Source of the DNA: Minisyncoccota bacterium
GTDB lineage: Bacteria; Patescibacteriota; Minisyncoccia; Phycocordibacterales; JABMNX01
Direction of reading: 5' to 3'
DNA: 64,000 nt
Assembly: GCA_965222715.1 (NCBI GenBank)
Contig: OZ244961.1
Location: 548,637 to 612,636, forward strand
Shown here: piece after piece, positions 1 through 64,000 of the stretch
Layout of the letters: each line of letters starts with the position of its first letter
Numbering within the stretch: position 1 is the stretch's first letter
Notes under the pieces: model-generated
What the model was told of the DNA's origin: nothing
What the model saw: the letters and a program-made list of their open reading frames with translations, nothing else
Database searches by the model: none
Made by a program: the position numbers and the translations under genes

Positions 1-625
1 TTTCTGCTCGTGCGTCTTCATCCTCCTCGTGTTTATCATGCCCATAGGCATACGCCATACCTAATTCTTCTATTTTTCGTGCATCGAACCCCTCTTTACC
101 AATGCCCCACAAAGTTTTTGCAACATGGAGTCCAATATCTCCCTGGTAATTTGCTCGCCTTACTTCAGCACCAGAAAATTCAAGTACTCGTGTGAGCGCC
201 TCACCAATTGTGTTACTCATGAGATGTCCAATATGAAAAGGTTTGAACGGGTTTGGGTCGGTATACTCAACCATCACTCTCTGGCCTGAGAGAATGGTGT
301 TTCTACCCCACTGCTCTTTAGCTTCTAGTGCACCTGCGAGACTCTCTCTAAAAAACTCACGAGAAAGATAGAAGTTTATAAACCCAGGTCCAGCAATCTC
401 GACTCGCTCAAGCTCTTTTGGCAAATGTGAGGAAATATGTTCAGCAATATTCTGAGCAAGTTCTTGTGGTTTTTTCCCAACCTCTTTTGAAACTACAAGT
501 GCTACGTTACTTGAGAAATCTCCATGAGAAAGTTCCGTCGGATGCTCAAGTACAATATCCTTCTCCGGGATATTAAGAGAAGTGAGTGCGTCTTTTATGC
601 TTTTTCGTAAAATACTCTCTACCAT
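1..625 (-). CDS. argS: arginine--tRNA ligase, N-terminal part (gene runs off window start)
   Basis: Own translation from ATG (rc of 623-625): MVESILRKSIKDALT..., containing VEIAGPGFINFYL and the class-I HIGH motif PFHIGHLMSNTIGEA, matching the ArgS N-domain/HIGH region. Not in the ORF track because it is truncated by the window edge. Confidence 0.75.
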   Translation of the reverse strand, partial: MVESILRKSIKDALTSLNIPEKDIVLEHPTELSHGDFSSNVALVVSKEVGKKPQELAQNIAEHISSHLPKELERVEIAGPGFINFYLSREFFRESLAGALEAKEQWGRNTILSGQRVMVEYTDPNPFKPFHIGHLMSNTIGEALTRVLEFSGAEVRRANYQGDIGLHVAKTLWGIGKEGFDARKIEELGMAYAYGHDKHEEDEDARAE

Positions 626-654
626 GAATTATGTGTGTACCTCATCAGTATACC

Positions 655-1722
655 TTATCGAATCTCAGAGATAAGGTTCCCTGCGCGACCAGATACTACT
701 TCTACACCAACACGTCCAAGGAGTGCGCCACGCTCAGTTTCAACTGAACAGCGCCACTCCCCTAGGTCAACTGTCTTTGTACTATATCCACGATATCCAG
801 ATACTCGCCCACCAGTGATAGGAAACCTAAATCGCCCTCGCTCTTCCCACTCTTCAGTTACGTCACTGTATTCTTCCCACACATGAAAAATTGGAGTGCG
901 TAAATCAGTTGGTGCAAAGACCGCACTAAAACAATGTGCTGCACTCGTAGTTCCAAGAAAAATACGGGTATCTGATTTCTCCCATGGCTTATACCACACT
1001 GGTTTTTGATACGTCAGACGATACTCTTCACCAGTGCGCTCGACCCCATGGAAAATACCAATATCACGAACTGAGAGCGGCACCGGTGGAATTAAGTTTG
1101 CATAAAACAAGAAACTGAAGATGATTAATGTGCCTGCAATACTTTTCTTTAGCACACTCATGTGTTCAGCAACAACAGTTTTCCCTACCAGCTTGAGAAG
1201 CTGGATAAAGAGATAGATGACCACAAGACTACCAAATGCACTTACTAAAAATGTCCACGATTCAACTGAACGCGTAAGTACCGGAACAATTAAAATAAGG
1301 TATGCAAGTACTAACAAATAGTAAACCGTGGTATTGAAACGAATTTGTGTGTGACGTGTGTTAAAGATCTCATTACCGATCATCAACCCTATAAAAAGGA
1401 GAAGGAAAGGCCAGTTGCCCGCAAGTGTTGCGCTACCGACATATAGGACCAGTAATCCGCCAGTGAGGTTACCGAAGGCAAACTGTGTCATCAACACCAA
1501 CCACAGTAGTCGTTTCTTCCCTTTCTCTTCACGACGGGTCATCACGATAATACAGAACCCTGCTATAAAGAGGTATGAAAGAAGTACTAAGTTTCCATAA
1601 AGCTGATCAGGACGCCCAAGCGTGAGAGTATCCCATACCAAACCTGTTACCAGTGCAAACGCTGGTAAATGTTGCTTATGTTTTTTAATAAATTTGATCA
1701 CGTTAGTTTTTAGTATAAACAA
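655..1722 (-). CDS. polytopic membrane protein with C-terminal soluble domain (hypothetical)
   Basis: 355-aa ORF with multiple hydrophobic helices in the N-terminal two-thirds and a hydrophilic C-terminal ~110 aa. No recognisable catalytic motif. Confidence 0.5.
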   Translation of the reverse strand: MFILKTNVIKFIKKHKQHLPAFALVTGLVWDTLTLGRPDQLYGNLVLLSYLFIAGFCIIVMTRREEKGKKRLLWLVLMTQFAFGNLTGGLLVLYVGSATLAGNWPFLLLFIGLMIGNEIFNTRHTQIRFNTTVYYLLVLAYLILIVPVLTRSVESWTFLVSAFGSLVVIYLFIQLLKLVGKTVVAEHMSVLKKSIAGTLIIFSFLFYANLIPPVPLSVRDIGIFHGVERTGEEYRLTYQKPVWYKPWEKSDTRIFLGTTSAAHCFSAVFAPTDLRTPIFHVWEEYSDVTEEWEERGRFRFPITGGRVSGYRGYSTKTVDLGEWRCSVETERGALLGRVGVEVVSGRAGNLISEIR

Positions 1723-1812
1723 ATAACGACTTTACTACTATTTCTTGACTTAGGGTTTTTAAAAACGTACCCTTACCTCAGAATTTGAACTTCTAGCAAA
1801 TGAAAGGAGTGG

Positions 1813-2694
1813 GTGATGGAATATCTCCCTCTTACAGAACGAACTCTCGACACACAATATAAGGATCGACTTCGGTTTATCCTTAAAAACGGGGTTAGGG
1901 CAAACAAAACACCCCAGGGTTTTGCTGCCCTAACCTGTTTTGGAACTGTTCCTCCAATGATCTACGATCTCAGAAACGGCTTCCCTGTTATCACGGAACG
2001 GAAAATGGGATTTTGGCGAAAGCCAATTGCCGAGATCATTGCCTTCATGAATGGCGCCCGAACCGTTGATGAAATCGCTGAATACGGCTGTGATTTCTGG
2101 GAAGAATACCGAGGTAGAGGTGTTGAGCTCGGACTTGAGCCCAATGATCTTGGCCCCGGTTCTTACGGCCCTGCATTTCATGATTTCGAGGTACCCGAAG
2201 GCGGAACCTTGAATCAGTTTGAGCAGGTCGTTGATCAGATCCGTAACTACCCGGAGATGCGAACACACCTCGTCACTCCATGGAAGCCGTACTACACGGC
2301 ACGAGGAGAAAGACGCAAAGTTCAAGTCGCTCCATGTCACGGATGGCTGCATTTCCGGTTCGTTGATGGAAAACTTCACATGAAGATGAATCAGCGCTCT
2401 GGCGACTTCCCAATTGGGGTTCCTTCAAACACCGTTCAGTACGCTGCACTTCTCTTGATGGTTTGCCAGGTGACCAATCTTGAACCAGGTCTCTTCATCC
2501 ACAATGTGGATGATGCGCACATCTATGAGAACCAGATTCCTGCTGTCAGAAAGCTACTCAGAAGGAAGAGCCGTCCGTATCCAAGCCTCGCGATGAACAG
2601 AGGAGTCAACAATCTTTTCAAGTTTAAGGTTGAAGACTTCCACCTGAGAGAATACACTTCAGGTGCAGGATTAAAGATCCCCTTTGCCGCCTAA
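1813..2694 (+). CDS. thyA: thymidylate synthase family protein (ThyA-like, divergent)
   Basis: PCHGWLHFRFVDGKLHMKMNQRSGDFPIGVPSNTVQYAALL matches the ThyA catalytic-Cys block PCHxxFQFYVxDGKLSCQLYQRSxDxxLGxPFNIASYALL, and FPVITERK matches FPLxTTKK. AAGGAG SD at 1804-1809, with ATG at 1816 in frame (GTG at 1813). DHFR and dCMP deaminase lie in the same cluster. Confidence 0.65.
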   Translation: MMEYLPLTERTLDTQYKDRLRFILKNGVRANKTPQGFAALTCFGTVPPMIYDLRNGFPVITERKMGFWRKPIAEIIAFMNGARTVDEIAEYGCDFWEEYRGRGVELGLEPNDLGPGSYGPAFHDFEVPEGGTLNQFEQVVDQIRNYPEMRTHLVTPWKPYYTARGERRKVQVAPCHGWLHFRFVDGKLHMKMNQRSGDFPIGVPSNTVQYAALLLMVCQVTNLEPGLFIHNVDDAHIYENQIPAVRKLLRRKSRPYPSLAMNRGVNNLFKFKVEDFHLREYTSGAGLKIPFAA

Positions 2695-2700
2695 AAACCT

Positions 2701-2735
2701 CGCCCCAGCGTCTTTCGCTGGGGCGGTTTTATCTT
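2701..2735 (+). terminator. rho-independent terminator after thyA
   Basis: cgccccagcg-tctttc-gctggggcg stem-loop followed by gttttatctttc. Confidence 0.6.
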
Positions 2736-2764
2736 TCAAGCAAATACGCTATTGTGATAATGCT

Positions 2765-3226
2765 ATGAATAATAAACCGACCGTTGATTTGCATAATGCA
2801 GAAATTGTTAAAAGAGGTAACTATGGGGACGTCATAAAACAAATTATTGCCGATGGCGGATGTCCTTTTTGTGAAGGAAACCTAAAGAAATACCACCCAA
2901 AAGATATTTTAATCACCGGAGAACACTGGTTGGTTACTGAGAATGCGTGGCCATATAAAGGAGTAAAATCTCACTTCCTTTTTATTAGTAGAGCTCATGT
3001 TGAAAAAATAGAAGATGTGAACTCAGATTCGTGGCAAGAATTTCATATACTTTGGTCAAGAATAATAAAAAAATACAAAATAACTGGTGCTTCTCTCTTA
3101 ATGCGCTCTGGAAATACTGATCAAACTGGTGCCTCGGTGAATCACCTACACGCACAAGTTGTTGTAGGAGAAGAAAGAAAAAAAGATTCCGAGACTATAA
3201 CTGCTATCGTTGGTTTTAAAAAATAA
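2765..3226 (+). CDS. HIT-superfamily protein with GalT-type HxHxQ motif (nucleotide transferase/hydrolase)
   Basis: N-terminal GCPFCEG (C-x-F-C as in HIT proteins), hydrophobic core, and NHLHAQVVVG (H-x-H-x-Q). Start moved to the internal ATG at 2765, downstream of the thyA terminator; the track ORF at 2684 overlaps thyA. Confidence 0.55.
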   Translation: MNNKPTVDLHNAEIVKRGNYGDVIKQIIADGGCPFCEGNLKKYHPKDILITGEHWLVTENAWPYKGVKSHFLFISRAHVEKIEDVNSDSWQEFHILWSRIIKKYKITGASLLMRSGNTDQTGASVNHLHAQVVVGEERKKDSETITAIVGFKK

Positions 3227-3241
3227 CCCCCCGTCCCAAAA

Positions 3242-4099
3242 CTAGGACGAGGGGATTTCCATTTCAACACGGATAATTTCGACACCCTTCTCTTTGAGGG
3301 TTTCTGCCCCCTCAACGAGTGAGTAACCCTCTACAAAGAAAAGTCGCCGAAGCCCGAGATGTCCACACATATTTGCACACGGCGGACATGGAAAAGTTGT
3401 GACGTACAGATCGCATCCTTTTGTGGACAGACCGTTTCGAGCGGCAGTGGCAGCAATGCCTATTTCCGCATGAAGAGCAGTCGAGAGTTCGATACACTGA
3501 CCAGGCTCGAAGTTGCTTCTCGGATCGCCATTAAGGTAGGGCGACTGCTCAGATGGTTGGTGTTTGTTAAATGCCACAAGAAGCACTTCCCCTTCTTTTG
3601 CCAACAAGGCACCAACCTGACGCCACCAGTCAGAACTTCGAGAAGATGCCTCATAGGCTTTCCCCATCAACATTCTGTCGATGTCTGAACATGAAACCAG
3701 GCCATCTTCTTTGGGTCTTTTGCTGTTAAGCGTACTGGCTTTGTCCCACCGTAACTTCCAGGACCCGTCAAAAAGAACACTGTTCGCAGAGAAGTAACGT
3801 TCTGCAATTGCTTGCGAAACATCTTCATCCGGCATAACGATCGAGAGCCCTTCCAGTTCGCCAATATTCTCGCGACTAAGGATGCGAACGTCGGAGAATA
3901 TATTGAGTGCCGTGATCATCTTCTGAAGATCTTGGGGGGTATTTCCAGGAAGGTTTCGAATCAGCGATGGGAATTCCTGAATGATATCCTCTCCAAAGAT
4001 GTAGAGTAACCCTCCAGCATACTTTGAAAAGAATTTCACATACCCCTGATGGGGTGTTGAGACGTACCCAACAACAACGTGTTCATCAGCTCCCATCAC
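3242..4099 (-). CDS. dCMP/cytidine deaminase-family protein with ~120-aa N-terminal extension
   Basis: Zinc-binding deaminase signature HAEIGIAATAAR ... TTFPCPPCANMC (H-A-E ... P-C-x-x-C) in the C-terminal half. The N-terminal half is unrecognised. Confidence 0.6.
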   Translation of the reverse strand: MMGADEHVVVGYVSTPHQGYVKFFSKYAGGLLYIFGEDIIQEFPSLIRNLPGNTPQDLQKMITALNIFSDVRILSRENIGELEGLSIVMPDEDVSQAIAERYFSANSVLFDGSWKLRWDKASTLNSKRPKEDGLVSCSDIDRMLMGKAYEASSRSSDWWRQVGALLAKEGEVLLVAFNKHQPSEQSPYLNGDPRSNFEPGQCIELSTALHAEIGIAATAARNGLSTKGCDLYVTTFPCPPCANMCGHLGLRRLFFVEGYSLVEGAETLKEKGVEIIRVEMEIPSS

Positions 4100-4769
4100 G
4101 AGTCTCCTCGATTACTTTTTGAATGGCGTCAGAGACACCTTCAAGAGTTTCAAGCGCTTTCGAGACTTCAGGCGAAATTTTCTCGAGAACGTCCAGTCCG
4201 CCCTGCATAGTGAGTGTACGAACTCGAGCTGTTGTACTTGTCTCCGCCTGAGGAGGAAGGTTGACGATATGCTCACAAAAGCGTTTCATCTTGCTCGAAT
4301 CCGGCAGGTCTGAAGTAGACTCTGAGATGATTCGTACCTCATGAGGAATGAGGCAAAACAGTTGATCTGACTCATACTGAGGTACGATCACATCAACCGC
4401 TCGAAGGTGTCCGAGAACTCGAGCTCGTTCATCTTCCGGAACGACAGGACGACCATCACCTTTCCGCCGCCTGGTTAATTCGTCTGAATCGAACCCAACA
4501 ACGCAAATGACATGTTCGGCATCTGGGTAGAGTTCAGCTGTTTTGTTTTTCCCCAGCTGGATGTATTCAGCGTGACCGATGTGGAATAAATCCCAAACAC
4601 CAGTCACAAATGCGATGATACATCCGCTTGAGCGGAGATGATTGATAAGCAAGACAGCTTCTTCGTGATCGGGGAAATACCGATCTTCAAAAGTTGCTGT
4701 TCCTTTCATAATCCGCAAAGCTCGTGACTGTAGTCGATCAAGTTGCGGGGGTTGGTATCCTTCTTCCAT
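4086..4769 (-). CDS. cytidylyltransferase-like nucleotidyltransferase (RfaE domain-II-like)
   Basis: FVTGVWDLFHIGHAEY (GxFDxxHxGH) and KGDGRPVVPEDERARVLGHLRAVDVIV, closely resembling the heptose-1-P adenylyltransferase block [27 protein letters not shown]. 14-nt overlap with the upstream deaminase gene. Confidence 0.55.
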   Translation of the reverse strand: MEEGYQPPQLDRLQSRALRIMKGTATFEDRYFPDHEEAVLLINHLRSSGCIIAFVTGVWDLFHIGHAEYIQLGKNKTAELYPDAEHVICVVGFDSDELTRRRKGDGRPVVPEDERARVLGHLRAVDVIVPQYESDQLFCLIPHEVRIISESTSDLPDSSKMKRFCEHIVNLPPQAETSTTARVRTLTMQGGLDVLEKISPEVSKALETLEGVSDAIQKVIEETRDGS

Positions 4770-4901
4770 GACATAACTCCTTTCTCATGGATCTGTTTAT
4801 CTGATGGAACGATACCATAAAATAAAAAAGTGTAGTATTGACATACAGAGTTCTTGAGGTACGCTTCACTGGGAACAGAGAAACAGTATAAGGAGAGCGC
4901 C

Positions 4902-5456
4902 ATGCTCACCGTTTCTATCGTTGTAGCAATGACCCCGGATGGAGTTATCGGGGTCAATAATGAACTTCCTTGGCACCTTCCGGGCGATCTTTGGCGGTTT
5001 CGTGAAATTACTAAAGGAAAAGCGGTACTTATGGGTTGGAAAACTTTCCGCTCAATCCTTGACCAACGTGGTGAACCGTTGAAGAACGGTCGCACAAATC
5101 TTGTCCTCACCCAAGGTCACGCAAGCGAAGTCGACCAAGTGGGTGGATTGCCGATTGGTAATGTCCACGGATTACAAGAACACCTCAAACATAACCAGTA
5201 TATTGGTGGACTGTGTGTCATTGGTGGTGCAAACGTGTACCACCAAATGCTTCCGTATACTCATCACATCTACCGAACAGTTGTTAGCGCTAACCTCCAG
5301 GGGGATACATTATTCCCTGAAACAGATTGGGAAAATGACTGGCGCATAATTCACAAGTCACGAATGTGTATTCAGAACGTGCGCGACGAGTACCCGACTC
5401 AATTCCTCACATACGAACGTCTTCGAATACATGACACAAAACCCCTACTCGACTAG
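4902..5456 (+). CDS. folA: dihydrofolate reductase
   Basis: MLTVSIVVAMTPDGVIGVNNELPWHLPGDLWRFREIT, VIGGANVY and GDTLFP motifs. AAGGAGAG SD 6 nt upstream of the ATG at 4902; the track ORF starts 48 nt earlier. Confidence 0.8.
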   Translation: MLTVSIVVAMTPDGVIGVNNELPWHLPGDLWRFREITKGKAVLMGWKTFRSILDQRGEPLKNGRTNLVLTQGHASEVDQVGGLPIGNVHGLQEHLKHNQYIGGLCVIGGANVYHQMLPYTHHIYRTVVSANLQGDTLFPETDWENDWRIIHKSRMCIQNVRDEYPTQFLTYERLRIHDTKPLLD

Positions 5457-5472
5457 TGGAGTAGGGGTTTTT
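5441..5472. terminator. bidirectional terminator between folA and rplK
   Basis: cccctactc-gactagtg-gagtagggg flanked by aaaa and ttttt. Overlaps the folA stop codon. Confidence 0.55.
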
Positions 5473-5593
5473 ACTTTGTTAATAAAAAATAAACAGTATT
5501 ACTTCACGTCAATTCCTTACAGGAACAGTACACCTTGTCGATATTTCTTTTCAAGTATTCAAGAAATATCAGGCAAGGTCGATCGACGTTACA

Positions 5594-6019
5594 CTACTTC
5601 ACGTCGATCCCCATTGAGCGAGCGGTGCCTTCGATAATTTTTGCAGCCTGTTCAACGTCATCAGTGTTAAGGTCTTTCATTTTCTCTTCAGCAACTTCAC
5701 GCACTTGTGCTTTGGTAAGCGTACCAGCTTTGCTCACAATATTTTTTCCTGAACCCTTATCTTTTCCTAACTTCTTAAGAAGGAGCCGAGATGCTGGTGG
5801 AGTCTTTAAAATAAAATCAAAGGTGCGATCTTCATAGACAGTCATTTCAACAGGAATAATGTCATTCCCCATCTCGCGGGTCTGCTCATTAAACTGATTT
5901 ACGAATTCACCAATGTTAATACCTACTGGACCAAGCGCAGTACCAACAGGAGGCGCGGGTGATGCTTTCCCTGCTACAATCTGAAGCTTTAATTTTCGCA
6001 TTACTTTCTTTGCTGCCAT
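5594..6019 (-). CDS. rplK: 50S ribosomal protein L11
   Basis: MAAKKVMRKLKLQIVAGKASPAPPVGTALGPVGINIGEFVNQFN matches the L11 N-terminus. Confidence 0.9.
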   Translation of the reverse strand: MAAKKVMRKLKLQIVAGKASPAPPVGTALGPVGINIGEFVNQFNEQTREMGNDIIPVEMTVYEDRTFDFILKTPPASRLLLKKLGKDKGSGKNIVSKAGTLTKAQVREVAEEKMKDLNTDDVEQAAKIIEGTARSMGIDVK

Positions 6020-6038
6020 ATTAGTTGGTTTATTCTAC

Positions 6039-6584
6039 TTATATTTTCTTAACCTGCAAGAAGTCGAGCTCAACTGGTGTCTCGCGACCAAACATTGGTA
6101 CGAGCACCTTCACCTTGCCGCGATCTTCATCAACCTCCCCAATCTTCCCTTCAAGCTCCTTAAATGGCCCATCAACAATGGTAACCACATCATCAATACC
6201 GAGGTCGATTTTGTGCTTCACGGTATCTGAGTGCATTCGTGAGAAGAGTTCATCAATTTCTTTCTTAGTAAGTGGTACTGGCTTTGTGCCTGAGCCAACG
6301 AACCCAGTTACTCGTGGTGTGTTTCGAACCACATACCATGAGTCATCGGTCACCACCATATCAACGAGTACATACCCAGGGTAAATCTTTTCCTCTTCTT
6401 CAACACGCTTCCCTGCTTTAATCTTCACTTTCTTCTCAGTTGGAACGACCACATCAAAAATACGATCTTCCATGCCAAGCGACTCAATACGTTGTTTTAG
6501 GTTACGGGCAACTGCATTCTCATATCCTGCGTAGGTATGAATCGCGTACCAGTGACGCTGTGCGTTTCCTTCTTGCTTACTCAT
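6039..6584 (-). CDS. nusG: transcription termination/antitermination factor NusG
   Basis: WYAIHTYAGYENAV N-terminus (NGN domain) and C-terminal KOW-like GPFKELEGKIGEV. secE-nusG-rplK gene order. Confidence 0.85.
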   Translation of the reverse strand: MSKQEGNAQRHWYAIHTYAGYENAVARNLKQRIESLGMEDRIFDVVVPTEKKVKIKAGKRVEEEEKIYPGYVLVDMVVTDDSWYVVRNTPRVTGFVGSGTKPVPLTKKEIDELFSRMHSDTVKHKIDLGIDDVVTIVDGPFKELEGKIGEVDEDRGKVKVLVPMFGRETPVELDFLQVKKI

Positions 6585-6588
6585 AGGC

Positions 6589-6771
6589 TTAAATGAAAAA
6601 TCTATTTAGTATGCTGGTAAAAATAAAATCAAACAGTCCAAGTAGTCCTGCAATAACAAGTGAGATGACAATCACTAAAATTGTGAAAATAGTTGCTTGT
6701 TTAGTAGTCGGCCATGAGACGTGCTTGAACTCGCCACGGGTGTCTCGTAAGTATTGGATAAATCGTTTCAT
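6589..6771 (-). CDS. secE: preprotein translocase subunit SecE
   Basis: 60-aa single-TM protein immediately upstream of nusG. KHVSWPTTKQATIFTILVIVISL matches the SecE pattern. Confidence 0.8.
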   Translation of the reverse strand: MKRFIQYLRDTRGEFKHVSWPTTKQATIFTILVIVISLVIAGLLGLFDFIFTSILNRFFI

Positions 6772-6824
6772 ACCTTTTAAATAATGCTTCCCTAATTAAC
6801 CGTAAAATCGCCCTATTTAAAAAC

Positions 6825-6838
6825 CCCCGACGGGGGTC
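6825..6838 (-). terminator. second hairpin downstream of gene 6953-7496
   Basis: cccccg-acg-ggggg with an A-run on the plus strand (a U-run on the minus transcript). Confidence 0.4.
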
Positions 6839-6899
6839 TCTGGTATAGGAATGATAGCACAGCTACACAGAAAGTCAAAGTCACATTATAGAGAAAAGA

Positions 6900-6932
6900 T
6901 GAAGGGCGCCAGCGGTAGTCTGCTGGCGCCCT
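6900..6932 (-). terminator. rho-independent terminator of gene 6953-7496
   Basis: Perfect 11-bp GC stem agggcgccagc-ggtagtct-gctggcgccct; a U-rich tract follows on the minus-strand transcript. Confidence 0.55.
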
Positions 6933-6952
6933 TGTTTCGAGTACGTCGATGT

Positions 6953-7496
6953 TTACCGACGAATCCCGAACTGCGGTGCACGGATTTTGCCAACCGGCAG
7001 AAAACTGTCCGGGATCGGCGGCACATTCCCTGTCGCGACCGTGGTCGGAACCTTCCTCTTGGCCTTTGGCTGTTGGGAGCGATCGTCACCGTTTTTCTTC
7101 GACGACCTCTGACGGTTCGTCGTGTGCGTCGGTGCTTGGGAGAGCGGGCGACCAGTCTTGTTCTGACACCGCTTCCCTTTCACGGGTTCGCTTGTGCAGC
7201 GACCTTTCACCGAAACGGTCGGGGGATTGCCGCCCGTGTTCTTGTAGCGGAAAAGTGCGTTTCTTTCCTCGTCGGTTAACTCCGTATCACGAAGCTTGAT
7301 CAGCGACTCAGGGGTGAGACCGCAGATCTTGAAGAGAAAGATGAACGCTGCTTTCCGCTGGCGCACCCCCTTCGGGAGCTTCAGCTTATGCCGCGCGGCA
7401 AACGCGCGGCAGTCGGCGATTTTCGCATCCTTGAGCGGTGTTTGCCAGAAATTCTCGTCCGAAACGAGAGCTTGAAGTGCTTCGAATCCGGGCATT
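6953..7496 (-). CDS. hypothetical protein, GC-rich orphan with highly basic C-terminal tail
   Basis: ORF in a markedly GC-rich segment, which is why several overlapping ORFs are called on both strands here. Start assigned to the ATG at 7496, preceded by GAGGAGGG SD. The C-terminal 90 aa are R/K-rich (GRCTSEPVKGKRCQNKTGRPLS...KAKRK), suggesting nucleic-acid binding. Confidence 0.45.
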
Positions 7497-7622
7497 GAAC
7501 CCTCCTCATATATCTGTTTCAAGAGTCAGCCCATATAATACGGACCGGCTTTCTAATTAATATTTTAACATATTTTATACTATTGTCAAGTTATCTACTA
7601 TCCCCTAGTAAAGGTGTTAAGC

Positions 7623-7662
7623 AACACAAAACGCCACAGGTACCTGTAGCGTTTTGTGTTGT
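7623..7662. repeat. 40-nt near-perfect palindrome (hairpin, probable terminator for the SIMPL gene)
   Basis: caacacaaaacgcCacaggtacctgtAgcgttttgtgttg with one mismatch and the central self-complementary acaggtacctgt. Confidence 0.5.
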
Positions 7663-7681
7663 ATTGATTTTACAAGATTCC

Positions 7682-8491
7682 CTAGCGAATTTCGTAGACA
7701 ATGTTTACCTGTGAGGTAATACGATTTTCACCAACAGGAAGGTCTGGAGTAATTTTTACATCACCTGCTCCACCAAAACCAAATTCTGCTGTCTCATATC
7801 GAGGGTATGAAGTCGGTGAACCATATTCATTGAAATTCACCACACGCACCAATCGCACACCAAGGTCAGAAGCAAGCGCTTCCGCTTTTTCTTTTGCATC
7901 AGCAAGTGCTTCTCGGCGAGCTTCACGCACAAGATCATCTTCATCATCAATCGTAAATCGTAGACTGCTGATATTTTCAACACCAAATGAACCAACTCCA
8001 GAGAGAAGTTCTCCTGCTTGCTCAGTGTCACGTACCTTTACCTGAAAGGTTTGATTTAACTCAAAACCAACAAGTTGTCGCTCACCTTGGGGACACGGGA
8101 AGGTAATACAACGAATCTCTGTGTATTCATATCGCGGATAGAGATTGTAGCTAGTTGTTTTAATATCTTTTTCTTCAACACCATTTTCTTTAAGGTATTG
8201 AAGTGCTTCATTTGCGACCTCTGCTGCGTTAGCCTGCACTAATTCTGCAGTTTCTCCCTCTTCAATTACTGAAAATGAGAAGAGTGCTGTATCAGGAACC
8301 GCAAAGACTTCACCTTCTCCTTGCACAGAGATAGTGTTTGTGGGTGCAATACCACTACCGATGTACCGCCACTCGCGTACTTCGGTCACAATGAGTGTAA
8401 TGAGAAAAATTGAAAGAAGACCAAGGACTCCTTTAACCGCGCCGCTTGATTTCCAATCTGATCCATGATGATGGTGTGCTGATTGATCCAT
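7682..8491 (-). CDS. SIMPL/DUF541-family periplasmic protein
   Basis: N-terminal TM, then ISVQGEGEVFAVPDTALFSFSV...AELVQANAAEVANEALQYLKENGV...DIKTTSYNLYPRY, the pattern of the 26-kDa periplasmic immunogenic/SIMPL domain. Confidence 0.6.
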   Translation of the reverse strand: MDQSAHHHHGSDWKSSGAVKGVLGLLSIFLITLIVTEVREWRYIGSGIAPTNTISVQGEGEVFAVPDTALFSFSVIEEGETAELVQANAAEVANEALQYLKENGVEEKDIKTTSYNLYPRYEYTEIRCITFPCPQGERQLVGFELNQTFQVKVRDTEQAGELLSGVGSFGVENISSLRFTIDDEDDLVREARREALADAKEKAEALASDLGVRLVRVVNFNEYGSPTSYPRYETAEFGFGGAGDVKITPDLPVGENRITSQVNIVYEIR

Positions 8492-8591
8492 ATCTACTAT
8501 AGTTAGTACTTTTAATAACGTGTGATTATTGTACAGGGAGTGTTTTAAAAAGTCACGAATCAGTTTCCCCTACTCACTGTTTTGATATATA

Positions 8592-9362
8592 GTGATCCTC
8601 ATGGAAATTATTACATACACCCTAGTGAGTGTTTTTGTCGTCAGCCTCATCTCCTTGATTGGGGTTTTTACCATATCAATCAACAAAGAAGTATTGAAAA
8701 AATCAGTCTTTTTTTTAGTGAGCCTTGCAGTTGGGGCACTCTTTGGTGACGCAATTATTCACCTTATTCCAGAATCACTTGAACTCTTTGAGAATGAGAC
8801 ACACGCAGCATTCTATATTATTGTCGGTATTTTTACCTTTTTCATACTTGAAAAATTCTTTCACTGGCACCACCACCACGGACACAATGAAGCACACAAA
8901 GAGTGTGCGATTAACCCCGTTGGTCGTGTTGTCCTCTTTTCAGATGGACTCCATAACTTTCTTGACGGTGCGATTATTGCAGCTGGGTACATGGTAAGTA
9001 TTGAAGTAGGTATTGCAACAACGCTTGCAGTTATGCTCCATGAAATTCCACAAGAAATTGGAGACTTCGGCGTACTTATTCACGCGGGCTATACTCGCGC
9101 TCGTGCACTCGTGGTTAATTTTCTCTCAGCACTTGTTGCGATTGTTGGTGCGGTCACTGCACTCTTCCTTGGAGAATTACTTGAAGGTGTTACACCAGCG
9201 CTTATCGCAATCGCCGCAGGATCATTTCTCTACATTGCTGGATCTGACTTGGTACCTGAATTAAAGAAAACGGTGAGTATTAAAAAATCATTCATTCAGT
9301 TCATTGCTATTGTTATTGGTATTTCAGTGATGTTTCTCCTCACTCTTTTTGAACAACACTAG
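8592..9362 (+). CDS. zupT: ZIP-family zinc transporter
   Basis: HEIPQEIGDFGVL ZIP signature, His-rich loop HWHHHHGHNEAH, and about 8 TM segments. Confidence 0.75.
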   Translation: MILMEIITYTLVSVFVVSLISLIGVFTISINKEVLKKSVFFLVSLAVGALFGDAIIHLIPESLELFENETHAAFYIIVGIFTFFILEKFFHWHHHHGHNEAHKECAINPVGRVVLFSDGLHNFLDGAIIAAGYMVSIEVGIATTLAVMLHEIPQEIGDFGVLIHAGYTRARALVVNFLSALVAIVGAVTALFLGELLEGVTPALIAIAAGSFLYIAGSDLVPELKKTVSIKKSFIQFIAIVIGISVMFLLTLFEQH

Positions 9363-9398
9363 AGAAAACTCACAATAATGTTGCTACAATAAGTAGCA

Positions 9399-10577
9399 AT
9401 GGAAGAATTTTATTCTCTTTTTTTAGTACTATTCGCTGGTGTCGTGTTTTCAATGATTTTTCGTCGGGTACATGTGCCGTGGGTTGTTGGGCTAATCATT
9501 GGTGGTGTACTTGCTGGCCCGTACGTGTTTGATGTTATTGAAATAACCCCAACAGTTGATTTTATTGCGCAAATTGGACTTGTCTTCTTGATGTTTATGG
9601 CAGGGCTTGAAACAAACCTTTCAAGCTTCAAAGGTTTTCGTGGCCAACTTCTTTTTCTTTCACTTATTAACGGTGCAATTCCCTTTGCAGTTGGTGTTGG
9701 GGTTACTCTATTCTTTGGGTACAGTCTCACCATTGCACTCCTTATTGGTATTATTTTTGTCTCCTCATCAATTGCAGTCGTTATTCCTTCTCTTGAACGA
9801 TTTGGGCTCCTCCACACTCGCATTGGCCAGTCAGTAGTAATGACTACTGTACTTCAAGACATTGCAAGCTTGATTCTTCTTTCAATTGTTCTTCAGAGTA
9901 TTGACCCGGTAACCAATATCCCCCTCTACCTCTTCTATCCACTCTTGGTAGTTGTGTTAATTGCCTTTCGCATACTCCTCCCTAAAATACGGTGGCTGTT
10001 CACTGCAGGAGTACGTGGGACCGAAGATTTATTCCAACAAGAGTTTCGTTCAACTTTCTTGATTATTGTTGGTACCGTAATCGTATTCGAACTTCTTGGG
10101 TTACACCACATTATTGCTGGGTTCTTCGCCGGACTGGTTCTCTCTGATTCAATTGTGAATCCAAAGTTGAGAGAAAATATTCATACAGTAAGCTACGGTA
10201 TTTTTGTGCCAGTCTTTTTCATTCTTATTGGCGTACAGACAGATATCACAGTCTTTGCCAACTTCCAAGGCATCGCCCCACTCATACTCGCGATTGTTGT
10301 TGCATCAGTACTTGCTAAGTTAGTAAGTGGTTGGGTAGGTGGTAAGTTGGTGGGTTTTGATACTAACCAATCACTCCTCTTTGGTATCTCATCAATTCCA
10401 CAACTCTCAACCACACTCGCAGTAGCTTTCTCTGCGTTTTCTCTTGGACTTATTGAAGAAAACCTCTTAACCGCAATGGTTACCCTAAGTGTGGTTACGG
10501 TGATGGTAAGTCCAACACTGATGAATATTTTTAGCGAACGTATCCAACGCGCCGCACAAAAAAATCACATCAAATAA
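9399..10577 (+). CDS. cation:proton antiporter (CPA1/CPA2, Na+/H+ exchanger family)
   Basis: 392-aa polytopic membrane protein with GLIIGGVLAGP..., FLMFMAGLETNL and QDIASLILLSIV, resembling the NhaP/KefB-type exchanger fold. Confidence 0.6.
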   Translation: MEEFYSLFLVLFAGVVFSMIFRRVHVPWVVGLIIGGVLAGPYVFDVIEITPTVDFIAQIGLVFLMFMAGLETNLSSFKGFRGQLLFLSLINGAIPFAVGVGVTLFFGYSLTIALLIGIIFVSSSIAVVIPSLERFGLLHTRIGQSVVMTTVLQDIASLILLSIVLQSIDPVTNIPLYLFYPLLVVVLIAFRILLPKIRWLFTAGVRGTEDLFQQEFRSTFLIIVGTVIVFELLGLHHIIAGFFAGLVLSDSIVNPKLRENIHTVSYGIFVPVFFILIGVQTDITVFANFQGIAPLILAIVVASVLAKLVSGWVGGKLVGFDTNQSLLFGISSIPQLSTTLAVAFSAFSLGLIEENLLTAMVTLSVVTVMVSPTLMNIFSERIQRAAQKNHIK

Positions 10578-10595
10578 TTCTTACTTCGAGATATA

Positions 10596-10991
10596 TCATT
10601 TATAAAACTCTTCTTTTAGTTCCTCTGGTTCGCCCAAGAGATTGTAGTCAATGAGTATCTCTTCTCCTTTCTTAATATCCCTTTTTGCATACCAAAAAGT
10701 ATCTCTTGATTCTGTGTTTGCATCTTCTGCGGAATGATTGAGATACCATCCAATATGCATGGAACCGAAATCGAGAGGACATAGGTAGTACTCTTCGCCA
10801 AAGTGGCAATATCCCCGAAACTCTTCCGGTATATCTTCTCGTTTTCGTTTAGTTACCCTCTCTTCAAATTTTTTTGCATCACCAAACGTTCTAAGAAATG
10901 TTCCTTTTTTAATATCGTGAGTAGCAAAAACCCCAATGCCGTACTTTGAAGGTTTTAATATAAAAGAAAACTCGTCTGTTTCACTTCTCAT
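10596..10991 (-). CDS. SET-domain protein (putative lysine methyltransferase)
   Basis: GIGVFATHDIKKGTFL, GWYLNHSAEDANTE (NHSxxPN-like) and GEEILIDYN (ELxxDY), in the order of minimal SET domains such as viral vSET. Confidence 0.65.
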   Translation of the reverse strand: MRSETDEFSFILKPSKYGIGVFATHDIKKGTFLRTFGDAKKFEERVTKRKREDIPEEFRGYCHFGEEYYLCPLDFGSMHIGWYLNHSAEDANTESRDTFWYAKRDIKKGEEILIDYNLLGEPEELKEEFYK

Positions 10992-11037
10992 ACAAAGCAG
11001 TATACCACTCTATTTTGTATGTATCTTGGTTTCTTTA

Positions 11038-11559
11038 TTAGTTAGTATTAGAATTTATTATACCTTTTACTCTTTCTAGAATATGAGACTCATCAACATC
11101 TGTTCGTTTATATACCTCTCCTTGTTTTTTCATCTGAGGAATTAAAAAATCTAAACTCTGCCACTCCACATCTGTTTCCCCCTCTATATCAGAAGTGTCT
11201 CTTTTAGATAAGTCTTGATCTTTTAATCTGCAAAGAAAATATAGAGTAGTTTTTTCTACTTCTACACCCTTGTGTTCAAAGTGGCTTTGAATACTTCCAA
11301 TATAATCAATCATTTCCGCTGTGATACCAAACTCTTCAAGCATTCCACGATGTAATGTTTCTTCTAGTGAATCATTTGGATGAAGGGTTTCTCTCATTAA
11401 TAAATAAAAGTCGTCCAACCCTTCATCCACCCAATATCCCTTTAACTGTTCTGTATTAAAATGGTGGCAACAAATCTGGTTCTCGTTATTAATAATAACC
11501 GCTCCCACTGAAACATGTTGCGGGTGTTCATTGTAACCTTGAAAATATGTTTTGCTCAT
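11038..11559 (-). CDS. NUDIX hydrolase
   Basis: Nudix box RETLHPNDSLEETLHRGMLEEFGI (Ex7REUxEExGU). Start set at the internal Met (MSKTYFQGY); the 38-aa N-terminal extension of the track ORF is a translation of the tRNA-His echo repeat. Confidence 0.6.
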   Translation of the reverse strand: MSKTYFQGYNEHPQHVSVGAVIINNENQICCHHFNTEQLKGYWVDEGLDDFYLLMRETLHPNDSLEETLHRGMLEEFGITAEMIDYIGSIQSHFEHKGVEVEKTTLYFLCRLKDQDLSKRDTSDIEGETDVEWQSLDFLIPQMKKQGEVYKRTDVDESHILERVKGIINSNTN

Positions 11560-11616
11560 ATCAAAAGTATACCAACTCTCTGGTGGAATTGTAGAAGAGT
11601 AGAATCTTCTACCGCG

Positions 11617-11636
11617 TGGGTGCCTACCGAGAATCG
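11617..11636. repeat. echo of tRNA-His 3' end (T-loop to acceptor), direct repeat
   Basis: gggtgcctaccgagaatcg is identical to 11805-11823 inside tRNA-His, 168 bp downstream of the tRNA 3' end. Confidence 0.7.
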
Positions 11637-11803
11637 GGGTCAAGTTGCTAAATTCGCTAGGCTCATTAAGCACTTCCTCCCCGGACTCGGCGACAAGCCC
11701 GAGTTAACACTCGTCTTGTATACCGCCTCCGTCTTTCAATTCTCGTAAACACTGACACACAGTAAGACCCCAACACTTTCGTGTCAGGGCCTAACTGCAT
11801 GTT

Positions 11804-11877
11804 GGGTGCCTACCGAGAATCGAACTCGAATTTGAGGTTCCACAAACCTCCGTAATAACCGTTATACCATAGGCACC
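11804..11877 (-). tRNA. tRNA-His (GTG) with encoded G-1
   Basis: rc reads GGTGCCTATGGTATAACGGTTATTACGGAGGTTTGTGGAACCTCAAATTCGAGTTCGATTCTCGGTAGGCACCC. Anticodon loop TTGTGGA, G-1:C73 pair, cloverleaf stems check out. CCA not encoded. Confidence 0.8.
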
Positions 11878-11891
11878 ATATCTGCCTGCCC

Positions 11892-11921
11892 ATAAACGCC
11901 AAGAGTACTCTTGGCGTTTAT
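11892..11921. repeat. 30-nt perfect palindrome (copy 1 of 2), probable bidirectional terminator
   Basis: ataaacgccaagagtactcttggcgtttat, identical to 47723-47752. Overlaps the stop codon of the PduO gene. Confidence 0.7.
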
Positions 11922-12475
11922 GTATAGCTTGGCGACTCCTCGACTATACCAGAAAGATGGTTCGTAAGTCGAGCGAGTGCATAGAGAAGTGATGAAAGTC
12001 GATTAAGGTATGCAAGCGACCACTCACCCATTTCTCGTTCACCACTTTCAACCACTTCAACTACTCGCCGCTCAGCACGACGCGAAAGTGTGCGTGCTAT
12101 ATCAAATCGAGAAGCTAATTCAGTACCTCCAGAAATAAAAAATGAAGTGATTGGTGGTAGTTCTTTTTCTGCTCCATGAATAAGGGCTTCTGCGTCACGT
12201 AGTTTCTGCTCATACAGAGTCTTATCAGCACCAGCAAGCTCAGCTTGAATAATAAAAAGATTTTCTTGAATCGTATGTACAATATGTTCAAATGATTGGC
12301 TGTTTAGAGAGAAGCCACTTTCAGCACTCGCCACTTTACACAACCCAAGAAATGAATTTACCTCATCAAGCGTACCGAGGGCTTCGGCAACGGGTGACGC
12401 CTTAGAGATACGCTTCCCTTTCTCTGTATCAAATACCTTTGTTGTTCCTTTGTCTCCTTTTCCTGTAAAGAGCAT
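11918..12475 (-). CDS. ATP:cob(I)alamin adenosyltransferase, PduO type
   Basis: MLFTGKGDKGTTKVFDTEKGKRISKASPVAEALGTLDEVNSFLGL matches the PduO/MMAB N-terminus (TxxGDxGxT...R..K.....E.xGxxDELNxxxG). Confidence 0.75.
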   Translation of the reverse strand: MLFTGKGDKGTTKVFDTEKGKRISKASPVAEALGTLDEVNSFLGLCKVASAESGFSLNSQSFEHIVHTIQENLFIIQAELAGADKTLYEQKLRDAEALIHGAEKELPPITSFFISGGTELASRFDIARTLSRRAERRVVEVVESGEREMGEWSLAYLNRLSSLLYALARLTNHLSGIVEESPSYT

Positions 12476-12482
12476 ATATTAA

Positions 12483-13310
12483 TTACCAGTGTACTTCATC
12501 ACACACATCGCACTTTTTAAACTCACTATGATCAACAAAGAAGATTGCAACCCACCGAGAGACATCATGAGCAACCTCTTTATTTAATTTTGGATCAACA
12601 ACATGAAGTGACGGTGCAAAATCAACATCTGTTATTTTGTACCAATTCAATCCAGGAAACATTTCTACCTCATCTTCGCGTGAGGTAACCGGTTTTAAGT
12701 CATCAAGCGAGTGACCAACCAAAAGTCCAGGACCGCTCTGCGCAACTGGAAGCGTGCACCCACCACTATCAAAATGCTCAGTTAAGTAAAGGTGTGTATC
12801 GGGGCTCGGTGCACTTGTTCCGTAGCGAATAAACCGAAGTGCTGAGTATGTTGGATATGGTGAATTATCTGTATAAATCTTACTACGAATATCAGGGTAT
12901 CCACTTTCAAGTACCTCAACAAAACCATTGAACATATCGCACGCCTCTTCATACATACGATGCATTGCTTGAAGCATTTCAGTTGCTTCAGGACCACCCT
13001 TACTCTCTTTCTGTAAACGATCTTTATATGTAGGGTTATACTGAAACCAATCAATATCAGCTGGCTTACTGTCGTAGACACTGTAATGTTTGAAACCAAC
13101 TTCATTACACTTATTCTCTCCTAACGGAACAGGAAGAGAGAATTTCTCCTTTACCTCAGCAGGAAGACGGGTGAACGCAATAAATGTTTCTGCAGTTCTA
13201 TCAATCACCCCATCACTAAATGAAAACGGAATACGCACGTACGCATCGTTCTTTAACTGCTCTTTTGCTTTTACTAACGTAAGCATATTATTCAAAAGTA
13301 TTTCCTGCAT
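12483..13310 (-). CDS. 2-oxoglutarate/Fe(II)-dependent oxygenase-like protein (split paralog)
   Basis: EHFDSGGCTLPVAQSGPGLLV (HxD...GG.L..Q..GLQV facial-triad block of IPNS/ACCO-type oxygenases), then HVVD... and HDVSRWVAIFF (distal His plus RxS-like). C-terminus CDVCDEVHW. Paralogous to the C-terminal half of 18705-19916. Confidence 0.55.
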   Translation of the reverse strand: MQEILLNNMLTLVKAKEQLKNDAYVRIPFSFSDGVIDRTAETFIAFTRLPAEVKEKFSLPVPLGENKCNEVGFKHYSVYDSKPADIDWFQYNPTYKDRLQKESKGGPEATEMLQAMHRMYEEACDMFNGFVEVLESGYPDIRSKIYTDNSPYPTYSALRFIRYGTSAPSPDTHLYLTEHFDSGGCTLPVAQSGPGLLVGHSLDDLKPVTSREDEVEMFPGLNWYKITDVDFAPSLHVVDPKLNKEVAHDVSRWVAIFFVDHSEFKKCDVCDEVHW

Positions 13311-13662
13311 CTCTCCACCCACGCAATCCTTCTCTGTAGCACGAGACGTTTGTATATCCTGAACGCGCTAAACACATTGCGGCCATGTATGAGAGTCCAC
13401 AACCAAGACTACCGGAGTATGTGGTGACATATACTTCTTTATTCTCACCAAACTTCTTTTTAAACTTTGAGAGAAATACTGTTTCAATGTCGAGTATTTT
13501 TCCATGCTCATCCTTTTCAGAATAATCTTTCTGGTACGATATATTCTCCGCACCAGGAATATGATGTGCATCATAACTCCCTTTTGAAAGCGTATCGACA
13601 ATAATATCGCCACGTGTAAGACGTTTTTTAAATTCTTCTGTGGTGATGATGTCGATATGCAT
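13288..13662 (-). CDS. single-domain rhodanese (sulfurtransferase)
   Basis: AHHIPGAENI and the active-site Cys loop VTTYSGSLGCGLSYMAAMCL. Overlaps the 5' end of the oxygenase gene by ~20 nt, suggesting an operon with coupled translation. Start at the internal Met MHIDII. Confidence 0.65.
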   Translation of the reverse strand: MHIDIITTEEFKKRLTRGDIIVDTLSKGSYDAHHIPGAENISYQKDYSEKDEHGKILDIETVFLSKFKKKFGENKEVYVTTYSGSLGCGLSYMAAMCLARSGYTNVSCYREGLRGWRDAGNTFE

Positions 13663-13734
13663 ATTGAAATGTATCCAGTAGTGTAGCATACAAAGAAAAA
13701 GCCGGAGTGTTCGAGAGAACACTCCGGCGCAGCG

Positions 13735-14556
13735 TTACCGATTCCACGGAATTACCTTTTTCTCCAAGACCCAGATGAGGATCCAGGTTGTGATCCCACA
13801 TAGAGCAAGGAGTACCGTCCCCGAGATAATCATAGAGACGATAGGAATCTGGTTTGCAGCATGAATGAGACTTCCAACCCCGTACTGCCTATTCACCCCC
13901 TCCGAAAGGACCAGCATCAGCCAGCACACAGGAGACGCGAGCAGAAGACCGAGAAACATTCGAGGCAGAAGCGCGGGCATGATATGCCAATACAACTGCC
14001 ACCTGCTCGGACCCATGATAGCAATGTCTGCCATCAGCTCTCGGGTGTGCCTATCTTTTCCATAGAAGAGCTTGTATGAGCCCTGGAACGATAGGAGGAG
14101 TTGGTAGAGGAACGTTGCCCATATGCTGATTCCGTACTTCGGCCCCTCGTCAATACCCAGCCAGATGATCATGAGATACAAGACTGAGATCTTTGAGAAC
14201 GTCAGAAGAAACGGGATGACCACAATTGCACAGAACCGCGCATACGGAAACAGAGCAATGAGGATACCCATCGGAAACCCAATAAGGGTTCCGAACACCA
14301 GCCCCACACCAACTCGCTTGAAGCTCGCGAAAAGATGTTCAGGTAGTTGACCCCGCTCAAGAAGACGCACGAAGTCACCATACATCTCTGACGGACTTGC
14401 AAACAAGGACGAAATTGCCCCTACATCTCTCCCCACTTGCCACGCATAAAGTAGCGCAGTCATAAGAAGAAGATAGAACGCAACCCCCAAAAGGATTGGG
14501 GGGTTCGGCCCGACTACATGTGCAATCGGGCCGTCATTTTTTTGTCGTACCCACAT
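13735..14556 (-). CDS. ABC transporter permease
   Basis: 6-TM protein with the EAA-like loop ELMADIAIMGPSRWQLYWHIMPALLP. Confidence 0.65.
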   Translation of the reverse strand: MWVRQKNDGPIAHVVGPNPPILLGVAFYLLLMTALLYAWQVGRDVGAISSLFASPSEMYGDFVRLLERGQLPEHLFASFKRVGVGLVFGTLIGFPMGILIALFPYARFCAIVVIPFLLTFSKISVLYLMIIWLGIDEGPKYGISIWATFLYQLLLSFQGSYKLFYGKDRHTRELMADIAIMGPSRWQLYWHIMPALLPRMFLGLLLASPVCWLMLVLSEGVNRQYGVGSLIHAANQIPIVSMIISGTVLLALCGITTWILIWVLEKKVIPWNR

Positions 14557-14629
14557 TACACACCTCCAGATGTTTCCTCATTGGAAAGAAAAAGAACAAA
14601 AGAGGTTCAGTAGAGCCCTCGCAAGAACG

Positions 14630-15673
14630 CTACTGAACCCGAATACCGCTTTCGTCAAAGACGTGTAGATGAGCTGGATCAATTGCAACCAGACACTCAC
14701 CAGAGAGTGGCGAGGCTGTGTGCGCTTCCATGGTTTCGCCCGAACGAAGCCGTAGTGAAACCTTGAAATGTGAACCAAAAAACCTACACGACTCAACTTG
14801 TGCAAGGATACCGGCCGAGTTATCCCGAGATACTTCTTGTACCGAGAGATGCTCTGGACGGATACCACACCACTTCGCTCCTTTCACGTTACCGATCTGG
14901 GAGAGTACCCCAAGAGGCACTGACGTCATGTCGCCAATAAATTCAGCGACAAAACGATCGTGTGGAGATTGGTAGAGTTCTTGATATGACCCGACCTGTC
15001 TCACTCGCCCACCATCCATGACCACGATGGAATCAGCCAACTCAGCTGCCTCCTCTTGGTTGTGGGTAACGTAGAGAATTGTCTGCCTGAGATCAGAGAA
15101 CAGCTCTTTAAGCAACACCCTGATTTCTTTTTGAAGTGGCTCATCAAGAAAGGTAAGTGGCTCATCAAGAAGAACTGCGCCAACCTGAGGAACCAGCACC
15201 TTTGCAGCAATACCCACTCGCTGACGTTCTCCTCCCGAAAGTTCTTTCGGATACTTATTGAGGAGGTGCGTGATGCCCACTTTTTGAGCAGCCTCACGCA
15301 CCACAGCAGTGCACACCTTTCCTGAAACATCAATCCCAGAAAAAACGAGCCACAGCTGTATATTCTTGAGGACCGTTAGATGATCCCATAGAGGAGTTGA
15401 CTGCGAAAGCAGACTCATGCTCCGTGTCTTGGGCGCTGTGTGAGTAACATCTCTGCCATCAATCAACACAGCGCCATTGGATGGCATTTGCAGCCCGGCA
15501 ATACTCCACAAAAGTGTTGTTTTGCCACACCCTGATGGGCCAAGGAGAACAGTTGTTTTTTTTGCTTCGATCGCAATTGAGACATCACGAACCGCGGTAA
15601 TGACTTCCTGCGTCGGACGGAACCACCGTCCACGTACAGGGAACGCAACCGAGAGGTTGCGCGTTTCAATGTG
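14630..15673 (-). CDS. ABC transporter ATP-binding protein with C-terminal TOBE-like domain
   Basis: Walker A GPSGCGKTT, signature LSGGERQRVGIA, Walker B LLDEP. The ~120-aa C-terminal extension resembles PotA/CysA/FbpC-type regulatory domains. Start at the internal Met MHIETRNL. Confidence 0.7.
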   Translation of the reverse strand, partial: HIETRNLSVAFPVRGRWFRPTQEVITAVRDVSIAIEAKKTTVLLGPSGCGKTTLLWSIAGLQMPSNGAVLIDGRDVTHTAPKTRSMSLLSQSTPLWDHLTVLKNIQLWLVFSGIDVSGKVCTAVVREAAQKVGITHLLNKYPKELSGGERQRVGIAAKVLVPQVGAVLLDEPLTFLDEPLQKEIRVLLKELFSDLRQTILYVTHNQEEAAELADSIVVMDGGRVRQVGSYQELYQSPHDRFVAEFIGDMTSVPLGVLSQIGNVKGAKWCGIRPEHLSVQEVSRDNSAGILAQVESCRFFGSHFKVSLRLRSGETMEAHTASPLSGECLVAIDPAHLHVFDESGIRVQ

Positions 15674-15834
15674 CATGGCGCACCTCCAAGTTACATGATT
15701 ACTAACTTCAGCTACTATAGATACTTTCAGTTTAATTGTCAAAAAATATTGAAAAGAAGACGTGACAAAAGAAAAACGCGCCGCTAGCTTCCTAGCGGCG
15801 CGTTGGTATCCTGACTCATTCTCGAGAGAATACC

Positions 15835-16959
15835 TTAGTTGCTCCGACTGAGGGCCCTGTCGGCAATCCGAAGGTTTTCGACACCTCCGACATAGACACC
15901 GTAGTCAGCCATAACCTCAGGGTCAGCCGTGCAGCCGCCCATATTGGTAACGATGCGATCGATCATCTCATCGATGGCCGGCTCGTACATTTCTCCATAC
16001 TTGTCGAGTGAAATGTAGAGCTCGTTCGCCAAAGCAGTGCGGAATTCGGGAACGAGACGTCGCTTCTTAATATCCTCAACTGCTCGCTGCATTCCCCGAC
16101 AGAACATGTCGGCCAGCTCCTCTCCACGTTCAGTTTCGTAGAAACTCGCCATCATGACGATTCCAGACTCGGGAAATGGGCGAAACTGATCCGAGTTAAG
16201 GATGACTGCGTAGCCTTCGGTTTGCGCACGGAGATGAAACGGCGCCGCAACAACCGCAAGGTCGGTTACTCCATCCTTCATGCCAGCGTAGCGCTTACCA
16301 GATGCACCGAGCTGTACTCCGTAGACCACGTTTTCTCCGTGATCAGGAACAGTACCAGCAGAAACTGCTTCTCGATACATTTCCCGAGTGCCACAGAAGA
16401 ATGCGACCGGCGCTTCGCCAGCAGCGTTGAGCTCCTGGTTTTTGTCGACAACGTAGGCGATCAGGATGCCAGTCGCTGTGTTACGCGACGTTTCTTGGTT
16501 GATGATCGCATGCTGACGCTCCGTAACATAGAGACCCGGCTCGCAGAGCGACACTGAGATCGATACATCGCGAAGGACATTCTCGACAGATCCGACCATG
16601 TAGAGCCCTCTTCCTTGAGGGCCAATTAGGACATAGTTGTGTCCTGTCGAGAGTACGCTGGTGAGAACACAGTCGTCACCGCCGACGATCGAACACCCGA
16701 AGACGCGCTCGATTGAATTCGAGGCGCGTGCCTGACCTGAATTGAGCGCAGCAAACTGCTGGCCGGCGTCAGAGATTTTGAGGATGGTGACTTCTTCGTC
16801 GAAGAAGTCATTTTTGGCGGCGTAGTCAGGGACAAATCCTGCAGTCCACCACGTGTCCCAGATGACATAGCCGATTTGATCATCAGCGTATGCTTTCGAG
16901 GGGAGTACCGCAATCATCGCAACCGCGATGACAACGGCAAGAGTGCGAAGCGTATGCAT
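15835..16959 (-). CDS. ABC transporter periplasmic substrate-binding protein
   Basis: N-terminal signal peptide MHTLRTLAVVIAVAMIAVLPSKAYA, ~370 aa, directly downstream of the ATPase and permease. Subfamily not assignable by eye. Confidence 0.55.
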   Translation of the reverse strand: MHTLRTLAVVIAVAMIAVLPSKAYADDQIGYVIWDTWWTAGFVPDYAAKNDFFDEEVTILKISDAGQQFAALNSGQARASNSIERVFGCSIVGGDDCVLTSVLSTGHNYVLIGPQGRGLYMVGSVENVLRDVSISVSLCEPGLYVTERQHAIINQETSRNTATGILIAYVVDKNQELNAAGEAPVAFFCGTREMYREAVSAGTVPDHGENVVYGVQLGASGKRYAGMKDGVTDLAVVAAPFHLRAQTEGYAVILNSDQFRPFPESGIVMMASFYETERGEELADMFCRGMQRAVEDIKKRRLVPEFRTALANELYISLDKYGEMYEPAIDEMIDRIVTNMGGCTADPEVMADYGVYVGGVENLRIADRALSRSN

Positions 16960-17095
16960 AACGTACCTCTCTTTCTTTTCTGAATGTTACGGATTCTGCT
17001 TCAAACTAATCCAAAACGATAGTAGCATATACTCACAGTTGCGCAAGAAAAAGACCCGCAAGTAGCTAGCTTGCGGGTCGTTAAAGAGCATACGG

Positions 17096-18589
17096 CTAAA
17101 ACGCAGTAACCCCACGATTAGCCCATCTGCCAGGATCCATATGGTGACATAGTTTCCGTTGCCACGAGACCAACTCATTAATGCTTAAGTGGTCGGTTCG
17201 CATGGTTGGGGTGAACTTTGTAACCAAACTTGAATGCGGATCATCGGGCATTAAACCAGAGCGCTTGTACGCGTCGGTGAGAGGTATCCCGGGGAACGGA
17301 ATCAGTACTGTTGGATTTATTGAGAGACGAACTTCAGGATTTTCTTTTTGAAGAGTCCTCTTTAATTCCGCAAGTGCCTCATCAAGCCGGCTCAAAGATT
17401 CGTGAGAGTCTTCTCGCAGTCCGATAATGACCCCAAAAAGAAGGTCTGGCGCACCAGAGCGAACGATCGCTTTGCACATCTCAACGACACCTCTCCAGTG
17501 CATCAGCTTTTGATAACGCTCAGTTCCCTCAAGTGGTCGCTCAAGTGGAATAAACGCCTGGATGCATTGTTCTCCGTAGACCGCCTGAACCAGCTCCACG
17601 TCCGGAGTCAGATCGCTCTCTTCTCTAATACGGAGGGTGCGATCGATACTGACCCCTTTGGTGAGTTTTGAGATTTCGATGCCGTTACGAAACATCCACG
17701 ACAACCCCCTTTCACGGAACTGTCGCATCGTCTCGAACACAACATCACGACCCCCCTCCCAAAGCAGACGTCCGAGAAACTGGTCGGACATGGTGTTTAC
17801 CGTACGTGCACCAGAGAGACACTGAAGCTCGAGCCACCGCCCCACAACATCAGGAGACATGTAGCTGTAGGAAAGTCCGTACGGGCCATTTCGACGAGTC
17901 ATACAGAAGTCACACGCCTGATCACATCCATAATCGAGCACCAAACTGGTGAATGGAAAGCGATCTTGAGGTAGTGTGTCACGCCACCGATTCTCGAGAA
18001 GTCCACGCACTTGTTCGACTGAAGGAAGTTGCCAGTTGTTTGGAGTGAGTCTCCATGAACCAGCGACCACCTGACCAACGCCTTGTATGTGTGCGCGAAT
18101 CGGTTTCTCAGTTGAACCAGTGAGAGCGATCTCAATTGCACCAGCATTACTTCCGCCACTTTTATCAAGCACAACAACTGTGGCTCCTGCTTGCAGGTAC
18201 CTCTCAGGTTGTGCAATGGCATCAGTTCCACCGACTACGACTTTTTTATTATTTTTTGAGAGAAACTCGATGACCCACAGGACAATCGCCTGCTCCATAT
18301 GAAAATTCGACGTAATACCAAACACGTCGAACTGATCAAGTGGAATGTCTTCAAGTCTCTTGCCTAAGGCAATTGGGTGAAGCTTCTTACCATTCCAAGA
18401 AACCGAATCAAACGCGTGGACGTGGGTACCGTCACGCATACTGAAACGAGTCACAGAATGACCAGCTGCTTCAAGCGACCCAATAAGCGCCTGTGGAGTC
18501 GACCCAATGAGAATTGAGTCTGTAAAGTTTTTTCCTTCATCGTCACGTAAAAGTGCGACGGGAGTCTGAATGAGACATATGTGCGCCAT
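17096..18589 (-). CDS. cobalamin-binding radical SAM enzyme (class B)
   Basis: N-terminal Rossmann-like B12-binding region (ICLIQTP...VVVGGTDAIAQPE), then the radical-SAM cluster motif LDYGCDQACDFCMTRR (CxxxCxxC). The track ORF extends to 18622. Confidence 0.6.
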   Translation of the reverse strand: MAHICLIQTPVALLRDDEGKNFTDSILIGSTPQALIGSLEAAGHSVTRFSMRDGTHVHAFDSVSWNGKKLHPIALGKRLEDIPLDQFDVFGITSNFHMEQAIVLWVIEFLSKNNKKVVVGGTDAIAQPERYLQAGATVVVLDKSGGSNAGAIEIALTGSTEKPIRAHIQGVGQVVAGSWRLTPNNWQLPSVEQVRGLLENRWRDTLPQDRFPFTSLVLDYGCDQACDFCMTRRNGPYGLSYSYMSPDVVGRWLELQCLSGARTVNTMSDQFLGRLLWEGGRDVVFETMRQFRERGLSWMFRNGIEISKLTKGVSIDRTLRIREESDLTPDVELVQAVYGEQCIQAFIPLERPLEGTERYQKLMHWRGVVEMCKAIVRSGAPDLLFGVIIGLREDSHESLSRLDEALAELKRTLQKENPEVRLSINPTVLIPFPGIPLTDAYKRSGLMPDDPHSSLVTKFTPTMRTDHLSINELVSWQRKLCHHMDPGRWANRGVTAF

Positions 18590-18704
18590 TTTTTCACCTC
18601 CTTCCTGAGGATATTCTGGCATATATCTAATATGTTAGTGTAGATGAAACAAATAACGTGTCAATAAAAAAGCGGCGCCACTGGCGCCGCTTGAGTTTCC
18701 GGTA

Positions 18705-19916
18705 CTAGAATCGCACCGAATGAGTGTCACCGCAGATAGTGCAGTAACCCTCATGGTAGTGTGTGGCCAAAAAGACGATGGACCAGCGCGCAACATCCTC
18801 ATCAAGTCCATCAAACGGACACTGGAGGACATCGTGCCATTGGGGCACCATCGACGAGTGGGTCACACGAAAGAGCTCGAGTGCAGGAAAGATGAACGGT
18901 TCATACGGAGCGCCTTCTTTTGGAAAGTGAAGGTTTTCGTCAGAAGAACCGAATCGGAACCCTTGAGCGTTTTCTCCGAGCATAATGTCCCAACTACCTG
19001 GGTCGAAGTGTGGACGACAGAGTGACATCTTCCCAGTTCTCGGGTCAACATCTGCGTAGGGGTACCTGAAGAAAGAGACGGACGAGCGCGACTTCTTTCC
19101 TTCCGGGAAGAAGGTATTCACAAGGTTGGGAAAAGTAGCACTCATTGTCTCGATCACATCCCTAAATGCACACTCTGCATCTTCGTACAGTACCCGGGCG
19201 GCTTCCGCAAATGCTTGAGCTTCGGGATACTGCTCCATCTCAGAAGCAAAGACCTCTTCAAACCCAGGTCCGTACATGAATTGGGCCTGTGTTGGACGAC
19301 CCATTTCTTTTTGTGGGACTGAGCGAAACCCAATCTCTTCACAGAGATGAGAGGGAGCTGATCCTTCAGGCAAGACAAAAGATTGCATCACTTCGATCGG
19401 CAGCTGAAGAAACTCAACAAACGCTTCTCCGGCCCTCGTTGCGTTTTGAGGGTTGCCCAGTTGAACGGGCGCGCAACCTTCCTCAAGAATCGCTTGAGTA
19501 ACAGGGTCGTTCACCAGGAGATCTGATTCGGGAAGGAGGAAGTTTGCAGATGGAGGAGTAATCTCTCCACCAGCCAAAATCCATCCGCGAACCCCATCAG
19601 TGACCTGAATCACGTCTTCGTACCCATGTTCAAGAAGCGCAAAGGCAGCCATATAGGCAAGCCCGCACCCAGACTGCTCTGAGAACACGAAGATTCGAGC
19701 GCTCTTCGGTACGTTAAGCAGCATGAAACGTTCCATGAAAGAGTTTCTGCTGCTTCCCTTGAAAATGGAGCCGTACCAGACATTGTGCGCACCAGGAATA
19801 TGGTGCGCACGGAAGGCAGATTCTCGACTGGCGTCGATAATGACATCAGAGTCTTTTACATCGGCAAGAACCGATTGTGCAGACCACGTCTTTGGCGTAA
19901 CCGGTGCTGTAGTCAT
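18705..19916 (-). CDS. fusion protein: N-terminal rhodanese + C-terminal 2OG/Fe(II)-oxygenase-like domain
   Basis: Rhodanese part AHHIPGAHNV...IFVFSEQSGCGLAYMAAFALLEHGYEDV...GVRGW, near-identical in pattern to the 13288-13662 rhodanese. Oxygenase part RPHFDPG (HxD) ... HDVLQCPFDGLDEDVARWSIVF (H-x10-RxS spacing as in ACC oxidase), C-terminus CTICGDTH. Confidence 0.6.
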   Translation of the reverse strand: MTTAPVTPKTWSAQSVLADVKDSDVIIDASRESAFRAHHIPGAHNVWYGSIFKGSSRNSFMERFMLLNVPKSARIFVFSEQSGCGLAYMAAFALLEHGYEDVIQVTDGVRGWILAGGEITPPSANFLLPESDLLVNDPVTQAILEEGCAPVQLGNPQNATRAGEAFVEFLQLPIEVMQSFVLPEGSAPSHLCEEIGFRSVPQKEMGRPTQAQFMYGPGFEEVFASEMEQYPEAQAFAEAARVLYEDAECAFRDVIETMSATFPNLVNTFFPEGKKSRSSVSFFRYPYADVDPRTGKMSLCRPHFDPGSWDIMLGENAQGFRFGSSDENLHFPKEGAPYEPFIFPALELFRVTHSSMVPQWHDVLQCPFDGLDEDVARWSIVFLATHYHEGYCTICGDTHSVRF

Positions 19917-20084
19917 GTGTAAACCTCTTTTTCATCTAGTTATTGCACATAGTAGCATCGCACCTCTAACCAAGAGTATTGATGCTTCTATTTCTAAAAA
20001 CCAGTATCTTGTTATTTTGTATAAAAGTCAATTACACCAGCCACATTGCGAAAGCGTCTATGCAGTGGCATCATACACACTACT

Positions 20085-20882
20085 ATGGAGATAGATTCCT
20101 CACACCCATACACACTCATTGAAAACATACGTAACGAGAAACACGCGACGTTATATAAGGACCTTTGGGGTGACACAACATATACTCACCTCATGGATGT
20201 CCCCCAACTTCACTGGAAAGATTTAGTAATGTGCCCTTTTAAAAAACGATTGTATCGAGATGATAATCATTTTGTACATATTGCATACAAAGATGATGAG
20301 GCCTGTCTTATCGCAAGAACAACAAAAGATATTGTCCACGAACTATATGGAGATACGAGTAAAAAAAGACCACTTGTAGCATTTCATTACCGACACCACA
20401 CAATAGAAAAAAGTGAGTGGTTTTATGAACACAATCTATTACCCCTTCCTGCTATTGATGACCTACATGCAGCAGTTGAAATTGCACGAATGTATGAAGT
20501 AGATACCCTCACCTGTGACACCCGTAGTCTCATGCAACTACAAACACATTTGCATAAACTACCCCTCACATCTGTGTACGTGGTAGATACTTTTTTTGAT
20601 GAAGAGGTAATAAAAAATATCTCTTCAAAATACGAAATAAGACTAATACTTGCACTTCCAGAAACTGGAACATTGGCGGTAAGTTGTCCAGAGAATACTC
20701 CAGGAAGCTATTTTCACCCCCACCACTCTACCATCCTTGAATATGGAAAATCACTTATAGCAACACGAAATGTATTGCTTCCAACACCAATTATTCGCTA
20801 CAACACTGGTATACCAACACAGAAAATTCAGGAAAGTATCTGTAGCTGCAACAGTAAAGAAACATTTACACTTCATGCATAA
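20085..20882 (+). CDS. PaaK/F390-synthetase-like paralog lacking the P-loop (hypothetical)
   Basis: C-terminal LLPTPIIRYNTGI...CSCNSKETFTLHA parallels YRTGDKGEL...CECGEKKTLIFHG of the downstream gene. No SGGTSG motif. Confidence 0.4.
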   Translation: MEIDSSHPYTLIENIRNEKHATLYKDLWGDTTYTHLMDVPQLHWKDLVMCPFKKRLYRDDNHFVHIAYKDDEACLIARTTKDIVHELYGDTSKKRPLVAFHYRHHTIEKSEWFYEHNLLPLPAIDDLHAAVEIARMYEVDTLTCDTRSLMQLQTHLHKLPLTSVYVVDTFFDEEVIKNISSKYEIRLILALPETGTLAVSCPENTPGSYFHPHHSTILEYGKSLIATRNVLLPTPIIRYNTGIPTQKIQESICSCNSKETFTLHA

Positions 20883-22011
20883 AGTAATATGTACAACAAA
20901 AAAAGATATTGAAGGGACTATTGTTGGATTGGATCAATATAAGCCAGGAGATGCGTCAGTAAAAGACCTCACACTTAAAGTAAGTGGTGGCACAAGCGGC
21001 GTACTTACTGTAGTTGTTGAGCAAAATGCAGTTGAGAGAAAGAAGAGACATTACACAGACAAAGCTCATGCACTCATACGACTTGGTGGGCAACGTACAA
21101 GCGCACTATCTGGCACGAATTTACTACTTCGTTACGCATCACACACTCGAGTACTTGCAATTGATGCAAAAGATTTGAGGCACCCAGCAATTGGCCACGC
21201 ATTAGCTGGGTTTGCCCCAACCGAACTCTATAGCATCCCGCTCTCTTTTTTAAGGACTGTTATGTACACACTGCGATTACACGATATGTCGTGGGCATTT
21301 CGTCGTGTGCGTTACATTCTATACTCAGGAGAATGGACAAGCGCAAAAGAAAAAGAAGAGATTCTTAAAGATTTTCCTAAACTTGAAGAAAGTGTTGATG
21401 AGTATGGATCAGCTGAGGCTGGACCGTATGCTGTGAGTTGTAAACATTTATCAAAAAAATATGAAAAAGAAGGACTCTTAGTATTTCATCCACACGAATC
21501 TGTTGGCTTATGGATTGATGGAGACAAAGGAGGTGGTGAAATTATTATATCTACTAATGAATTAAAAAATTACAGAACGGGAGATAAAGGAGAATTGAGA
21601 GAAGAGAAATGTGAATGCGGAGAAAAGAAGACATTAATATTTCATGGTCGCATCAATACCGATTACGTAGATTGTGCCGGTGCTATTTTTTCTATTAAAG
21701 ACCTCGAGCATGTCTTTAATTATTTATCAGATATTGTTTCCGACTACCAAATTATAGTGAGAGAACATATTGAAAACAAAACACCAAAAGGAAGTGTACA
21801 TATAAAGTTTGTACCAACAAGGGCGTATAAGAATCATTCAGATGTAACTACGTATGTTACTGAATTTGTACACAAACATCTTGCTGTAACCCCAACACGT
21901 ACACTTGGCGAGCTGGTTGAGCAAAAGATATTTACCCCAACAACAGCAGAAATAGTTTCTTCAATCTCAAAAAAGACTGATAAACGTGAAAGAATAAAGA
22001 AAGAAATTTAA
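20875..22011 (+). CDS. adenylate-forming enzyme, phenylacetate-CoA ligase (PaaK)/coenzyme F390 synthetase family
   Basis: VSGGTSGVLTVV (SGGTSGxP-type P-loop), YGSAEAGPYAVSC, YRTGDKGEL and GRINTDYVDCAGAIF blocks as in PaaK. Start ATG at 20875 overlaps the upstream stop (ATGCATAA), i.e. translational coupling. Confidence 0.55.
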   Translation: MHKVICTTKKDIEGTIVGLDQYKPGDASVKDLTLKVSGGTSGVLTVVVEQNAVERKKRHYTDKAHALIRLGGQRTSALSGTNLLLRYASHTRVLAIDAKDLRHPAIGHALAGFAPTELYSIPLSFLRTVMYTLRLHDMSWAFRRVRYILYSGEWTSAKEKEEILKDFPKLEESVDEYGSAEAGPYAVSCKHLSKKYEKEGLLVFHPHESVGLWIDGDKGGGEIIISTNELKNYRTGDKGELREEKCECGEKKTLIFHGRINTDYVDCAGAIFSIKDLEHVFNYLSDIVSDYQIIVREHIENKTPKGSVHIKFVPTRAYKNHSDVTTYVTEFVHKHLAVTPTRTLGELVEQKIFTPTTAEIVSSISKKTDKRERIKKEI

Positions 22012-22083
22012 AAACTCTTAACCTTATACTTTCGAGTCCTTCAACTAAAATGAACATACTGACTTTCGCCAGCATGTTCATCT

Positions 22084-22168
22084 TGGTGCCCAGGGCGGGA
22101 CTCGAACCCGCATGCACTAAGTGCCACGGCCCTCAACCGTGTGTGTATACCAGTTCCACCACCTGGGC
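22084..22168 (-). tRNA. tRNA-Leu (GAG), type II with long variable arm, CCA encoded
   Basis: rc reads GCCCAGGTGGTGGAACTGGTATACACACACGGTTGAGGGCCGTGGCACTTAGTGCATGCGGGTTCGAGTCCCGCCCTGGGCACCA. Anticodon loop TTGAGGG. Confidence 0.8.
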
Positions 22169-22190
22169 ATATACACGAGTAAGAGTAATA

Positions 22191-22781
22191 CTACTCTGTT
22201 TTCTTTTTCTCTTCCACCTCTTCTGCCTTTTCCTCCTTCTGTTCTTCTACTGATTCCTCTTTTTCTTGAGAGTTCTCAGTATTTTCTACTGAAGAATCTT
22301 GAACTTCTTCTTTTTTATCCTCAACTTCTTGAGAAGCTGCCTCTTCTGCTTTCTTTTCTGCTTCTTCAGCTTGCGCCTTGTCTTCTGTGTCAGAGCTTGA
22401 TGCAAGGTTCACCAGTTGCATTTTACGCATCTGTCGCTTAATTTCACGAGCAACTTTTTCACGAATATGATATAGCTTTGCGCGGCGCACCTTTGAACGG
22501 CGAACAATCTCAATTTTATCAATCATAGGAGAATAGAGTGGGAATATTTTTTCAATACCTACACCACCTGAAACACGACGAACAGTAAATGTTGCTCCTG
22601 GCTCATTGCCGTGCTTTCGAGCAAGCACCAAACCTTCAAACGCCTGGAGTCGTGTTTTTCCTTTTTCTTCAATTTTCTGCCACACACGAACCGTATCCCC
22701 GACGCGGATGCCGAGGTCTTTACGATTTTCCATATTTACTGGAGAGATAACTACTCCTTTATGTGCAGTTGCGTTTGCCAT
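22191..22781 (-). CDS. rplS: 50S ribosomal protein L19 with ~80-aa acidic/lysine-rich C-terminal extension
   Basis: [60 protein letters not shown] matches L19. The C-terminus is a low-complexity E/K/A tail. Confidence 0.85.
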
Positions 22782-22836
22782 ATAAATTTAATGACTAGAA
22801 CTGTACCATAGCCGTTAGCACTCTGCAATATTTACC

Positions 22837-23577
22837 CTACTCAATACCAAGAAGGTTGAGGGCATTATTAAAGTCCTCTGGTAGTGGCGCTTTAACAGTT
22901 TTTCGCTCACCACTCGGGAGATCAAAGGAAATTGTGTGCGCATGAAGTGCTGGTCGCTCAAACCCAAGAATACATTCTTTTTTGGGTGCGTAGATGTGAT
23001 CACACACAATCGGGTGGTGAATAGCTTTAAGGTGTACCCGAATCTGATGCGTTCTTCCAGTTTTAGGGCTAACCGACATATAACTTAATAATTCGCCACT
23101 CTTTGGGTCGGTTATTCGATTAAGAAGATGCCACTCGGTTACAGCAGCCCGAAGTGTTCCTCGTTTACCAGAAAGTGCCGTCCATTTGCGTGGCTTTTTT
23201 TTGGTACGACCAATTTCCATATCAATAACACCCCTGTCTTCTTTTGCTTGCCCATAGACAAAGGCTCGATACTCTTTTTCAAGAGAACGGGCTTGAAACT
23301 GTTTTTTAATAAATTGGTGAGACTCTTGTGACCGTACAAGTATCAAAGCCCCTGAGGTGGTGCGATCAAGTCGGTGTACAATGCCTGGTCGAGAAATGTG
23401 CACTCCTTGCGGGCTGATACCATCTTCTCCAACACCAATCATTTCTGGATAGTGCTCTTTCACCCAATCAACAACTGACGACTCTTCGTTTCTCCCATCA
23501 AAATGCACAATAAGCCCCGCTGGCTTATTGATCACCACCACGTCCTTATCTTCATAGAGTATTTCAATAGATGACAT
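22837..23577 (-). CDS. RluA-family pseudouridine synthase
   Basis: VVINKPAGLIVH and catalytic HRLDRTTSGALIL. Confidence 0.8.
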   Translation of the reverse strand: MSSIEILYEDKDVVVINKPAGLIVHFDGRNEESSVVDWVKEHYPEMIGVGEDGISPQGVHISRPGIVHRLDRTTSGALILVRSQESHQFIKKQFQARSLEKEYRAFVYGQAKEDRGVIDMEIGRTKKKPRKWTALSGKRGTLRAAVTEWHLLNRITDPKSGELLSYMSVSPKTGRTHQIRVHLKAIHHPIVCDHIYAPKKECILGFERPALHAHTISFDLPSGERKTVKAPLPEDFNNALNLLGIE

Positions 23578-23589
23578 ACGTTACCCACA

Positions 23590-24276
23590 TTACTTACCCA
23601 TACGTCTTTCACGAGACGCAAACTCAGTAAGCATTGATGTGAATTCTTCGTGTGAAAAATCTGGCCAAAATGTATCTGAAAAAAATAGCTCACTATAGGT
23701 GCCTTGCCACGGTAAAAAATTTGAGAGTCGCTTTTCACCACCAGTACGAAGAATAATGTCAGGGTCAGGTACTGTTGCGGTCCAAAGATGTTTTTTAAAC
23801 ATGTCTTCACGTATTTCCCCACCTTCTTTCATGCACTCATTTGCAGCGTGTATGATCTCAGCTCTCCCCCCATATGACGCGGCAATAACGACTGTGTACT
23901 CAGTGTTGTTCTTGGTCTCTTCCATAAGGGTGCGCATCATCTCTTCTAAATCAGTAGGAAACTGCGAAAGGTCCCCAGCAAATATAATGCGCACTTTTTC
24001 TTCCTTTAGTCGTTCTGTCTGCTCTTTAATAATGGTTCGAAACAAATCGAGAAGGTAAGACACCTCTTCTTTAGATCGTTTCCAGTTCTCAGTTGAAAGA
24101 GCGTAAAAAATGAGGTTGTGCACACCCGCTTCTTTTGCCCAATCAAGTACCTCCTTAAATTTTTCATACCCTCGACGGTGCCCCTCAAGAGTTGGGAGTC
24201 CTTTTTCACGTGCCCAGCGACGGTTTCCATCCATTATTAAACCAATACATTGAGGCACTCGTGTTTCATGTTGCAT
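23590..24276 (-). CDS. uppS: isoprenyl transferase (undecaprenyl-diphosphate synthase)
   Basis: IGLIMDGNRRWAREKGLP and FYALSTENWKRSKEEV. Confidence 0.85.
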   Translation of the reverse strand: MQHETRVPQCIGLIMDGNRRWAREKGLPTLEGHRRGYEKFKEVLDWAKEAGVHNLIFYALSTENWKRSKEEVSYLLDLFRTIIKEQTERLKEEKVRIIFAGDLSQFPTDLEEMMRTLMEETKNNTEYTVVIAASYGGRAEIIHAANECMKEGGEIREDMFKKHLWTATVPDPDIILRTGGEKRLSNFLPWQGTYSELFFSDTFWPDFSHEEFTSMLTEFASRERRMGK

Positions 24277-24295
24277 AAGGATTCAGTATACCTAA

Positions 24296-24568
24296 CTAAT
24301 ATATAATAGAAAAACTATCGAACTTACTCGAAGGTTCCCTCCACTCTGTTTCAACACGTACCACTCGAGCAAGAAAAGGACCTTTGTGAAGATGTTCGAG
24401 TAACTTTTCAAGCTTTGCTTCACTCCCCTGCGCAATTACCTCAACTGTTCCATCGTCAAGATTCTCAACAGTTCCACGAAGTCCTAATATCCGAGCGTGG
24501 CGTTGTACAAAATCACGAAACATGACCATTTGGACTTTCCCAGAAACAATAGCTTTTATTTCTTTCAT
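24296..24568 (-). CDS. acyP: acylphosphatase
   Basis: IVSGKVQMVMFRDFVQRHARILGLRGTVENLDDGTVEV matches VxGxVQGVxFR...GWVxNxxDGxVE. Start at the internal Met MKEIKAIV. Confidence 0.75.
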   Translation of the reverse strand: MKEIKAIVSGKVQMVMFRDFVQRHARILGLRGTVENLDDGTVEVIAQGSEAKLEKLLEHLHKGPFLARVVRVETEWREPSSKFDSFSIIY

Positions 24569-24586
24569 TACTGTATGTATTACCAT

Positions 24587-24614
24587 AAAACGGCTCAAAA
24601 AGTGAGCCGTTTTA
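24587..24614. terminator. bidirectional rho-independent terminator
   Basis: aaaa-cggctca-aaaag-tgagccg-tttta. Confidence 0.6.
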
Positions 24615-24616
24615 TG

Positions 24617-24640
24617 ATTTTGTGGGCGATGAGGGACTTG
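24617..24640. repeat. echo of tRNA-Val 3' end plus 6-nt trailer, direct repeat
   Basis: attttgtgggcgatgagggacttg is identical to 24781-24804 (the last 18 nt of tRNA-Val plus its trailer), 147 bp downstream of the tRNA 3' end. Confidence 0.7.
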
Positions 24641-24786
24641 GTGTCAGCTCACATCACTATTTTAGTACGCTGCGCTTCTAAAATAGTGTGTGGCTCCTAC
24701 CCGATCTCCCTCGCCTTCGGCTCAGTCCGATGTTCAAGTCCGCTCGCAAATTAAAACAGCATAACCAAAGTTATACTGTTTTAATT

Positions 24787-24860
24787 TTGTGGGCGATGAG
24801 GGACTTGAACCCCCGACCTTTTCGGTGTAAACGAACTGCTCTAGCCAACTGAGCTAATCG
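24787..24860 (-). tRNA. tRNA-Val (TAC)
   Basis: rc reads GGGCGATTAGCTCAGTTGGCTAGAGCAGTTCGTTTACACCGAAAAGGTCGGGGGTTCAAGTCCCTCATCGCCCA. Anticodon loop TTTACAC. CCA not encoded. Confidence 0.8.
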
Positions 24861-24988
24861 CCCTTATGTACCTCTTATGTACCTAAACCAAGCTCTTAAC
24901 CTGTTTTAACCTGGTAGATATAGAGTATATATAAAAAATCTTAAAATTCAATGTATGTTTAATACTTTTTTATATACCATGTGGTAGA

Positions 24989-26098
24989 GTGTATAGTATG
25001 CATATCCTTTCTAGAGACGAACGAAAAGCAACTCTTGTACTCCTAATAATCGGCTTATTTGTATTTTTAGGTGCAACACTACTTTATGATACAAATTTCC
25101 AAAATATTTCTAGCGCTTCAGAAAAAAAAGAAAGTTACACGAAAGTATATACCACCTCCTACCCAGAAAATGCGCAGAAGAAAATACGCTGGATGATTGC
25201 ACATGCCCCTGAAACATATTTTCTTGAAGCAGCAACAACATTTAAAAACATTATTGAACAAGAGTCAGGGGGTACTATAACTGTTGAAATTAGTACTTTT
25301 GATGATACTGTTTCTGAAAGTGAACAGGATGATTTTCGTGCAACTGCAATTGAAAAACTTCGTTTAGGAGAGACCGATATGATGCAGACATACATATCTG
25401 ATGGCCTCACTGAAATAGAATCAAAATTGATGGTCTTAGAGTTACCTAGACTCTTTAGAGACTATGAACATATTAACCGTGTAGTTGAAGGAGAGATTGG
25501 AGAAGAGTTACTTTCAGGATTAGAGGGCAGTGAATTTACTGGACTCGCTTTTACCTTTAGCGGTGGTTTCGTTTCATTTTTCTCAAAAGACCCCAGTGTG
25601 ACTAACCTTGACTCGTTGAAAGGAAGAGAAACACCACAGGAAAGCGGTGGCCTACTTGGTAAAAGATTTCACGAAATACTTGGAATGAAACTTACTGACA
25701 AAGAATCAATAAATCGAGAAACTCATGTGTCACGAGCAATTTATACTGATTTCTTTGGAAACAATGACTACTATACAGAAGACCGAGAACAACAGTCATT
25801 TCTACACTCAAATCACGCAGTACTATTTACCGTATTGGTAATGAATAGTGATTTCTTTAACTCACTCACACCAGAAGAGCAAAGTATTGTCACTCGCGCA
25901 GCAAAAATAGCTGCACAAAAAGAACGTAAAGAGATTGAATCTGACGAATACCGATTTATGGCCAGTGATCGAAACAGGTGGGTACACACACTTTCATCAA
26001 AAGATGAAAGACGGCTTGATGAAATTAGAGAACAACTTGTTTCTGAATTTTCAGAATACTTCTCCCCTGCCCTTGTTGAGAGAATTAAAAACCTTTAA
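24989..26098 (+). CDS. TRAP-type (DctP-like) solute-binding protein, orphan, membrane-anchored
   Basis: N-terminal signal anchor. DctP-like blocks (EQESGGTITVEI; LRLGETDMMQT; LELPRLFRDYEHINRV; HSNHAVLFTVLVMNSDFFNSLTPEEQSIV). No adjacent DctQ/M genes. Confidence 0.45.
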   Translation: MYSMHILSRDERKATLVLLIIGLFVFLGATLLYDTNFQNISSASEKKESYTKVYTTSYPENAQKKIRWMIAHAPETYFLEAATTFKNIIEQESGGTITVEISTFDDTVSESEQDDFRATAIEKLRLGETDMMQTYISDGLTEIESKLMVLELPRLFRDYEHINRVVEGEIGEELLSGLEGSEFTGLAFTFSGGFVSFFSKDPSVTNLDSLKGRETPQESGGLLGKRFHEILGMKLTDKESINRETHVSRAIYTDFFGNNDYYTEDREQQSFLHSNHAVLFTVLVMNSDFFNSLTPEEQSIVTRAAKIAAQKERKEIESDEYRFMASDRNRWVHTLSSKDERRLDEIREQLVSEFSEYFSPALVERIKNL

Positions 26099-26134
26099 CT
26101 CTATAGTACAAAACACCAGCTTCTGTGAGTGTTT

Positions 26135-26150
26135 TAATTTTGATGTCCCC
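26135..26150. repeat. degenerate echo of tRNA-Arg(TCT) 3' end
   Basis: gtccccgcgaggaatc versus tRNA gcccccacgaggaatc (14/16), with the preceding ttttg also shared. 158 bp downstream of the tRNA 3' end. Confidence 0.5.
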
Positions 26151-26265
26151 GCGAGGAATCCAATATAATAGGCGTCAGGTTTCTAAGCTCACTACGTTCG
26201 CTAAGAACCTCCTGCCCGGGCTCGCAATCCCTCGCAAGCTCAGGATATAGCTCCGCCTCACAAAA

Positions 26266-26295
26266 CTAGAGAAAACGAGACGCAGGTCTCGTTTT
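26266..26295. terminator. bidirectional terminator downstream of tRNA-Arg(TCT)
   Basis: gaaaacgagac-gcag-gtctcgttttc perfect hairpin flanked by A/T runs. Confidence 0.6.
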
Positions 26296-26307
26296 CTTGC
26301 AGTTTTG

Positions 26308-26379
26308 TGCCCCCACGAGGAATCGAACCTCGATTAGCTCCTTAGAAGGGAGCCGTTCTATCCATTAAACTACAGGGGC
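26308..26379 (-). tRNA. tRNA-Arg (TCT)
   Basis: rc reads GCCCCTGTAGTTTAATGGATAGAACGGCTCCCTTCTAAGGAGCTAATCGAGGTTCGATTCCTCGTGGGGGCA. Anticodon loop CTTCTAA. Confidence 0.75.
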
Positions 26380-26420
26380 AGAACAATTCACACTATACGT
26401 AAAAAGTTACCTTTAAACAA

Positions 26421-26753
26421 TTACAAAGATGGGTTCGGTATTCGTGGTGGTGTTATTTGACGGTCTTCAAATAACGCCTCCTTTATCTCAAAGGAAACTA
26501 ATAACTCCTCAAGAAGTGTTCTATCGATAGTGTCAATGCGGACTTCTTGAGATTGTTCTACAAGAAAAATATCTCCTTCACTTACTTGCAAAAACAGGTA
26601 CACACTAAAGCCTATAAGAAGAATATTGAGAATAGAAAAACTGACAAGGACCATCTCCCAATGACGATATACTCGCGGTCGTGACGGAGTACGATTAGCT
26701 TTAAAAAGAGTGAGGTAGTGACGTATCTTTTTTTGTAGGTCTTCAATATTCAT
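26421..26753 (-). CDS. small membrane protein at the distal end of the pilMNO operon (hypothetical, PilP-position)
   Basis: 110 aa with a single TM, immediately downstream of the PilO-like gene. Confidence 0.35.
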   Translation of the reverse strand: MNIEDLQKKIRHYLTLFKANRTPSRPRVYRHWEMVLVSFSILNILLIGFSVYLFLQVSEGDIFLVEQSQEVRIDTIDRTLLEELLVSFEIKEALFEDRQITPPRIPNPSL

Positions 26754-26758
26754 AAGTA

Positions 26759-27289
26759 TTATTCTACGTGCTTGAGCACAGTGAACTCAACGTTTGCTTG
26801 CCAGAGAAATGAATCAGGAATTCTCTCCAACTGCACTCGCTTAAAGGTAATACCAAACGAGAGTGTCTCAAGTAGTGAAATGAGTTGCACTAAGGCATTC
26901 CACGAACCACGAGAAGCAAAACGAATCTCAAGTTCTTCGTATGGAGTTTGTGCACCTGAGGGAGTGAGCACATCAACAGCGTTCACATCAACTGATGCTT
27001 GAACTTCATCTCCAAGAGACTCAAGCGTTTCAAGAAAATTGACCACGCCGTCAGACGATACAAAATAGCTATCAATCTCATTAAATTCCCCCTCAAGCTC
27101 TTGCAGTAACTGTCGAACTGACCTAAGACGCTGATCTTGGCGTATTTCAATATCAAGCTGATTTTGAAGTAAAGAAATTTCGTTATTAATATTTTTTATT
27201 TTAAAGAAAAAAAACAAATAGACGCTACACGCAACAATGGTGAGCACACCGACTGTAATAGCAAGAATTGTTGTTCGTGAAATTTGCAT
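26759..27289 (-). CDS. type IV pilus assembly protein PilO-like
   Basis: N-terminal TM plus a coiled-coil (LLQNQLDIEIRQDQRL) and a C-terminal alpha/beta domain. Position after pilN. Confidence 0.5.
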   Translation of the reverse strand: MQISRTTILAITVGVLTIVACSVYLFFFFKIKNINNEISLLQNQLDIEIRQDQRLRSVRQLLQELEGEFNEIDSYFVSSDGVVNFLETLESLGDEVQASVDVNAVDVLTPSGAQTPYEELEIRFASRGSWNALVQLISLLETLSFGITFKRVQLERIPDSFLWQANVEFTVLKHVE

Positions 27290-27291
27290 AC

Positions 27292-27825
27292 TTAAAAATT
27301 ACCTACCAGTGTTATTGAAAAAACAATGTTAGAATCTCGTGCAAGACTAGATACCGGAAGATCAACAGAGTTAAAGAGACTTTCCGCCCGAAGTCTATCT
27401 GCAAACTCAATAAGTCCAACCCTCGAGTCTGATCGACCAGTTATTCGTAACTGACTTGCACTACCATTGGTGTAGTAAAACGCATCCACAGTCACTTGAG
27501 GACTTAGATTTTTCACCACAGTATGTATAAGCTCGGTTTGTGGTACCTGTTTTTGCACCTCAGTTAACTGCTGTATTTTATTTTTTGTAGCAGTGAATGA
27601 AGCAACTGACGTATTCTGCCCCCTACTCTCTATTGCCTTATCAAGTAATTCAGATTGGCGGGTTATTGTCTCTTCTTTTAAAGAGGATACAAAGTATGAT
27701 GGCAACAACAAGATGACTCCAAAAATAGTTGAGAGTAGGAAGAAAAGTAGAACGAGTATAACAAGGCGTAATAGATATTCACGCTCAAAGTGTTTTCTTT
27801 CTTTTAGTGGAAGTAAATTTGCCAT
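27292..27825 (-). CDS. type IV pilus assembly protein PilN-like
   Basis: MANLLPLKERKH (the conserved NLLP N-terminus of PilN), single TM. Confidence 0.55.
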   Translation of the reverse strand: MANLLPLKERKHFEREYLLRLVILVLLFFLLSTIFGVILLLPSYFVSSLKEETITRQSELLDKAIESRGQNTSVASFTATKNKIQQLTEVQKQVPQTELIHTVVKNLSPQVTVDAFYYTNGSASQLRITGRSDSRVGLIEFADRLRAESLFNSVDLPVSSLARDSNIVFSITLVGNF

Positions 27826-27827
27826 AC

Positions 27828-28943
27828 TTACATAAGTGCCAGACCTATTGCTGTTGCGTATGAAAGCGCTCGTTCTTCCTGGATCTGGGGTATGTACGCT
27901 TCATACGAAATGACGTTTTGCCACACATTTGCTCGCTCAACAGATACCTTCACTCCAGATGAGATATACTCTGGAAGACCTTTAAGTGAAGCATTACCTC
28001 CACACAAAATAATTGTGTGTACCTGATTTTCATCTTTTCTGTTTTCTTCTTTATTGTTCCAGTATGCGACATGTCGACTTATTTCATCACGAAGTACGGA
28101 AACAGTACTGATGAGTGAGTCGTGAAGTTCCTTATTTTGCTCAGTATCAACAAACCCTTTTGTATTTTTTATTTTTTCTGCTTCTATTTCATCCACCTGA
28201 AAATACTTCATGATTGCTTCAGTCATTTCATTACCACCTACGTTAACTGTTGAGGTGAAACCAACAATGCGATTCTTCACAATAGTGATGCTACTTCTGG
28301 TACGACCAAAGTCGACAATAAGGTAGGTTTTATTATCACCGTGTGGGATAACTGCGTTCGCAATTGCCTGACCTTCGAGCTCAAAAGAAACAGGAAAAAG
28401 TCCTGATTTTCTTAAAATATCTTGGTACCCAAGAATAAATTGTTTAGAAAAAACAGTAACACTTATTTCAATATTTTCTTTTTGTTCATGCACTACATCA
28501 TAATCAAAGATTGCATCTTGCGGTGTAATTGGCACGTGTTCTTCAAGTTGAAATTCAATACTACTACGAATTTGTTTTTCACTATCTGCTTGAGGAACAG
28601 AGGTTTGAAATAAGTAGGCCTTTTCTTCTGGAAGGGATGCTCGAATAAAGTGCATATTGTACTTTTCTCGGAGAGCGGCGAGTACCGCAATAAGAGCAGC
28701 AGGGTCTTGAACTTCCCCATTTTCTACAACCCCAGCCATGAGGCGTTTTTCTTCAATAAAATCTGGAATGTACCCTTCGCGAACTTTCTTTAAACCGAGA
28801 ACCTTCACACCACTATGAGATATATCAACACCAGTCGCAGCAAGATCAAGAAATGATGGTGGTGGAAATGATTTCAGTAGCCGTTCACTAAGCGAAATCT
28901 CTGCTGTATTTTTTTTCATGAATACATTTAGTATACCCTCCAC
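27828..28943 (-). CDS. pilM: type IV pilus assembly protein PilM (actin-like ATPase fold)
   Basis: GVDISHSGVKVLGL (GxDIGxxxxK) and a later LIVDFGRTRSSITIV phosphate-2 motif. Confidence 0.6.
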   Translation of the reverse strand: MEGILNVFMKKNTAEISLSERLLKSFPPPSFLDLAATGVDISHSGVKVLGLKKVREGYIPDFIEEKRLMAGVVENGEVQDPAALIAVLAALREKYNMHFIRASLPEEKAYLFQTSVPQADSEKQIRSSIEFQLEEHVPITPQDAIFDYDVVHEQKENIEISVTVFSKQFILGYQDILRKSGLFPVSFELEGQAIANAVIPHGDNKTYLIVDFGRTRSSITIVKNRIVGFTSTVNVGGNEMTEAIMKYFQVDEIEAEKIKNTKGFVDTEQNKELHDSLISTVSVLRDEISRHVAYWNNKEENRKDENQVHTIILCGGNASLKGLPEYISSGVKVSVERANVWQNVISYEAYIPQIQEERALSYATAIGLALM

Positions 28944-28986
28944 AGCTCTTTTTTAAAAAATGAACGTGGGGTTATCTACACACAAC

Positions 28987-29586
28987 TTATACAAGAACAC
29001 GCGCAAGAATAAAAAGTATGATGAGTACCACAACAGCTCCGGTAAGAGCCGCTGAGTACCGTGAAAGTAATTTTACAGCGTATTCACCAAACAGGTGGAC
29101 CATGTATGCGATACCAATATAGCGGAGTCCACGACCAAGAATAGAGGCAACAAGAAAAACAAAGAAATTAATCTTTAAGAACCCAGAAACAAGCACAAAT
29201 ACTTTGTAAGGAATTGGAGTAAAGGCAGCAATAAATATAGACCAGAAGGCATTTTCACTAAAAAGTACGCGAACCACTTCAACCTCAGACGAGAGATTGT
29301 AAAAATCAATAATTTTTACACCAATAGTATCAAAGAAAAACACTGCAATAGCGTATCCAAACACGGCACCGAGAATTGAAGCAACAGTTGTTAGTATTCC
29401 TAAATACAGCCAGTTTCGAGAACTTACAAGGAGCATCGCGATAAGAAGAATGTCTGGCGGTACAAAGAGAAATGATGACTCAGTGAAAGAAAGGAAAAAG
29501 AGCCAGGCTTTTGCATACGCACCGTGAGCTCGTTCTTTAAACCACTCAGTACTGCGCATCTGAAAAGAAATGAGTTTAGTGTACAT
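28987..29586 (-). CDS. DedA/YqaA-family membrane protein
   Basis: FLSFTESSFLFVPPDILLIAM (E-S-x-x-P-x-P-D pattern), 4-5 TM. Confidence 0.45.
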   Translation of the reverse strand: MYTKLISFQMRSTEWFKERAHGAYAKAWLFFLSFTESSFLFVPPDILLIAMLLVSSRNWLYLGILTTVASILGAVFGYAIAVFFFDTIGVKIIDFYNLSSEVEVVRVLFSENAFWSIFIAAFTPIPYKVFVLVSGFLKINFFVFLVASILGRGLRYIGIAYMVHLFGEYAVKLLSRYSAALTGAVVVLIILFILARVLV

Positions 29587-29589
29587 ATT

Positions 29590-29916
29590 CTACTGTATAC
29601 GACTTCCTGGAGTGATATCAGAGGTTGGTTCAATAAATGAAAATTCACCCGCTTCGTTTGAAACTGCTAAAATCATTCCGTTACTTTCTAGACCACGTAT
29701 CACCCGCGGCTCAAGGTTTATAATAAAAGGAAACTTTCTACCAATGAGTGCTTCTGGTTCAGTGTGCTGGGCAATACCTGATACAATCTGTCGTGGCGCA
29801 CTCTCCCCAACATTAACCATAAGCTTTATTAACTTGTCAGTTTCTGGCACTCGCTCAGCGGACACTATTTCCCCAATTGCAATATCTAATTGTGAAAAAT
29901 CATTATACGAAATCAT
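29590..29916 (-). CDS. tRNA-binding domain protein (CsaA/Trbp111-like)
   Basis: LDIAIGEIVSAERVPETDKLIKLMVNVGE...QIVSGI matches the EMAP/MetG C-terminal tRNA-binding fold. Confidence 0.6.
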   Translation of the reverse strand: MISYNDFSQLDIAIGEIVSAERVPETDKLIKLMVNVGESAPRQIVSGIAQHTEPEALIGRKFPFIINLEPRVIRGLESNGMILAVSNEAGEFSFIEPTSDITPGSRIQ

Positions 29917-29925
29917 ACACACACT

Positions 29926-30315
29926 TTAGCTTCTCTTTCCTTGCTTATCAAGAAAACGCTGCAAAATAAGCGCTGCCGCAGAAGCGTCGATCATGATCTG
30001 TGTACTTCCCTCTCGACGAGCTTCTGATGAGGTGAAGAATTCTGGTTGAAGATACACTGGGATGTTGGTTTCTTTTTCAAGAAGCGCAACAAAACGTTTA
30101 ATATCGTCCATAATAAAATTTTCTGATCCATCAGTATTTAGTGATTGACCAACTACTATTGCTTCTACAGTATGGGTTTTAATAGTATCCCGAATCTCAC
30201 CAATGAGGGTGTGCGAATGCCTGAGAACAGCTTTAGGAAACGCAAGAGTGCCTGTATCATCAGAAATTGCTACACCAACCTTTTTAGTACCATAATCAAT
30301 GCCGAGATATTTCAT
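29926..30315 (-). CDS. ruvX: putative pre-16S rRNA nuclease / Holliday-junction resolvase-like YqgF
   Basis: MKYLGIDYGTKKVGVAISD N-terminus. Confidence 0.8.
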   Translation of the reverse strand: MKYLGIDYGTKKVGVAISDDTGTLAFPKAVLRHSHTLIGEIRDTIKTHTVEAIVVGQSLNTDGSENFIMDDIKRFVALLEKETNIPVYLQPEFFTSSEARREGSTQIMIDASAAALILQRFLDKQGKRS

Positions 30316-30379
30316 GTGTTGATTAAGTGTACCATGGCTTTAAAAAGCTGTTATTTGATGATACAGTGTACTCGACCAA

Positions 30380-30466
30380 GGAGAGGTGGCAGAGTGGTCG
30401 AATGCACCGGTCTTGAAAACCGGAGTCTCGGAAACGGGACCGTGGGTTCGAATCCCACCCTCTCCG
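30380..30466 (+). tRNA. tRNA-Ser (TGA), type II
   Basis: GGAGAGGTGGCAGAGTGGTCGAATGCACCGGTCTTGAAAACCGGAGTCTCGGAAACGGGACCGTGGGTTCGAATCCCACCCTCTCCG. Anticodon loop CTTGAAA, long variable arm. Confidence 0.8.
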
Positions 30467-30473
30467 CATTTAT

Positions 30474-30503
30474 AAAAATAATGGCTTTATGCCATTTGTT
30501 TTT
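30474..30503 (+). terminator. rho-independent terminator after tRNA-Ser
   Basis: aatggc-tttat-gccatt followed by tgttttt. Confidence 0.55.
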
Positions 30504-30636
30504 GTACACTAAGAGGAAGAACGGGGTTCGAACGGAACTTTTGCGCCGTAAGGAATAAGCAAAAGTCCGCGGCTCTGGAGGAGCACTGCGAGTATATTGT
30601 GAATACCTGGAACAATACGAGCAGTGTGGAGGAAGT

Positions 30637-30656
30637 GGAATCCCACCCCCTCCGCA
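30637..30656. repeat. echo of tRNA-Ser 3' end
   Basis: ggaatcccaccccctccgca versus tRNA cgaatcccaccctctccgca (18/19 over the core), 171 bp downstream of the tRNA 3' end. Confidence 0.65.
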
Positions 30657-30677
30657 ATGTATTAAAATTTTTATCAT

Positions 30678-30935
30678 ATGAATGATATTTCATTTCTAAC
30701 AGAAGCAGATGGATCCTTCTTGATACTTCTTATTGTACTCATGATTTGGGTTACTGTATGGAAGGGTCTTGCACTCTGGAAGGCAGCACAACTACATCAT
30801 ACGTGGTGGTTTATTGCGATGTTGCTCATTAACACTATTGGAATCCTTGAAATACTCTACATATACTTTTTTTCTAAAAGAATGGAGAGATCAGAAGATG
30901 CTGCCACAGAAGACGCAGAAGAAGAGGTTGAGTAA
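30678..30935 (+). CDS. small membrane protein with acidic C-terminus (hypothetical)
   Basis: 85 aa, two TM helices, C-terminus EDAATEDAEEEVE. Confidence 0.4.
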   Translation: MNDISFLTEADGSFLILLIVLMIWVTVWKGLALWKAAQLHHTWWFIAMLLINTIGILEILYIYFFSKRMERSEDAATEDAEEEVE

Positions 30936-31016
30936 TTGACACTAAATTGTATTCCGTAGCTAGAACACGTGCTACTATAAATGTATATGCGTGCACTAGT
31001 GCACTCTTTGTAATGT

Positions 31017-31472
31017 ATGGAACCAATTCGTTGGCAGGCACCTGAATATACACACTATGAAAAAAGCAGTGACTGGTACTGGGCACTTGGCATTGTTGCA
31101 CTTTCTGGTGCGGTAACTGCACTTATTTTAAAAAATATACTTTTCGCACTCTTTATTATTATTGCAGCATTTACTGTTGCTCTTTTTGCCTCGCGAAAAC
31201 CGCAACTGGTACACTTTGAACTGCAAAGACGAGGTATTGCTATTGATGAGACACTGTATCCATTCAATACACTTGAATCGTTTTGGATTCATGAAGATGA
31301 ACATGGTCATCACATGCTCATCCTAAAATCAGAACGATTTTTTATGCCACACATCGTTATCCCACTTACACAAAATATAGAGATGATACACGATACATTA
31401 AGCGAACGACTTACTGAAGAAGAAATGCAGGAACCAGTCTCGCATAAAATTCTAGAATTTTTTGGATTCTAA
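31017..31472 (+). CDS. hypothetical membrane protein
   Basis: 151 aa, two central TM helices. Confidence 0.4.
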   Translation: MEPIRWQAPEYTHYEKSSDWYWALGIVALSGAVTALILKNILFALFIIIAAFTVALFASRKPQLVHFELQRRGIAIDETLYPFNTLESFWIHEDEHGHHMLILKSERFFMPHIVIPLTQNIEMIHDTLSERLTEEEMQEPVSHKILEFFGF

Positions 31473-31519
31473 TAGGAGTGAATTACCAAGCTGTAAAGAA
31501 AAAGGGAGATACTCGATAT

Positions 31520-31548
31520 CTTGACATTTAAAAATAAATTTGGTACAA
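31520..31548 (+). promoter_or_regulatory. sigma70-like promoter for the nucleoside hydrolase gene
   Basis: TTGACA, 17-nt spacer, TACAAT. AAGGAGACAG SD precedes the ATG at 31595. Confidence 0.5.
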
Positions 31549-31594
31549 TTAATAGAGAATAAAGATACCACACCCACCAACAAGGAGACAGATT

Positions 31595-32536
31595 ATGAGA
31601 ATCTCATTGTTTCTCGTCCTCGCGCTCTCCCTGCTTGGGGGATGTGCGTCGACAGATCAAGAAGTTACCGTGCCGGAATTCCCAACTCATCCAGAGACTC
31701 GCTTTTGGATTGATATGGATCCTGCATGTGACGAGCGACTTTCAAATGCTGATCCTGACGACTGCCTCGCCTACTTTCTCGCAAAGCGAGCGGGGATGAA
31801 TATTGTCGGGATTAGTACAACCGGAGGTAACGCGAACGAACGCGAGACCTGGTCTGTTGCCCAGCGCTTGGTTCATAGAGATGTTCCTCTCTATCGAGGA
31901 ATTGATAGAGGGGATGGAGTATGCGCCTCCGATGCAGTTCGTGCAATGAGAAATGCACTCATCGAAGGTCCTCTGCGTATCATTGCGCTCGGTCCGCTGA
32001 CCAACATCGCACACCTGCTGAGGTGCTATCCTGAATCTCAAGAAAATATAGAGGATATCATATTTGTTGGCTCTCGCTTTCTTGGTGAAGAGTTTGTCGT
32101 AAATCCTAACTGGCTCATTTCGTTTGAGTTACGAGACCTAAACGTTGTCGAAGACATACAAGCGGTGGAATTCGTTCTACAGCATGACCTACGACTTCGC
32201 TACGTCCCGTTCCAGGCAGGAATACAACTGTCGATGTATGCTTCAGAGCTTGTTGCCCAAGATATACAGCTTCCCGACTACCTGTACACTCGTCTGTACG
32301 ATTGGGGAGCAACGTCTTTCGTATTCTTGGGAGCAGATGGGTTTATACCCTTTGACTCTGCAGCAATTGCGCTTGCTCTCTGGCCTCAAAAGTTTTCATG
32401 TGTGCCAGTACACGCAAACATCGTTAGTGGTGACCTCATCACGAAACTACATCAAGGTGGAGTACACCAACACTGCACCCCGAGAGAGAGCCTAGTAGTA
32501 AAACGCTACATCCTCGGAACACTCACCCTACCATAA
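31595..32536 (+). CDS. inosine-uridine-preferring nucleoside hydrolase family lipoprotein
   Basis: Lipobox LSLLGGCAS. WIDMDPACDERL...GMNIVGISTTGGNA matches the IU-nucleoside-hydrolase N-terminal Asp cluster. GC-rich gene. Confidence 0.6.
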   Translation: MRISLFLVLALSLLGGCASTDQEVTVPEFPTHPETRFWIDMDPACDERLSNADPDDCLAYFLAKRAGMNIVGISTTGGNANERETWSVAQRLVHRDVPLYRGIDRGDGVCASDAVRAMRNALIEGPLRIIALGPLTNIAHLLRCYPESQENIEDIIFVGSRFLGEEFVVNPNWLISFELRDLNVVEDIQAVEFVLQHDLRLRYVPFQAGIQLSMYASELVAQDIQLPDYLYTRLYDWGATSFVFLGADGFIPFDSAAIALALWPQKFSCVPVHANIVSGDLITKLHQGGVHQHCTPRESLVVKRYILGTLTLP

Positions 32537-32588
32537 GCGCACAAGCGATTGTGGTAGGGTTTTTTGTATCTCATTAGAATAAACGTCT

Positions 32589-33341
32589 CTAGAATTCTTG
32601 GAAGAGAGGAAGCAGCTCTACCGTAACGGTACTACTTACACTTCCTGCTTCAGTACTACATGAAAGAGTGTACGTAGTCTCTTGCCCAAGAGCGCTTGTT
32701 GTTTGTGATCCAGAGAGACCACTAAAGGAATCGGTAATGTTTGGATTATCTTCTGATACGGAACAGCTATCAACATCAGTTGCTGACCAGCTAATAACTG
32801 AGGTCTCACCTGAGCGAATTCTTTCAGGATTTGCAGAAATTGAAAGCTCTGGGTCAAATACAGTGATTGTTTGAGATGTTTGCCCACCACTTGAACAGAT
32901 AACAGTATATTCTGTTGTTGCAGTTGGAGAAACTTCAGCAGAACCAGAGGTTTCACCACCTGTTGAGAAATTAACCCCGGAACTTGAAATAGAGCTAAAA
33001 CATGACCACGAGAGAGTACACGAACCACCTTCGTTCAAAGAGCCGCTACAGTTATTACCAAATGTTGGTGGCGGTACATAAGAGCCCTGACTGTAGTAAG
33101 AGCTTTGTCCGTAATACCCACCTTGTCCGTAATGAGGAGAACCTTTTGAAGCAGGTATTGCAAAACCGCCACTTTCTCCAGAAGGAGATGTAGAAAATAA
33201 TCCAACTTCCACAGATGGATTAAGAGCAAGAGTCTTTTCTTCATCATAGTTTACTAGGAAGACTACTCCAACAAAAAGAAAAACGGAAAGGAGTACTAAC
33301 GATTGAGAAAATTTTTTGTTACCTTTTTTGAAAAAGTGCAT
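32589..33341 (-). CDS. cell-surface protein with two Cys-containing repeat modules and a Gly/Tyr/Ser-rich linker
   Basis: N-terminal TM anchor, a low-complexity YGQGGYYGQSSYYSQGSY stretch, and two ~60-aa modules each with C...C...C and a TxYT(L/V)xCS motif. Confidence 0.4.
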   Translation of the reverse strand: MHFFKKGNKKFSQSLVLLSVFLFVGVVFLVNYDEEKTLALNPSVEVGLFSTSPSGESGGFAIPASKGSPHYGQGGYYGQSSYYSQGSYVPPPTFGNNCSGSLNEGGSCTLSWSCFSSISSSGVNFSTGGETSGSAEVSPTATTEYTVICSSGGQTSQTITVFDPELSISANPERIRSGETSVISWSATDVDSCSVSEDNPNITDSFSGLSGSQTTSALGQETTYTLSCSTEAGSVSSTVTVELLPLFQEF

Positions 33342-33373
33342 ACCTGTACTTTAAATTAATAGTAAATCACAAC

Positions 33374-34219
33374 TTATAAATCCGCAACTAGTTCTATGTT
33401 TGTTTCTATTGCTGTAATCATAGCGGAGAGAGCTTGGGGGGCAATATTTGGATCATTACCCGGGTATGCATACGACCAATCTCTGGGGGTTAATTTTTTA
33501 GTTTCTAAAAGTGCTTGGTCTAAGTATTTTTTTGCTTCTATTTCCTCTCCTAAATTTAAATAGGCTACTCCCAGCATGTTTAATAACCAAGGGTTGTTGG
33601 GGGCATATACCAAACCCTCTTCGGTGGTCTCTTTTACTAAATTAAAATCTCCTAACTGAAAGTAAATCCATGCAAGATCATTGTACCCCGCCCATATATC
33701 TGTTCGATGTGTACCAGTACTTAATGTAATTTCTTTTTGAATCTCAATGTATTTTAAGAAATCTTCAGCAGCATCTTCTAGTCTGCCCATGTATCCCAAT
33801 ATTAATCCGCGAGTATAAAATCCTTTCAGAAGATATAAGTCTTCAGATACACTATTACTACTTTCTATATGTTCATTAATTTGACCTAATGCAGTGTAAA
33901 AATTCCCATTCAAGAATGAAATACGTGCAATTTGATACATAGCCCATGGAAACGATGTGTCGTATTCCAAGGTTTTTTTAAAATATGTTTCTGCTTGAAC
34001 TAAATCATATACCCCACTCTGATCTTCTGTGGTATTAAAATAGTAGTTACCAATCCGAAAAGAAAGCTCTGGATTGGGATCAAGGAAAAGTGACAATTCT
34101 GCTACACGAAACAGTTCCCACGTCTTTACCGCAATCTGTTCACGAAGGAAAAAAATTCCCACTGTTACAACAATTAAAATTGTTACGACTGTAGAAATGT
34201 ATTTAAAAGAAATGTGCAT
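33374..34219 (-). CDS. tetratricopeptide-repeat protein, N-terminally membrane-anchored
   Basis: Repeated W/Y-x-x-LG-x-x-Y-x-x-xG-x-A TPR-like units. Confidence 0.5.
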   Translation of the reverse strand: MHISFKYISTVVTILIVVTVGIFFLREQIAVKTWELFRVAELSLFLDPNPELSFRIGNYYFNTTEDQSGVYDLVQAETYFKKTLEYDTSFPWAMYQIARISFLNGNFYTALGQINEHIESSNSVSEDLYLLKGFYTRGLILGYMGRLEDAAEDFLKYIEIQKEITLSTGTHRTDIWAGYNDLAWIYFQLGDFNLVKETTEEGLVYAPNNPWLLNMLGVAYLNLGEEIEAKKYLDQALLETKKLTPRDWSYAYPGNDPNIAPQALSAMITAIETNIELVADL

Positions 34220-34317
34220 GTAGAGATTATTTTACACTAAAAACTTGAGTATTTAAGTGTTTTTTGGGAAAACCTAAAACAATACCATACCGGGTATACT
34301 CTGAGTATAATAAAAAA

Positions 34318-34346
34318 TTTGACAAAATATATAAAAAATGATAAAA
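34318..34346 (+). promoter_or_regulatory. sigma70-like promoter
   Basis: TTGACA, 17 nt, TAAAAT. GGAGG SD 8 nt before the ATG at 34391. Confidence 0.55.
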
Positions 34347-34390
34347 TATAAACAGACTACGCATTACAACAAACGCACTGGAGGTGCACT

Positions 34391-34981
34391 ATGCTGACGA
34401 AAATTTTGGCAATTTCCGCCATCTTCGCCGCCATCTTCTCCACACCCTCACTCGCAGGTGAGGTGGAAGAGATGATTCCCCAGGTCTCAAGTGGTGAACT
34501 CCGCTACGATGGATCAAAAGGTGAATTCACCTACACCATCATCGATGCCCGGAACCACAGAAACAGTGAAGGTACGGATATAACTGTTACCGAATGGGGT
34601 AATCGTACCCGTTCCGATAGAACCAATGGCGTTCAGACCTGGAACCCCGACAGCCGAGAACTTCCTACTGAGCCGATGTACGTTGGTCTTGCCTGGGAAG
34701 AAAGTATCTCCGGCGAACGTGGGGGCCGATACTACCATCGTACAACCGAGTGTGAGGTGGAAGAGCGGGCCGACATCACAATCGCCGCCGGCACGTTCAG
34801 AAACGCCTGGAAGGTAGGCTGTAAGATCTACGAGGACCGGCTGTTCGTTCGCTTTGACGGCTGGTTTTCGGAGCGCGGGAGAATCAAGCTTCGGTCTCAG
34901 TACTCTGGAGACTTCCAGTACCGAGACGAGCTCCAAGGAGCTTCTCCGGAGCTTCTCCGTGCAATCGATCACAGCGAATAA
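34391..34981 (+). CDS. secreted hypothetical protein (signal peptide), GC-rich
   Basis: MLTKILAISAIFAAIFSTPSLAGE signal peptide. The body is much more GC-rich than its surroundings. Confidence 0.45.
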   Translation: MLTKILAISAIFAAIFSTPSLAGEVEEMIPQVSSGELRYDGSKGEFTYTIIDARNHRNSEGTDITVTEWGNRTRSDRTNGVQTWNPDSRELPTEPMYVGLAWEESISGERGGRYYHRTTECEVEERADITIAAGTFRNAWKVGCKIYEDRLFVRFDGWFSERGRIKLRSQYSGDFQYRDELQGASPELLRAIDHSE

Positions 34982-35037
34982 GCGAAGGCTCTTGGGGCGT
35001 CACAACAAGTGACGTCCCATTTTCTTTAAACACACTC

Positions 35038-35577
35038 TTACAGTGTTAGTTTAAATTTTTTTGCGACGTTAATAAGAAGAAAAATGCTTACAATAAGTAG
35101 TATTTCGGCGATAAAAAAGAAAAGGGTGCTGTCTGTAGTTAACAAGAATGATGACACGCTGGTTCCTAAGAGAGAAATAAGAATTATACTTCCTATAACT
35201 CCACAAGACAAACAGGTTATACCTAAAGAAACACCAACTAATGCAAATACGCCAGTAGAAAGACTTTTGAATGATAAACTATTTTTCTTTTGCGAAAATA
35301 ATGAGAGGAGTACGGTTACGTATACACCAATTAGTAGTGAAATAACAATATAGTGAACAAGTATCCATCCAGCTTCTGCGGTAAACAAAGAAGCTAGTAT
35401 TCCGGGTAATATATTGAGAAATAGTGAAAATGGAAATGCGCCACTTATAACCCCTAACAAAAGAGTACTTTCTGAGAAGAAAAATAATGCCAAAAATACA
35501 AGAAAAGATATTACAAAAAAGATCTTCTTTGTAGCAACTTGATACAAGATGTGGGTGATGTTATTTGAGCTCATCAA
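35038..35577 (-). CDS. integral membrane protein with CxxC in a TM segment (possible DsbA redox partner)
   Basis: 5-6 TM, LGITCLSCGVIG. Overlaps and is co-oriented with the DsbA-like gene. Confidence 0.35.
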   Translation of the reverse strand: MMSSNNITHILYQVATKKIFFVISFLVFLALFFFSESTLLLGVISGAFPFSLFLNILPGILASLFTAEAGWILVHYIVISLLIGVYVTVLLSLFSQKKNSLSFKSLSTGVFALVGVSLGITCLSCGVIGSIILISLLGTSVSSFLLTTDSTLFFFIAEILLIVSIFLLINVAKKFKLTL

Positions 35578-36256
35578 GCATGATATCTACTATCTCTCTA
35601 AATGTTGCTTCTGGCTTGTTGCCAACAATATCATAGACACTTTGTGATGATACAAGAAATGTATGCGGAACAGTCCCTACACCAAGGACCTCTCCTGTTT
35701 TATGTTGTCTTTTTATATTTTCAAAACCATACTTATCAGCAAAGCATTGATCAATTACTTCAGAAGTAACCCCGACCTTTGAAGCACTTCTTTTAACATC
35801 TTCAAGAGGAATGTCTAACAACTGAACCCCCTCCGGGAGAAAGGTGTATAAATCATCCATAAACTCAAAGAAAGCATCCTCTCCACGTTCCCGCGCAACA
35901 CATTCGGCAGCCGCCTCTTCTTCATCAATAATTCCTCGATACCGATAGAGAGGAATGTGTCGATACATCAATGCAATAGTGTCTGGATTACTATCTACAA
36001 TTCGCTTTAACTTAGGATAAAGATACCGACAAAATTCACAGTTTACATCGGTATATTTTACTAAAAGTATTTGTGCATTAGGGTTGCCATAGACGTGATC
36101 TCCTTCTTGTATTGAAAGAGCCTTTCTCTTAAAATCATCACGACTTAAAACTTCCTCTGTATAGTTTTGTTCAACACGTTGATTGTATAGAAAAATACCT
36201 ACAATAAGAATTATTGCTGCGAGAAGTATGCTTACTAAAGGAATATTTTTCTTCAT
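35561..36256 (-). CDS. DsbA-like thioredoxin-fold thiol-disulfide oxidoreductase
   Basis: N-terminal TM anchor and YTDVNCEFCRYLYP (CxxC active site). Confidence 0.6.
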   Translation of the reverse strand: MKKNIPLVSILLAAIILIVGIFLYNQRVEQNYTEEVLSRDDFKRKALSIQEGDHVYGNPNAQILLVKYTDVNCEFCRYLYPKLKRIVDSNPDTIALMYRHIPLYRYRGIIDEEEAAAECVARERGEDAFFEFMDDLYTFLPEGVQLLDIPLEDVKRSASKVGVTSEVIDQCFADKYGFENIKRQHKTGEVLGVGTVPHTFLVSSQSVYDIVGNKPEATFREIVDIMLDELK

Positions 36257-36266
36257 AACACCTTAA

Positions 36267-37454
36267 CTAAAAATCTGATTCAGACCACCCGAGCGATAGT
36301 AACATCTCTTTAAATTCTGGTATTGATCGAGCAACATCAACCAATTCTCCTTTTTGATTGTATGTATTATTTTTTTCAGCAATAAACAAACGTTTAAAAC
36401 CAGGGTACGTGTCAATATCTAACCAAAACGGTTCAAGTAAATTTCGCACCTCATTAAGACGACCTTCTTCATACAAAAAGAGATTGAGGGCGTACGCATA
36501 TCGAACACGCATATCAGAATTATTATTAGCAATGAGTGCAGCATTGATAGCATCTCGCATTGCAGATTCATAGTCATAGTCTAGACTAGCTGCTGAAAGA
36601 CGAGCAAAGGTAATAGCTTTAAGATAGAGTGCTTCTGGTATGAGGTCGCTTGCACCCTCACTTCCTCTTGTTCTCCTAATATCAGATTCCGCGTTGTCTA
36701 ATTTTTGATTAATAAGCGGCACATATTCATTCTTTAAATTTTCAAAATTGGGACTGTTGTTAATATGGGCCCGCTTTAATTCGTTAGCATACCACTTTGC
36801 AGAATGTAGCTCTGAAATAGCAAGCGGATAAAATGATGATGCATACTCATACAATCTTCTAAAAGAAAGTACCGTATCACCTTCAGAGTAAAAACTTTCA
36901 TATGGACTGCCAGAAAAAATAACTGACAAGAGCTCTGTATCTAAATTACGATCAAATAAAAGCCCTATTCTCTGTACTGCATAGGCTCGTTGTGTATTTG
37001 AATAGCTATCATTGGCTGCAATATCCTTAAGAATGCTAACTGCTTCCTCAGGACTACTGTATGTTTGTGTCAAAGAGATTTTGTAAAGAATCTGACCCTC
37101 TTGGTCTGGATTTTCAGCTAGCTGTAATGCTTCCTTATATAAGATCTCTGCATTTCTTAAATTTTCTTCACGTGATGAACCTACTGCATTTCGCAAGAAA
37201 TCCTCTGCTTGTATGTATGATTCATTTTGGCTAAGAGTTGATAAACTACCCTCCTCAATAAAAGTATTTTCTTGATTATTGTTAGTAGTAGGTGTAGTAA
37301 TATTTGATGTATACAAAAAGAAACCAATGATGGCTATGAGGAGTACGAGAAAGGTGCTGAGCACTGCTATATACGGGGTGTAACTTTTTTTTGACACTTC
37401 TTCTTGCAGCACTTCACTACTATTTTCTAAATTTTGAGTATCTTCTGTTTCCAC
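36267..37454 (-). CDS. membrane-anchored repeat (TPR-like) protein, hypothetical
   Basis: N-terminal TM plus helical repeat-rich sequence. Confidence 0.35.
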   Translation of the reverse strand: METEDTQNLENSSEVLQEEVSKKSYTPYIAVLSTFLVLLIAIIGFFLYTSNITTPTTNNNQENTFIEEGSLSTLSQNESYIQAEDFLRNAVGSSREENLRNAEILYKEALQLAENPDQEGQILYKISLTQTYSSPEEAVSILKDIAANDSYSNTQRAYAVQRIGLLFDRNLDTELLSVIFSGSPYESFYSEGDTVLSFRRLYEYASSFYPLAISELHSAKWYANELKRAHINNSPNFENLKNEYVPLINQKLDNAESDIRRTRGSEGASDLIPEALYLKAITFARLSAASLDYDYESAMRDAINAALIANNNSDMRVRYAYALNLFLYEEGRLNEVRNLLEPFWLDIDTYPGFKRLFIAEKNNTYNQKGELVDVARSIPEFKEMLLSLGWSESDF

Positions 37455-37479
37455 GTTGTTTTAACTTAATATACTTACT

Positions 37480-37752
37480 TTAAAAACCATCTGGTCCACA
37501 ACCATCTGCACCGCCCCCATCAGACCCATCACAACCGTCTCTTCCCCCGCCGCCTCCATCAGGTCCTCCACCACCGCCTCCACCTGGCGCATCAGCATAT
37601 ACATTCGGTGGTGAATTAGTATATCCACCAGGGATAAGGGAAGTTACAAACGCAATAAGAGCAAAAACGATACTATAGAGAAAGAAATTTTTAATTTTGC
37701 TGATTTTTTTCATAGATGACAAAAATGAATCGCTACTCTGCTTATTATCCAT
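37480..37752 (-). CDS. small membrane-anchored Gly/Pro/Asp low-complexity protein
   Basis: One TM, then PGGGGGGGPDGGGGGRDGCDGSDGGGADGCGPDG. Confidence 0.35.
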   Translation of the reverse strand: MDNKQSSDSFLSSMKKISKIKNFFLYSIVFALIAFVTSLIPGGYTNSPPNVYADAPGGGGGGGPDGGGGGRDGCDGSDGGGADGCGPDGF

Positions 37753-37794
37753 TGTACCATTTATTTATATGCGGTGAAAAAGCTAGAGACTTTC

Positions 37795-38238
37795 TTAAAG
37801 CTGGGTTTCTACAGGAAGTCCAGAAAGCTGCCAGTTTTCAATACCACCTTCAATTCTTTGTATATTATAAAATCCCTGATGCTCCAAATAATGGTACCCT
37901 ACCCCAGATGCTAACGCGCCGCTACAAATAAGGACAATGGTTTTATCAGTGTTTCGTGGTAGGTTTCTCCACTCATCATAAAGGGTATGGAGTGGCATAG
38001 AAATTGAGTCAGTCGCATGAACCCGATTGTAACTATTCTCACCTCGAACGTCGATAAATACAAAATCATCAGGATTCTGAGAGAATGCTTCGTAGAATTC
38101 AACAGGATCGACGTCATCAATTGTTGGAGTAATGAGGGGGAAATGTCTTACTGGTGTGAGTAACACAAAAAGTACGCCAATTAAAAAGAAGGCCACTCCT
38201 ATTCCGATATTTTTAAGCGTGAACATATTCCTTATCAT
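37795..38238 (-). CDS. membrane-anchored rhodanese-domain protein
   Basis: N-terminal TM, DVRGENSYNRVHATDSISMP and active-site loop LICSGALASGV. Confidence 0.55.
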   Translation of the reverse strand: MIRNMFTLKNIGIGVAFFLIGVLFVLLTPVRHFPLITPTIDDVDPVEFYEAFSQNPDDFVFIDVRGENSYNRVHATDSISMPLHTLYDEWRNLPRNTDKTIVLICSGALASGVGYHYLEHQGFYNIQRIEGGIENWQLSGLPVETQL

Positions 38239-38256
38239 ACGTATAAGTATAGCGTA

Positions 38257-39921
38257 TTGTGTATACTATCCCATATGAAAGTTATCAACAATTCTGAAAT
38301 AAGTAGCGCCCATAAAGAAAAGATTGGCTGGCTAAAAAACATATTAGAAGAAAAAGCTTTGCATTTTCGAAACACTTCACCTTTTGAAGCAGAAACCCAA
38401 GAAGGTCAACCTCTTTGGGTGTTTGATATACGTAATGTGCTATTTGAAGCAGAGGTCTTACAGACTATCGCTGAATTGTTTTGGGAAAAATACCATAATG
38501 AAGATAATTGTCAGGTTGGAGGCATGGAAACTTCTGCAATACCACTTATTACCGCTATTGTTCTTGAAGGAATAAAGCGTGGCAAAAAAGTAAGCGGATT
38601 TTACGTACGAAAATCTAGAAAAAAGGCTGGTCTCTTTAGACAAATAGAAGGAGCTCTTTCAGATAAACCAGTAATTTTAGTTGATGATCTACTTCACACT
38701 GGAAAAAGTTTTGTGCGACAAATTACGCTTCTAGAAAAAGAGAAGATAGAAATCACCTCTATCTTTAGTGTTGTGCAGTTTAAAAAAACTGAATCATATA
38801 GAGAAGATATATCTTCTCAGATACGTATTGATTCCCTTTTTAAAATTTATGATTTCTCGAAACTTCACAAACACAAAATAGAAAGTGGCAGCGGAATTCA
38901 TTTTGAATTGAAACATTATTTTAAAAGTAACCATCCTGCATATATATACGCTGTACCAAAATCAACCCCACAGGTTAAAGAACAGGCGGTGTATTACCCT
39001 ACAGACAATGGACACGTCTGGTGCCTTAACAAAAAAGACTTGGGTAAGGTGTGGCATCAAAAATTAGGATTGTTTACACGACAGCATATTTTCACCTCTC
39101 CAGTATTTTTTAAAAAAAATATTGCTATCACCACATATAACGGCCTTCTATATATACTTGATACTCACAAAGGTTCAGTTGTACACCGAGAATCTCTTGC
39201 TGAAAAAATTACTACTTCACCACTACAGTTAGAAAATGAGACTTTGCTAATAGGTACTCAAAATAATACTAATGGGAGCATTGTATGCTACGACGCAGAA
39301 GCTAAAAACATACTGTGGGAGGCACAGACCAATTCCCCTATAGTTGGTGATGGCATTCTCTTTAATAAAGATAATTTTATGTACTGCGATAGCGGAGGTA
39401 CATTTTATATAGGTGACAAAAACGGAGTAACCAAAAAGAAAGAAATAAAAACCACAAAAGAGATAGTGAGTGGCTTAACGCTTTTCGATGAGGGTAGTAA
39501 AATTGCATGGTCATCAATGAGTGGTGAAGTGTTCACCGCAACAGTGGCTATGGAAAATGTAAAAAAAGTATTTCAAGCAGATGCAGGTATATACTCTCGT
39601 CCATATATTATAGAAGGTAGGGCCTACTTTTCTTCTTTGGATAAAAATATATATTGTATTGATTTAAAAAATAAAGAACTCATTTGGCAGTTTTCAACCA
39701 AAGGACGAGTATTTGCCTCTCCAGTAGTACACAATAATGTTGTATACGTGGGGTCAAATGATGCACGAGTGTATGCCCTTCATGCTGAGACTGGACGTGA
39801 GCTTGGTTTTTACCAAACCACCGAACGCATAACCTCCCCTGTTACTCTTTTGGACACAGGTGAATTACTAGTATCTACTTTTGCGAATGAACTATACCTA
39901 CTCTCGGTAACAAGAAAATGA
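38257..39921 (+). CDS. fusion protein: phosphoribosyltransferase domain + PQQ-like beta-propeller repeats
   Basis: N-terminal VGGMETSAIPLITAIVL...KPVILVDDLLHTGKS (PRTase PRPP-binding motif, OPRT-like). C-terminal repeated NG.LY..D...G and YVGSNDARVYALHAETGRE units (PQQ/BamB-like). Confidence 0.5.
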   Translation: MCILSHMKVINNSEISSAHKEKIGWLKNILEEKALHFRNTSPFEAETQEGQPLWVFDIRNVLFEAEVLQTIAELFWEKYHNEDNCQVGGMETSAIPLITAIVLEGIKRGKKVSGFYVRKSRKKAGLFRQIEGALSDKPVILVDDLLHTGKSFVRQITLLEKEKIEITSIFSVVQFKKTESYREDISSQIRIDSLFKIYDFSKLHKHKIESGSGIHFELKHYFKSNHPAYIYAVPKSTPQVKEQAVYYPTDNGHVWCLNKKDLGKVWHQKLGLFTRQHIFTSPVFFKKNIAITTYNGLLYILDTHKGSVVHRESLAEKITTSPLQLENETLLIGTQNNTNGSIVCYDAEAKNILWEAQTNSPIVGDGILFNKDNFMYCDSGGTFYIGDKNGVTKKKEIKTTKEIVSGLTLFDEGSKIAWSSMSGEVFTATVAMENVKKVFQADAGIYSRPYIIEGRAYFSSLDKNIYCIDLKNKELIWQFSTKGRVFASPVVHNNVVYVGSNDARVYALHAETGRELGFYQTTERITSPVTLLDTGELLVSTFANELYLLSVTRK

Positions 39922-39933
39922 TGAGCTATCGCA

Positions 39934-41877
39934 TCATAATGAAACATGATTCTCTAGACGACTTATCCCAATTAGTATGTGTCCTGCTGAATCTATCCAA
40001 GATGTGTGATTAAAATGATCGTGCATAATTGAACCTTCTAATTTTTTCTGAAATTCAGGTTTAACAGCAAAGAACGACTCTTCTGTGTATTGAAATTGTA
40101 GGAGCCAAGCAAGTGTTTTTTTGTTTACGTCAGCTAGTGTTGAGTCGATTGCGAGAGCTTCAAATATTTTCCCCGTTCCACGGGTGTATGTGTAGGGAGA
40201 AATTGTTGTGTTTGAGAATGAACCATTTGTATTTTGCTGTGAACTATACCAATTCATTATATTTGCATATTCTTTTTCTGAAAAAAATGAATCTTTGATA
40301 GTGTGTGTGTAATAAAATAAGAGTGGTACTAATTCAGCATACTCGGCAAGTGATATTTCTTCTTTTTTTTGCACTAACTCTTCCCATTGTGTGTATATAT
40401 CTTTGGTTATCTTTTTTGAGTGCTCCAGATACGATTTGTTTGATTCTCCTGCCTCAAATAGTAGCGAAGCAATCTGGAGGCGTGTAATTACTGAAGTAGC
40501 CTTATTAAAAGATTTAGCATATATCTTTTCTATGTATGTATGACAGAGGTCTACATTCCCTTCTATAAGAAACAGTCTCCCAAGGTAAGCGTGGGTAAGT
40601 AGGTATATGTCATCCGGCATGTACGTCACCTCATCAATAATAGAGTGTATGTAGTGCCCCGCCTTACGTGCCGCTTGGGTATACTTTTTACTTTTCGTAC
40701 ACCTTCCGTACATACCAAGCGCGAAGCTAGAAAACGCCATACGTGGCCAATCCGTACCCTCAAGTAATTGAGTGTATGGATTTGCACGCCGAGGAAGAAA
40801 GCCAGTTTCGCTTTGTATTCGGCATATCCAATCAGCCATACTATCGGCTTTTTCTTTTATACCTTGTGTGGTTAATTTCTTCTCTACTTTAGACTCAAGA
40901 ATTGAGCCATGTAATGTATGCATTTTCTTTGTATCATCTCCTTCTATACATATACTCACTTCAAAAGTTTCAAAACGACTACGGGTAAGATTTTCTTCAG
41001 AAATCCTTCCTTTTTGTGTTGCCAGTGTTTTAAGAAAATTAGAGTAATTTGGAAACAAAGTCATATTAAAAACCGAAGGAAGAAACCAACCCATCTGGTC
41101 TCTATGCCTTACACGGTACCCTTTATTCTCTAATATAGAATTATAAAGTCTTGGGTTGGGGGCAGGAATATACAGATCGGTAAATATATTTACCTCAATA
41201 GTGAGTTTTTCTAGTTCATCGTATGTAAGGGGTTCAAAGCGTGGATCCCGCGCAGAGCGTATTACACCTTCCACCAGTGCATGAGTGAGTGATTCTCCTC
41301 GATAAATAATTGAGCCACGCACCGTACCCGAAACCCAAAGCACTACATCAACAAGTGCTGGTTCAGTAAATAAACCATCAAGATTCATAGTACCTTCTTC
41401 AAGTGGCAATCTTTTTTTATGAAGAAGAAAATATTCTAAACTTTTTCGTGCAAGACTTAATGCTTTTCTTTTATCAGAATCACTTAAACCATGACGTATG
41501 ACTCTTCGCTCATTTTTAATATATTCATAGATATGGAGTAGCGGGGATGTATACAAAGCAGCATACGTATCTTTTTCCTTAAAGCGATCATGTTGAATTG
41601 CTGGGGTACATACAAAAAAACGCGGTTGCCCATGTTTTGTATACCGTTTATTAATACGACCATTTTTTATTTGAAATCGAGCATCTATAGTCTTTAACCT
41701 GAACTCAACCACCCCATCTATTTTCTTACCTCTAACCCAGTTTAAAAAAACCCTTACTACTAAATGCTCGTAGTGGTATTCTCTGTATAATTTTTTTATA
41801 TTCTCAAATCTAGAGCGTATCTGCATATATATCACGTATAGAGGTAAGTATAACGTATTTACAGTACGCATAAGCAA
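39934..41877 (-). CDS. large hypothetical protein (647 aa)
   Basis: Long ORF with no confidently recognisable motif. The C-terminal half has QQNTNGSF-type (QxxxGxF/W) repeats reminiscent of alpha/alpha-toroid proteins. Confidence 0.3.
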   Translation of the reverse strand: MLMRTVNTLYLPLYVIYMQIRSRFENIKKLYREYHYEHLVVRVFLNWVRGKKIDGVVEFRLKTIDARFQIKNGRINKRYTKHGQPRFFVCTPAIQHDRFKEKDTYAALYTSPLLHIYEYIKNERRVIRHGLSDSDKRKALSLARKSLEYFLLHKKRLPLEEGTMNLDGLFTEPALVDVVLWVSGTVRGSIIYRGESLTHALVEGVIRSARDPRFEPLTYDELEKLTIEVNIFTDLYIPAPNPRLYNSILENKGYRVRHRDQMGWFLPSVFNMTLFPNYSNFLKTLATQKGRISEENLTRSRFETFEVSICIEGDDTKKMHTLHGSILESKVEKKLTTQGIKEKADSMADWICRIQSETGFLPRRANPYTQLLEGTDWPRMAFSSFALGMYGRCTKSKKYTQAARKAGHYIHSIIDEVTYMPDDIYLLTHAYLGRLFLIEGNVDLCHTYIEKIYAKSFNKATSVITRLQIASLLFEAGESNKSYLEHSKKITKDIYTQWEELVQKKEEISLAEYAELVPLLFYYTHTIKDSFFSEKEYANIMNWYSSQQNTNGSFSNTTISPYTYTRGTGKIFEALAIDSTLADVNKKTLAWLLQFQYTEESFFAVKPEFQKKLEGSIMHDHFNHTSWIDSAGHILIGISRLENHVSL

Positions 41878-41929
41878 CTACGAAACGCATGGAAAAATAC
41901 TAAAAAAATGTTAGAGTAAGCCAGCATAT

Positions 41930-42003
41930 GCTCCCGTAGTTTAATGGATAGAATACAGGTTTGCGGAACCTGCGATCCAAGTTCGATTCTTGGCGGGAGC
42001 ACC
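41930..42003 (+). tRNA. tRNA-Arg (GCG)
   Basis: GCTCCCGTAGTTTAATGGATAGAATACAGGTTTGCGGAACCTGCGATCCAAGTTCGATTCTTGGCGGGAGCA. Anticodon loop TTGCGGA. Confidence 0.7.
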
Positions 42004-42013
42004 GAGATAAATA

Positions 42014-42043
42014 AAAAAATCCAATGTTTTGGATTTTTTTATT
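42014..42043 (+). terminator. rho-independent terminator after tRNA-Arg(GCG)
   Basis: atccaa-tgtt-ttggat followed by ttttttt. Confidence 0.6.
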
Positions 42044-42212
42044 TAGAACGCAAACTGCTTTGCGTTCGTGTCTCGGTGCTAAGCGCAGCTATATCGCCAG
42101 GCGATAGCGAGCTGGGGTCGAGCGCACTTAGTATTTTGTGAACTTGTGAGACAAAATACTTAGTGACGGGTGACCACAAAACAAACCAGTTAAAGCTAAC
42201 ATCAAAAGAAAG

Positions 42213-42242
42213 AAAAACACCTCAGGCACCTGAGGTGTTTTT
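42213..42242. terminator. bidirectional terminator (rpsT 3' end)
   Basis: aaaaacacctcagg-cac-ctgaggtgttttt. Confidence 0.65.
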
Positions 42243-42268
42243 CTTAATACTCTATAATACTATTGAGA

Positions 42269-42531
42269 TTACCCTATCTTCTTAATTGCTGCGGCGAGCC
42301 GAGACTTCTTGCGACTCGCAGTATTTTTCTTAATAACTCCGCGTTTCGCTGCTTTATCAATTGCTTTATATACCTTCGGGAGGAGTGAGCGAGCATCATC
42401 AGCTTTTTTATCTTTAATAAAGTCCCCCACCTCTTTCAGGGTCTCTCGCATAGTGCGTGTGCGACGCACATTAAAGACTCGCTTCTTGAGCGAGCTGCGA
42501 TGCGCTTTTTGTGCTGATTTTGTATTTGCCA
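42269..42531 (-). CDS. rpsT: 30S ribosomal protein S20
   Basis: MANTKSAQKAHRSSLKKRVFNVRRTRTMRETLKEV. Start at the internal Met of the track ORF. Confidence 0.85.
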
Positions 42532-42600
42532 TATGTGGCAAAGAATATACCAGTTTTATTGAAGTGACGCAACTAAAAGGTTGAGGTATGATAAACAACA

Positions 42601-43170
42601 ATGATTGCCCAATTAGAAGGAACTGTGAGTGGAAGTGGTGTTGACTACATCGTACTTAAAGTAAGTGGTGTTGGTTATCGAGTACACATGACTATTGAAT
42701 CAACTGCTCGAGCAATACAAGATCAAGGACTCTCTCTCTGGACCCATCTTTCGGTTCGGGAGACTTCTTTAGAACTTTACGGATTCTATAGTGAAGATGA
42801 ATTGTCTTTTTTTGAAATGCTTATTTCAGTTTCTGGTATTGGTCCTAAATCAGCTCTCGGTATTATGAATCTTGAAACTGTAGAAACACTTTCTTCGGCA
42901 ATTTCTCAAGGAGATACAACCTACCTCACCAAAGTTTCAGGTATTGGTAAAAAAAGTGCTGAGAAAATTATTATTGAACTGCGAGATAAAATTGTTGCTC
43001 GTGAAGACAGTGAACAGCACGCTCATGCAGAAGATGCTGATGCACTTGAGGCACTTCAATCTTTAGGATACTCAGTGAGAGAGTCACGAGAAGCATTGAA
43101 ATCAGTGTCAAAAGATATACATGGCGCACAACAACGGATTACTGAAGCATTAAAGGTACTCGGAAAATAG
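42601..43170 (+). CDS. ruvA: Holliday junction branch-migration complex subunit RuvA
   Basis: MIAQLEGTV...GVGYRVHM..., two HhH motifs (VSGIGPKSALGIM; VSGIGKKSAEKII). Confidence 0.85.
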   Translation: MIAQLEGTVSGSGVDYIVLKVSGVGYRVHMTIESTARAIQDQGLSLWTHLSVRETSLELYGFYSEDELSFFEMLISVSGIGPKSALGIMNLETVETLSSAISQGDTTYLTKVSGIGKKSAEKIIIELRDKIVAREDSEQHAHAEDADALEALQSLGYSVRESREALKSVSKDIHGAQQRITEALKVLGK

Positions 43171-43173
43171 CGT

Positions 43174-44430
43174 ATGAGATTCTTTAAAAGACTTATTCCA
43201 ACACCCCTCTTTAGAGTAGTACAACCAACCTATCACTTTCTTCTTGCCGCCATTGGTGCACTCTATTACCGCTTCCCCTCAAAAAAATTAGTAGTTATTG
43301 GGGTCACTGGTACTAAGGGTAAATCAAGCACTGTTGAATTGATTAACAGTATTTTTGAAGAGGCTGGGTATACAACCGCAGTATTGAGTACGATTCGCTT
43401 CAAGGTTTCAGACAATTCCCTTCCTAACCGACTCAAGATGACCATGCCGGGGAGATTTTTTGTGCAATCATTTCTCAATCAAGCACACACACGGGGGTGT
43501 ACTCACGCTATTATCGAAATGACCTCAGAGGGTGTTAAACAATTTAGACATCGCTTCATTGACCTTGATGCACTGGTGTTTACCAACATCGAACCAGAGC
43601 ACATTGAGTCACACGGCTCATTTGAAAACTACCTTAATGCAAAACTTAAGCTGCGTGACCTACTCGAACGCTCAAGTAAACAAGATACCGCTCTAGTTGC
43701 AAATAGTGATGACTCTCATGGCAAAGAATTTCTCAAGGTTAGAAAGGCAAAGCCGATTCCTTTTTCACTCTCAAAAACAAAACATAGATTAACAAATAAT
43801 GGTATTGAAATTACCTATAACGAAATATGTATCACCTCCCCTCTTGAAGGCGCTGGAAATGCAGCAAATATACTTGCTGCCATTAAGATTGGAGAGCACT
43901 TCTCGATCCCACTAGAAGCAATACAAAAAGGTATTGAGAAAGTAGAAGTTATCCCAGGAAGATTTGAGCACATTGACCTACATCAAGCATTCGATGTGGT
44001 GGTTGATTATGCGCACACCCCGCAATCACTTGAACAGCTATATCAAACGTTTAAAGATAAACATAAAATATGTGTTCTGGGGAACACTGGCGGCGGCCGA
44101 GATACCTGGAAACGCCCTGAAATGGGGCGTATTGCTGAAGAGTATTGTGCACGGGTTATTCTCACCAATGAAGACCCGTATGACGAAGATCCAGAGAAGA
44201 TACTTCGTGATATGACAGAAGGAATGAAGAGTGGACCAACAATTATACTGGACCGTCGAGAGGCGATGCGCACTGCATTTACCCATGCCAAAAAATACCC
44301 TGGGAATACAGTAGTTCTTATTACTGGGAAAGGAACTGATCCATATATTATGGAAGCAGAGGGAGTACGAACACCGTGGAGTGACGCCCGTGTAGCACAA
44401 GAAGAATTAGAGCGGCTACAAAACTCTTAA
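43174..44430 (+). CDS. Mur-ligase-family protein (MurE/MurF/CapB-like)
   Basis: VIGVTGTKGKSST P-loop and NIEPEHIESHGSFENYLNAK (Mur-ligase middle domain). Confidence 0.55.
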   Translation: MRFFKRLIPTPLFRVVQPTYHFLLAAIGALYYRFPSKKLVVIGVTGTKGKSSTVELINSIFEEAGYTTAVLSTIRFKVSDNSLPNRLKMTMPGRFFVQSFLNQAHTRGCTHAIIEMTSEGVKQFRHRFIDLDALVFTNIEPEHIESHGSFENYLNAKLKLRDLLERSSKQDTALVANSDDSHGKEFLKVRKAKPIPFSLSKTKHRLTNNGIEITYNEICITSPLEGAGNAANILAAIKIGEHFSIPLEAIQKGIEKVEVIPGRFEHIDLHQAFDVVVDYAHTPQSLEQLYQTFKDKHKICVLGNTGGGRDTWKRPEMGRIAEEYCARVILTNEDPYDEDPEKILRDMTEGMKSGPTIILDRREAMRTAFTHAKKYPGNTVVLITGKGTDPYIMEAEGVRTPWSDARVAQEELERLQNS

Positions 44431-44475
44431 GGAAAGTATTAACAAGCACCTAAGAACAGCGTAGTATTACTCAAT

Positions 44476-45396
44476 ATGAGACAGTATCCACACACACAGA
44501 AAGGTGAAGCGACTCGGGATTTTTTGTTTTTTGTTGCCATTCTTTTTGTACTTGGGGTGTTGTGGGTGCTCTCTGGTGGCCCTTCTCAAAACAGCGGTGG
44601 ATTACTAGGAGGGCAAAGACTTGGATTTTCTCCAATTGAGCGTAATGGCGAGAGAGGCACCCAGGAAGAGCGGTACGAGGAAATCCGTGAGCGCTACGGA
44701 GACGCAAGAGACTTTGGAGAAACCTCTCCACATTGGGGGCTCGTAACGATAAACTCATCGCGAGGTATGAAAGAAACTCGAGTGCAAGAAGAGTATCTCA
44801 TTCTTGAAGTATCAAGAAATCTAAAAGAACCACTTACCGTAACCAACTGGAGGATTCAGAGTATGGTCTCAAATAAAAGTGTCTCCATTCCTGAAGCAAC
44901 AAAAATTTCTACATCAGGAACAGTGAACATTGAACAACCGCTTGTTGTTTCTCCTCGTGATGTACTCTATGTCGCAACAGGACATTCACCAACAGGATAC
45001 TCTTTTAAGGTAAATAAATGTTCTGGATACTTTGAACAATTCCAAAACTTTACTCCACGACTAGAGAAGTCATGTCCACTCCCTCTCGATGAACTTGATT
45101 TTGCTGAGAGCGATCCAATTCGTTTTGGTGGCGACTGTCTTGACTACATTGAGGACATTCCCCGCTGCCACATGCCTATCGATGCCCTTCCTATTGGATT
45201 CAATAATTCATGTGCCCTCTTTATTACTGAAAAAATAAACTACAACACCTGCGTAGAGAATCATCGAAACGATACTGACTTCTTTGAACCAGAGTGGCGT
45301 GTGTTCTTACGCCAAAATGAAGAGTTGTGGGACACAAGGGACATTGTTCGCCTACTTGATGAAGAAGGAAAAGTTGTTGATGTACTATCCTACTAA
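44476..45396 (+). CDS. hypothetical membrane-anchored protein
   Basis: N-terminal TM, 306 aa, Cys-rich C-terminal half. No recognisable motif. Confidence 0.35.
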   Translation: MRQYPHTQKGEATRDFLFFVAILFVLGVLWVLSGGPSQNSGGLLGGQRLGFSPIERNGERGTQEERYEEIRERYGDARDFGETSPHWGLVTINSSRGMKETRVQEEYLILEVSRNLKEPLTVTNWRIQSMVSNKSVSIPEATKISTSGTVNIEQPLVVSPRDVLYVATGHSPTGYSFKVNKCSGYFEQFQNFTPRLEKSCPLPLDELDFAESDPIRFGGDCLDYIEDIPRCHMPIDALPIGFNNSCALFITEKINYNTCVENHRNDTDFFEPEWRVFLRQNEELWDTRDIVRLLDEEGKVVDVLSY

Positions 45397-45403
45397 CCAT
45401 TTC

Positions 45404-45904
45404 TTACTCACCCACTGACTCAGGTATATAGTGGAATAAAATAATACCTGCAGTAACACTGACATTGAGTGATTCCTTCTCTCCATGCATTGGAATGTCA
45501 ATAACTGTATCGCACATACCGAGGACTTCCCTACTCAACCCCTCAACTTCGCTTCCAAATACAAATGCTGTTTTACCTGAAGGAGAAAAGGATGTATATG
45601 TTTTTGATTCTGGTGTCTGTTCAACACCCACAATCGCGTACCCCTCGTCTTTTAATGAGTCTAGAACGTCTTTAATCTCTACTTTCTCCCACGGTACTGT
45701 TTTTTCAGCACCAAGTGCAGTTTTGTGAAGCGCTACGACCTCTCGACCAAAACGATCGATTGGCGCCGGTGTGTAGCCAGTAAGGTACACCTTATGTACA
45801 CCAGCAGCGTCAGCCGTGCGGAAAAGTGATCCGACGTTATGTACACTTCGTACATTATGAAAAATGACTACAGTATCCATGTACCATGAGAGTAGCGGTG
45901 GCAC
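45404..45904 (-). CDS. SpoU/TrmH-family RNA 2'-O-methyltransferase
   Basis: HNVGSLFRTADAAG, FGSEVEGLS and IPMHGEKESLNVSVTAGIILF SPOUT motifs. Confidence 0.75.
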   Translation of the reverse strand: MPPLLSWYMDTVVIFHNVRSVHNVGSLFRTADAAGVHKVYLTGYTPAPIDRFGREVVALHKTALGAEKTVPWEKVEIKDVLDSLKDEGYAIVGVEQTPESKTYTSFSPSGKTAFVFGSEVEGLSREVLGMCDTVIDIPMHGEKESLNVSVTAGIILFHYIPESVGE

Positions 45905-45935
45905 GAGGTAAAGTCAACGTGCTACAATAGCTTCT

Positions 45936-46361
45936 ATGCTCAGTGTATTCCCTTCACTTTTTATATTAAGTATCTTTGTACCAGTACTACTCCGTCTTGT
46001 GGTTGGCATCTTCTTTTTTACTATTGGCTACCGACACCTCACTAAAGAACAAGACGTGCTTGGTAAAGAATTCAGTGCCTGGTTTCAAACATACCTACCA
46101 TTTCTTGCACCTGTTGCGAAACCCTACGTGGTGCTTCTTGCTCTTATTGAAATACTCCTTGGCCTTACACTGATTGCTGGGTTCCTCACCCAAGTAGCTG
46201 CGCTTATTGGTTTCATCTATATGATAAAGTTGGTCTGGCTACAGAAAGGATTCCCTCACTTTGCGAATCATGAGCGACTTGTCTACATTCTCTTTGCGGT
46301 AGTACTCTTCTCACTCCTTATTCTTGGACCAGGTGCACCAGCAGTTGATTTGCCGCTCTAG
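45936..46361 (+). CDS. DoxX-family membrane protein
   Basis: 141 aa, 4 TM, with LRLVVGIFFFTIGYRHL and LIEILLGLTLIAGFLT patterns. Confidence 0.5.
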   Translation: MLSVFPSLFILSIFVPVLLRLVVGIFFFTIGYRHLTKEQDVLGKEFSAWFQTYLPFLAPVAKPYVVLLALIEILLGLTLIAGFLTQVAALIGFIYMIKLVWLQKGFPHFANHERLVYILFAVVLFSLLILGPGAPAVDLPL

Positions 46362-46429
46362 TTTCAAAATATCTATCTAGAATTATCTCTCATGTGTGGT
46401 ATAGTCTGTGGGTACTCATGAGTACAGAC

Positions 46430-46504
46430 CGCCTATAGCTCAGTTGGTAGAGCAACTGCCTTTTAAGCAGTGGGTCGTAGGTTCGAGTCCTACTGGGCGG
46501 ACCA
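46430..46504 (+). tRNA. tRNA-Lys (TTT), CCA encoded
   Basis: CCGCCTATAGCTCAGTTGGTAGAGCAACTGCCTTTTAAGCAGTGGGTCGTAGGTTCGAGTCCTACTGGGCGGACCA. Anticodon loop CTTTTAA. Confidence 0.8.
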
Positions 46505-46515
46505 ATGAAACTTAG

Positions 46516-46548
46516 CACCCGACGCGATGAGCGTTGGGTGTTTAGTTT
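46516..46548 (+). terminator. terminator after tRNA-Lys
   Basis: cacccgacgc-gatga-gcgttgggtg followed by tttagtttt. Confidence 0.5.
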
Positions 46549-46658
46549 TACTCTGATCCAGTAGGACTCGAAAGACGGAGCAGCGGGTCCCCGCTTTAGC
46601 GGGGCTGCGAGTCGGGGTCGCGAGTACTTAGCGCGTAGCGCTTAGTAACTCGTGACCA

Positions 46659-46674
46659 AGTCCTACTGGGCGGA
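46659..46674. repeat. echo of tRNA-Lys 3' end; partner of antisense copy at 46558-46574
   Basis: agtcctactgggcgga is identical to tRNA positions 46485-46500, 155 bp downstream. ccagtaggactcgaaag at 46558-46574 is its reverse complement. A GC-rich hairpin-dense segment lies between. Confidence 0.7.
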
Positions 46675-46858
46675 GCGCTGTCGAGTGAAACGAGACCGCG
46701 AGCACAGACCAAAAGCACTTGGTAAATTTCGAATGAAATGAAGAAATGTACTTAGTGACTGGTGGTGACGATAGGAAAAAAGCAATCCTGGCACAAAACC
46801 ATCTTTTTTGGTACGTTTCTCTTAGATTAGATATAACAAAAACGGAAAGGGCTCTGTA

Positions 46859-47662
46859 ATGAAACGCCTAAGATTAAAGCAGAAAGTTGAAGTCACTGGA
46901 CGCGACTATTTCGGCCGTCCAGCTTCAATCTCTTTTACTCCTTCAGAAACACCCGGTTGGTTTCTTGAGGGTGGTATACCTATCACTCCTGATATTGTGA
47001 ATCATAGTACCCGCAGAATGGTACTTCAATCAGGATGCGTAACCTTAAACATCTTCGAACACATTGGAGTGCTACGCTATCTCGGCTTGGATGAAGTGAC
47101 TATATCTTCAACTCCATGGCCTCCATACATCACCGCTGGCGAACTGTGGCGCAAGTTACAAGAACACGTGGAAGCTGTGGGAGAAATGGAGTGGGTCTGT
47201 ATGAATTATCCCAAGATGTGTATAGGAGTATGCGACAAGGAAGGTAATCGCTCCACTAAAATGAGTCAAGGAACGGTGGGAAAAATGCAGATTACCATAC
47301 GCATCGACTATAAAAATCTTCCTCATTCAGAACCGCTGAGATGTTCACTTCCATCAGATGAGGGTGAGGCGACACTGCTACACTCCCTTGATGTGGGAAG
47401 TCAGGGGTGGCCACCGAAACTTTACCATCTCTCACGAGTTATCTCTGTTTTTGGTTGGCCACACCACAAATTGATTACCTGGCCTCAAGAACATTCCCCA
47501 CAGGAGACAGTTAGTAGGTTTATGCAACACCGTCTTGTTGACCTGCTTGGCTGTCTTGCGGTCGCATGTCCCCCTGGAAGGCTGCTGTCTGGGAATGTGG
47601 TTTCAGAACAATCAGGCCATAAGGGAGATATCGATCTCATTGGACAAATACAAACTACTTAA
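46859..47662 (+). CDS. LpxC-family zinc deacetylase (UDP-3-O-acyl-GlcNAc deacetylase fold)
   Basis: N-terminus [21 protein letters not shown] parallels LpxC [29 protein letters not shown] (E-H zinc ligand) and [12 protein letters not shown] (HKxxD-like) plus SGHKGD. GC-rich. Confidence 0.55.
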   Translation: [267 protein letters not shown]

Positions 47663-47682
47663 CCTAAAACGGTTATTACGGG

Positions 47683-47719
47683 TCGTCAGTAGAAAGCACA
47701 CTGACGGCCTTTTCTTTTT
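47683..47719 (+). terminator. terminator after the LpxC-like gene
   Basis: cgtcagt-agaaagcac-actgacg followed by gccttttcttttt. Confidence 0.45.
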
Positions 47720-47722
47720 AAA

Positions 47723-47752
47723 TAAACGCCAAGAGTACTCTTGGCGTTTATT
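47723..47752. repeat. 30-nt perfect palindrome (copy 2 of 2)
   Basis: ataaacgccaagagtactcttggcgtttat, identical to 11892-11921. Here it is extended to aaat...attt. Confidence 0.7.
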
Positions 47753-47845
47753 TACGACGTAGAATGAGAGAAATATAAAACCTAAGTTTTATATTTCCGA
47801 GTCGAGGAGTAAATATATTTTATATTTTGGCTTACTAGAGGCACT

Positions 47846-48559
47846 TTAGACACTGAGAATAAACCTCTCCAACGCCACATCAAACTCATGAATGCCTCGC
47901 CGAGCGTCGTGTGAAAGTGAAATGAGAGCTCGCGCTTTTTTTTCGAGCTCTTCTTTTGTGTACTTTTGTATAAACCGTTTTGATTTATTGTAGACGAACG
48001 GGTTGAGACCTGCTTCTTTTGCGTTTTGTGAATGTAGTGAAAGAAGCATACTTTTAACCTGCCAAAAGAGAATACCGTGAATTTCTTCGTCTGCAATATT
48101 AGAAAGTTTTGCTTCCTGGTAGAGCATCCATAGTTTTTTTCTGTCACGTTCACCAAATGCATCAGTAAGAGAAAAGGTATTGAATCGCTCTTTTTTCTTT
48201 TCTGCGATTCCATACTCTGCAACCTTTTTTGCGTGCTTTTCAAATGTACCCACTGTTTTTTTATCAAGTTTTCCTTCAAGCACGAGAAAGACGTGTTCTG
48301 ACTGTGCCATTTCCTTAATAAGCGAGAGGAGTAACTCTTTTGTATCACTATTCTCAAAAAGACGATCAAGTACCACTACATATTTTTGCTCAAACAACCC
48401 TTGCGATGAAATGAGCTCCTCAAGAGAGTGGGTGCCTACATTTTCATCAGTGATATGAAAATATTCAGCATCTGGACGTTTTTCTAAAAGACCACTAAGG
48501 GTTGTGTGGAGCTTTGCTCGTGCAGTGTGTATATCAGTTCCGTAAAAAAGGTAGAGCAT
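47846..48559 (-). CDS. holA: DNA polymerase III delta subunit-like (HolA)
   Basis: MLYLFYGTDIHTARAKLHTTLSGLL N-terminus and size typical of a short HolA. Located directly upstream of polA. Confidence 0.5.
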   Translation of the reverse strand: MLYLFYGTDIHTARAKLHTTLSGLLEKRPDAEYFHITDENVGTHSLEELISSQGLFEQKYVVVLDRLFENSDTKELLLSLIKEMAQSEHVFLVLEGKLDKKTVGTFEKHAKKVAEYGIAEKKKERFNTFSLTDAFGERDRKKLWMLYQEAKLSNIADEEIHGILFWQVKSMLLSLHSQNAKEAGLNPFVYNKSKRFIQKYTKEELEKKARALISLSHDARRGIHEFDVALERFILSV

Positions 48560-48563
48560 AGGA

Positions 48564-50990
48564 TTATGTTAATTTCTTCATCTCTCCCCAACTATTTCCT
48601 ACTGAGGCTTCAACTAAAAATGGTATACCTCGTGATTCTTTTTTGGAAATGACTGATTCCATACTATGTTTCATTTCTGGCACCACGCTCTTTACCTTAC
48701 TTTTCTTTACCTCGTATACCAGCTCATCATGCACTTGTAGGAGTAACCGCACGTCATCAAGAAGGTTATTTTTTTCAAGGTATGTATGAATATTCACCGT
48801 TGCAAGTTTAATAATGTCAGCAGTGGTCCCCTGGATTGGCGCGTTAATTGCCATACGCTCAGCTGCTGCTCGAATAAAGGGTACTGACGAACGAATACCC
48901 TCAAAGTAGCGTTTACGACCAAAGTAGGTTTCAGTGTGACCAGTGCGATGCGCGTGCGCTTTCACTCGATCAAGGTAGTGTGCTAGTGTACTAAATTTTT
49001 TAAAGTATTCGTTATAAAACTGTTGTGCCTCTGCTCGGCTCGTTGTCTCTTTTCCTAATTCAGCACGAAGTGCATTCACTCCCATGCCGTAAATAATACC
49101 GAAGTTAATCACCTTGGCTCGTCGTCGCAGCTCACTATCAACCTTATCTGCTGGCAGGTTAAACACTTCGGCGGCAACCTCGGTGTGTACATCACCCCCG
49201 CTCTTAAAAATTTGAGTCAGTTTTTCATCTCCTGAAATAAAAGCAGCAACACGTAAATCTATTTGAGAATAATCGCACGCCACCAACTGAAACCCTTCTT
49301 CTGCGATAAACGCATTTCTAATTCTCCTACCAGATTCGGTTCTAATAGGGATATTTTGTAAGTTTGGGTGCTGTGAGGCCATACGACCTGTCGTGGTTCC
49401 TGTTTGAAGAAACTCAGCATGCAGTCGCCCATCCTCCTCAACCATTTGAGGGATGTTGTCGATGTATGTTGAGAGAAGTTTCTGCAACTCTCGATAAGAA
49501 AGTATGTCATTAATAATAGGGTGGAGTTCTTTCATTTTTTCAAGCTCAGACTCTTTTGTTGATTTCTGTCCCGTGCTTGTCTTTTTCTGATTTTTCACTG
49601 AAAGTCCGAGTTTATCGAAAAGTACTTCTCCAAGCTGTTTTGGTGAATTGATATTAAACTCACCTCCTGCATGTTTGTAGATACGCCGCTCAATCTTACT
49701 GAGTTCTTTATGATACTCCTTTGAAAGTTCTTTGAGGTATTTCACATCAATCTTAATACCTCGTTTTTTCATTTCATTCGTTATGGGAATAAGCGGAAGC
49801 TCAATGGTTTTGTACATGTCCTCAAGCCCTTCTTTTTGCAATTGAGTCTGTATTTTCTTTCGTGCTTGTGTAAAGGAATCTGTGTGTGCGTAGGAGAGCA
49901 TATCATCAAGAGATGGGTTAGTAATATCAGAGCGAAGCAACCAGAGCATAACCGCGGTCTCTTCTAGTTCTTTTGGATCTATTACTTCAGATGTTTTTGC
50001 TTCAGTATCTCCTTCACCTCTAGTTGATTGGGCCTTACCACTTTCACCTCCACCAAAAAGTGACATGAATCGCTCTCTGAGTGTTCTAAATGAAAGTTCA
50101 TCAAACAGTGTAAGCACTTTTTTAGTATCGAGCCCTTCTTGCCACTGTTTTTTAGGAAGCGTGAAGGTTATTGGTGCATCACGTTTAATTTCAGCAAGCA
50201 TCTTTGAAAAAAACGCCTCTTCTTCATTCTCTTGAAGTAACGCTACGATTCGTGGTTTTATACCAACTTTTTCAAACGCAGCAGTATCTTTCTTGAGTAG
50301 TTTATAGATATTCTCAATTGAACCAAATTCTTGTATAAGTGTGGCACCTGTTTTTTCACCAATACCAGGAATGCCGATGATGTTATCTGAAGGATCACCA
50401 CGAAGCCCTTTAAAGTCAGGAAGAAGTTTTGGAGGAAAACCAAATCGCTCAACAACTGCATCTTCGTTATAAAGGACTGTGTCTTGTATACCTTTTCGAA
50501 GGGTGTAAACAGTGACTTTATCACCATCAACAAGCTGGAGAGTATCCATATCTCCTGAAGCAATGATAGTAGTGAGATTTTTCTTTTTCTTTACCTGCTC
50601 AACAATAGTACCGAGCATGTCGTCCGCTTCATATCCTGCTTTTTCATAGATAGGAATATTAAATGCTTTAAATACATCTCGCGATCGGTCGAGTTGTGCA
50701 ACGAGCGCATCGTCTGCTTTCGCCCGACCTGATTTGTATTCTTCGTATACCTCATGACGAAATGTTGGTTCAGGTAAGTCATAACACGCAATAATATAAT
50801 CTGGCTTTAACTCAGGAATCACTTTCATCAACATCGCCACTAAACCATAGAGCGCTCCTGTTGGCTCGCCTTTTTGTGAGGTAAAGTCAGGAAGTGCGTG
50901 GTACGCTCGGTGTAAAATCGCGTGAGCGTCAAGAAGTACCAGTACCTCCTTTTTTGTTTCTTTTTTATTTTTTGAGGCTGCTTTTACCAT
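48564..50990 (-). CDS. polA: DNA polymerase I (5'-3' exonuclease + polymerase domains)
   Basis: N-terminal LVLLDAHAILHRAYHALP (FEN/5'-3' exo). Pol A motifs DYSQIDLRVAAFISGD, RRRAKVINFGIIYGMG, LQVHDELVYEV. Confidence 0.9.
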   Translation of the reverse strand: MVKAASKNKKETKKEVLVLLDAHAILHRAYHALPDFTSQKGEPTGALYGLVAMLMKVIPELKPDYIIACYDLPEPTFRHEVYEEYKSGRAKADDALVAQLDRSRDVFKAFNIPIYEKAGYEADDMLGTIVEQVKKKKNLTTIIASGDMDTLQLVDGDKVTVYTLRKGIQDTVLYNEDAVVERFGFPPKLLPDFKGLRGDPSDNIIGIPGIGEKTGATLIQEFGSIENIYKLLKKDTAAFEKVGIKPRIVALLQENEEEAFFSKMLAEIKRDAPITFTLPKKQWQEGLDTKKVLTLFDELSFRTLRERFMSLFGGGESGKAQSTRGEGDTEAKTSEVIDPKELEETAVMLWLLRSDITNPSLDDMLSYAHTDSFTQARKKIQTQLQKEGLEDMYKTIELPLIPITNEMKKRGIKIDVKYLKELSKEYHKELSKIERRIYKHAGGEFNINSPKQLGEVLFDKLGLSVKNQKKTSTGQKSTKESELEKMKELHPIINDILSYRELQKLLSTYIDNIPQMVEEDGRLHAEFLQTGTTTGRMASQHPNLQNIPIRTESGRRIRNAFIAEEGFQLVACDYSQIDLRVAAFISGDEKLTQIFKSGGDVHTEVAAEVFNLPADKVDSELRRRAKVINFGIIYGMGVNALRAELGKETTSRAEAQQFYNEYFKKFSTLAHYLDRVKAHAHRTGHTETYFGRKRYFEGIRSSVPFIRAAAERMAINAPIQGTTADIIKLATVNIHTYLEKNNLLDDVRLLLQVHDELVYEVKKSKVKSVVPEMKHSMESVISKKESRGIPFLVEASVGNSWGEMKKLT

Positions 50991-51005
50991 AACAACATAT
51001 TGTAC

Positions 51006-51464
51006 CTACATCTGTTGAGTCCTTACTTCAATACCACGCACCTCTATATCTTTGCTCTGTGTAGGGTGTGAGAGAGCGATGTTAATAGTGCTCTTGGGAA
51101 GAATATCTGTAACTCGTTCAGCCCATTCTACAGCAATAATGTTTTTGGGATCAGAGACTATATCGTCCCATCCAAGCTGAGTAAGCTCTTTTGAGTCTTC
51201 AATTCGATAGGCATCAATATGGATAAGTTTTTTAAATAATTTATTCTTTTTAGGTAATGCGTATACTTTTTCAATCACAAACGTAGGACTCATGACCGAC
51301 TCTTCTATACCCAATTCTCCTGCAAGAGTCTGAACAAACGTCGTCTTTCCTGCGCCTAAATCGCCATGAAGTGCAAGCACTGTCGCACCAGTTTTTTGTG
51401 GCGTAAGTGATGAGGTAAGCTCTTTCACTTTTTTCTGTAATTGAGATAACGTCACTTCTTCCAT
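51006..51464 (-). CDS. tsaE: tRNA threonylcarbamoyladenosine biosynthesis protein TsaE
   Basis: LALHGDLGAGKTTFVQTLAGELG P-loop context typical of YjeE/TsaE. Confidence 0.75.
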   Translation of the reverse strand: MEEVTLSQLQKKVKELTSSLTPQKTGATVLALHGDLGAGKTTFVQTLAGELGIEESVMSPTFVIEKVYALPKKNKLFKKLIHIDAYRIEDSKELTQLGWDDIVSDPKNIIAVEWAERVTDILPKSTINIALSHPTQSKDIEVRGIEVRTQQM

Positions 51465-51532
51465 AAAGCTATTTTAGCATGCTCGCCCAAACACTGCTTT
51501 CTGTAATTTTTACTAGCATACACAAAAGAAAA

Positions 51533-51560
51533 GGCGGCGCGTATGTGCGCCGCCCGAGTT
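51533..51560 (-). terminator. terminator of the lipoprotein gene
   Basis: ggcggcgcg-tatgt-gcgccgcc GC stem, followed by a U-tract on the minus transcript. Confidence 0.55.
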
Positions 51561-51573
51561 TGGGGAGGTAGAG

Positions 51574-52023
51574 CTAGTCCAAGGACCACGACCACGTTCG
51601 CCGGGTGTACCCCCATGATTCCTCACCGTAGAGTCGCTTGTTGTGGCGACCTTGGGTAACGTTTCTGGGGTACTGCGAACGTACGTTGACGCAGACGATA
51701 CCGCCATAGCAGTCGGAACGGTACCCGCCGCTCATGCGTCGCAGGTTTCGCGTACGCGCTTCTTCAACCTGCGCCCATCGATCGTACGCCACAACCCATC
51801 GCTGAACCGCGGCAGCTTGAGCGTAAGTGAGCTCTTGCTGGTCGAGGCACCGCATAAAGGCGCGTCGGCTGTTGAGATTCATCTCACAAGCCATCACCTC
51901 ATTCTCGATGACCTGAGGCGGGGTTGGCGGAGCGCTCGTCTCCATGGCGCGACTCGCGCACCCGCTAAGGATCGGGAACAAGAGTACCAGAAGTAGCGGC
52001 GTTACTCGGAGAAACTGTTTCAT
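51574..52023 (-). CDS. hypothetical lipoprotein, GC-rich
   Basis: Signal peptide plus lipobox PILSGCAS, 149 aa. GC content far above neighbours. Confidence 0.45.
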   Translation of the reverse strand: MKQFLRVTPLLLVLLFPILSGCASRAMETSAPPTPPQVIENEVMACEMNLNSRRAFMRCLDQQELTYAQAAAVQRWVVAYDRWAQVEEARTRNLRRMSGGYRSDCYGGIVCVNVRSQYPRNVTQGRHNKRLYGEESWGYTRRTWSWSLD

Positions 52024-52194
52024 CGTACCCTCCTTAAGGGTCTACGTGTACGCATATAAAACGGTCGTACACTGGTGAATTATTCTATGTATATTATATC
52101 ACATAATATACGTATTAGTCAAGTACTTTTTACTCACCTTCTACACTCCTGTGGTTTGTGAGTATTTATAAAAAAGACTACAATTAAGCCACGT

Positions 52195-53850
52195 ATGGCT
52201 ACTTTTAATGAAGAAAATCAGCAAGAACGAGTAGACGAACTTCGTGCCCAAGAAGAAGAGGAACTTGCGCGTATTCTCTCGGGTAAGTACGGGGTGAAGT
52301 ATATTGACCTTTCTCAGGCATCAATTGATACTGATGCGCTACGCCTCATAAAAGAAGAAGATGCACGTGATATTGAGGTTGCAGCGTTTAGTAAGGTGGG
52401 TAAAAAACTGTCTCTTGCTGTAAGAGCACCAAGTAAAAAAGAGGTGCTTGAGGCAGTGAAAGGTCTTGAAAAAATGGGGTATGAGGTAACGGTCTTTATG
52501 GTGTCTCATGCAAGCCTCGAACGTGCTTGGAGTCGATATGAAGACCTCTCCTACTCAACCGAGACCCGCGCTGGGGTACTCGATATTTCAGGAGAGCAAA
52601 TTTCTTCATTAATTAAGACGCTCACCTCTCTTGAAGCGGTTGGTAAAAACATTGAAGAGGTTCTTGGGATGAAGAAAGCGTATCGTATCTCTCGCATTCT
52701 TGAAACAGTCCTTGCTGGAGCACTTGGATTAAAAACGTCAGACGTTCACATTGAACCAGAAGAGGGTAAGGTGCGCTTGCGGTATCGACTTGATGGAGTA
52801 CTCACTGATGTTATTGATTTTGATACTGATACCTACCAACTGCTTCTCTCACGAATAAAACTCCTTTCAGGATTAAAACTAAATGTAAAAAACGCAGCAC
52901 AAGACGGCAGGTTTAGTATTGAGATACATAATAATGATATTGAGATACGAACCTCAATTCTTCCTGGTGCGTATGGAGAATCTATTGTACTTCGTGTACT
53001 TGATCCAAGTGCTATTTCTGTCCCTATGGAAGCACTCGGTATTCCTGAGAACCTACAGACAATTCTTGAGCGAGAAATTAATCGACCAAACGGCATGATC
53101 TTAAACACTGGCCCCACCGGATCAGGAAAAACAACAACACTCTATGCTTTTTTGCGGAAGGTTAACGAACCAGGAATAAAAATTATTACTATTGAAAATC
53201 CAATTGAGTACCACCTAGAAGGGATTGTGCAAACCCAAACAGAAGGAGAGAAGTATACTTTTGCAAGCGGGCTTCGCTCAGCACTTCGGCAAGACCCAGA
53301 CATTATTATGGTTGGTGAGATTCGAGACAGTGAGGTTGCTTCAACTGCTATTAACGCCGCCCTTACGGGACACTTAGTATTTTCAACCCTTCATACAAAC
53401 ACTGCGGCAGGTACCTTCCCCCGCCTCATTGATCTTGGGGTGAACGCAAAAATTATTGGCTCAGCCGTGAATGTAGTTATGGCACAACGACTTGTACGAA
53501 AATTGCGTGATGCACACAAAAAAGAAGTGACCCTTGAAGGAGAGGATAAGCAGAAGGTTGATGAGATACTTGCGTCAATAGAAGATAAAAGTCTGATACC
53601 TGAAAAAACTGATACTATTTTTGAGCCAATAGAAGATTCGCCTGAAGCCTATAGCGGCCGTATTGGTATTTTTGAAGCGATTATTGTTGACGAAGAAATT
53701 GAGCGGCTTATAAAAGAAAATCCAAGCGAGCGAGAAATTGCAACAAATGCAAAACGCCAAGGAATATTGACCATGGCGCAAGATGGAGTACTGAAAGCTT
53801 TACAAGGTGTCACTTCTCTTTCAGAATTAAAACGAGTGATTGAATTGTAA
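52195..53850 (+). CDS. pilB: type II/IV secretion-system ATPase (PilB/GspE family)
   Basis: Walker A LNTGPTGSGKTTTL, Asp/His boxes (IITIENPIEYHLEGIVQTQ; MVGEIRDSEVA). Confidence 0.85.
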   Translation: MATFNEENQQERVDELRAQEEEELARILSGKYGVKYIDLSQASIDTDALRLIKEEDARDIEVAAFSKVGKKLSLAVRAPSKKEVLEAVKGLEKMGYEVTVFMVSHASLERAWSRYEDLSYSTETRAGVLDISGEQISSLIKTLTSLEAVGKNIEEVLGMKKAYRISRILETVLAGALGLKTSDVHIEPEEGKVRLRYRLDGVLTDVIDFDTDTYQLLLSRIKLLSGLKLNVKNAAQDGRFSIEIHNNDIEIRTSILPGAYGESIVLRVLDPSAISVPMEALGIPENLQTILEREINRPNGMILNTGPTGSGKTTTLYAFLRKVNEPGIKIITIENPIEYHLEGIVQTQTEGEKYTFASGLRSALRQDPDIIMVGEIRDSEVASTAINAALTGHLVFSTLHTNTAAGTFPRLIDLGVNAKIIGSAVNVVMAQRLVRKLRDAHKKEVTLEGEDKQKVDEILASIEDKSLIPEKTDTIFEPIEDSPEAYSGRIGIFEAIIVDEEIERLIKENPSEREIATNAKRQGILTMAQDGVLKALQGVTSLSELKRVIEL

Positions 53851-54147
53851 AATAATAGTGGTACTGTAGCAGTATAGATTTGTGAGTAAAAAATCCCGGC
53901 CACAAATCTCTAAACAATACTTTGTGGGACAAAGTCAATCGTGTATTTAAGGATAATCGCAGCGATGCGTACATAATATACGCGACCACAATGTCCTCAA
54001 TATCAATTCAAAGCGTGGAGCTTAATTGTTTAGAGATTTATAGCCAGGATTTATGAGAAATTTCCTGGGTGTAAGGATGTAAAGAAAAATTCAAGCAAAA
54101 AACCACTCGTTTGTGGTCCATAGGTATACTAACATAAATAAAAGTGT

Positions 54148-55182
54148 ATGTCAACTCCTTCTAACGAACCGCTCTCACACCCTAAAGAAACTTCAGAGGA
54201 GTTCTCTGATAAAGCATTTCTTGATCAAACTCTTCGGCCACACAGTTGGGATGAGTATATTGGGCAAGAACACGTAAAAGATAACTTGCATATACTTCTT
54301 ACTGCAGCTAAAGAGCGTGCACACCCACCTGAACATGTTCTTTTTTATGGGCCACCTGGGCTTGGTAAAACAACACTTGCTCACCTTATTGCAAAAGAGA
54401 CACAGTCACAGATAAAAATAACTTCGGGTCCAGCAATTGAACGAGTTGGAGACCTTGCTTCAATTCTAACCAACCTCTCCCCTGGCGACATACTGTTTAT
54501 TGATGAAATACATCGCCTTAATAAAACAATTGAAGAAGTGCTCTATCCCGCTATGGAGTCAGGTGCATTGGATATTATTATCGGCAAAGGTCCCTCAGCG
54601 AGAACCATACAGCTTGAGTTGCCACAATTTACGCTTATTGCTGCAACAACCCGCGCATCACTTCTCTCTGCCCCTCTTCGTTCACGCTTCTCTGGTGGAA
54701 CCTTCAGGCTTAACTACTACACACAGGATGAGATTAAAGAAATTTTGAAACGTTCAGCACAGATACTACACGCTGAGGTTGATGATGAAGGATTAAAAGA
54801 AATTGCAAAAAGAAGTCGCTTTACACCTCGTACCGCAAACTTCTTACTAAAACGATGTCGTGACTTTGCGCAAGTGAAGAAAATGCCCCTTAATAAAGAT
54901 GCGGTTGACCAAGCACTTGCTCTTCTTCAAATTGATTCACTTGGTCTCAATCAAGCAGATAGAGCACTACTTGAAGTGATTATAAAGAAATTTAATGGTG
55001 GTCCCGTTGGATTAAGTACTATTGCAGCTGCAACTTCAGAAGAACAGGGAACTGTCGAGGAGGTGTATGAACCCTATCTCATCCAGTGCGGACTTCTTGA
55101 ACGAACACCACGGGGTCGTGTGGCAACCGAGAGAGCGTATGAACACCTAGGAGAAAAGCCAACGCACGGACAATTACTATAA
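54148..55182 (+). CDS. ruvB: Holliday junction helicase RuvB
   Basis: [30 protein letters not shown] and arginine-finger region. Confidence 0.9.
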
Positions 55183-55198
55183 CTAATAGGATAACTGT

Positions 55199-55738
55199 AT
55201 GGCAGGTCATAATAAGTGGTCTAAAATTAAACATAAGAAAGCAGCAACTGATGCTCAGAAGAGTAAAATTTTTGGTAAGCATGCCAGTTTAATAGCTATG
55301 GAGTCACGAAAAGCTGGTGGTGATGTCCGCGCACCAGGACTTGCTGCAGCTATTGAACGAGCAAAAAAGGATTCTATGCCAAAGGACAACATTGACCGAG
55401 CAGTTGCGAAAGGAAGTGGGGCTTCTGGTGCTTCTTTTGAGGAGGTAATTTTTGAAGCGTTTGGCCCTGGAGGAACTGCACTGGTGGTAACTGCGGTAAC
55501 TGACAATAACAACCGCACCGCACCTGAAATACGACACATTTTTACTAAAAAAGGGTTCCAGCTTGGCACACCAGGTTCAGCACTATGGGCATTTACTAAA
55601 ACTGCTGATGGGTACATCCCCAATAACCCTGTTGAGCTCACCGACGCAGATGGAGAAAAACTTTCAGGACTTGTTGAAGCGCTTTTAGAGCAAGATGATG
55701 TGCAAGATGTGTATACCACAGCTGATACAGTAGAATAG
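55199..55738 (+). CDS. yebC: YebC/PmpR-family regulator (short form)
   Basis: MAGHNKWSKIKHKKAATDAQKSKIF matches the YebC N-terminus. Confidence 0.75.
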   Translation: MAGHNKWSKIKHKKAATDAQKSKIFGKHASLIAMESRKAGGDVRAPGLAAAIERAKKDSMPKDNIDRAVAKGSGASGASFEEVIFEAFGPGGTALVVTAVTDNNNRTAPEIRHIFTKKGFQLGTPGSALWAFTKTADGYIPNNPVELTDADGEKLSGLVEALLEQDDVQDVYTTADTVE

Positions 55739-55742
55739 TGGT

Positions 55743-56225
55743 ATGCGAATTCTAGCAATTGATCCAGGGTATGAACGAATGGGTGTAGCAATTATTGAGC
55801 TTTCTACAAAAGGCAACGAGCTTCTCTATTCAGATTGTATTCGTACAAATCCAAAAGACACTTTTAGCGTACGACTACTTGCTATTGGAAACGAGATTGA
55901 GCGATTAATTACTGAGTACACACCAACCGTTCTCGCTACTGAAGAGTTATATTTCAATACCAATCAAAAAACTGGGATTAAAGTTGCCGAAGTTCGTGGA
56001 GTTATTATATTTCTCTCTCAAAAACATAATCTCTCCTACTACCAATACTCCCCACTTCAGATTAAAAACGCAGTAACCGGGTATGGTAAGAGCACCAAGC
56101 ACCAAGTCGCAAAAATGGTACCGCAACTTATAGTTATGCATAAGCCTAATGCCCTTGATGATGAGTATGATGCTGTTGCTATTGGGCTCACCTGTGCAGC
56201 TTCAGAGCGCTTTACTGTGGGCTAA
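55743..56225 (+). CDS. ruvC: crossover junction endodeoxyribonuclease RuvC
   Basis: MRILAIDPGYERMGVAII and ...YTPTVLATEELYF. Confidence 0.85.
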   Translation: MRILAIDPGYERMGVAIIELSTKGNELLYSDCIRTNPKDTFSVRLLAIGNEIERLITEYTPTVLATEELYFNTNQKTGIKVAEVRGVIIFLSQKHNLSYYQYSPLQIKNAVTGYGKSTKHQVAKMVPQLIVMHKPNALDDEYDAVAIGLTCAASERFTVG

Positions 56226-56375
56226 TTATCTATACACACATTATCCACACACCAGTATTTTTATGATTGAAAAACCAGTGTGTTTTGATACAACTATAGG
56301 GTCACATGAACGTCCACAGCACACAGCTCTATGATGTTTATGGGTCGGATTAGTATTCGTATAACAATAGAATAA

Positions 56376-56528
56376 TATGGTGTACTTTTACGATGAAGAT
56401 GAAATGATGAACGATGATGAAGACATGGGAGGAATGGATGATGATTCAGAAAACGATGACGATATGGATGAAATGAGTGATGACGACGACATGGACATGG
56501 ATAGTGGCGACATGGACGACGAAGAGTA
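56376..56528 (+). CDS. candidate 50-aa hyper-acidic peptide (not in ORF track)
   Basis: Own translation MVYFYDEDEMMNDDEDMGGMDDDSENDDDMDEMSDDDDMDMDSGDMDDEE. A strong terminator follows immediately. No obvious SD. Confidence 0.3.
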
Positions 56529-56543
56529 GTCATTCTTAAAAAC

Positions 56544-56576
56544 AAAAAACAGCTCAACCACTCGAGCTGTTTTTTG
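56544..56576. terminator. bidirectional terminator (tyrS 3' end)
   Basis: cagctc-aaccactc-gagctg followed by ttttttgttttt. Confidence 0.65.
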
Positions 56577-56590
56577 TTTTTAGGAGTAAT

Positions 56591-57805
56591 TTATTTTAAA
56601 CGAATGGTTACCGCTCGTTGCTTTCCTATTTTATAAGTAGATGATTCTACTACTTCATCTGTATTGGTTATTTTTGTATCACTACTAATATTTCTAATTG
56701 CACCGCTTGTGAGTAAGCGTGTGTATTCATTTCCTGAAGATACTATTCCTTCCCGTAACAACACCTCTTTGAGTAATTCCCCACCTTGGGCAGATAGTGT
56801 CGGCGCATCAATAACCTCGCCTTGCTGTACGGTCTTTTTAAAATACTCTTCCGCACTTTGCGCTTCTTTTTTTGTGTGATACATACGTACAATTTCTCGG
56901 GCAAGCTCCATTTTAAGATCACGTGGATTATCTCCCTTTGTGAGTGACTGCTCTATTTCCCTTATTCGACTTAGTGGTATACGAGTACAATTAATACTGT
57001 ACGGCACGATGAGTTCGTCAGGTATTCTCATTACTTTTCCATACATATCAGATGGAGTATCAAGTATGTTTATCGTATTTCCCCAACTTGAACTCATTTT
57101 CCTTCCATCGGTACCAAGAATAAGTTCTGTAGTGAGCACATCTTGTGGTTTTTGTTTGTAGCGCTCTTGAAGTGTGCGACCAGCAAGCACATTAAACCAC
57201 TGATCACTTCCACCAATTTCAACATCAGCCCGTACCGCAACACTGTCATACCCCTGCATTAAAGGATAGAGCATTTCTCTCAGTGAGACACGCTTACCTG
57301 AATCAAGTCGTTTTTTAATATTTTCTCGTGCAATAAAGTCTGCGACTGAGAATGCGTCAGCATGTTCGCCAATGTCGTTATAAGAAAGTTTGAGTAACCA
57401 CTCAGAGTTATAGTGTTTTTCAACCCTAGACATATCAAGTAGTTTTCCTGCTTGGGTAAAATATGTTTTTGCGTTCTCTACAACCTCTTTTTTAGTAAGT
57501 AGTGGACGTTCGCTTGTTTTATCAGAGGTGTCCCCAACCACACCGGTTGCATCACCAACAATAAGTACAATTTGGTGTCCAAGTTTTTGGAAATCAGCAA
57601 GCTTAAGGAGTGTGACTGCGCGCCCAATATGGAGGTGTGGGCTTGTTGGATCGATACCAAGTTTAATGCGTAACCTACTGCCAGAAAGAAGGGCTTTTTT
57701 AAGGTGCTGAGTATCAACACTATCAACTACCCCACGGGTTAATAGCTCTTCTATTTTTTGAGGGTTAGTATCAACCTTTTTTCTTCCCAAGATTCGTCTA
57801 ATCAT
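56591..57805 (-). CDS. tyrS: tyrosine--tRNA ligase
   Basis: HIGH-type PTSPHLHIGR, KMSKS-type KMSSSWG, C-terminal S4-like domain. Confidence 0.9.
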   Translation of the reverse strand: MIRRILGRKKVDTNPQKIEELLTRGVVDSVDTQHLKKALLSGSRLRIKLGIDPTSPHLHIGRAVTLLKLADFQKLGHQIVLIVGDATGVVGDTSDKTSERPLLTKKEVVENAKTYFTQAGKLLDMSRVEKHYNSEWLLKLSYNDIGEHADAFSVADFIARENIKKRLDSGKRVSLREMLYPLMQGYDSVAVRADVEIGGSDQWFNVLAGRTLQERYKQKPQDVLTTELILGTDGRKMSSSWGNTINILDTPSDMYGKVMRIPDELIVPYSINCTRIPLSRIREIEQSLTKGDNPRDLKMELAREIVRMYHTKKEAQSAEEYFKKTVQQGEVIDAPTLSAQGGELLKEVLLREGIVSSGNEYTRLLTSGAIRNISSDTKITNTDEVVESSTYKIGKQRAVTIRLK

Positions 57806-57896
57806 ATATGCTACTGTAGCACAAAGAAACTGCTCTGTACTATAGTACTTTTAAGTACTGTGGCTTTATATAAGGAATATATGAAGTCTAGAGACT

Positions 57897-60407
57897 GTGC
57901 TACTATTAATTTCACCTATGTCACGAACTACTCAGGCCAGAGACTATAGATCTCTTTTTGTTTTGTGTTTCGCCGTCGGATTACTTCTCTCCGGTATATT
58001 TGTCTTGTGGGCAGCAACACTAGAGATTCCTGATCTTGAGTCTTTTGAACAACGGAAAGTCGCCCAGTCAACAAAAATATATGACCGAACAGGAGAAGTG
58101 CTCCTTTTTGATCTCCATGAAGATGTACAACGAACAGTTATTCCCTTTGAAGAAATTTCTCGAAATATTAAAAATGCTACGGTGGCAATAGAAGATGCTG
58201 AATTTTACAAACACTATGGCATCCGTCCTCTTGCAACATTTCGTGCCGTATTTATACAACCACTTCGTGGTAAAGGGGTACAGGGTGGCTCAACAATAAC
58301 GCAACAAGTTGTTAAAAATTCGTTACTCACCAACGAGAGAAAAATCTCAAGGAAACTTAAAGAATGGGTACTTTCAGTAAAACTTGAACAAGAATTATCA
58401 AAAGAAGAAATACTTGCACTCTACTTGAATGAAACTCCATACGGGGGAAATATTTATGGAGTTGAGGAAGCAAGTGAATCTTTCTTTAATAAAAAAGCAT
58501 CAGATATAACCATAGCTGAAGCTGCTTACTTAGCTGCCCTACCTCAGGCACCAACGTTTTATTCTCCATATGGAAATAATCGCGAAAGACTTGAAGAGAG
58601 AAAAAACTTAGTACTTTCTCAAATGCTTCGCTATGGTTTTATTACGGAAGAAGAATATCAAGAAGCACAAGATGCGGAAGTGGTATTTGAGCCACGACAA
58701 GAAACAAGTATCAAGGCACCACACTTTGTATTTTTTATAGAAGAGTATCTTGAACAAACGTATGGGAAACGAGCTGTTGATGAACGAGGTTTTAAAGTAA
58801 TTACCACCCTTGATTACACTCTCCAAGAAAAAGCAGAAGAGATAGTGAATAGATTTGCACTTTCAAATGCTGAGAAATTTGATGCTGAAAACGCTTCATT
58901 AGTTGCTGTTGATCCAAAAACTGGGCAGATCCTCACCATGGTTGGTTCACGAGATTACTTTGATGAAGAAATTGATGGAAACTTTAATGCAACACTTGCA
59001 AAGAGACAACCTGGTTCTGCATTTAAGCCATTTGCATACGCTACAGCGCTTAAAAAGGGGTACACACCAGAAACAGTTGTATTTGATGTACGTACGCAGT
59101 TTTCAAGCACTTGTGACGTGGATAATTTTACTAGTGAAGAAGACTGTTACTCACCACAAAACTATGACAACACATTTCGTGGTCCAGTAACGTTTCGAGA
59201 TGCACTTGCACAATCAATTAACGTTCCGGCAGTAAAAGCTCTCTACCTTGCTGGGTTGGTTGATTCTCTACAAACAGCGCGCGATTTAGGTATTACTACT
59301 TTAACTGATATTGCGCGTTATGGGCTTACACTTGTGCTTGGTGGAGGAGAAGTCACTCTACTTGATATTACGAGCGCATATAGTGTATTCGCAAATGACG
59401 GTATAAAACACGACTATACCGGTATCCTCCGTATTGAAGATAGTAATGGTGTTGTGGTTGAAGAGTACCAACAACGAGAGGCTCGAGTACTTGATCAACA
59501 AATAGCTCGACAGGTCTCCGATATGCTTTCAGATAATGATGCGCGTGCACCAGCTTTTGGTTTTAATTCTCCTCTTTATTTTAATGGATTTGATGTAGCT
59601 GCAAAAACAGGAACAACAAACGATTATCGTGATGCTTGGATTATTGGCTACTCTCCTACTATTTCAGTGGGGGCATGGGCAGGAAATAATGATAACCGTT
59701 CTATGGATAAACAGGTTGCAGGATTTATTATTGCACCATTGTGGAATGAGTTTATGAGAGAAGCACTTCTGTATATACCAAGTGAATCATTTAAAGAGCC
59801 AACGTATGAGTATACAGAGGAACTAAAGCCAGTGTTAAAAGGTGAATGGCGAGGGAGTCAACAATATATAGTTGATACAATATCTGGTGGACTTGCAACA
59901 GAATTTACACCACCAGAAACACGAGAAGAGCGTGTAGTGACTGATGTACACTCAATACTTTATTGGGTAGATAAACGTGATCCGCGTGGAGAAATACCTG
60001 AAAATAAGGAGGCGGATCCACAATTTAGATTATGGGAATATCCTGTTCGTGAATGGGTAAAAAATAACAATATTATTGAAGGTGGTGCAATACCAAATTT
60101 TACAGACACGATACATACACCACAAACAAAACCAACAATACGTTTCACTAATTCACTACAAGAAAGGTATAGTATTAACTCTCCCATTACTATTTCAGTA
60201 GATTACACACATAGCTACCCTATACAAAAAGTAGATTATTTTATAAATGGTACATTTCTACAGTCTTCAGTTAATCAACCATTCTCGCTTACCTTTAGTC
60301 CTCATACACTAGAAAACATAAAAGCTAATAATTCTATTAAAGCGGTTATATATGACTCAGTATTTAACAGAAGTAGTGTAGAAGGTGAGTTTTCTATCAC
60401 CTTCTAA
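57897..60407 (+). CDS. class A penicillin-binding protein (glycosyltransferase + transpeptidase)
   Basis: GT51 motifs EDAEFYKHYGIRP, GGSTITQQVVKN, ALYLNETPYGGNIYGVEEAS. Transpeptidase SGSAFKPF (SxxK), SIN, KTGTT. Confidence 0.9.
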   Translation: MLLLISPMSRTTQARDYRSLFVLCFAVGLLLSGIFVLWAATLEIPDLESFEQRKVAQSTKIYDRTGEVLLFDLHEDVQRTVIPFEEISRNIKNATVAIEDAEFYKHYGIRPLATFRAVFIQPLRGKGVQGGSTITQQVVKNSLLTNERKISRKLKEWVLSVKLEQELSKEEILALYLNETPYGGNIYGVEEASESFFNKKASDITIAEAAYLAALPQAPTFYSPYGNNRERLEERKNLVLSQMLRYGFITEEEYQEAQDAEVVFEPRQETSIKAPHFVFFIEEYLEQTYGKRAVDERGFKVITTLDYTLQEKAEEIVNRFALSNAEKFDAENASLVAVDPKTGQILTMVGSRDYFDEEIDGNFNATLAKRQPGSAFKPFAYATALKKGYTPETVVFDVRTQFSSTCDVDNFTSEEDCYSPQNYDNTFRGPVTFRDALAQSINVPAVKALYLAGLVDSLQTARDLGITTLTDIARYGLTLVLGGGEVTLLDITSAYSVFANDGIKHDYTGILRIEDSNGVVVEEYQQREARVLDQQIARQVSDMLSDNDARAPAFGFNSPLYFNGFDVAAKTGTTNDYRDAWIIGYSPTISVGAWAGNNDNRSMDKQVAGFIIAPLWNEFMREALLYIPSESFKEPTYEYTEELKPVLKGEWRGSQQYIVDTISGGLATEFTPPETREERVVTDVHSILYWVDKRDPRGEIPENKEADPQFRLWEYPVREWVKNNNIIEGGAIPNFTDTIHTPQTKPTIRFTNSLQERYSINSPITISVDYTHSYPIQKVDYFINGTFLQSSVNQPFSLTFSPHTLENIKANNSIKAVIYDSVFNRSSVEGEFSITF

Positions 60408-60667
60408 CGTATATCTTTTATAATATTTGATTTAAGTTCTTTATTAAGTTTAGTTATAAATTCATTCTTTTGCATAAATATTTCATTTTTTATAATACTT
60501 TTTGTCTTTAAAAAAATAGTGTTATTACTGTAAAAAATTTCATCTCCTGAGATTAATATACCTTTTTGTGAAGCAATAATAATAAATGCTTCTCGAATAG
60601 ATTTTTGTGTTGGTTTTAAATGGGTAAATTTTTCTAAATACTTTGAAAGAAGATCCATATAAAACAA
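60404..60667 (-). CDS. small basic protein downstream of dnaN (DciA/DUF721-like position)
   Basis: 87 aa, AT-rich, immediately 3' of dnaN where DUF721/DciA-type genes commonly sit. Sequence similarity not verifiable by eye. Confidence 0.3.
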   Translation of the reverse strand: MFYMDLLSKYLEKFTHLKPTQKSIREAFIIIASQKGILISGDEIFYSNNTIFLKTKSIIKNEIFMQKNEFITKLNKELKSNIIKDIR

Positions 60668-61771
60668 CTATTTATTCATTGGCATCACTAAGTACGTAAA
60701 ACTCTCATCAGAAACACCTTTAATAAGAAGTGGTTTACCAACACCAGTAAAGAAAAGTGAAACACTATCTGAATGTATTGAACTAAGACAATCGTATATA
60801 TATTTATAATTAAATTTCATCTCAATAGATTCACCCTTTATAGCAGCATCAATTGAATCATGAGTCTCGCCTACATGTGTATTATATGCACTCACGGTAA
60901 GATTTTTCTTTTTAGGATCAAGATGAACTGAAATTTGGCCAAATGTATCAGAAAATACATTTATTTTTTTAAATAAATTAAGTAAATCTTGTTTTAATAC
61001 TATTGCTTCAGAAATATGTTCTTTAGGAATAATTTGCTTATAATCAGGAAATATCCCATCAATTACTCGTGATGTTATATACACACCATCACATTCAAAT
61101 GAAATTTGATTATTATCAACCTTTACATACACTTCAGTGTTCTGTATTTGCTGCAACACACGGATAACTTCAACAGCATTTCGTAATGGTAATAAAAACG
61201 AATGTTCAAGTACCCCTTTTTGTTTTACATTAATTTTTTTCTCAGCAAGACGAAATGAGTCTGTTGCAACAAAAAATATTTTTTTATCTTCTTCATACAC
61301 ATAGACACTTGATAATTCAGGTTTAATAGTTGAAGTTGATGCACTATACACAACAGACTGAACACCTTCTATTATATTTTCAGATTGAAGTGTGTATACA
61401 TCATCAGTTTTAACAGAAGGGAGTGAAGGAAAATCCTCATATTCGTGTGTATGAATTGTACTAGTACTATGTTTTGTTTGTATAGTAAGTGTATTTTTCT
61501 TTACTTCAAATGTAATAAGAGAATCTTGTGTATTTTGAATAGTGTTATATAAAACATGTGCAGGCACAGCAATAACACCATCTTCTTCAGTATGTATTGG
61601 TAATACTATCTCTATCCCTATTTCAAGATTTGTTGATCGAATAGTAAGAGAGTTTTTCTTTACTACTAATAACACACAACTAAGTACAGGTAATGTTTTA
61701 TTTGTTCCAGCAATTTTTTCCGTTACTGACAGTGCTTGAAGTATTTTTCCTTTTTCACATTCGAATTTCAT
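60668..61771 (-). CDS. dnaN: DNA polymerase III beta sliding clamp
   Basis: 367 aa directly downstream of dnaA. MKFECEKGKILQALSVTEKIAG...TLPVLSCVLL matches the DnaN N-terminus. Confidence 0.85.
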   Translation of the reverse strand: MKFECEKGKILQALSVTEKIAGTNKTLPVLSCVLLVVKKNSLTIRSTNLEIGIEIVLPIHTEEDGVIAVPAHVLYNTIQNTQDSLITFEVKKNTLTIQTKHSTSTIHTHEYEDFPSLPSVKTDDVYTLQSENIIEGVQSVVYSASTSTIKPELSSVYVYEEDKKIFFVATDSFRLAEKKINVKQKGVLEHSFLLPLRNAVEVIRVLQQIQNTEVYVKVDNNQISFECDGVYITSRVIDGIFPDYKQIIPKEHISEAIVLKQDLLNLFKKINVFSDTFGQISVHLDPKKKNLTVSAYNTHVGETHDSIDAAIKGESIEMKFNYKYIYDCLSSIHSDSVSLFFTGVGKPLLIKGVSDESFTYLVMPMNK

Positions 61772-61998
61772 ATTCTATATTTAAAATAAATTACTATTAT
61801 TATCTCTGTTGAAAAGTAGAAAACATATAAAAACCCTTATATAGAGAGGTATTTTCTATATTCATATTTCTAATAACTTGTGAATAAATTTTAATTATAT
61901 GTATAAAACTTTTTACATATAAAAGAATACTATTTTTTATACTATTCTTATTACTATTTTTTATACATATAACTAACATATAATTCACAAGATATTTC
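61772..61998. promoter_or_regulatory. AT-rich dnaA-dnaN intergenic region with DnaA-box matches (candidate oriC/DUE)
   Basis: ~20% GC. tgtgaataa at 61879-61887 is rc TTATTCACA, which fits TTATNCACA exactly. taattcaca at 61980-61988 has 1 mismatch. Confidence 0.4.
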
Positions 61999-63351
61999 TT
62001 ACAATAATGAACGTATTTGTTCTATTTCTTGTGTAAGAATTGTATCTTTTTTAATATCTTTTTTAATTTTTTCACATGAATGTATAACAGTAGTGTGATC
62101 TCTTCCACCTAATTTTTCTCCAATACTTGGGTACGACACACCATAATCTTCTCTAAGGATATACATAACCAATTGTCGTGGTTTTACAATTTCTTTTTTA
62201 CGCGTTTTCTCATAAATACTTTCTTCACTAATTTCGTAAAAATCAGCTATTTTTTTTATCACTTCTTTTGCAGAGATAGACTTTTTAGGTTTTGAACTAT
62301 TTTTTATAATGCCACGTATTTCAGATTGATTTGGCACTCTACCTTTAACTTGTGATTGAAAAATTATTGAATTCAATATTCCTTCTAGTTCTCGTATATT
62401 TCCCTGTACTTCATGAGAGATATACTCAATTGTTTCATCAGGAAGGGTGAAGTTATTTTGTGCTGCTTTTGCTTTAAGTATTGCAATCCTCGACTCATGA
62501 TCTGGTTCAGGTATATCAACAATCATTCCTGCGTTAAAGCGTGATTTTAAACGATCTTCAAGTCCTGGTATGTAATTTGGATGTTTGTCGGATGAAAATA
62601 TAATCTGTTTATTGTTGTCATATAGCGCATTAAAGAGGTGAAAAAGCTCTTCCTGTGTCTTTTCTTTATCTGAAAGAAACTGTATATCATCCATAATTAA
62701 CACGTCGTACTGACGATATTTTTCTTTAAAGGTGTTTGCCTTCCCCTCTTGTACTGCATTTAAGTAATCAACTGCAAACCGTTCAGAGGTTACGTAGAAT
62801 ATTTTTTTATTTTGATTTATTTTCTTTATATAGTTACCAACTGATTGAATTAAGTGTGTTTTTCCGTGTCCAGTTGACCCATATACAAAAAGTGGATTGT
62901 ACACAATACCCGGTTTTTCAGTAATAACCTGTGCTGCAGCGTGAGCGAGTTGGTTAAAAGGACCAACTATAAATGTATCGAAGGTATATCGAGGATTAAG
63001 ATTGTCACTTTTATTAATATAAAAATTATCAAGCGGTAATTCACTCACTGTATGTGTAGGAAAAGTTTTTTCTTGACCTCCCACCCTTCCGTTTGGAGAT
63101 TTTTGGTCTTTAGAAATAGTGTATTCAAGGCCACGAACGTCACTTGAGAATTTTCTAAGTGTTTTGAGTATAAATTTATGGTATTTAGTACTTAACCAGT
63201 CTTTTACAAACTGATTAGGTACTCCAAGGTACACCACACCCCCGTCAACTTTCTGTATTGCAGTGTTTTTAAACCACGTACTGAAATTAGCTTTTGAGAT
63301 ACTCAGTTCGATATCAACAAGTGCATTTTCCCAGAGTTGTTTCGTGTCCAC
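61999..63351 (-). CDS. dnaA: chromosomal replication initiator DnaA
   Basis: AAA+ Walker A LFVYGSTGHGKTHLIQSVGNY. C-terminal DnaA-box-binding domain with VSYPSIGEKLGGRDHTTVIHSCEKI. Confidence 0.9.
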   Translation of the reverse strand: MDTKQLWENALVDIELSISKANFSTWFKNTAIQKVDGGVVYLGVPNQFVKDWLSTKYHKFILKTLRKFSSDVRGLEYTISKDQKSPNGRVGGQEKTFPTHTVSELPLDNFYINKSDNLNPRYTFDTFIVGPFNQLAHAAAQVITEKPGIVYNPLFVYGSTGHGKTHLIQSVGNYIKKINQNKKIFYVTSERFAVDYLNAVQEGKANTFKEKYRQYDVLIMDDIQFLSDKEKTQEELFHLFNALYDNNKQIIFSSDKHPNYIPGLEDRLKSRFNAGMIVDIPEPDHESRIAILKAKAAQNNFTLPDETIEYISHEVQGNIRELEGILNSIIFQSQVKGRVPNQSEIRGIIKNSSKPKKSISAKEVIKKIADFYEISEESIYEKTRKKEIVKPRQLVMYILREDYGVSYPSIGEKLGGRDHTTVIHSCEKIKKDIKKDTILTQEIEQIRSLL

Positions 63352-63538
63352 AGTTACAAAAGTTATAGCTTTAAAATAGTGATACTTATTATATAGAAGT
63401 ACTGAGATGTGGAAACTTGTCGAAAATTATAAATTATGTTAATAAATTGTTCATAACTTGTTGATTAATCTAGAGTTTGTATCCCTCTTGCAAACTCTAA
63501 AAAAGTATCGTACACTAACCCCTCATAGCTTACTATCT

Positions 63539-63673
63539 ATGTCTCAAACATATAATCCTAAAAAGAAGAAGCGCAAAAAGACACACGGTTTTTTGGTTCG
63601 CCAACAAACTACAGGTGGGAAAAATACTGTAAAACGTCGCCGGCAGAAAGGCCGGGCACGCCTTTCAGTGTAG
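63539..63673 (+). CDS. rpmH: 50S ribosomal protein L34
   Basis: MSQTYNPKKKKRKKTHGFLVRQQTTGGKNTVKRRRQKGRARLSV. Start at the internal Met of the track ORF. Confidence 0.85.
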   Translation: MSQTYNPKKKKRKKTHGFLVRQQTTGGKNTVKRRRQKGRARLSV

Positions 63674-63691
63674 TTTCTAGCATGAATTTTC

Positions 63692-64000
63692 ATGAAAGAA
63701 AAAACGAAACAATTATTTAAAGCCGTCAATACTCTTGGCGGCTTGTTTCGTGAGAAGCACATAACCCTTAAAGCAATCCCCTCTTCTTTACACACAAAAG
63801 AAAGAAAAGGAGACGTACGAGTAGTGGTATCTAAAAAAGTAGTTACATCAGCTGTATCACGTAATACTATAAAACGACGTGTTAAAGACATTATAGAGCG
63901 GGTAGCCCCTAAACTACATGGCGTTGTATATGTAAAAAAAGGTATAGAAGAGCTCTCCCAAAAAGAACTTACTGAAGAAATTGTTTCTACTATAGGTCAA
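63692..64000 (+). CDS. rnpA: RNase P protein component (runs off window end)
   Basis: Own translation MKEKTKQLFKAVNTLGGLFREKHITLKAIPSS...RVVVSKKVVTSAVSRNTIKRRVKDII parallels RnpA [26 protein letters not shown]. rpmH-rnpA order. Confidence 0.7.
   Translation, partial: MKEKTKQLFKAVNTLGGLFREKHITLKAIPSSLHTKERKGDVRVVVSKKVVTSAVSRNTIKRRVKDIIERVAPKLHGVVYVKKGIEELSQKELTEEIVSTIGQ

Follow-up and report, generated by a model that had tools for sequence, protein, structure and literature searches.

Candidate miniature mobile elements with a conserved two-hairpin core downstream of tRNA genes in Patescibacteria

We found that the tRNA genes in the window, a 64-kb stretch of a roughly 617-kb genome, are followed by modules that have no coding capacity and that combine a conserved structured core with copies of the adjacent tRNA's own 3' end. 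We rate the chance at about even that these modules are a new family of miniature, nonautonomous, tRNA-targeting mobile elements whose core folds as RNA or as single-stranded DNA (ssDNA). A nonautonomous miniature integrative element was also among the options of an earlier, sequence-only reading of this DNA, and we likewise rank it first. We found no match to the elements in Rfam, among phages and plasmids, or in the literature, and this family of Patescibacteria (CPR bacteria) is apparently undescribed so far.

On the tRNA-sense strand, the order is tRNA, terminator hairpin (P0), T', two-hairpin core, and echo. We use T for the tRNA segment from about position 56/57 through 73 together with a few bases of the trailer. 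T' is an antisense copy of tRNA positions 54-73 and is 11-20 nt long, and the echo is a direct repeat that spans C56/G57 through the discriminator. Using ARAGORN and Rfam, we found seven tRNA genes in the window, not the eight reported earlier, and a module or remnant at 7/7 of them. A direct-repeat test recovered repeats at all five tRNAs claimed to have echoes (His, Val, Arg-TCT, Ser, and Lys), where a module is present with its echo 146-170 nt downstream of the tRNA end. The same test found no direct repeats of at least 10 nt upstream of the window tRNAs. The calculated chance expectation for a 16-nt exact match within 400 nt is ~1e-7. The window features are as follows, where R1 is a covariance model that we built from five window cores.

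11804-11876, - strand: tRNA-His (GTG), host gene of the first module (ARAGORN; Rfam tRNA)
11746-11803, - strand: His trailer with hairpin P0, separating tRNA and antisense copy (sequence)
11735-11745, - strand: His T', antisense of T-loop/T-stem, CGAGAATTGAA, 11 nt with one G-U
11635-11737, - strand: His core, P2 and P3 (R1, 79.8 bits, E = 5.8e-16; fold z = -3.3)
11617-11636, - strand: His echo, C56 to discriminator, exact 19 nt (20 with the next base)
22084-22168, - strand: tRNA-Leu (GAG) (ARAGORN)
22029-22039, - strand: Leu remnant, truncated antisense stub GGACTCGAAAG, that is, GGACTCGAA plus AG; core missing
24789-24863, - strand: tRNA-Val (TAC) (ARAGORN)
24732-24747, - strand: Val T', GCGAGCGGACTTGAAC, with a 10-nt antisense run
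24639-24735, - strand: Val core (R1, 45 bits, E = 4e-8)
24617-24640, - strand: Val echo, exact, 19 nt of tRNA and 5 nt of trailer
24584-24616, - strand: second terminator, after the Val echo
26307-26379, - strand: tRNA-Arg (TCT) (ARAGORN)
26270-26297, - strand: Arg-TCT terminator hairpin P0
26170-26261, - strand: Arg-TCT core, without a clear T' (R1, 102 bits)
26144-26160, - strand: Arg-TCT echo, degenerate, 9 nt exact, 17 nt with 2 mismatches
30380-30467, + strand: tRNA-Ser (TGA) (ARAGORN)
30480-30496, + strand: Ser terminator hairpin P0
30512-30532, + strand: Ser T' remnant, …GGGGTTCGAA, partly decayed (by eye)
30533-30637, + strand: Ser module, divergent core (CGGA, hairpin, AGG, long hairpin), laid out like the others
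30638-30656, + strand: Ser echo, 11 nt exact, 19 nt with one mismatch
41930-42003, + strand: tRNA-Arg (GCG) (ARAGORN)
42078-42176, + strand: Arg-GCG core, without T' or echo (R1, E = 1.6e-11)
46429-46504, + strand: tRNA-Lys (TTT) (ARAGORN)
46514-46542, + strand: Lys terminator hairpin P0
46558-46572, + strand: Lys T', CCAGTAGGACTCGAA, 15 nt, perfect antisense of tRNA 54-68
46570-46658, + strand: Lys core (R1, 72.6 bits; fold z = -5.8)
46659-46674, + strand: Lys echo, 16 nt exact, A58 to A73
46665-46768, + strand: possible additional core, degenerate and fused to the Lys echo (borderline R1 match, 23.6 bits, E about 0.003-0.005)

The five copies described from the sequence alone stood; the Arg-GCG core, the Leu stub, and the weak second Lys core had been missed, as had the wide spread of the family and the palindrome of which T' is one arm. 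The Arg-TCT echo, which a 9-nt insert splits from its core, had been misplaced at 26135-26150. The antisense copies described at Lys, Val, and His were borne out at the lengths listed. The tRNA-Lys gene encodes CCA, which is missing from the Lys echo. The Ser core was not detected in the R1 scan of the window.

R1 matched 26 cores from 17 sources (metagenomic and NCBI contigs), and syntenic relatives added 5 further cores of this family. Because the metagenome sample was seeded by the motif GAAAGACGGAG…GAGTC, subfamily frequencies are biased. The conserved core is 90-120 nt long and consists of two hairpins, P2 and P3, each carrying a basal internal loop that is small and purine-rich and, in many cases, a tandem-GA/triloop cap; the junction nucleotides are conserved, and the core has no similarity to tRNA. 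In the core alignment, 93.3% of cells are paired, compared with 29-41% in slid controls. Covariation is strong, with both-side changes at 17/19 core pairs, and 0/500 shuffles matched the observed pairing and covariation. The sum of G-T and T-G pairs is 14, and that of A-C and C-A pairs is 2; thus, the tRNA-sense strand is the folded strand. The common origin proposed for the modules was upheld by the covariance-model matches and the covariation. We also confirmed that GAAAGACGGAG is common to the Lys and His spacers. Its Val equivalent is GAACATCGGAC, not ccgaaggcgaggg as had been suggested, which sits in hairpin P2.

The cores are linked to tRNA genes. ARAGORN placed a same-strand tRNA 26-297 nt upstream of 20/26 R1 cores, and at one more (L076) the upstream tRNA-Leu is cut by the contig end. 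We found cores flanking 17 tRNA species, mostly directly downstream. In 13 copies, the core starts 62-67 nt after the tRNA end, and in 11 copies the echo is an exact 19-mer starting at C56. Cognate runs are 16-19 nt, versus a mean of ~5 nt for noncognate tRNA controls. Echoes are degenerate at Arg-TCT, L252 Lys, and L007#2, and neither T' nor echo accompanies the window Arg-GCG core, L007#1, or L251 Lys. The suggestion of a tRNA-processing mimic is weakened by such bare cores and by the CCA-less Lys echo. It is also weakened because in several copies the inverted repeat crosses the discriminator into the trailer and therefore defines no free acceptor-like 3' end.

Folding supported the long basal stem that had been predicted, in which the antisense copy and the echo enclose the hairpins. 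T' and echo would pair as P1 and close a three-way junction with P2 and P3, in RNA or in ssDNA. [quoted passage not shown]

Direct and inverted repeats both extend into the unprocessed trailer; because of this, and because the Lys echo lacks CCA, the repeats appear to be of DNA-level origin. Consistently with the sequence-only reading, they resemble T-loop-class att duplications, beginning at C56/G57 and often running a few nucleotides into the trailer. According to our model, the unit would enter at the universally conserved T-loop, between GTTC and GA, in a site-specific DNA-level event. Like a tRNA-integrating island, it would supply a new 3' end for the tRNA, which would thereby stay intact. 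The displaced original 3' end would be the echo, which would decay over time. The folded T':T duplex may rebuild the double-stranded target within a single strand, in the way that folded-ssDNA recombination sites do, for example integron attC and CTX-phage attP, and the conserved core may be the part recognized by a trans-encoded enzyme. Counting against this model, some cores lack both T' and echo. Moreover, every new tRNA needs a matched T', so that retargeting requires both T and a perfectly complementary T' to be rewritten, and we know of no integrase or transposase that rewrites T and T' for each tRNA.

The elements look mobile and adaptable to any tRNA. In syntenic relatives, the orthologous sites at Arg-GCG and Lys hold the element, lack it, hold two, or have another subfamily. 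A single tRNA can carry tandem, mutually divergent units, as at L085 Trp and L007 Arg-GCG. Copies inside one genome are only about 60-80% identical. The nearest neighbor of a core usually lies in another contig, beside a different tRNA, and one subfamily occurs at six tRNAs. We saw neither two near-identical copies nor a site filled in one strain and empty in a close relative of it. MurE identity with the closest relative is 69%; excision and insertion are therefore inferred from patchiness, which repeated loss could also produce. One core (L103) lies downstream of rpsG with no tRNA; it is probably an ectopic copy, holding a tRNA-3'-like 20-mer, P0, an inverted copy of the 20-mer, and the core, with no echo. 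This pattern fits a unit of T-P0-T'-core. At L252, substitutions are common to T' and echo and absent from the resident tRNA, which fits better with T'-core-echo moving together. The unit boundaries thus differ with the locus taken as a guide. The scan of 45 window ORFs revealed no integrase, transposase, or reverse transcriptase. No recombinase or transposase could be linked to the elements in the 64 kb covered, which weighs against the mobile-element reading.

It is unlikely, in our view, that the modules are instead host-beneficial small RNA (sRNA) genes whose T'-echo helix copies the acceptor/T-stem of the adjacent tRNA. Such RNAs could be made by read-through or cotranscription, perhaps cut out by tRNA-processing enzymes. 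Their target would be the tRNA, the gene for it, or its synthetase, and they could serve, for instance, as decoys, chaperones, sensors, or antisense regulators. The strong core covariation, the conserved junction nucleotides, and the occupancy of every window tRNA agree with this, and tandem G-A motifs with a G-U bias are typical of RNA. T' mismatches to the perfect complement often preserve wobble pairing, and T' is intact while the echo decays in L033, L076, and L045. The window Arg-GCG core has an orthologue at L007 8516-8636 (84% identity) with a compensatory U-A to C-G change in P3, and it is strongly conserved between genomes whose MurE proteins are only 64% identical. Purifying selection on a useful RNA fits this as well as a selfish element does. 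However, a terminator separates tRNA and module, and no sigma-70-like promoter precedes any module. The element is missing at the same tRNAs in the related genomes L006, L248, and L249 and is therefore not essential. Core subfamily is independent of tRNA identity, and the tandem copies at one tRNA are divergent. Nor is P1 a clean acceptor mimic, because pairing passes the discriminator and the echo lacks CCA, and 17 different perfectly matched helices have no ordinary evolutionary route.

We regard as quite unlikely a guide-bearing, target-templated insertion system, with the core serving as scaffold for a guide made of RNA or ssDNA. A trans-encoded nuclease or recombinase would be steered to the tRNA gene by T', which spans up to 20 nt and complements the tRNA-sense strand, by the echo, which is identical to that strand, or by both, and T' would be written from the target at insertion, e.g., by fold-back synthesis at the terminator hairpin. 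If this were true, the element would be programmable for any tRNA. A T' of 11-20 nt beside a conserved scaffold resembles guide-plus-scaffold RNAs. T' is the far arm of a long palindrome (tRNA 54-73, trailer, and terminator) centered on the terminator loop, as fold-back copying predicts. One core subfamily, with P2 GGCGGTATACAAG…CTTGTCGCC, is matched to six tRNAs (His, Arg-GCG, Gly-TCC, Gly-GCC, Pro, and Asp). The core 3' end abuts the flank-derived echo like transposon-encoded omega-RNAs, whose 3' end adjoins flank-derived sequence in IS200/IS605 TnpB systems. RNA-guided TIGR-Tas systems are known from Parcubacteria (PMC12045711), which also counts for this reading. Against it, we found no effector gene in the window and no match to Rfam guide-RNA families. 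The guide would be self-sequestered, because guide and complement are in the same molecule, and an echo-guided nuclease would also cut the occupied tRNA gene, which has the same sequence. The internal loops, at just 3x2 nt, are not programmable like IS110 bridge RNA loops.

It is very improbable that the modules are debris, cut down to about 150 nt, from full-size islands integrated at tRNA genes or from tandem tRNA duplications that decayed: T-loop-to-3'-end direct repeats are an integrase att signature and some echoes are degenerate, but this reading is contradicted by the same covarying core at 17 tRNA species in many organisms and by the constant 62-67-nt offset, leaves the matched antisense copy unexplained, and meets a core unlike tRNA and no integrase pseudogene.

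The proposed mobile elements share features with four known systems. [quoted passage not shown] In contrast to those islands, the unit measures about 170-190 nt, lacks an integrase or any other ORF, has a conserved covarying structured core and an inverted att-segment copy, and uses at least 17 tRNAs within one family. As in integron attC and CTX-phage attP(+) (XerCD), one specific strand folds, the stem is conserved by structure and not sequence, G-T pairs are tolerated on the folding strand only, the folded stem would rebuild the duplex chromosomal target, and arrays or tandems lie beside the target. Here, however, the stem is a tRNA 3' end in place of R/L boxes or dif, the "variable terminal structure" is highly conserved (P2/P3), and any IntI or Xer link and ssDNA involvement are putative.

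MITEs and PATEs, including IS200/IS605 derivatives with omega-RNA-bearing right ends, are likewise small, noncoding, and hairpin-rich, with terminal inverted repeats (here T'/echo), many copies per genome, insertion beside a fixed short motif (here T-loop GTTC), and a structured region that stops exactly at flank-derived sequence. Unlike in MITEs and PATEs, the inverted repeats here vary by locus to match the adjacent tRNA, copies within a genome are diverged, and there is no fixed-length target-site duplication; we saw no parent IS, TnpA, or TnpB and no Rfam omega-RNA match. Finally, as in tRNA-like mimics (tmRNA domain, viral TLS, and mascRNA-type minihelices), the P1 strand is continuous from the acceptor 3'-strand complement to the T-stem 3'-strand complement, which formally makes P1 an acceptor/T-stem minihelix that ends at the discriminator. 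In contrast to these mimics, P1 runs through T-loop positions 57-60, passes the discriminator into the trailer in several copies, has no T-loop and no CCA, and is missing altogether from some cores.

We compared each of the tRNA genes in the window with the 400 nt downstream of it. ARAGORN and Rfam gave seven such genes, not the eight counted in the sequence-only reading. We found direct copies (echoes) of the tRNA 3' segment (T) that were exact over 19 nt for His, 19 nt for Val (24 nt counting the trailer), 16 nt for Lys, 11 nt for Ser (19 nt with one mismatch), and 9 nt for Arg-TCT (17 nt with two mismatches). The Arg-TCT echo had been misplaced and lies at 26144-26160. Antisense copies (T') were found for Lys (15 nt), Val (10 nt), Leu (9 nt), and His (11 nt, including one G-U), and the Val string previously equated with GAAAGACGGAG sits within a hairpin. 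The same search found no repeat of 10 nt or more upstream of any window tRNA. There is no ORF between the direct repeats (147 to 171 nt), and Pfam scans of the 45 window ORFs gave no integrase, transposase, recombinase, reverse transcriptase, guide-RNA effector, TnpA, or TnpB.

The window also holds ordinary housekeeping genes (among them those for PolA, a MurE-type ligase, PBP1, PilM, RuvA, ribosomal protein L19, thymidylate synthase, and UppS). The window MurE has a 100% identical counterpart on a 617-kb contig. The next closest relatives by MurE are 62 to 69% identical, with source names of Pacebacteria, Kaiserbacteria, or Parcubacteria, which places the window in a Patescibacteria (CPR) genome. 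We reached their loci via MurE homologues; a PilM scan of GTDB genomes gave distant, nonsyntenic loci only. At 60001-62000, G+C is 0.275 compared with about 0.41 elsewhere, over an ORF (60668-61771, minus strand) that is possibly of foreign origin or involved in surface polysaccharides. A strong hairpin between convergent genes (56522-56599, plus strand), with subthreshold matches to miRNA-precursor models (E about 0.003 to 0.02), is probably a long bidirectional terminator.

On the tRNA-sense strand, one unit runs in the order tRNA, P0, T', P2 hairpin, P3 hairpin, echo. P0 is a terminator-type hairpin with A- and T-tracts, called by the terminator scan at Arg-TCT, Ser, and Lys. T' is antisense to tRNA positions 54 to about 73 and always ends in …TCGAA. 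The first half of the core, after T', reads A-GAC-GGA(G)-hairpin P2-(C)GA-GUC, followed by one or two nucleotides, and the second half reads GGGNC-3-nt purine loop-long hairpin P3-GA(C)-NCC. The echo starts at C56/G57 right after the P3 strand and ends at the discriminator. Four of six modules were more stable than their own shuffled sequences (z ≤ -3.3).

Not every copy in the window is complete. Arg-GCG has a clear core (42078-42176) with neither T' nor echo, and at Leu, GGACTCGAA-AG alone remains past the terminator. The Ser module shares the layout of the others, with a divergence too great for the covariance model described below (R1). A weak second core lies downstream of the Lys echo. 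Counting the cores, the echoes, the Leu stub, and the divergent Ser module, seven of seven window tRNAs bear a module or a remnant of one. One further feature was found between the Arg-GCG terminator and core:

42046-42067, plus strand: extra perfect hairpin, GAACGCAAACTGCTTTGCGTTC

A string like this hairpin (agaacgcaaactgccttgctttcgt) is present downstream of the echo and terminator at the Arg-GCG module of the relative L252.

We built R1 from five window cores, and it recovers all five. R1 also matches directly downstream of tRNA-Arg-GCG in the relative L007 and finds further cores in syntenic relatives. We used the loose motif GAAAGACGGAG N25-55 GAGTC, too weak alone, to pull metagenomic contigs. 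About 15 of 120 motif matches in the metagenomes were real modules (R1 cores in 15 contigs). None of the 120 in IMG/VR was, and that sample gave no sign of a viral carrier. The His module had no blastn match among GenBank phages and PLSDB plasmids.

In an alignment of 26 sequences, 93.3% of the cells are standard pairs, compared with 71% for shuffled sequences and 29 to 41% with the partners slid, and 17 of 19 pairs have changes on both sides; these covariation figures are somewhat inflated, since the alignment was fitted to R1. Support for real helices comes from the slid controls and from the variety of pair types. G-T and T-G pairs together number 14, versus 2 for A-C and C-A, an excess that marks the tRNA-sense strand as the folding strand. 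A further 14 G-A cells are recurrent tandem G-A motifs, and P2 and P3 are frequently capped by N-GA-GC-NNN-GC-GA-N', with C(GNA)G triloops. Such motifs are stable both as RNA and as DNA and thus do not discriminate between an RNA and a single-stranded DNA (ssDNA) form. In all, there are more than 30 examples of a well-conserved RNA or ssDNA fold with strong covariation and no Rfam entry. In Rfam 15, tRNAs alone pass the gathering threshold, and no subthreshold match (E ≤ 10) falls over the module cores. Full-text searches of the literature gave no description of such modules.

The cores are linked to tRNA genes. ARAGORN placed a same-strand tRNA 26 to 297 nt upstream of 20 of the 26 R1 matches, and a tRNA-Leu cut at the contig end of L076 raises this to 21. 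Five additional cores in the relatives L251, L252, and L253 all lie downstream of tRNA-Lys or tRNA-Arg-GCG. The family uses at least 17 tRNA species: His, Val, Arg-TCT, Arg-GCG, Lys, Leu-GAG, Leu-TAG, Gly-GCC, Gly-TCC, Pro, Trp, Thr, Asp, Gln, Cys, Tyr, and, with its divergent module, Ser. The tRNA-trailing echoes first noticed in the sequence are real and nonrandom, and they reach considerably wider than was then stated.

The tRNA end and the core start are separated by 62 to 67 nt in 13 copies, and 11 copies have an echo that matches exactly over 19 nt starting at C56. T' reaches 18 to 20 nt in four contigs holding cores: L036 (Gly), L033 (Leu), L097 (Gly), and L045 (Asp); control runs against noncognate tRNAs averaged 5 to 8 nt. 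The sequence of P1, the helix of T' and echo, changes with the tRNA, and pairing is retained.

We aligned the reverse complement of the precore region with the tRNA and found that the inverted repeat passes the tRNA end and runs through the discriminator and trailer into P0, for example in L089, L097, L045, L036, and L072. Thus, tRNA positions 54 to 73, the trailer, P0, the complementary trailer, and T' make up a single hairpin of about 40 to 45 bp, centered on the terminator loop. T' can therefore pair with either of two partners, its own tRNA 3' end or the echo. The identity of the direct repeat often runs 3 to 10 nt into the trailer, and the Lys echo lacks the gene-encoded CCA. The inclusion of the trailer and the omission of the Lys CCA indicate that both repeats were copied from genomic DNA or a primary transcript and not from mature tRNA. 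Deviations in T' that preserve wobble pairing are common (C to T opposite G in His, L089, L097, L045, and the second tandem unit of L085; A to G in L076). Changes that do not preserve it also occur, so this pattern is merely suggestive.

Four lines of evidence speak for mobility. For the first, we compared the syntenic S20-RuvA-MurE…DoxX…PolA region of the relatives with that of the window. Filled and empty states at two orthologous tRNA sites were as follows.

tRNA-Arg-GCG, filled: window; L007 (two units in tandem, each from a different subfamily); L252/L253
tRNA-Arg-GCG, empty: L006, L248, L249/L250, L251
tRNA-Lys, filled: window; L251 (naked core); L252/L253 (subfamily unlike that of the window)
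tRNA-Lys, empty: L006, L249, L007

The tandem units at L085 Trp and L007 Arg-GCG are mutually divergent, and each has its own P0, T', and echo. For most cores, the nearest neighbor lies at another tRNA on another contig (Thr/Leu/Trp, 83% identity; Gly-GCC/Asp, 81%; window Lys and L036 Gly, 78%), and a P2 variant (GGCGGTATACAAG…CTTGTCGCC) is common to His, Arg-GCG, Gly-TCC, Gly-GCC, Pro, and Asp copies. The presence of the same core lineages at differing tRNAs indicates that core lineage is uncoupled from tRNA identity. T' and the echo always match the local tRNA, whatever the core lineage.

In contig L103, a core lies downstream of rpsG, without a tRNA. Ahead of this core stand TTCAAACATCTGTTACTCAA, P0, and then an inverted copy of that 20-mer, and no echo is found downstream. 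The 20-mer is laid out as a tRNA 3' end (7-nt loop, 5-nt stem, 7-nt acceptor strand, and discriminator), and L103 is probably an ectopic copy that arrived together with a T, P0, and T' of its own.

Other sequences were seen near these sites. A YafQ-toxin-family gene and an upstream small ORF, a toxin-antitoxin pair, are inserted beside tRNA-Arg-GCG at L251:4382-4639, a place where other relatives have a module or nothing. The L108 region upstream of the core (1200-1500, plus strand) has no tRNA. A GC-rich stretch there ends in GACCACAACGAAAG, similar to the 3' end and flank seen at the Arg-GCG modules of L007 (GTGACCACAACAAACAAA); this may be a decayed tandem unit. Downstream of the L007 tRNA-Ser (5555-5690, plus strand) are GC-rich hairpins and a CCCACCCTCTCC string that is closer to the window tRNA-Ser 3' end than to that of L007 itself. 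R1 gives no match there, and the stretch is possibly what is left of a module from a divergent subfamily.

Four further features were seen in L007 and L045.

L007:13455-14285, minus strand: LAGLIDADG_3 ORF, 0 nt past the 3' end of tRNA-Lys, where other genomes have a module
L007:4934-5410, plus strand: HNH ORF ending 30 nt before tRNA-Ser
L045:2738-3325, minus strand: 195-amino-acid ORF with a LAGLIDADG-like motif (LYGLGIGLYWGEG) and an N-terminal HTH-like stretch
L045:2440-2710, minus strand: tRNA-like gene (…agcccagatagctcagttggtagagcaccccc…gcagttcaatcctgcttctgggctc) split by about 200 nt, with no ARAGORN call

Free-standing homing-endonuclease genes also seem to favor tRNA flanks in these genomes. 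No echo lies downstream of the LAGLIDADG_3 ORF. The 195-amino-acid ORF immediately follows an Asp module that is truncated at its 3' end, and Pfam gave no match to it at E ≤ 0.01. We rejected homing endonucleases as the mobilizer, since the two LAGLIDADG-like ORFs are mutually unrelated and neither is echo flanked. The split in L045 is probably of the group I intron type described in PMC13011429.

The best-supported reading, which we hold with moderate confidence, is that the modules are a new family of miniature, nonautonomous elements on the tRNA 3' flanks of Patescibacteria, with a conserved folded core and a closing helix rewritten for each tRNA. How T and T' come to be respecified per tRNA is the most interesting point. 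The T' and echo of L252 have substitutions in common that are without a counterpart in the resident tRNA; either P1 coevolved or T', core, and echo moved jointly from a donor. By the evidence of L103, the traveling unit would instead be T-P0-T'-core. The two arrangements are circular permutations of each other, as would be expected if there were a circular intermediate.

The Arg-GCG cores of the window and L007 are 84% identical, with a compensatory change of U-A to C-G; MurE is just 64% identical. This conservation and the compensatory change indicate selection on structure, which equally fits a useful RNA or a selfish element that needs its own fold. That the modules are host small RNAs is unlikely in our view. 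We found no sigma-70-like promoter before the modules, a result to be read with the caveat that CPR promoters may differ from the consensus, and a terminator stands in front of each module. Transcription, if any, would thus come from read-through.

It is also possible, if doubtful, that the modules are mobile elements able to retarget themselves, with the recognition helix copied from the target at each insertion. A conserved scaffold of about 100 nt (RNA or ssDNA) would gain an inverted and a direct copy of the sequence past the T-loop GTTC, and any tRNA gene could become a landing site with its function kept. If true, this would be a site-specific insertion system of a new class in ultrasmall CPR genomes, nucleic acid guided and possibly protein minimal. 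A target-templated system that is truly guide based is also unlikely. We exclude debris and chance as explanations.

If the density of the window holds genome-wide, about 1% of this streamlined genome of about 617 kb would be modules (our estimate, with about 40 tRNA genes), which is hard to reconcile with simple junk. Rewriting of the helix across so many tRNA species (at least 17) could reveal DNA targeting programmable by target copying, a novel role for folded single-stranded att sites, or a new class of tRNA-linked regulatory RNA in an uncultured, poorly understood bacterial radiation. The modules also matter for annotation. Echoes can be mistaken for island att sites, and three mechanical ORFs in the window cross modules.

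11038-11673, minus strand: mechanical ORF crossing a module
30145-30558, plus strand: mechanical ORF crossing a module
30351-30677, minus strand: mechanical ORF crossing a module

In addition, the listed GTG start of a NUDIX gene falls inside the His module, and the true start is probably near 11560. Modules can thus cause start-site or spurious-ORF errors.

We compared the modules with known systems. By eye, we rejected a K-turn or box C/D (internal loops of 3 by 2 nt, not 5 by 2), hammerhead or hairpin ribozyme cores (wrong junction lengths), group II domain V (no GNRA loop and no AGC triad), a retroviral-type primer-binding site (CCA outside T'), and an IS110 bridge RNA (loops too small). 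No omega-RNA or HEARO-type Rfam family matched over the modules, even at E ≤ 10. TIGR-Tas arrays are short dual-spacer repeats (PMC12045711), unlike the modules. Group I introns of Patescibacteria tRNAs lie in the anticodon loop at position 35/36 (Nakagawa et al. 2026, PMC13011429). Here the tRNAs are intact, the modules lie past the terminator, and there is no Intron_gpI match.

P1 is formally an acceptor/T-stem minihelix, and the sequence-only reading had proposed a tRNA-processing mimic. Such a mimic, as a substrate of RNase P or the CCA enzyme, would be a helix of about 12 bp that closes with an unpaired discriminator (and CCA) and has a T-loop-like cap. P1 lacks these defining features: it spans 11 to 20 bp and takes in loop positions 57 to 60, the inverted repeat enters the trailer in L089, L097, L045, and L072, the encoded CCA is missing from the Lys echo, and the cap is the P2/P3 junction.

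Among mobile elements, T-loop-class tyrosine-integrase islands share the direct repeat that starts in the T-loop and runs to or past the tRNA 3' end. In contrast to them, the modules are tiny, lack an integrase, and carry an antisense copy. MITEs and PATEs are likewise small with inverted repeats, but in the modules these repeats (T' and echo) are locus specific and vary with the adjacent tRNA; no constant-length target-site duplication was found across the modules. IS200/IS605-type elements insert 3' to a fixed motif of four or five nucleotides and do not duplicate the target. The left flank of the modules is always …GTTC, even in the non-tRNA copy L103; conservation of the T-loop makes this uninformative, and the modules have a long direct repeat. 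Integron attC sites and CTX attP(+) share with the modules strand-specific folding and a stem that is kept by structure rather than by sequence. We consider these folded sites the most useful mechanistic analogy for how the modules might work.

Follow-up and report, generated by a model that had tools for sequence, protein, structure and literature searches.

The ten genes lying between two tRNA genes in the window (the whole stretch of 64,000 nucleotides that was analysed) raise the question of whether they form a functional unit and, if so, on what kind of compound this unit might act. The host is a tiny-genome, Patescibacteria-type bacterium. The original prediction saw here a GC-rich block of ~10 kb with no textbook counterpart, and the literature that we searched for the cluster indeed gave no published description. 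All ten claimed ORFs were present where they had been placed, and the tRNA-His and tRNA-Leu genes proposed as borders were found, one on either side:

11804..11876, minus strand: tRNA-His(GTG), left flank of the block
11918..12475, minus strand: PduO-type ATP:cob(I)alamin adenosyltransferase (PF01923 at 2e-42; TIGR00636)
12483..13286, minus strand: oxyB, predicted IPNS-like oxygenase of Fe(II)/2OG type, not fused, with a CxxCxxxH tail at its C-terminus
13288..13662, minus strand: rhdB, single-domain rhodanese with catalytic Cys (PF00581 at 4e-13)
13701..13728, minus strand: strong hairpin plus T-run directly 3' of the permease stop (12-bp stem, 8 GC pairs)
13735..14556, minus strand: ABC importer permease of putative NitT/TauT type (TauC/SsuC-like by NCBIfam, below cutoffs)
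14630..15673, minus strand: ABC ATPase with a C-terminal TOBE domain (ABC_tran 3e-27, TOBE_2 5e-8)
15835..16959, minus strand: predicted secreted substrate-binding protein, SBP (signal peptide read by eye, ...AYA/DD)
17096..18589, minus strand: radical SAM enzyme, Rossmann-like domain at the N-terminus, architecture similar to AprD4/class B
18705..19916, minus strand: fusion of an N-terminal rhodanese and a predicted C-terminal IPNS-like oxygenase that ends in a CxxCxxxH tail
20046..20882, plus strand: PaaK1, truncated P-loop-less paralog of an adenylating enzyme, divergent from the fusion gene
20875..22011, plus strand: PaaK2, predicted PaaK/ANL-type adenylate-forming enzyme (SGGTSG, YGSAEAG and YRTGD motifs)
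22084..22168, minus strand: tRNA-Leu(GAG), right flank of the block

Composition and recurrence of the block

The predicted GC enrichment holds for five of the ten genes. Elevated GC is confined to 13.7-19.9 kb, that is, to the permease, ATPase, SBP, radical SAM and fusion genes (GC 0.49-0.54, GC3 0.46-0.59), whereas PduO, oxyB, rhdB and both PaaK genes have a host-like GC3 of 0.25-0.35. The cluster is a mosaic of two GC3 classes with five genes each, and the hairpin at 13701..13728 forms the low-coordinate border of the GC-rich cassette. Composition z-scores of the GC-rich part against the window are only 1.2-2.5, because GC is raised in further patches elsewhere in the window. The proposed acquisition at tRNA loci was not borne out: a Pfam search of the ten block ORFs of at least 130 aa gave no integrase, no tRNA-Leu-derived repeat was found, no tRNA repeat bounds the block, and the composition shift concerns half of the genes only. 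The 3' end of tRNA-His recurs as a 20-nt copy at 11617-11636, outside the block and beyond the tRNA gene as seen from it, and seven tRNA genes are spread over the whole 64 kb.

The locus might still be no functional unit at all, being instead a recent GC-rich island at a tRNA hotspot that came by chance to lie beside unrelated genes, as the raised GC3 of five contiguous genes, the flanking tRNA genes and the nearby tRNA-His copy would allow. However the lack of an integrase, the position of that copy across the tRNA from the block and the density of tRNA genes throughout the window argue against such an origin, and three further assemblies of Patescibacteria type carry the gene set and its order, with 30-59% identity:

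L001+L007: PaaK pair, fusion, importer, then rhodanese and oxygenase
L002/L003: PaaK pair, fusion, radical SAM enzyme, S9 peptidase, importer
L014: PaaK1, radical SAM enzyme, NMT1-like SBP, asparaginase-like gene, second radical SAM enzyme, ATPase, permease, PaaK2

This conserved synteny largely refutes the chance island, which we regard as very improbable, and the gene set is, as had been supposed, more than a fortuitous juxtaposition. Conservation could partly reflect common ancestry; all instances come from few related uncultured lineages. The constant core, found in all four genomes, consists of five genes, the PaaK pair and the ABC importer. The variable part comprises the radical SAM enzyme (three of four genomes) and one or two rhodanese-oxygenase modules (also three of four), L014 having no rhodanese and no oxygenase, while PduO in our genome, the S9 peptidase in L002 and the asparaginase-like protein in L014 are lineage-specific extras. 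Between L001 and L002, identity falls from 64-68% in the PaaK genes to 28-38% in the genes of the fusion and the importer.

Concerning transcription, four strong terminator-like hairpins lie between the minus strand genes, so that their co-transcription is not assured. Spacing is tight between rhdB and oxyB (1 nt), between oxyB and the downstream PduO gene (7 nt), and at PaaK1/PaaK2, which overlap by 8 nt.

The ligase pair and the importer

Within the cluster, conservation is highest for PaaK2 (54-59% identity to L001/L002, 32% to L014), whose start at 20875 matches exactly a deposited protein of 378 aa. It is like phenylacetate-CoA ligase (PaaK, ANL) in its P-loop, YGxxE and YRTGD motifs; three orthologs all carry SGGTSG, YGSAEAG and YRTGD unchanged, and the ortholog profile matched the phenylacetate-CoA ligases 9s3l (2.4e-8) and 4r1l (1e-4) in the PDB. 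However PaaK2 gave no Pfam AMP-binding match, its best NCBIfam match, the DVU_1553 family, scored 24 bits where the cutoff is 300, and its pairing with a truncated P-loop-less paralog is foreign to PaaK. This paralog, PaaK1, lacks the C-terminal domain as well as the P-loop, gave no Pfam, NCBIfam or PDB match and is weakly related to PaaK2 (BLASTP E 6e-6; hhalign probability 27%); its conserved counterparts in L001, L002 and L014 are 37-49% identical to it. The tandem, translationally coupled PaaK pair of the original prediction stands as regards the identity of PaaK2 and the overlap, which makes coupling plausible, but not as regards PaaK1, which is a truncated protein.

In the importer, the best NCBIfam matches of the permease are TauC (2e-15) and SsuC (1.5e-14), which score 54-57 bits where the cutoffs are near 345, and the protein is 45% and 43% identical to its L001 and L002 orthologs. 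The ATPase, correctly described as TOBE-type, matched both ABC_tran and TOBE_2, its family assignment being a generic ABC plus TOBE one; alignment with the L001 ortholog places the likely start at Met24 (15673), the longest ORF extending to 15742. The SBP had no Pfam match and retrieved only itself among 5.8 billion clusters; it has orthologs in L001 (40% identity) and L002 (30%), and a homolog in L014 (23% over 179 aa, E 1e-7) that scores 27 bits for NMT1/THI5, above the cutoff of 20.5. The system is like TauABC, SsuABC and ThiXYZ in its TauC/SsuC-like permease, separate SBP and the NMT1/THI5 match of the L014 homolog, and unlike them in its scores far under the equivalog cutoffs, the TOBE domain on the ATPase and the window SBP without a detectable family.

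From these genes one could also picture a small biosynthetic cluster making a secreted or cell-bound natural product, e.g. a modified amino acid or short peptide, with the ligase for amide-bond formation, the radical SAM enzyme and oxygenases for tailoring and the ABC system for precursor supply. PaaK2 gave weak matches to BagE/FevW and FlxY, models of amide-forming enzymes, one relative of the radical SAM enzyme heads an NRPS cluster, and related loci carry the S9 peptidase and an asparaginase-like amidohydrolase. We nevertheless judge this scheme unlikely as a whole: the intergenic gaps (73-135 nt) are too short for a precursor-peptide ORF, the block holds no exporter, carrier protein or condensation enzyme, and the ABC system has the features of an importer, with SBP and TOBE ATPase.

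The rhodanese-oxygenase modules

The rhodanese identities were confirmed, both domains lying above the Pfam gathering cutoff of PF00581 (50.0 and 35.5 bits vs 22.2). The active-site loop of rhdB is CGLSYMA and that of the fusion, with Cys84, is CGLAYMA (PF00581 at 1.4e-8); the two are paralogs (33% identity, E 3e-16), and rhdB is 54% identical to the L007 rhodanese. For rhdB, Met21 (13662) is the likely start within a longest ORF that extends to 13722. The oxygenases are likewise paralogous, oxyB being 26% identical to the C-terminal half of the fusion (E 4e-25) and 47-49% to P0019 of L007. The module is thus duplicated as had been proposed, one copy split and one fused, the fusion having just two matches in the 5.8-billion-cluster database. 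The reported overlap of the oxyB 5' end with the rhodanese is probably an artefact of the longest ORF, which extends to 13322: the likely start, Met13 at 13286, begins 1 nt past the rhodanese stop, exactly as in the L007 ortholog locus.

A confident model and profile searches predict that both oxygenase halves have an IPNS/thymine-hydroxylase-type Fe(II)/2OG fold, in agreement with the original assignment and not with an unrelated fold. The AF2 model of the fusion has a pLDDT of 82, rising above 90 over the oxygenase domain (residues 140-390), and its top 50 Foldseek matches are all T7H, IPNS, EFE and H6H-like (E 2e-9 to 2e-8, probability 1.0). The family profile matched 3oox and T7H in the PDB at about 1e-11 (7e-12), the identity of the window oxygenases to any solved structure being only 13-18%. 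The iron facial triad (H183, D185 and H240 in oxyB numbering) is invariant in 62 aligned family members and aligns with the triads of 3oox and T7H; R256, over the same 62 members, and Y167 are also invariant. It should be noted, however, that neither window oxygenase alone reaches the Pfam gathering score (oxyB: E 0.11, 13 bits vs 23); the best Pfam E-value among the three A1 sequences was 0.0019, and 25 of the 62 family members matched at E <0.01. The Ser of the RxS motif occurs in the fusion copies only (RWS/RLS), oxyB having RWV and most of the family RWA. IPNS retains RxS without using 2OG, so that sequence does not decide whether 2OG is the co-substrate.

Both oxygenases end in C-x-x-C-x-x-x-H as described, and this tail is present in all five rhodanese-linked copies and in none of 146 other family representatives. 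The rhodanese-linked oxygenases form a subclade of their own, of which this invariant tail is the mark. With the IPNS/T7H/EFE clade (PF03171 plus DIOX_N) they share the predicted double-stranded beta-helix, the HxD...H triad, the RxS arginine and the conserved Tyr; they differ by the tail, the fused or adjacent rhodanese and the sub-gathering Pfam score.

A sulfur role in the cluster is plausible. In persulfide dioxygenase-rhodanese fusions of the PRF/CstB type, a non-heme iron, O2-using enzyme is physically joined to a rhodanese with an active-site Cys, which captures or passes on sulfur species. The window module, in which a predicted non-heme-iron oxygenase is coupled to a Cys-bearing rhodanese, is similar in this respect, but by Foldseek its oxygenase is a 2OG-type jelly-roll, whereas that of PRF/CstB has the metallo-beta-lactamase (ETHE1) fold. 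The catalytic Cys is present in four of five rhodanese copies, the L002 ortholog having Asn. The suggested oxidative chemistry on a persulfide stays conjectural: because L002 lacks both this Cys and a second module, and L014 lacks rhodanese and oxygenase, sulfur transfer is not essential to the core function.

These modules also bear on organosulfur scavenging, in analogy to TauABC/TauD: a sulfonate or other organosulfur compound would be imported, the oxygenase would cleave its C-S bond and the rhodanese would take up or hand on the released sulfur species. The coupling of oxygenase and Cys-bearing rhodanese would fit, as would TauC and SsuC being the best family matches of the permease and the L014 SBP homolog matching NMT1/THI5, the SBP type of NitT/TauT transporters. 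However the oxygenase falls in the IPNS/T7H clade and not in the TauD/TfdA clade, the permease is far below the equivalog cutoff (57 vs 342 bits), no role is left for the ever-present PaaK pair or the radical SAM enzyme, and L014 retains importer and ligases without oxygenase or rhodanese. Such scavenging seems to us improbable.

The radical SAM enzyme and a possible pathway

The radical SAM enzyme had been described as cobalamin-binding. Its radical SAM core stood: starting at Met12, as in the deposited protein of 497 aa, it has a single CX3CX2C motif whose cysteines (C233, C237, C240) are invariant in 16 homologs, and all 16 family members matched Pfam Radical_SAM (best 1.3e-8). The B12 part found no support in Pfam. 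The B12-binding domain PF02310 was below cutoff in the window enzyme (E 0.19) and reached E 0.08 or weaker in three of the 16 homologs. The N-terminal Rossmann-like domain is positioned as in class B enzymes, and the best structural match is AprD4, a radical SAM 1,2-diol dehydratase and also the sole NCBIfam match (E 0.0098, 14.8 bits vs a cutoff of 500). AprD4 does not bind B12, and the fold alone is insufficient for cobalamin binding (PMC12931638). The window enzyme differs from AprD4 and class B enzymes, with which it shares just 13-15% identity, and its distant relatives keep other genomic company, in small-molecule contexts such as NRPS, EgtD/EgtB, N-methyltransferases and betaine transporters.

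The cluster might instead be centred on cobalamin, its key catalyst being a radical SAM enzyme dependent on B12, for which PduO would supply adenosylcobalamin or handle cob(I)alamin. The identity of PduO is secure, at 140 bits vs 108.45 for the curated TIGR00636 and 145.5 bits vs 24 for PF01923; no ortholog was found in L001, L002, L003, L007 or L014. Its membership of the cluster is doubtful because it is specific to this genome, and to a cobalamin-centred function we give little probability.

Several observations count against the pathway that we propose below. The SBP is an orphan sequence; four terminator-like hairpins, a Cys-less L002 fusion and an L014 locus devoid of rhodanese and oxygenase have been described above, as has the sub-gathering Pfam score of each window oxygenase; and the predicted O2-/2OG-dependent chemistry would adjoin an oxygen-sensitive radical SAM enzyme in a Patescibacteria-type organism.

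The reading that we prefer is an import-activate-tailor pathway. The binding protein would capture an external carboxylate-bearing compound, the PaaK2/PaaK1 pair would adenylate its carboxylate, and the radical SAM enzyme and the oxygenases would modify it, while the rhodanese Cys and the Cys-rich tail may supply the iron site with sulfur (or with a second metal) or retain it there. In favour of this reading are the domain identities, the conserved core with its variable surroundings, the co-occurrence of tail and rhodanese link, the tight gene spacing, the mosaic make-up of the cluster and the small-molecule contexts in which distant relatives of the radical SAM enzyme lie.

The block is a very rare cluster of ten genes in which known enzyme families are combined in a new way, with two copies of a hitherto undescribed pairing of a rhodanese and a predicted iron oxygenase. 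In this genome the cassette of fusion, radical SAM enzyme and importer differs from the ligase pair in composition and, on our reading, in history; it resembles a cassette that can be exchanged to alter specificity more than a segment of an island targeted to tRNA genes. With somewhat less than even confidence, we propose that the whole is a modular cluster restricted to Patescibacteria, which would import, activate and tailor a small metabolite.

Setting, composition and borders of the cluster

The bacterium from which the window derives has a small genome, and its proteins are on record on one 617,472-bp contig. Around the block lie housekeeping genes typical of Patescibacteria/CPR (encoding L19, pseudouridine synthase, UppS, PilM, PilB, PolA and RuvB), together with those for an aminoacyl-tRNA synthetase, PBP1, DnaN and SET and NUDIX proteins. 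As predicted, ten ORFs are found between tRNA-His (11804-11876) and tRNA-Leu (22084-22168): on the - strand PduO, the stand-alone oxygenase oxyB, the single-domain rhodanese rhdB, the importer genes (permease, ATPase and binding protein SBP), the radical SAM enzyme rSAM and the rhodanese-oxygenase fusion, and on the + strand PaaK1 and PaaK2. Both rhodanese domains score above the Pfam cutoff, and the ATPase is of the TOBE type, carrying ABC_tran and TOBE_2 domains. Gene starts were refined using orthologs and deposited proteins, as follows.

Likely refined gene starts
20875, + strand: PaaK2; the exact 378-aa protein is deposited, and the gene overlaps PaaK1 by 8 nt
18589, - strand: rSAM, from the deposited 497-aa protein
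15673, - strand: ATPase, from alignment with its ortholog in the related locus L001
13662, - strand: rhdB, at Met21
13286, - strand: oxyB, 1 nt past the rhdB stop, with identical spacing in the related locus L007

Given the rhdB and oxyB starts, the overlap of rhodanese and oxygenase genes that had been reported is probably an artefact of taking the longest ORF.

The original prediction also regarded the whole block as GC-rich and as probably acquired at tRNA loci. The first claim holds for the five genes at 13.7-19.9 kb (permease, ATPase, SBP, rSAM and fusion; GC 0.49-0.54, GC3 0.46-0.59), but not for PduO, oxyB, rhdB, PaaK1 and PaaK2, whose GC3 of 0.25-0.35 is that of the flanking genes. The z-scores of the GC-rich genes are only 1.2-2.5 against all 62 other ORFs of the window, and GC-elevated patches (0.44-0.49) occur also at 1800-7500 and 51000-52000, where GC3 stands at 0.45-0.68 in several ORFs, some of them possibly called on the wrong strand. 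Elsewhere, GC falls sharply to 0.27 at 60000-62000, around dnaN (60668-61771, GC3 0.14), which is adjoined by a 450-aa ORF (61999-63351); this is probably the chromosomal replication origin region.

Transfer RNA genes are dense in the window (7 per 64 kb). No integrase was found within the block, nor any repeat of the tRNA-Leu 3' end. The tRNA-His 3' end (11803-11822) has one exact 20-nt direct repeat at 11617-11636, 186 bp downstream of the tRNA, away from the cluster and in the 5' portion of the longest NUDIX ORF; it resembles an att-type scar left by an earlier integration or excision. Since the integrase is absent, the repeats are absent or on the wrong side and the GC shift is partial, acquisition at the tRNA loci is not supported.

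Strong, GC-rich hairpins followed by T-runs were located at four sites, so that they punctuate the GC-rich cassette at the level of single genes.

Hairpins with T-runs
13701-13728, - strand: after the permease gene
15775-15804, - strand: after the SBP gene
17053-17079, - strand: after the rSAM gene
18670-18692, - strand: after the fusion gene

Promoter-like TTGACA sites follow two of the four (15742-15714 and 18664-18637); the promoter scan as a whole gave 15 sites where 15.3 are expected by chance, that is, no excess.

Recurrence in other assemblies and mosaic history

The cluster was found in only three other assemblies, making four with the window genome.

Related loci
L001 and L007 (two contigs of Paceibacterota NORP311, which probably abut): PaaK pair; fusion-SBP-ATPase-permease, with no rSAM between fusion and SBP; then rhodanese-oxygenase
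L002 (MAG labelled Saccharibacteria): PaaK pair; fusion-rSAM-S9 peptidase-SBP-ATPase-permease; no second module
L003 (JGI metagenome contig): gene set identical to that of L002
L014 (metagenome contig): PaaK1-rSAM-SBP-asparaginase-like-rSAM2-ATPase-permease ... PaaK2, without rhodanese or oxygenase

This conserved synteny largely refutes the reading of the cluster as a chance juxtaposition of genes, and the gene content of the loci defines the PaaK pair and the importer as its core. Scanning with PaaK2 returned only two assemblies among GTDB genomes, both already known, and no match among metagenomes.

Downstream of the cluster, L002 (13177-16266) and L007 (1174-4268) have in common two paralogous Cys-rich proteins (406/408 and 328/327 aa, 73-84% identical across genomes) with an apparent N-terminal hydrophobic segment, and two small genes (150/149 and 139/139 aa); none of these proteins matches a Pfam family. 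A 564/585-aa protein past PaaK2 is common to L001 and L002. The window has no counterpart of any of these accessory genes.

Comparison of L001 with L002 gives 64-68% identity for the PaaK genes, but only 28-38% for fusion, SBP, ATPase and permease; the importer genes of the window are nearer to those of L001 (40-45%) than those of L002 are. This contrast and the step in GC3 within the window suggest that the fusion-(rSAM)-importer cassette may have been exchanged between lineages or may be evolving much faster than the ligase pair.

Enzymes of the cluster

The prediction of a duplicated rhodanese-oxygenase module is borne out: the fusion shares 26% identity with oxyB over its C-terminal half (E 4e-25) and 33% with rhdB over its N-terminal domain (E 3e-16), and both oxygenase copies end in C-x-x-C-x-x-x-H. 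Searched singly, the window oxygenases fall below the Pfam gathering score. An exhaustive profile search collected about 308 family representatives, most of which stand alone and measure about 270 aa; one of them is named 'isopenicillin N synthase-like dioxygenase' in IMG. In an alignment of 62 sequences G76, Y167, H183, D185, H240 and R256 are invariant, which includes the HxD...H triad and the Arg of the RxS motif; PF03171 is matched by 25 of these 62 members and DIOX_N by 11. The family profile matches 3oox (7e-12), thymine dioxygenase (2e-11) and then AdaV, H6H and ACC oxidase in the PDB. The AF2 model of the fusion (mean pLDDT 82, above 90 over the oxygenase domain) retrieves T7H, IPNS, EFE and relatives with Foldseek (E about 1e-9, probability 1.0). 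Profile, model and structure search thus support the proposed 2OG/Fe(II)-oxygenase fold; sequence alone does not settle which co-substrate is used.

The CxxCxxxH tail, of low confidence in the AF2 model, is present in all five rhodanese-linked copies (oxyB, the fusion, the L007 oxygenase P0019, the L002 fusion ortholog P0020 and a further copy, P0002) and in none of 146 other family representatives. No other observation points as strongly as this complete match to rhodanese and oxygenase working together. In P0020 (L002 4872-6101) Asn replaces the rhodanese catalytic Cys (loop GNKVGQM), while the oxygenase triad and the tail are kept, and the L002 genome is without a second rhodanese-oxygenase module. 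Among 5.8 billion clusters the fusion protein retrieved only itself and one ortholog. Three loci of stand-alone members (L008, L092 and L093) have unrelated housekeeping neighbourhoods that give no functional clue.

Concerning rSAM, proposed to be a B12-radical-SAM enzyme, the radical SAM part stands: CX3CX2C is present as the one cluster motif, with no conserved Cys elsewhere. Against the Pfam B12-binding domain it gives no significant match. The fold matches after AprD4 are MgmA (22.7), TsrM (20.9) and CysS (20.7), all three cobalamin-dependent, then RimO, MiaB, TokK and OxsB. AprD4 possesses a Rossmann-related domain, yet does not bind cobalamin (PMC12931638). Cobalamin is therefore a candidate cofactor of rSAM. 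The PduO assignment is unambiguous, as predicted (PF01923, 2e-42; TIGR00636 above cutoff), and no counterpart of PduO was found in any related locus. A B12-centred pathway is a less favoured rival reading of the cluster. A methylthiotransferase function for rSAM was rejected because the N-terminal domain has no conserved Cys and MiaB and RimO rank lower among the fold matches.

Relatives of rSAM, 33-41% identical to the window enzyme, were collected from 78 metagenome loci (L014-L091; for example L060 10001-12660, L052, L063 and L030), only L014 having the cluster partners beside them. Recurrent neighbours are EgtD (PF10017, 3e-117), EgtB-like proteins, a 465-aa double N-methyltransferase, OpuAC-permease fusions (betaine-type transporters) with their ATPase, a KamA-like radical SAM protein, a DMSP-lyase-like cupin and a 464-aa protein with a PP-loop-like CGGGKDS motif. 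Paralogs often stand in tandem, two to six together, and one relative heads an NRPS cluster. Surroundings of this kind assign the family to small-molecule chemistry, of amino acids or betaines, without naming the reaction. The literature searched gives no description of the association with EgtD and EgtB. A small biosynthetic cluster is another rival reading of the window genes; a RiPP pathway was rejected, there being no space for a precursor ORF.

The tandem PaaK-like pair holds for PaaK2, which has the ANL motifs, overlaps its partner by the 8 nt already listed and whose ortholog profile matches phenylacetate-CoA ligase structures at 2.4e-8; PaaK1 is a truncated, weakly related paralog without the P-loop. 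The importer bears on a further rival, organosulfur scavenging by the logic of TauABC/TauD: the permease is TauC/SsuC-like, with scores far under the equivalog cutoffs. The SBP, with a signal peptide predicted by eye, is an orphan sequence whose sole match among 5.8 billion clusters is itself, and its homolog in L014 matches NMT1/THI5.

Proposed pathway and significance

The best supported reading, at somewhat less than even confidence, is that the cluster encodes a modular pathway which imports, activates and tailors a metabolite, probably carboxylate-bearing; its rhodanese-oxygenase modules would serve as tailoring units that a genome may lack. We infer that rhodanese and tail may deliver sulfur, a role weakened by the Cys-less L002 ortholog and the oxygenase-free L014 variant. 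A more far-reaching proposal, which we consider improbable, is that the tailed, rhodanese-coupled Fe(II)/2OG-type oxygenases represent iron enzymes of a new class, which form C-S bonds by inserting sulfur and take that sulfur from the rhodanese persulfide and not from cysteine, so that the cluster would convert an imported precursor into a metabolite or cofactor of thiol or thio-acid type. For this proposal, the presence of EgtD and EgtB beside distant rSAM relatives in other bacteria hints at a link to thiohistidine or betaine-type chemistry.

All domains of the cluster belong to known superfamilies; the literature searched describes neither the cluster nor the architecture of a rhodanese with a tailed, IPNS-like oxygenase, and both appear undescribed. 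Their importance is limited by rarity, the four assemblies being the only ones. That the fusion-importer cassette appears exchangeable while the ligase pair beside it is stable suggests that substrate specificity has been diversifying. The metabolism of Patescibacteria is thought to be minimal, largely anaerobic and based on scavenging. For this group, a conserved cluster in which an importer, adenylating and radical SAM enzymes occur with O2-type iron oxygenases tied to a sulfur-carrier domain would represent unexpected small-molecule chemistry, and the rhodanese joined to an IPNS-like oxygenase with a diagnostic Cys/His tail is a well-defined, testable enzyme target.

Follow-up and report, generated by a model that had tools for sequence, protein, structure and literature searches.

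The window analyzed here, a 64-kb stretch of DNA, holds two old paralogous two-part modules, in each of which a rhodanese-fold unit precedes a divergent isopenicillin-N-synthase (IPNS)-like Fe(II)/2-oxoglutarate (2OG)-type oxygenase. In one copy both parts are fused into a single polypeptide (positions 18705-19916). In the other they are encoded by two tightly coupled genes arranged in the same order, a stand-alone rhodanese-fold gene (13288-13662) and a stand-alone oxygenase gene (12483-13286), and the two copies flank an ABC importer on both sides. All three open reading frames (ORFs) were present on the minus strand at these coordinates. An earlier note on this DNA had proposed that both halves of the split pair have paralogs within the fusion, and BLASTP searches bore this out. 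The rhodanese ORF matched fusion residues 24-116 (33% identity over 102 residues, E=3e-16), and the 279-residue oxygenase ORF (12483-13322) matched the 403-residue fusion with 26% identity over 241 residues (E=4e-25). The latter match covered residues 161-399, the entire C-terminal part of the fusion; similarity reaches beyond the rhodanese domains and the C-terminal regions are related. Each of the two domains occurs twice in the 64-kb window, with no further copies.

The fused protein (P0001, 403 residues) contains a rhodanese-fold domain, a linker of ~15 residues, the oxygenase domain and a CxxCxxxH tail. Its N-terminal part scored 35.5 bits against Pfam Rhodanese (PF00581; residues 13-113, cut-off 22.2), and the rhodanese-fold domain spans residues ~13-118 (19563-19880, minus strand). 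The oxygenase domain lies at 18705-19514 (minus strand). In the AlphaFold model, pLDDT was above 90 over most of residues ~140-390, confidence was low at the rhodanese domain, linker and tail, and the top Foldseek matches were T7H, IPNS and 3oox. Putative iron ligands are H303 (19010-19008), D305 (19004-19002) and H361 (18836-18834); the RxS motif is R377-W-S379, and the tail residues are C392, C395 and H399 (18743-18720). An additional Cys, C300 (LCRPHFD), is specific to the fusions. Orthologs of the fused protein are P0002 (39% identity) and P0008 (38-39%).

The split rhodanese, 124 residues long when read from MHIDI (133 residues from a start at 13689 in the public annotation), scored 50 bits against the same Pfam model. 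Its orthologs in the metagenome-assembled genome NORP311 (L002), in a further assembly (L003) and in CAZPQI01 (L005) were 51-55% identical, and the loop SGS[LA]GCGLSY is common to all. For the oxygenase gene, possible starts are ATG 13286 (267 residues), ATG 13310 and GTG 13322 (giving the 279-residue P0003). We favor ATG 13286, one base past the rhodanese stop, because the resulting TAA-T-ATG junction (13290-13284) is identical to the orthologous junction in L002. The overlap between the two genes described in the earlier note depended on the choice of the longest ORF and is probably a start-codon artefact, the genes being nonetheless tightly coupled. In every split pair the rhodanese gene preceded the oxygenase gene, and the two were 1 nt apart or overlapped by 4 nt. 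In P0003 numbering, the motif residues are H183 (12776-12774), D185, H240 (12605-12603) and R256 (12557-12555), and those of the tail are C271, C274 and H278 (12512-12489). The AlphaFold model (pLDDT 79, pTM 0.83) matched EFE, AtDAO1, 3oox, DAOCS and IPNS with Foldseek probability 1.0; orthologs are P0004 (49% identity) and P0005 (41%).

Searches of Pfam and PDB sequences with the window oxygenases themselves gave no match. Within their family, 26 of 56 members matched PF03171 and 10 of 56 matched DIOX_N. A family profile found 3oox (E=4.6e-16) and thymine dioxygenase (E=5e-12) in PDB, and in the profile alignment to 3oox and T7H the HxD motif, distal His and Arg lay opposite their counterparts. 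Two independent AlphaFold models gave Foldseek probability 1.0 to EFE, DAO, DAOCS, IPNS and T7H. Judged by these profiles and predicted structures, the domain has the IPNS-like Fe(II)/2OG oxygenase fold, and the earlier identification as an oxygenase was right. The HxD motif, distal His, Arg and terminal CxxCxxxH were invariant across both paralogs and their orthologs. Dependence of the window oxygenases on 2OG is putative: in place of the Ser of RxS, the split copy has Val and most of the wider family Ala, and the same motifs occur in IPNS and ACC oxidase, which do not use 2OG.

The earlier note also described about 8 residues missing from the split copy in the stretch from the distal His to the RxS-like motif, and read this as a hint of functional divergence. 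However, 16 residues separate His and Arg in each of the two copies, and the BLAST alignment of this region has no gap. The claim rested on a wrongly identified residue: the His of AHDVSRW was rejected as the distal ligand, since the alignment gives H240 (SLHVVD). As for the 'HFD-GG' block said to be shared, the split copy has HFDSGG and the fusion HFDPGS.

The family numbers 350 cluster representatives at E<=1e-3, most of them stand-alone proteins of 260-280 residues, and the rhodanese-paired oxygenases are a subfamily derived from these. What sets the subfamily apart is the rhodanese partner and the C-terminal CxxCxxxH tail. This tail was found only in the six rhodanese-associated proteins among 154 retrieved, plus a frameshifted gene in L005. 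The subfamily also has a conserved Cys in the N-terminal region that is not seen in the wider family.

The rhodanese units proved unusual. The canonical catalytic Cys is replaced by Ser or Gly in all seven oxygenase partners: in a HMMER alignment to PDB 6mxv, Ser79 of the fusion pairs with the Cys of its YCG-SGFRS motif, and Ser83 occupies this position in the split copy. Another Cys, in the loop five residues past the canonical position, is kept in six of the seven; it corresponds to Cys84 in the fusion (SEQSGCGL) and Cys88 in the split copy (YSGSLGCGLSY). Among the fusion orthologs, the loop reads GEHTGCR in P0002 and SDTAGNK in P0008, which has no Cys there, yet P0008 retains all oxygenase motifs and the CxxCxxxH tail. 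In PDB, both window rhodaneses had Cys-less rhodanese modules as their best sequence matches, and the fusion domain also matched a domain of 1yt8 that has Asp at the catalytic-Cys position. A close stand-alone rhodanese (L005, 7163-7504) has both the canonical and the loop Cys (CASSGC). Because the usual catalytic Cys is absent, these units probably have a role other than classical sulfur transfer; a thiol-based role is possible, since the loop Cys is kept in six of seven partners and in the L005 protein. The suggestion in the earlier note that two activities act together presumes a catalytic rhodanese, against which these replacements and the Cys-less P0008 loop argue.

Between the two modules, on the minus strand, lie an importer and a radical SAM gene. 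The permease (13735-14556) resembles TauC (NCBIfam, 57 bits) and SsuC (54 bits), although these scores are far under the cut-offs (~345) and the Pfam BPD_transp_1 match is weak; it is conserved in the cluster of NORP311 (L001, 45% identity) and CAZPQI01 (L006, 43%). The ATPase gene (14630-15742; Pfam ABC_tran, 96 bits) encodes a TOBE domain (TOBE_2). Judging from the L001 ortholog, its true start is likely ATG 15673 (MHIETRNLSV), and a promoter-like site lies nearby at 15742-15714. A 374-residue protein (15835-16959) is a putative lipid- or signal-anchored substrate-binding protein on the basis of its position and N-terminal hydrophobic segment; it matched no family, its PDB profile match to an ABC solute-binding protein was marginal (E=0.34), and orthologs are present in L001 and L006. 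The radical SAM protein (17096-18622, 508 residues) has a CX3CX2C motif (C233, C237, C240) and a weak Pfam Radical_SAM match (19.6 bits; 25.4 bits in the L006 ortholog). Its gene occurs in the window and in L006 (54% identity) and is absent from L001. On the plus strand, two overlapping divergent genes (20046-22011) encode proteins of 278 and 413 residues with weak NCBIfam matches. The larger is a PaaK/F390-synthetase-like adenylate-forming enzyme (phenylacetate-CoA ligase 9s3l, profile E=2.4e-8), and this pair adjoins the fusion in all three genomes, with orthologs 47-58% identical.

Strong terminator-like hairpins on the minus strand divide this region. One (13701-13728; 12-bp stem, 8 GC pairs, T tail) lies in the gap between permease and split rhodanese and falls on a GC-content boundary. 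Another (18670-18692) is directly 3′ of the fusion gene, and a promoter-like site (18664-18637) comes next, ahead of the radical SAM gene. The fusion and the split pair of this window lie in separate transcription units and are also unlike in base composition (GC3 ~0.5 in the fusion block versus ~0.3 in the split pair), so that their co-function is deduced from conservation rather than co-transcription.

Both versions also occur in two further candidate-phyla-radiation genomes, NORP311 (L001/L002) and CAZPQI01 (L005/L006), which upholds and strengthens the Rosetta-stone logic of the earlier note; a fourth assembly (L003) has the split pair. The cluster, consisting of the PaaK-like adenylating pair, the fusion, with or without radical SAM, and the binding protein, ATPase and permease, is largely syntenic in the three genomes. 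The split pair follows the permease in NORP311, as in the window, and lies on another contig, apart from the cluster, in CAZPQI01, where the oxygenase has an 8-nt frameshifting deletion. A rhodanese was joined to or abutted the oxygenase in seven of seven subfamily members. Four relatives that stand alone in the wider family had neither rhodanese nor ABC neighbors. The recurrence of both versions in a largely syntenic cluster argues that the duplication is old and the pairing selected. The oxygenase-rhodanese pairing is real and new, and the gene cluster is very rare and comes from tiny uncultured bacteria.

Among known systems, IPNS-like oxygenases such as Caulobacter CC_0200 (3oox), Neurospora thymine-7-hydroxylase (5c3p), IPNS and ethylene-forming enzyme (Pfam DIOX_N and 2OG-FeII_Oxy) share with the window proteins the double-stranded beta-helix fold with a helical N-terminal part, a C-terminal segment past the core, the HxD...H triad, the RxS Arg and the Tyr of the 'LRFxxY' strand. 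However, the window proteins reach no Pfam oxygenase model themselves, are 13-18% identical to solved structures, and differ in the CxxCxxxH tail, N-terminal-region Cys and obligatory rhodanese-fold pairing. No PDB chain spanned both domains. Non-catalytic rhodanese homology domains, such as the N-terminal domain of two-domain thiosulfate/mercaptopyruvate sulfurtransferases (1uar, residues 35-123), were the best matches of the window rhodaneses; unlike these, most window-type units keep another loop Cys and are paired with an oxygenase rather than a second, catalytic rhodanese domain. The sulfonate utilization systems TauABCD and SsuEADCB likewise place a NitT/TauT-type ABC importer beside an Fe(II)/2OG-type oxygenase. 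TauD, however, is a member of another oxygenase family (PF02668), and TauABCD has neither a rhodanese nor a duplicated oxygenase. Persulfide dioxygenase systems (CstB of Staphylococcus aureus, sqr-pdo operons) also combine a non-haem-iron oxygenase with a rhodanese, fused or dissociated within operons, as described in two reports (PMC9163753, PMC12934615). In contrast to the window proteins, that oxygenase has a metallo-beta-lactamase fold and is partnered by a rhodanese with the canonical catalytic Cys, in the context of sqr/pdo sulfide oxidation rather than of an ABC importer and PaaK-like ligases.

Our preferred reading, to which we give about an even chance, is that paired active iron oxygenases act on an imported substrate, with the rhodanese as accessory or adaptor and the tail as a metal site. 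Since the HxD...H ligands, Arg and Tyr are all kept, the two oxygenases are likely to be active iron enzymes. They would probably oxidize a small molecule delivered by the neighboring importer, or its ligase-activated derivatives, and the two paralogs would differ in the step or substrate they handle. The rhodanese unit would most likely be a dedicated accessory or adaptor subunit for binding or presentation of a substrate with an anionic or thiol-bearing group; a classical persulfide-forming sulfurtransferase is unlikely. The CxxCxxxH tail and the conserved N-terminal-region Cys most likely form a Cys3His metal site that would fix the C-terminal lid of the oxygenase. The fusion itself probably arose by loss of a stop codon between adjacent genes, because the genes follow one another as the domains do and the ancestral state is stand-alone.

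A genuine sulfur relay, in which the displaced loop Cys carries a persulfide (or sulfite/thiosulfate) and the oxygenase acts on a thiol, persulfide or organosulfur compound imported by the TauC/SsuC-like transporter, is possible but rather improbable; it would make the module a functional analog of the persulfide dioxygenase-rhodanese pairs or TauABCD on another oxygenase fold. The retained loop Cys (GC[GR]L; in all four split rhodaneses), the canonical Cys of the nearest stand-alone relative, the taurine/sulfonate permeases as best named matches, however weak, of the window permease and the precedent of persulfide dioxygenases favor it, as does IPNS, a structural neighbor whose iron binds the substrate as a thiolate. 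However, the absence of the canonical Cys from every partner, the P0008 loop and the Cys-less nearest PDB matches speak against it, and sqr, pdo, cysteine desulfurase or other sulfur genes were not recognized among the cluster genes scanned. Alternatively, the ligases, radical SAM protein, oxygenases and an S9 peptidase (L006) could make or modify a secondary metabolite or peptide, with the rhodanese as a docking or carrier-like domain. Adenylating enzymes, a radical SAM protein, two oxygenases and a peptidase are a typical tailoring set, but the transporter has importer architecture, the radical SAM and peptidase genes are not common to all three genomes, no precursor-peptide or carrier-protein gene was recognized, and genomes of these organisms are very small (the source contig is 617 kb), making this unlikely.

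We consider it very unlikely that the parts are functionally uncoupled, that is, plain duplicates or a second copy gained by horizontal transfer, with historical rhodanese adjacency and a fusion by neutral read-through. GC3 in the five-gene block with the fusion is 0.46-0.59 versus 0.26-0.34 in the flanks including the split pair, which suggests a separate, recent origin of this block in this genome, and the relocated, frameshifted pair of CAZPQI01 also favors the uncoupled reading. Nevertheless, three genomes have kept both forms, with identities of 39-55%, implying long purifying selection on each; rhodanese association was complete (7/7) inside the subfamily and absent (0/4) outside, and the stop-start junction is conserved. 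A rhodanese tree, which included a third rhodanese that stands alone, ended in an unresolved trichotomy. In the oxygenase tree (200 bootstraps), the split clade had 91% support, the fusion clade 81% and both together 57%, which is compatible with a possible co-duplication of the pair as a unit.

Both parts of the 403-aa fusion protein encoded on the minus strand of the window (19916-18705; P0001), an N-terminal rhodanese and a C-terminal oxygenase, were found to be homologous to separate genes of the split pair, as the earlier note had claimed. In BLASTP searches, the small rhodanese (13722/13662-13288, minus strand) aligned with fusion residues 24-116 (33% identity over 102 aa, E=3e-16). The 279-aa ORF coding for the split oxygenase (13322-12483, minus strand) aligned with residues 161-399 (26% identity over 241 aa, E=4e-25), showing that the C-terminal similarity is real and extends beyond the rhodanese domains. 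Pfam Rhodanese (PF00581) scored 50 bits for the split protein and 35.5 bits for the fusion (cut-off 22.2), and no further copies of either domain were detected within the 64-kb window. In the split pair, the rhodanese gene precedes that of the oxygenase, which matches the order of domains in the fusion. A loss of 8 residues between the distal His and the RxS-like motif had also been reported for the split copy; however, the distal His and the Arg are spaced 16 residues apart in either copy, with no BLAST gap between them. H240 (SLHVVD) is the true distal His of the split copy, and the one in AHDVSRW had evidently been mistaken for it.

The rhodanese-associated oxygenase subfamily is extremely rare. 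A word-index search of 5.8 billion proteins returned only P0002 (fusion, 39% identity), P0004 (split type, 49%) and P0005 (split type, 41%), and the same search with the rhodanese query gave no match besides itself. Another fusion (P0008) and split-type protein (P0006) were added by an exhaustive search, two loci were found in a genome scan, and two metagenome scans yielded no relative. A single Paceibacterota MAG, NORP311 (GCA_016763615.1; loci L001 and L002), is the source of both P0002 and P0004. L001 contains a PaaK-like pair divergent from the fusion, followed by genes for a binding protein, an ATPase and a permease and by the contig end; L002 begins with a cut rhodanese, followed by the split oxygenase. 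These two contigs are almost certainly adjacent, since the genes after the L002 split pair (408, 327, 149 and 139 aa) directly follow the permease in L006, a locus of a second assembly, CAZPQI01. This assembly encodes P0008 (L006) and P0006 (L005); its genes run from the fusion through radical SAM, peptidase S9, binding protein and ATPase to the permease, with the split pair on another contig. In a fourth assembly, a split pair is located on a 1.7-kb contig (L003). In total, we counted three fusions and four split pairs, whose genes are separated by 1 nt or overlap by 4 nt, and three genomes contained both forms. Four stand-alone members of the wider family occurred in unrelated housekeeping neighborhoods without an ABC transporter, and none of the four had a rhodanese neighbor. 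One stand-alone relative (P0007, locus L008) was considered as syntenic with the split copy via nearby NUDIX and SET genes, and this was rejected as only the SET genes match (30% identity).

Compared with L003, the split oxygenase of CAZPQI01 (L005, 10028-10847) has lost 8 nt immediately ahead of the codon for the distal His, and this deletion shifts the His, the Arg and the C-terminal CxxCxxxH tail into another frame. The lesion is probably real, since the truncated 236-aa product is also encoded, with a single residue changed, in a second assembly. The genome carrying this frameshift is also the one whose fusion has a rhodanese without a loop Cys. Elsewhere in L005 (5661-7504), a putative helix-turn-helix regulator, assigned by visual inspection, is followed by a small membrane protein with CDTC at its C-terminus and by a rhodanese whose loop reads CASSGC.

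The earlier note described the split genes as overlapping. This feature depends on the start codon chosen, whereas tight coupling of the two genes is evident either way. At the junction (...GAA TAA T ATG CTT...), the rhodanese stop codon occupies 13290-13288 and an ATG is present at 13286, which gives no overlap; alternative starts at GTG 13322 (public annotation) and ATG 13310 give overlaps with the rhodanese of 35 and 23 nt. The same TAA-T-ATG junction is present in the orthologous pair of L002, and the N-termini of orthologs align from the ATG-13286 Met.

In the window, the fusion is followed on the minus strand by ORFs for a 508-aa radical SAM-like protein (18622-17096), a 374-aa putative binding protein that is secreted or anchored and without family match (16959-15835), an ABC ATPase (15742-14630) and an ABC permease (14556-13735). 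The split pair comes next, with a PduO-type cobalamin adenosyltransferase directly downstream (12475-11918), and a tRNA gene (11805-11876), a NUDIX hydrolase (11038-11673) and a small SET-domain protein (10596-10991), all on the minus strand, lie just downstream of the cluster. Two genes divergent from the fusion, coding for 278 aa (20046-20882) and 413 aa (20770-22011) on the plus strand, are separate and overlapping in all three genomes, and are thus not a frameshift artifact. The 413-aa protein is similar to PaaK/F390 synthetase, and its profile matched phenylacetate-CoA ligase 9s3l (E=2.4e-8). No family was detectable for the 278-aa protein, and profile-to-PDB searches with this protein, the binding protein and the radical SAM protein gave no usable match. 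The radical SAM protein contains a CX3CX2C motif and an N-terminal region of approximately 200 residues, and its similarity to B12-binding radical SAM enzymes is marginal. Its gene is present in the window and L006 and missing from L001; the PduO gene was seen in the window only.

The C-terminal domain of the fusion and its split counterpart are oxygenases at the fold and motif level, and the assignment made in the earlier note was right to this extent. The split oxygenase had no direct match in Pfam, NCBIfam or PDB sequence searches, and neither window protein matched PF03171 or PF14226 at E<=0.01. With a profile of five sequences, an exhaustive HMMER search (E<=1e-3) identified a family of 350 cluster representatives, mostly stand-alone proteins of 260-280 aa, one of which was named 'isopenicillin N synthase-like dioxygenase' at source. 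When 56 members were scanned with Pfam, 2OG-FeII_Oxy (PF03171) was found in 26 and DIOX_N in 10. The 56-member profile matched the putative 2OG-Fe(II) oxygenase 3oox (E=4.6e-16) and thymine dioxygenase (E=5e-12) in PDB, with HxD, the distal His and the Arg lining up in 3oox and T7H. AlphaFold models of the split protein (m1d1c1dd03279; pLDDT 79, pTM 0.83) and of the fusion (md4f0880ba7ed; pLDDT >90 in the oxygenase part, low confidence at the domain interface and in the Cys/His tail) were compared with known structures. With probability 1.0 and E about 1e-9, Foldseek matched the split model to ethylene-forming enzyme, auxin dioxygenase (DAO1), 3oox, DAOCS, IPNS and T7H, and the fusion model to proteins of the same kind, revealing a double-stranded beta-helix fold with a DIOX_N-type N-terminal region. 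The Pfam matches of family members, the profile-to-PDB search and the fold place these proteins in the IPNS-like clade (PF14226 and PF03171).

The iron ligands (H-x-D...H), whose conservation the earlier note had proposed to check, are kept in both copies and are invariant in the two alignments of the window oxygenase domains with their orthologs (A1 and A8). They correspond to H183/D185/H240 in the split protein (numbering of its 279-aa form, P0003) and H303/D305/H361 in the fusion, and their conservation across the 56 aligned family members is 90% or higher. In addition, an Arg (R256 in the split protein, R377 in the fusion) is invariant and a Tyr (Y167 and Y285) is conserved; in this clade, the RxS motif and a strand Tyr serve to bind the distal carboxylate of 2OG. 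Use of 2OG by the window oxygenases is a prediction from these motifs, because the Ser of RxS is present in fusions only (RWS); the split copy has Val at this position, and most members of the wider family have Ala. IPNS and ACC oxidase have the same motifs, yet do not use 2OG.

Unlike the iron ligands, the catalytic Cys of rhodaneses, which the earlier note had proposed to check in both copies, was not found: the canonical site is Ser83 in the split protein and Ser79 in the fusion. The active-site loop begins at this site, immediately after the central beta-strand ends, and in an HMMER alignment Ser79 was opposite the Cys in the YCGSGFRS motif of PDB 6mxv. The loop is S-G-S-[LA]-G-C-G in the four split rhodaneses, S-E-Q-S-G-C-G in the window fusion, G-E-H-T-G-C-R in P0002 and S-D-T-A-G-N-K in P0008. 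Thus, the canonical Cys is missing in all seven rhodanese partners, the orthologs having Ser or Gly at this position. A Cys at +5 is present in six of the seven, and the P0008 loop is without any Cys. Searches of PDB sequences likewise gave Cys-less modules as top matches for both window rhodaneses (1uar residues 35-123 and the 'VYDDGEG' domain of 1yt8). Given the lack of the catalytic Cys, annotation as rhodanese should not be taken here to imply sulfurtransferase activity.

Other Cys residues are specific to the rhodanese-associated oxygenases. Among 154 proteins retrieved, the CxxCxxxH tail was present only in the six intact rhodanese-associated proteins; the frameshifted L005 gene still encodes it as well, in its downstream frame. 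The N-terminal region of the oxygenase likewise has a subfamily-specific Cys (NKCNEVG, HLCEEIG). The tail is kept in P0008 despite its Cys-less rhodanese loop, which argues against a relay between the tail and the rhodanese Cys and would be more consistent with a structural Cys3His metal site.

What emerges are two conserved paralogous modules, each composed of a rhodanese-fold unit and an IPNS-like iron oxygenase, arranged around an ABC importer that is accompanied by PaaK-like adenylating enzymes. In both modules, the iron ligands and the Arg and Tyr of the predicted carboxylate site are intact and the rhodanese loop is non-canonical. We propose, with about even confidence, that the oxygenases act on a small molecule taken up by the importer or on a derivative activated by the ligase, that the rhodanese unit is not a classical sulfurtransferase but an accessory or adaptor subunit, and that the C-terminal Cys/His tail forms a metal site fixing the oxygenase lid. 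The main competing explanation, a real sulfur relay via the displaced loop Cys, appears distinctly less probable. Its functional analog is the persulfide dioxygenase-rhodanese systems, which are described in two reports (PMC9163753, PMC12934615) as existing both fused and dissociated; however, the canonical Cys is absent from every partner, and P0008 has no loop Cys that could serve instead. An elaborated form of the relay appears very improbable. In it, the rhodanese would be a non-canonical carrier passing sulfane sulfur from its displaced Cys to the iron site or the Cys-rich lid, and the pair would then carry out O2-dependent formation or cleavage of C-S bonds on an imported metabolite. The missing catalytic Cys weakens this O2-dependent sulfur chemistry, and IPNS-like 2OG oxygenases are not known to carry out reactions of this kind. 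The host bacteria are generally regarded as fermentative and oxygen-shy.

We also consider it improbable that the genes form a biosynthetic tailoring cluster. The Rosetta-stone inference of the earlier note, as far as it concerns a functional link between the two parts, is sound, being supported by three genomes with both forms and by conserved adjacency; complete absence of functional coupling is judged slightly more improbable than a tailoring cluster. Two known systems could be ruled out. Persulfide dioxygenase-rhodanese fusions of the CstB/PRF type differ in oxygenase fold and in the catalytic Cys that is absent here: their dioxygenase has a metallo-beta-lactamase fold, whereas the window proteins have a 2OG-oxygenase fold and no lactamase_B Pfam match. 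Moreover, they occur in sqr/pdo sulfide-oxidation operons, whereas the neighbors in the window are an ABC importer, radical SAM, PaaK-like ligases and PduO. Sulfonate utilization of the TauABCD type involves a different oxygenase family, TauD (PF02668), to which no match was obtained, and transporter matches were far below cut-off (57 bits for the permease against TauC, cut-off 342). The best match of the window ATPase was PhnT2 (231 bits, cut-off 458).

Although both folds are well known, the pairing of a rhodanese with an IPNS-like oxygenase is a new domain architecture and subfamily. No PDB chain spanned the two domains, and full-text literature searches for rhodaneses with 2OG or IPNS-type oxygenases retrieved nothing relevant to the pairing. 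If functional, the pairing would define an architecture in which a rhodanese fold is joined to an IPNS-like Fe(II)/2OG oxygenase, and would flag importer-linked, oxygen-dependent chemistry in ultra-small bacteria of the candidate phyla radiation, whose metabolism is poorly understood. The co-occurrence of fused and split forms in three genomes is a natural experiment, in which protein-protein interaction and division of labor between paralogs are directly testable.

With regard to co-duplication of the two domains, for which the earlier note proposed separate phylogenies, the oxygenase tree grouped split and fused copies and the rhodanese tree did not favor any grouping. In a neighbor-joining tree of oxygenase domains (44 sequences, 263 columns, 200 bootstraps), support was 91% for the split clade, 81% for the fusion clade and 57% for both together versus the rest. 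This tree and the exclusive shared tail support a single origin of the rhodanese-associated subfamily, with a duplication that preceded the separation of the three genomes. In the rhodanese tree (500 bootstraps), which also included a third, stand-alone rhodanese (rhd2), values were divided almost evenly among split with rhd2 (33%), fusion with rhd2 (30%) and split with fusion (28%), and distances to the GlpE outgroup were saturated. The closest relative of the split rhodaneses is a stand-alone rhodanese with a canonical Cys (CASSGC; L005, 7163-7504; 44-47% identity); between the split rhodaneses and the fusion domains, identity is only 26-33%. Given the stand-alone state of the wider family, fusion through loss of the TAA-T-ATG junction is more parsimonious than fission, and the fused gene probably arose in this way.

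The five-gene block from permease to fusion (13735-19916) has a GC content of 0.49-0.54 and GC3 of 0.46-0.59, compared with GC3 of 0.26-0.34 in its flanks (split pair, 12483-13662; PaaK-like genes, 20046-22011) and of 0.26-0.36 when the rest of the neighborhood is included. Orthologous blocks in the other two genomes (L001, L006) are only slightly elevated (GC3 0.32-0.43). This step has sharp borders, with a strong terminator-like hairpin (13728-13701) at the lower one, suggesting that the central block in the window genome is a recent xenologous replacement from a higher-GC relative. Strong, T-tailed, GC-rich hairpins on the minus strand follow four of the five block genes: the fusion (18692-18670), radical SAM (17079-17053), binding protein (15804-15775) and permease, the last with the hairpin at the lower border. 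Terminator-like sites were enriched overall (17 found versus 9.3 expected), and two of the hairpins are followed by near-consensus promoter-like sites (18664-18637 and 15742-15714). The hairpins imply that fused and split copies belong to separate transcription units in the window genome. The longest ABC ATPase ORF starts at TTG 15742, and the start in the L001 ortholog is equivalent to ATG 15673 (MHIETRNLSV); the 23 extra codons overlap a near-consensus promoter-like site.
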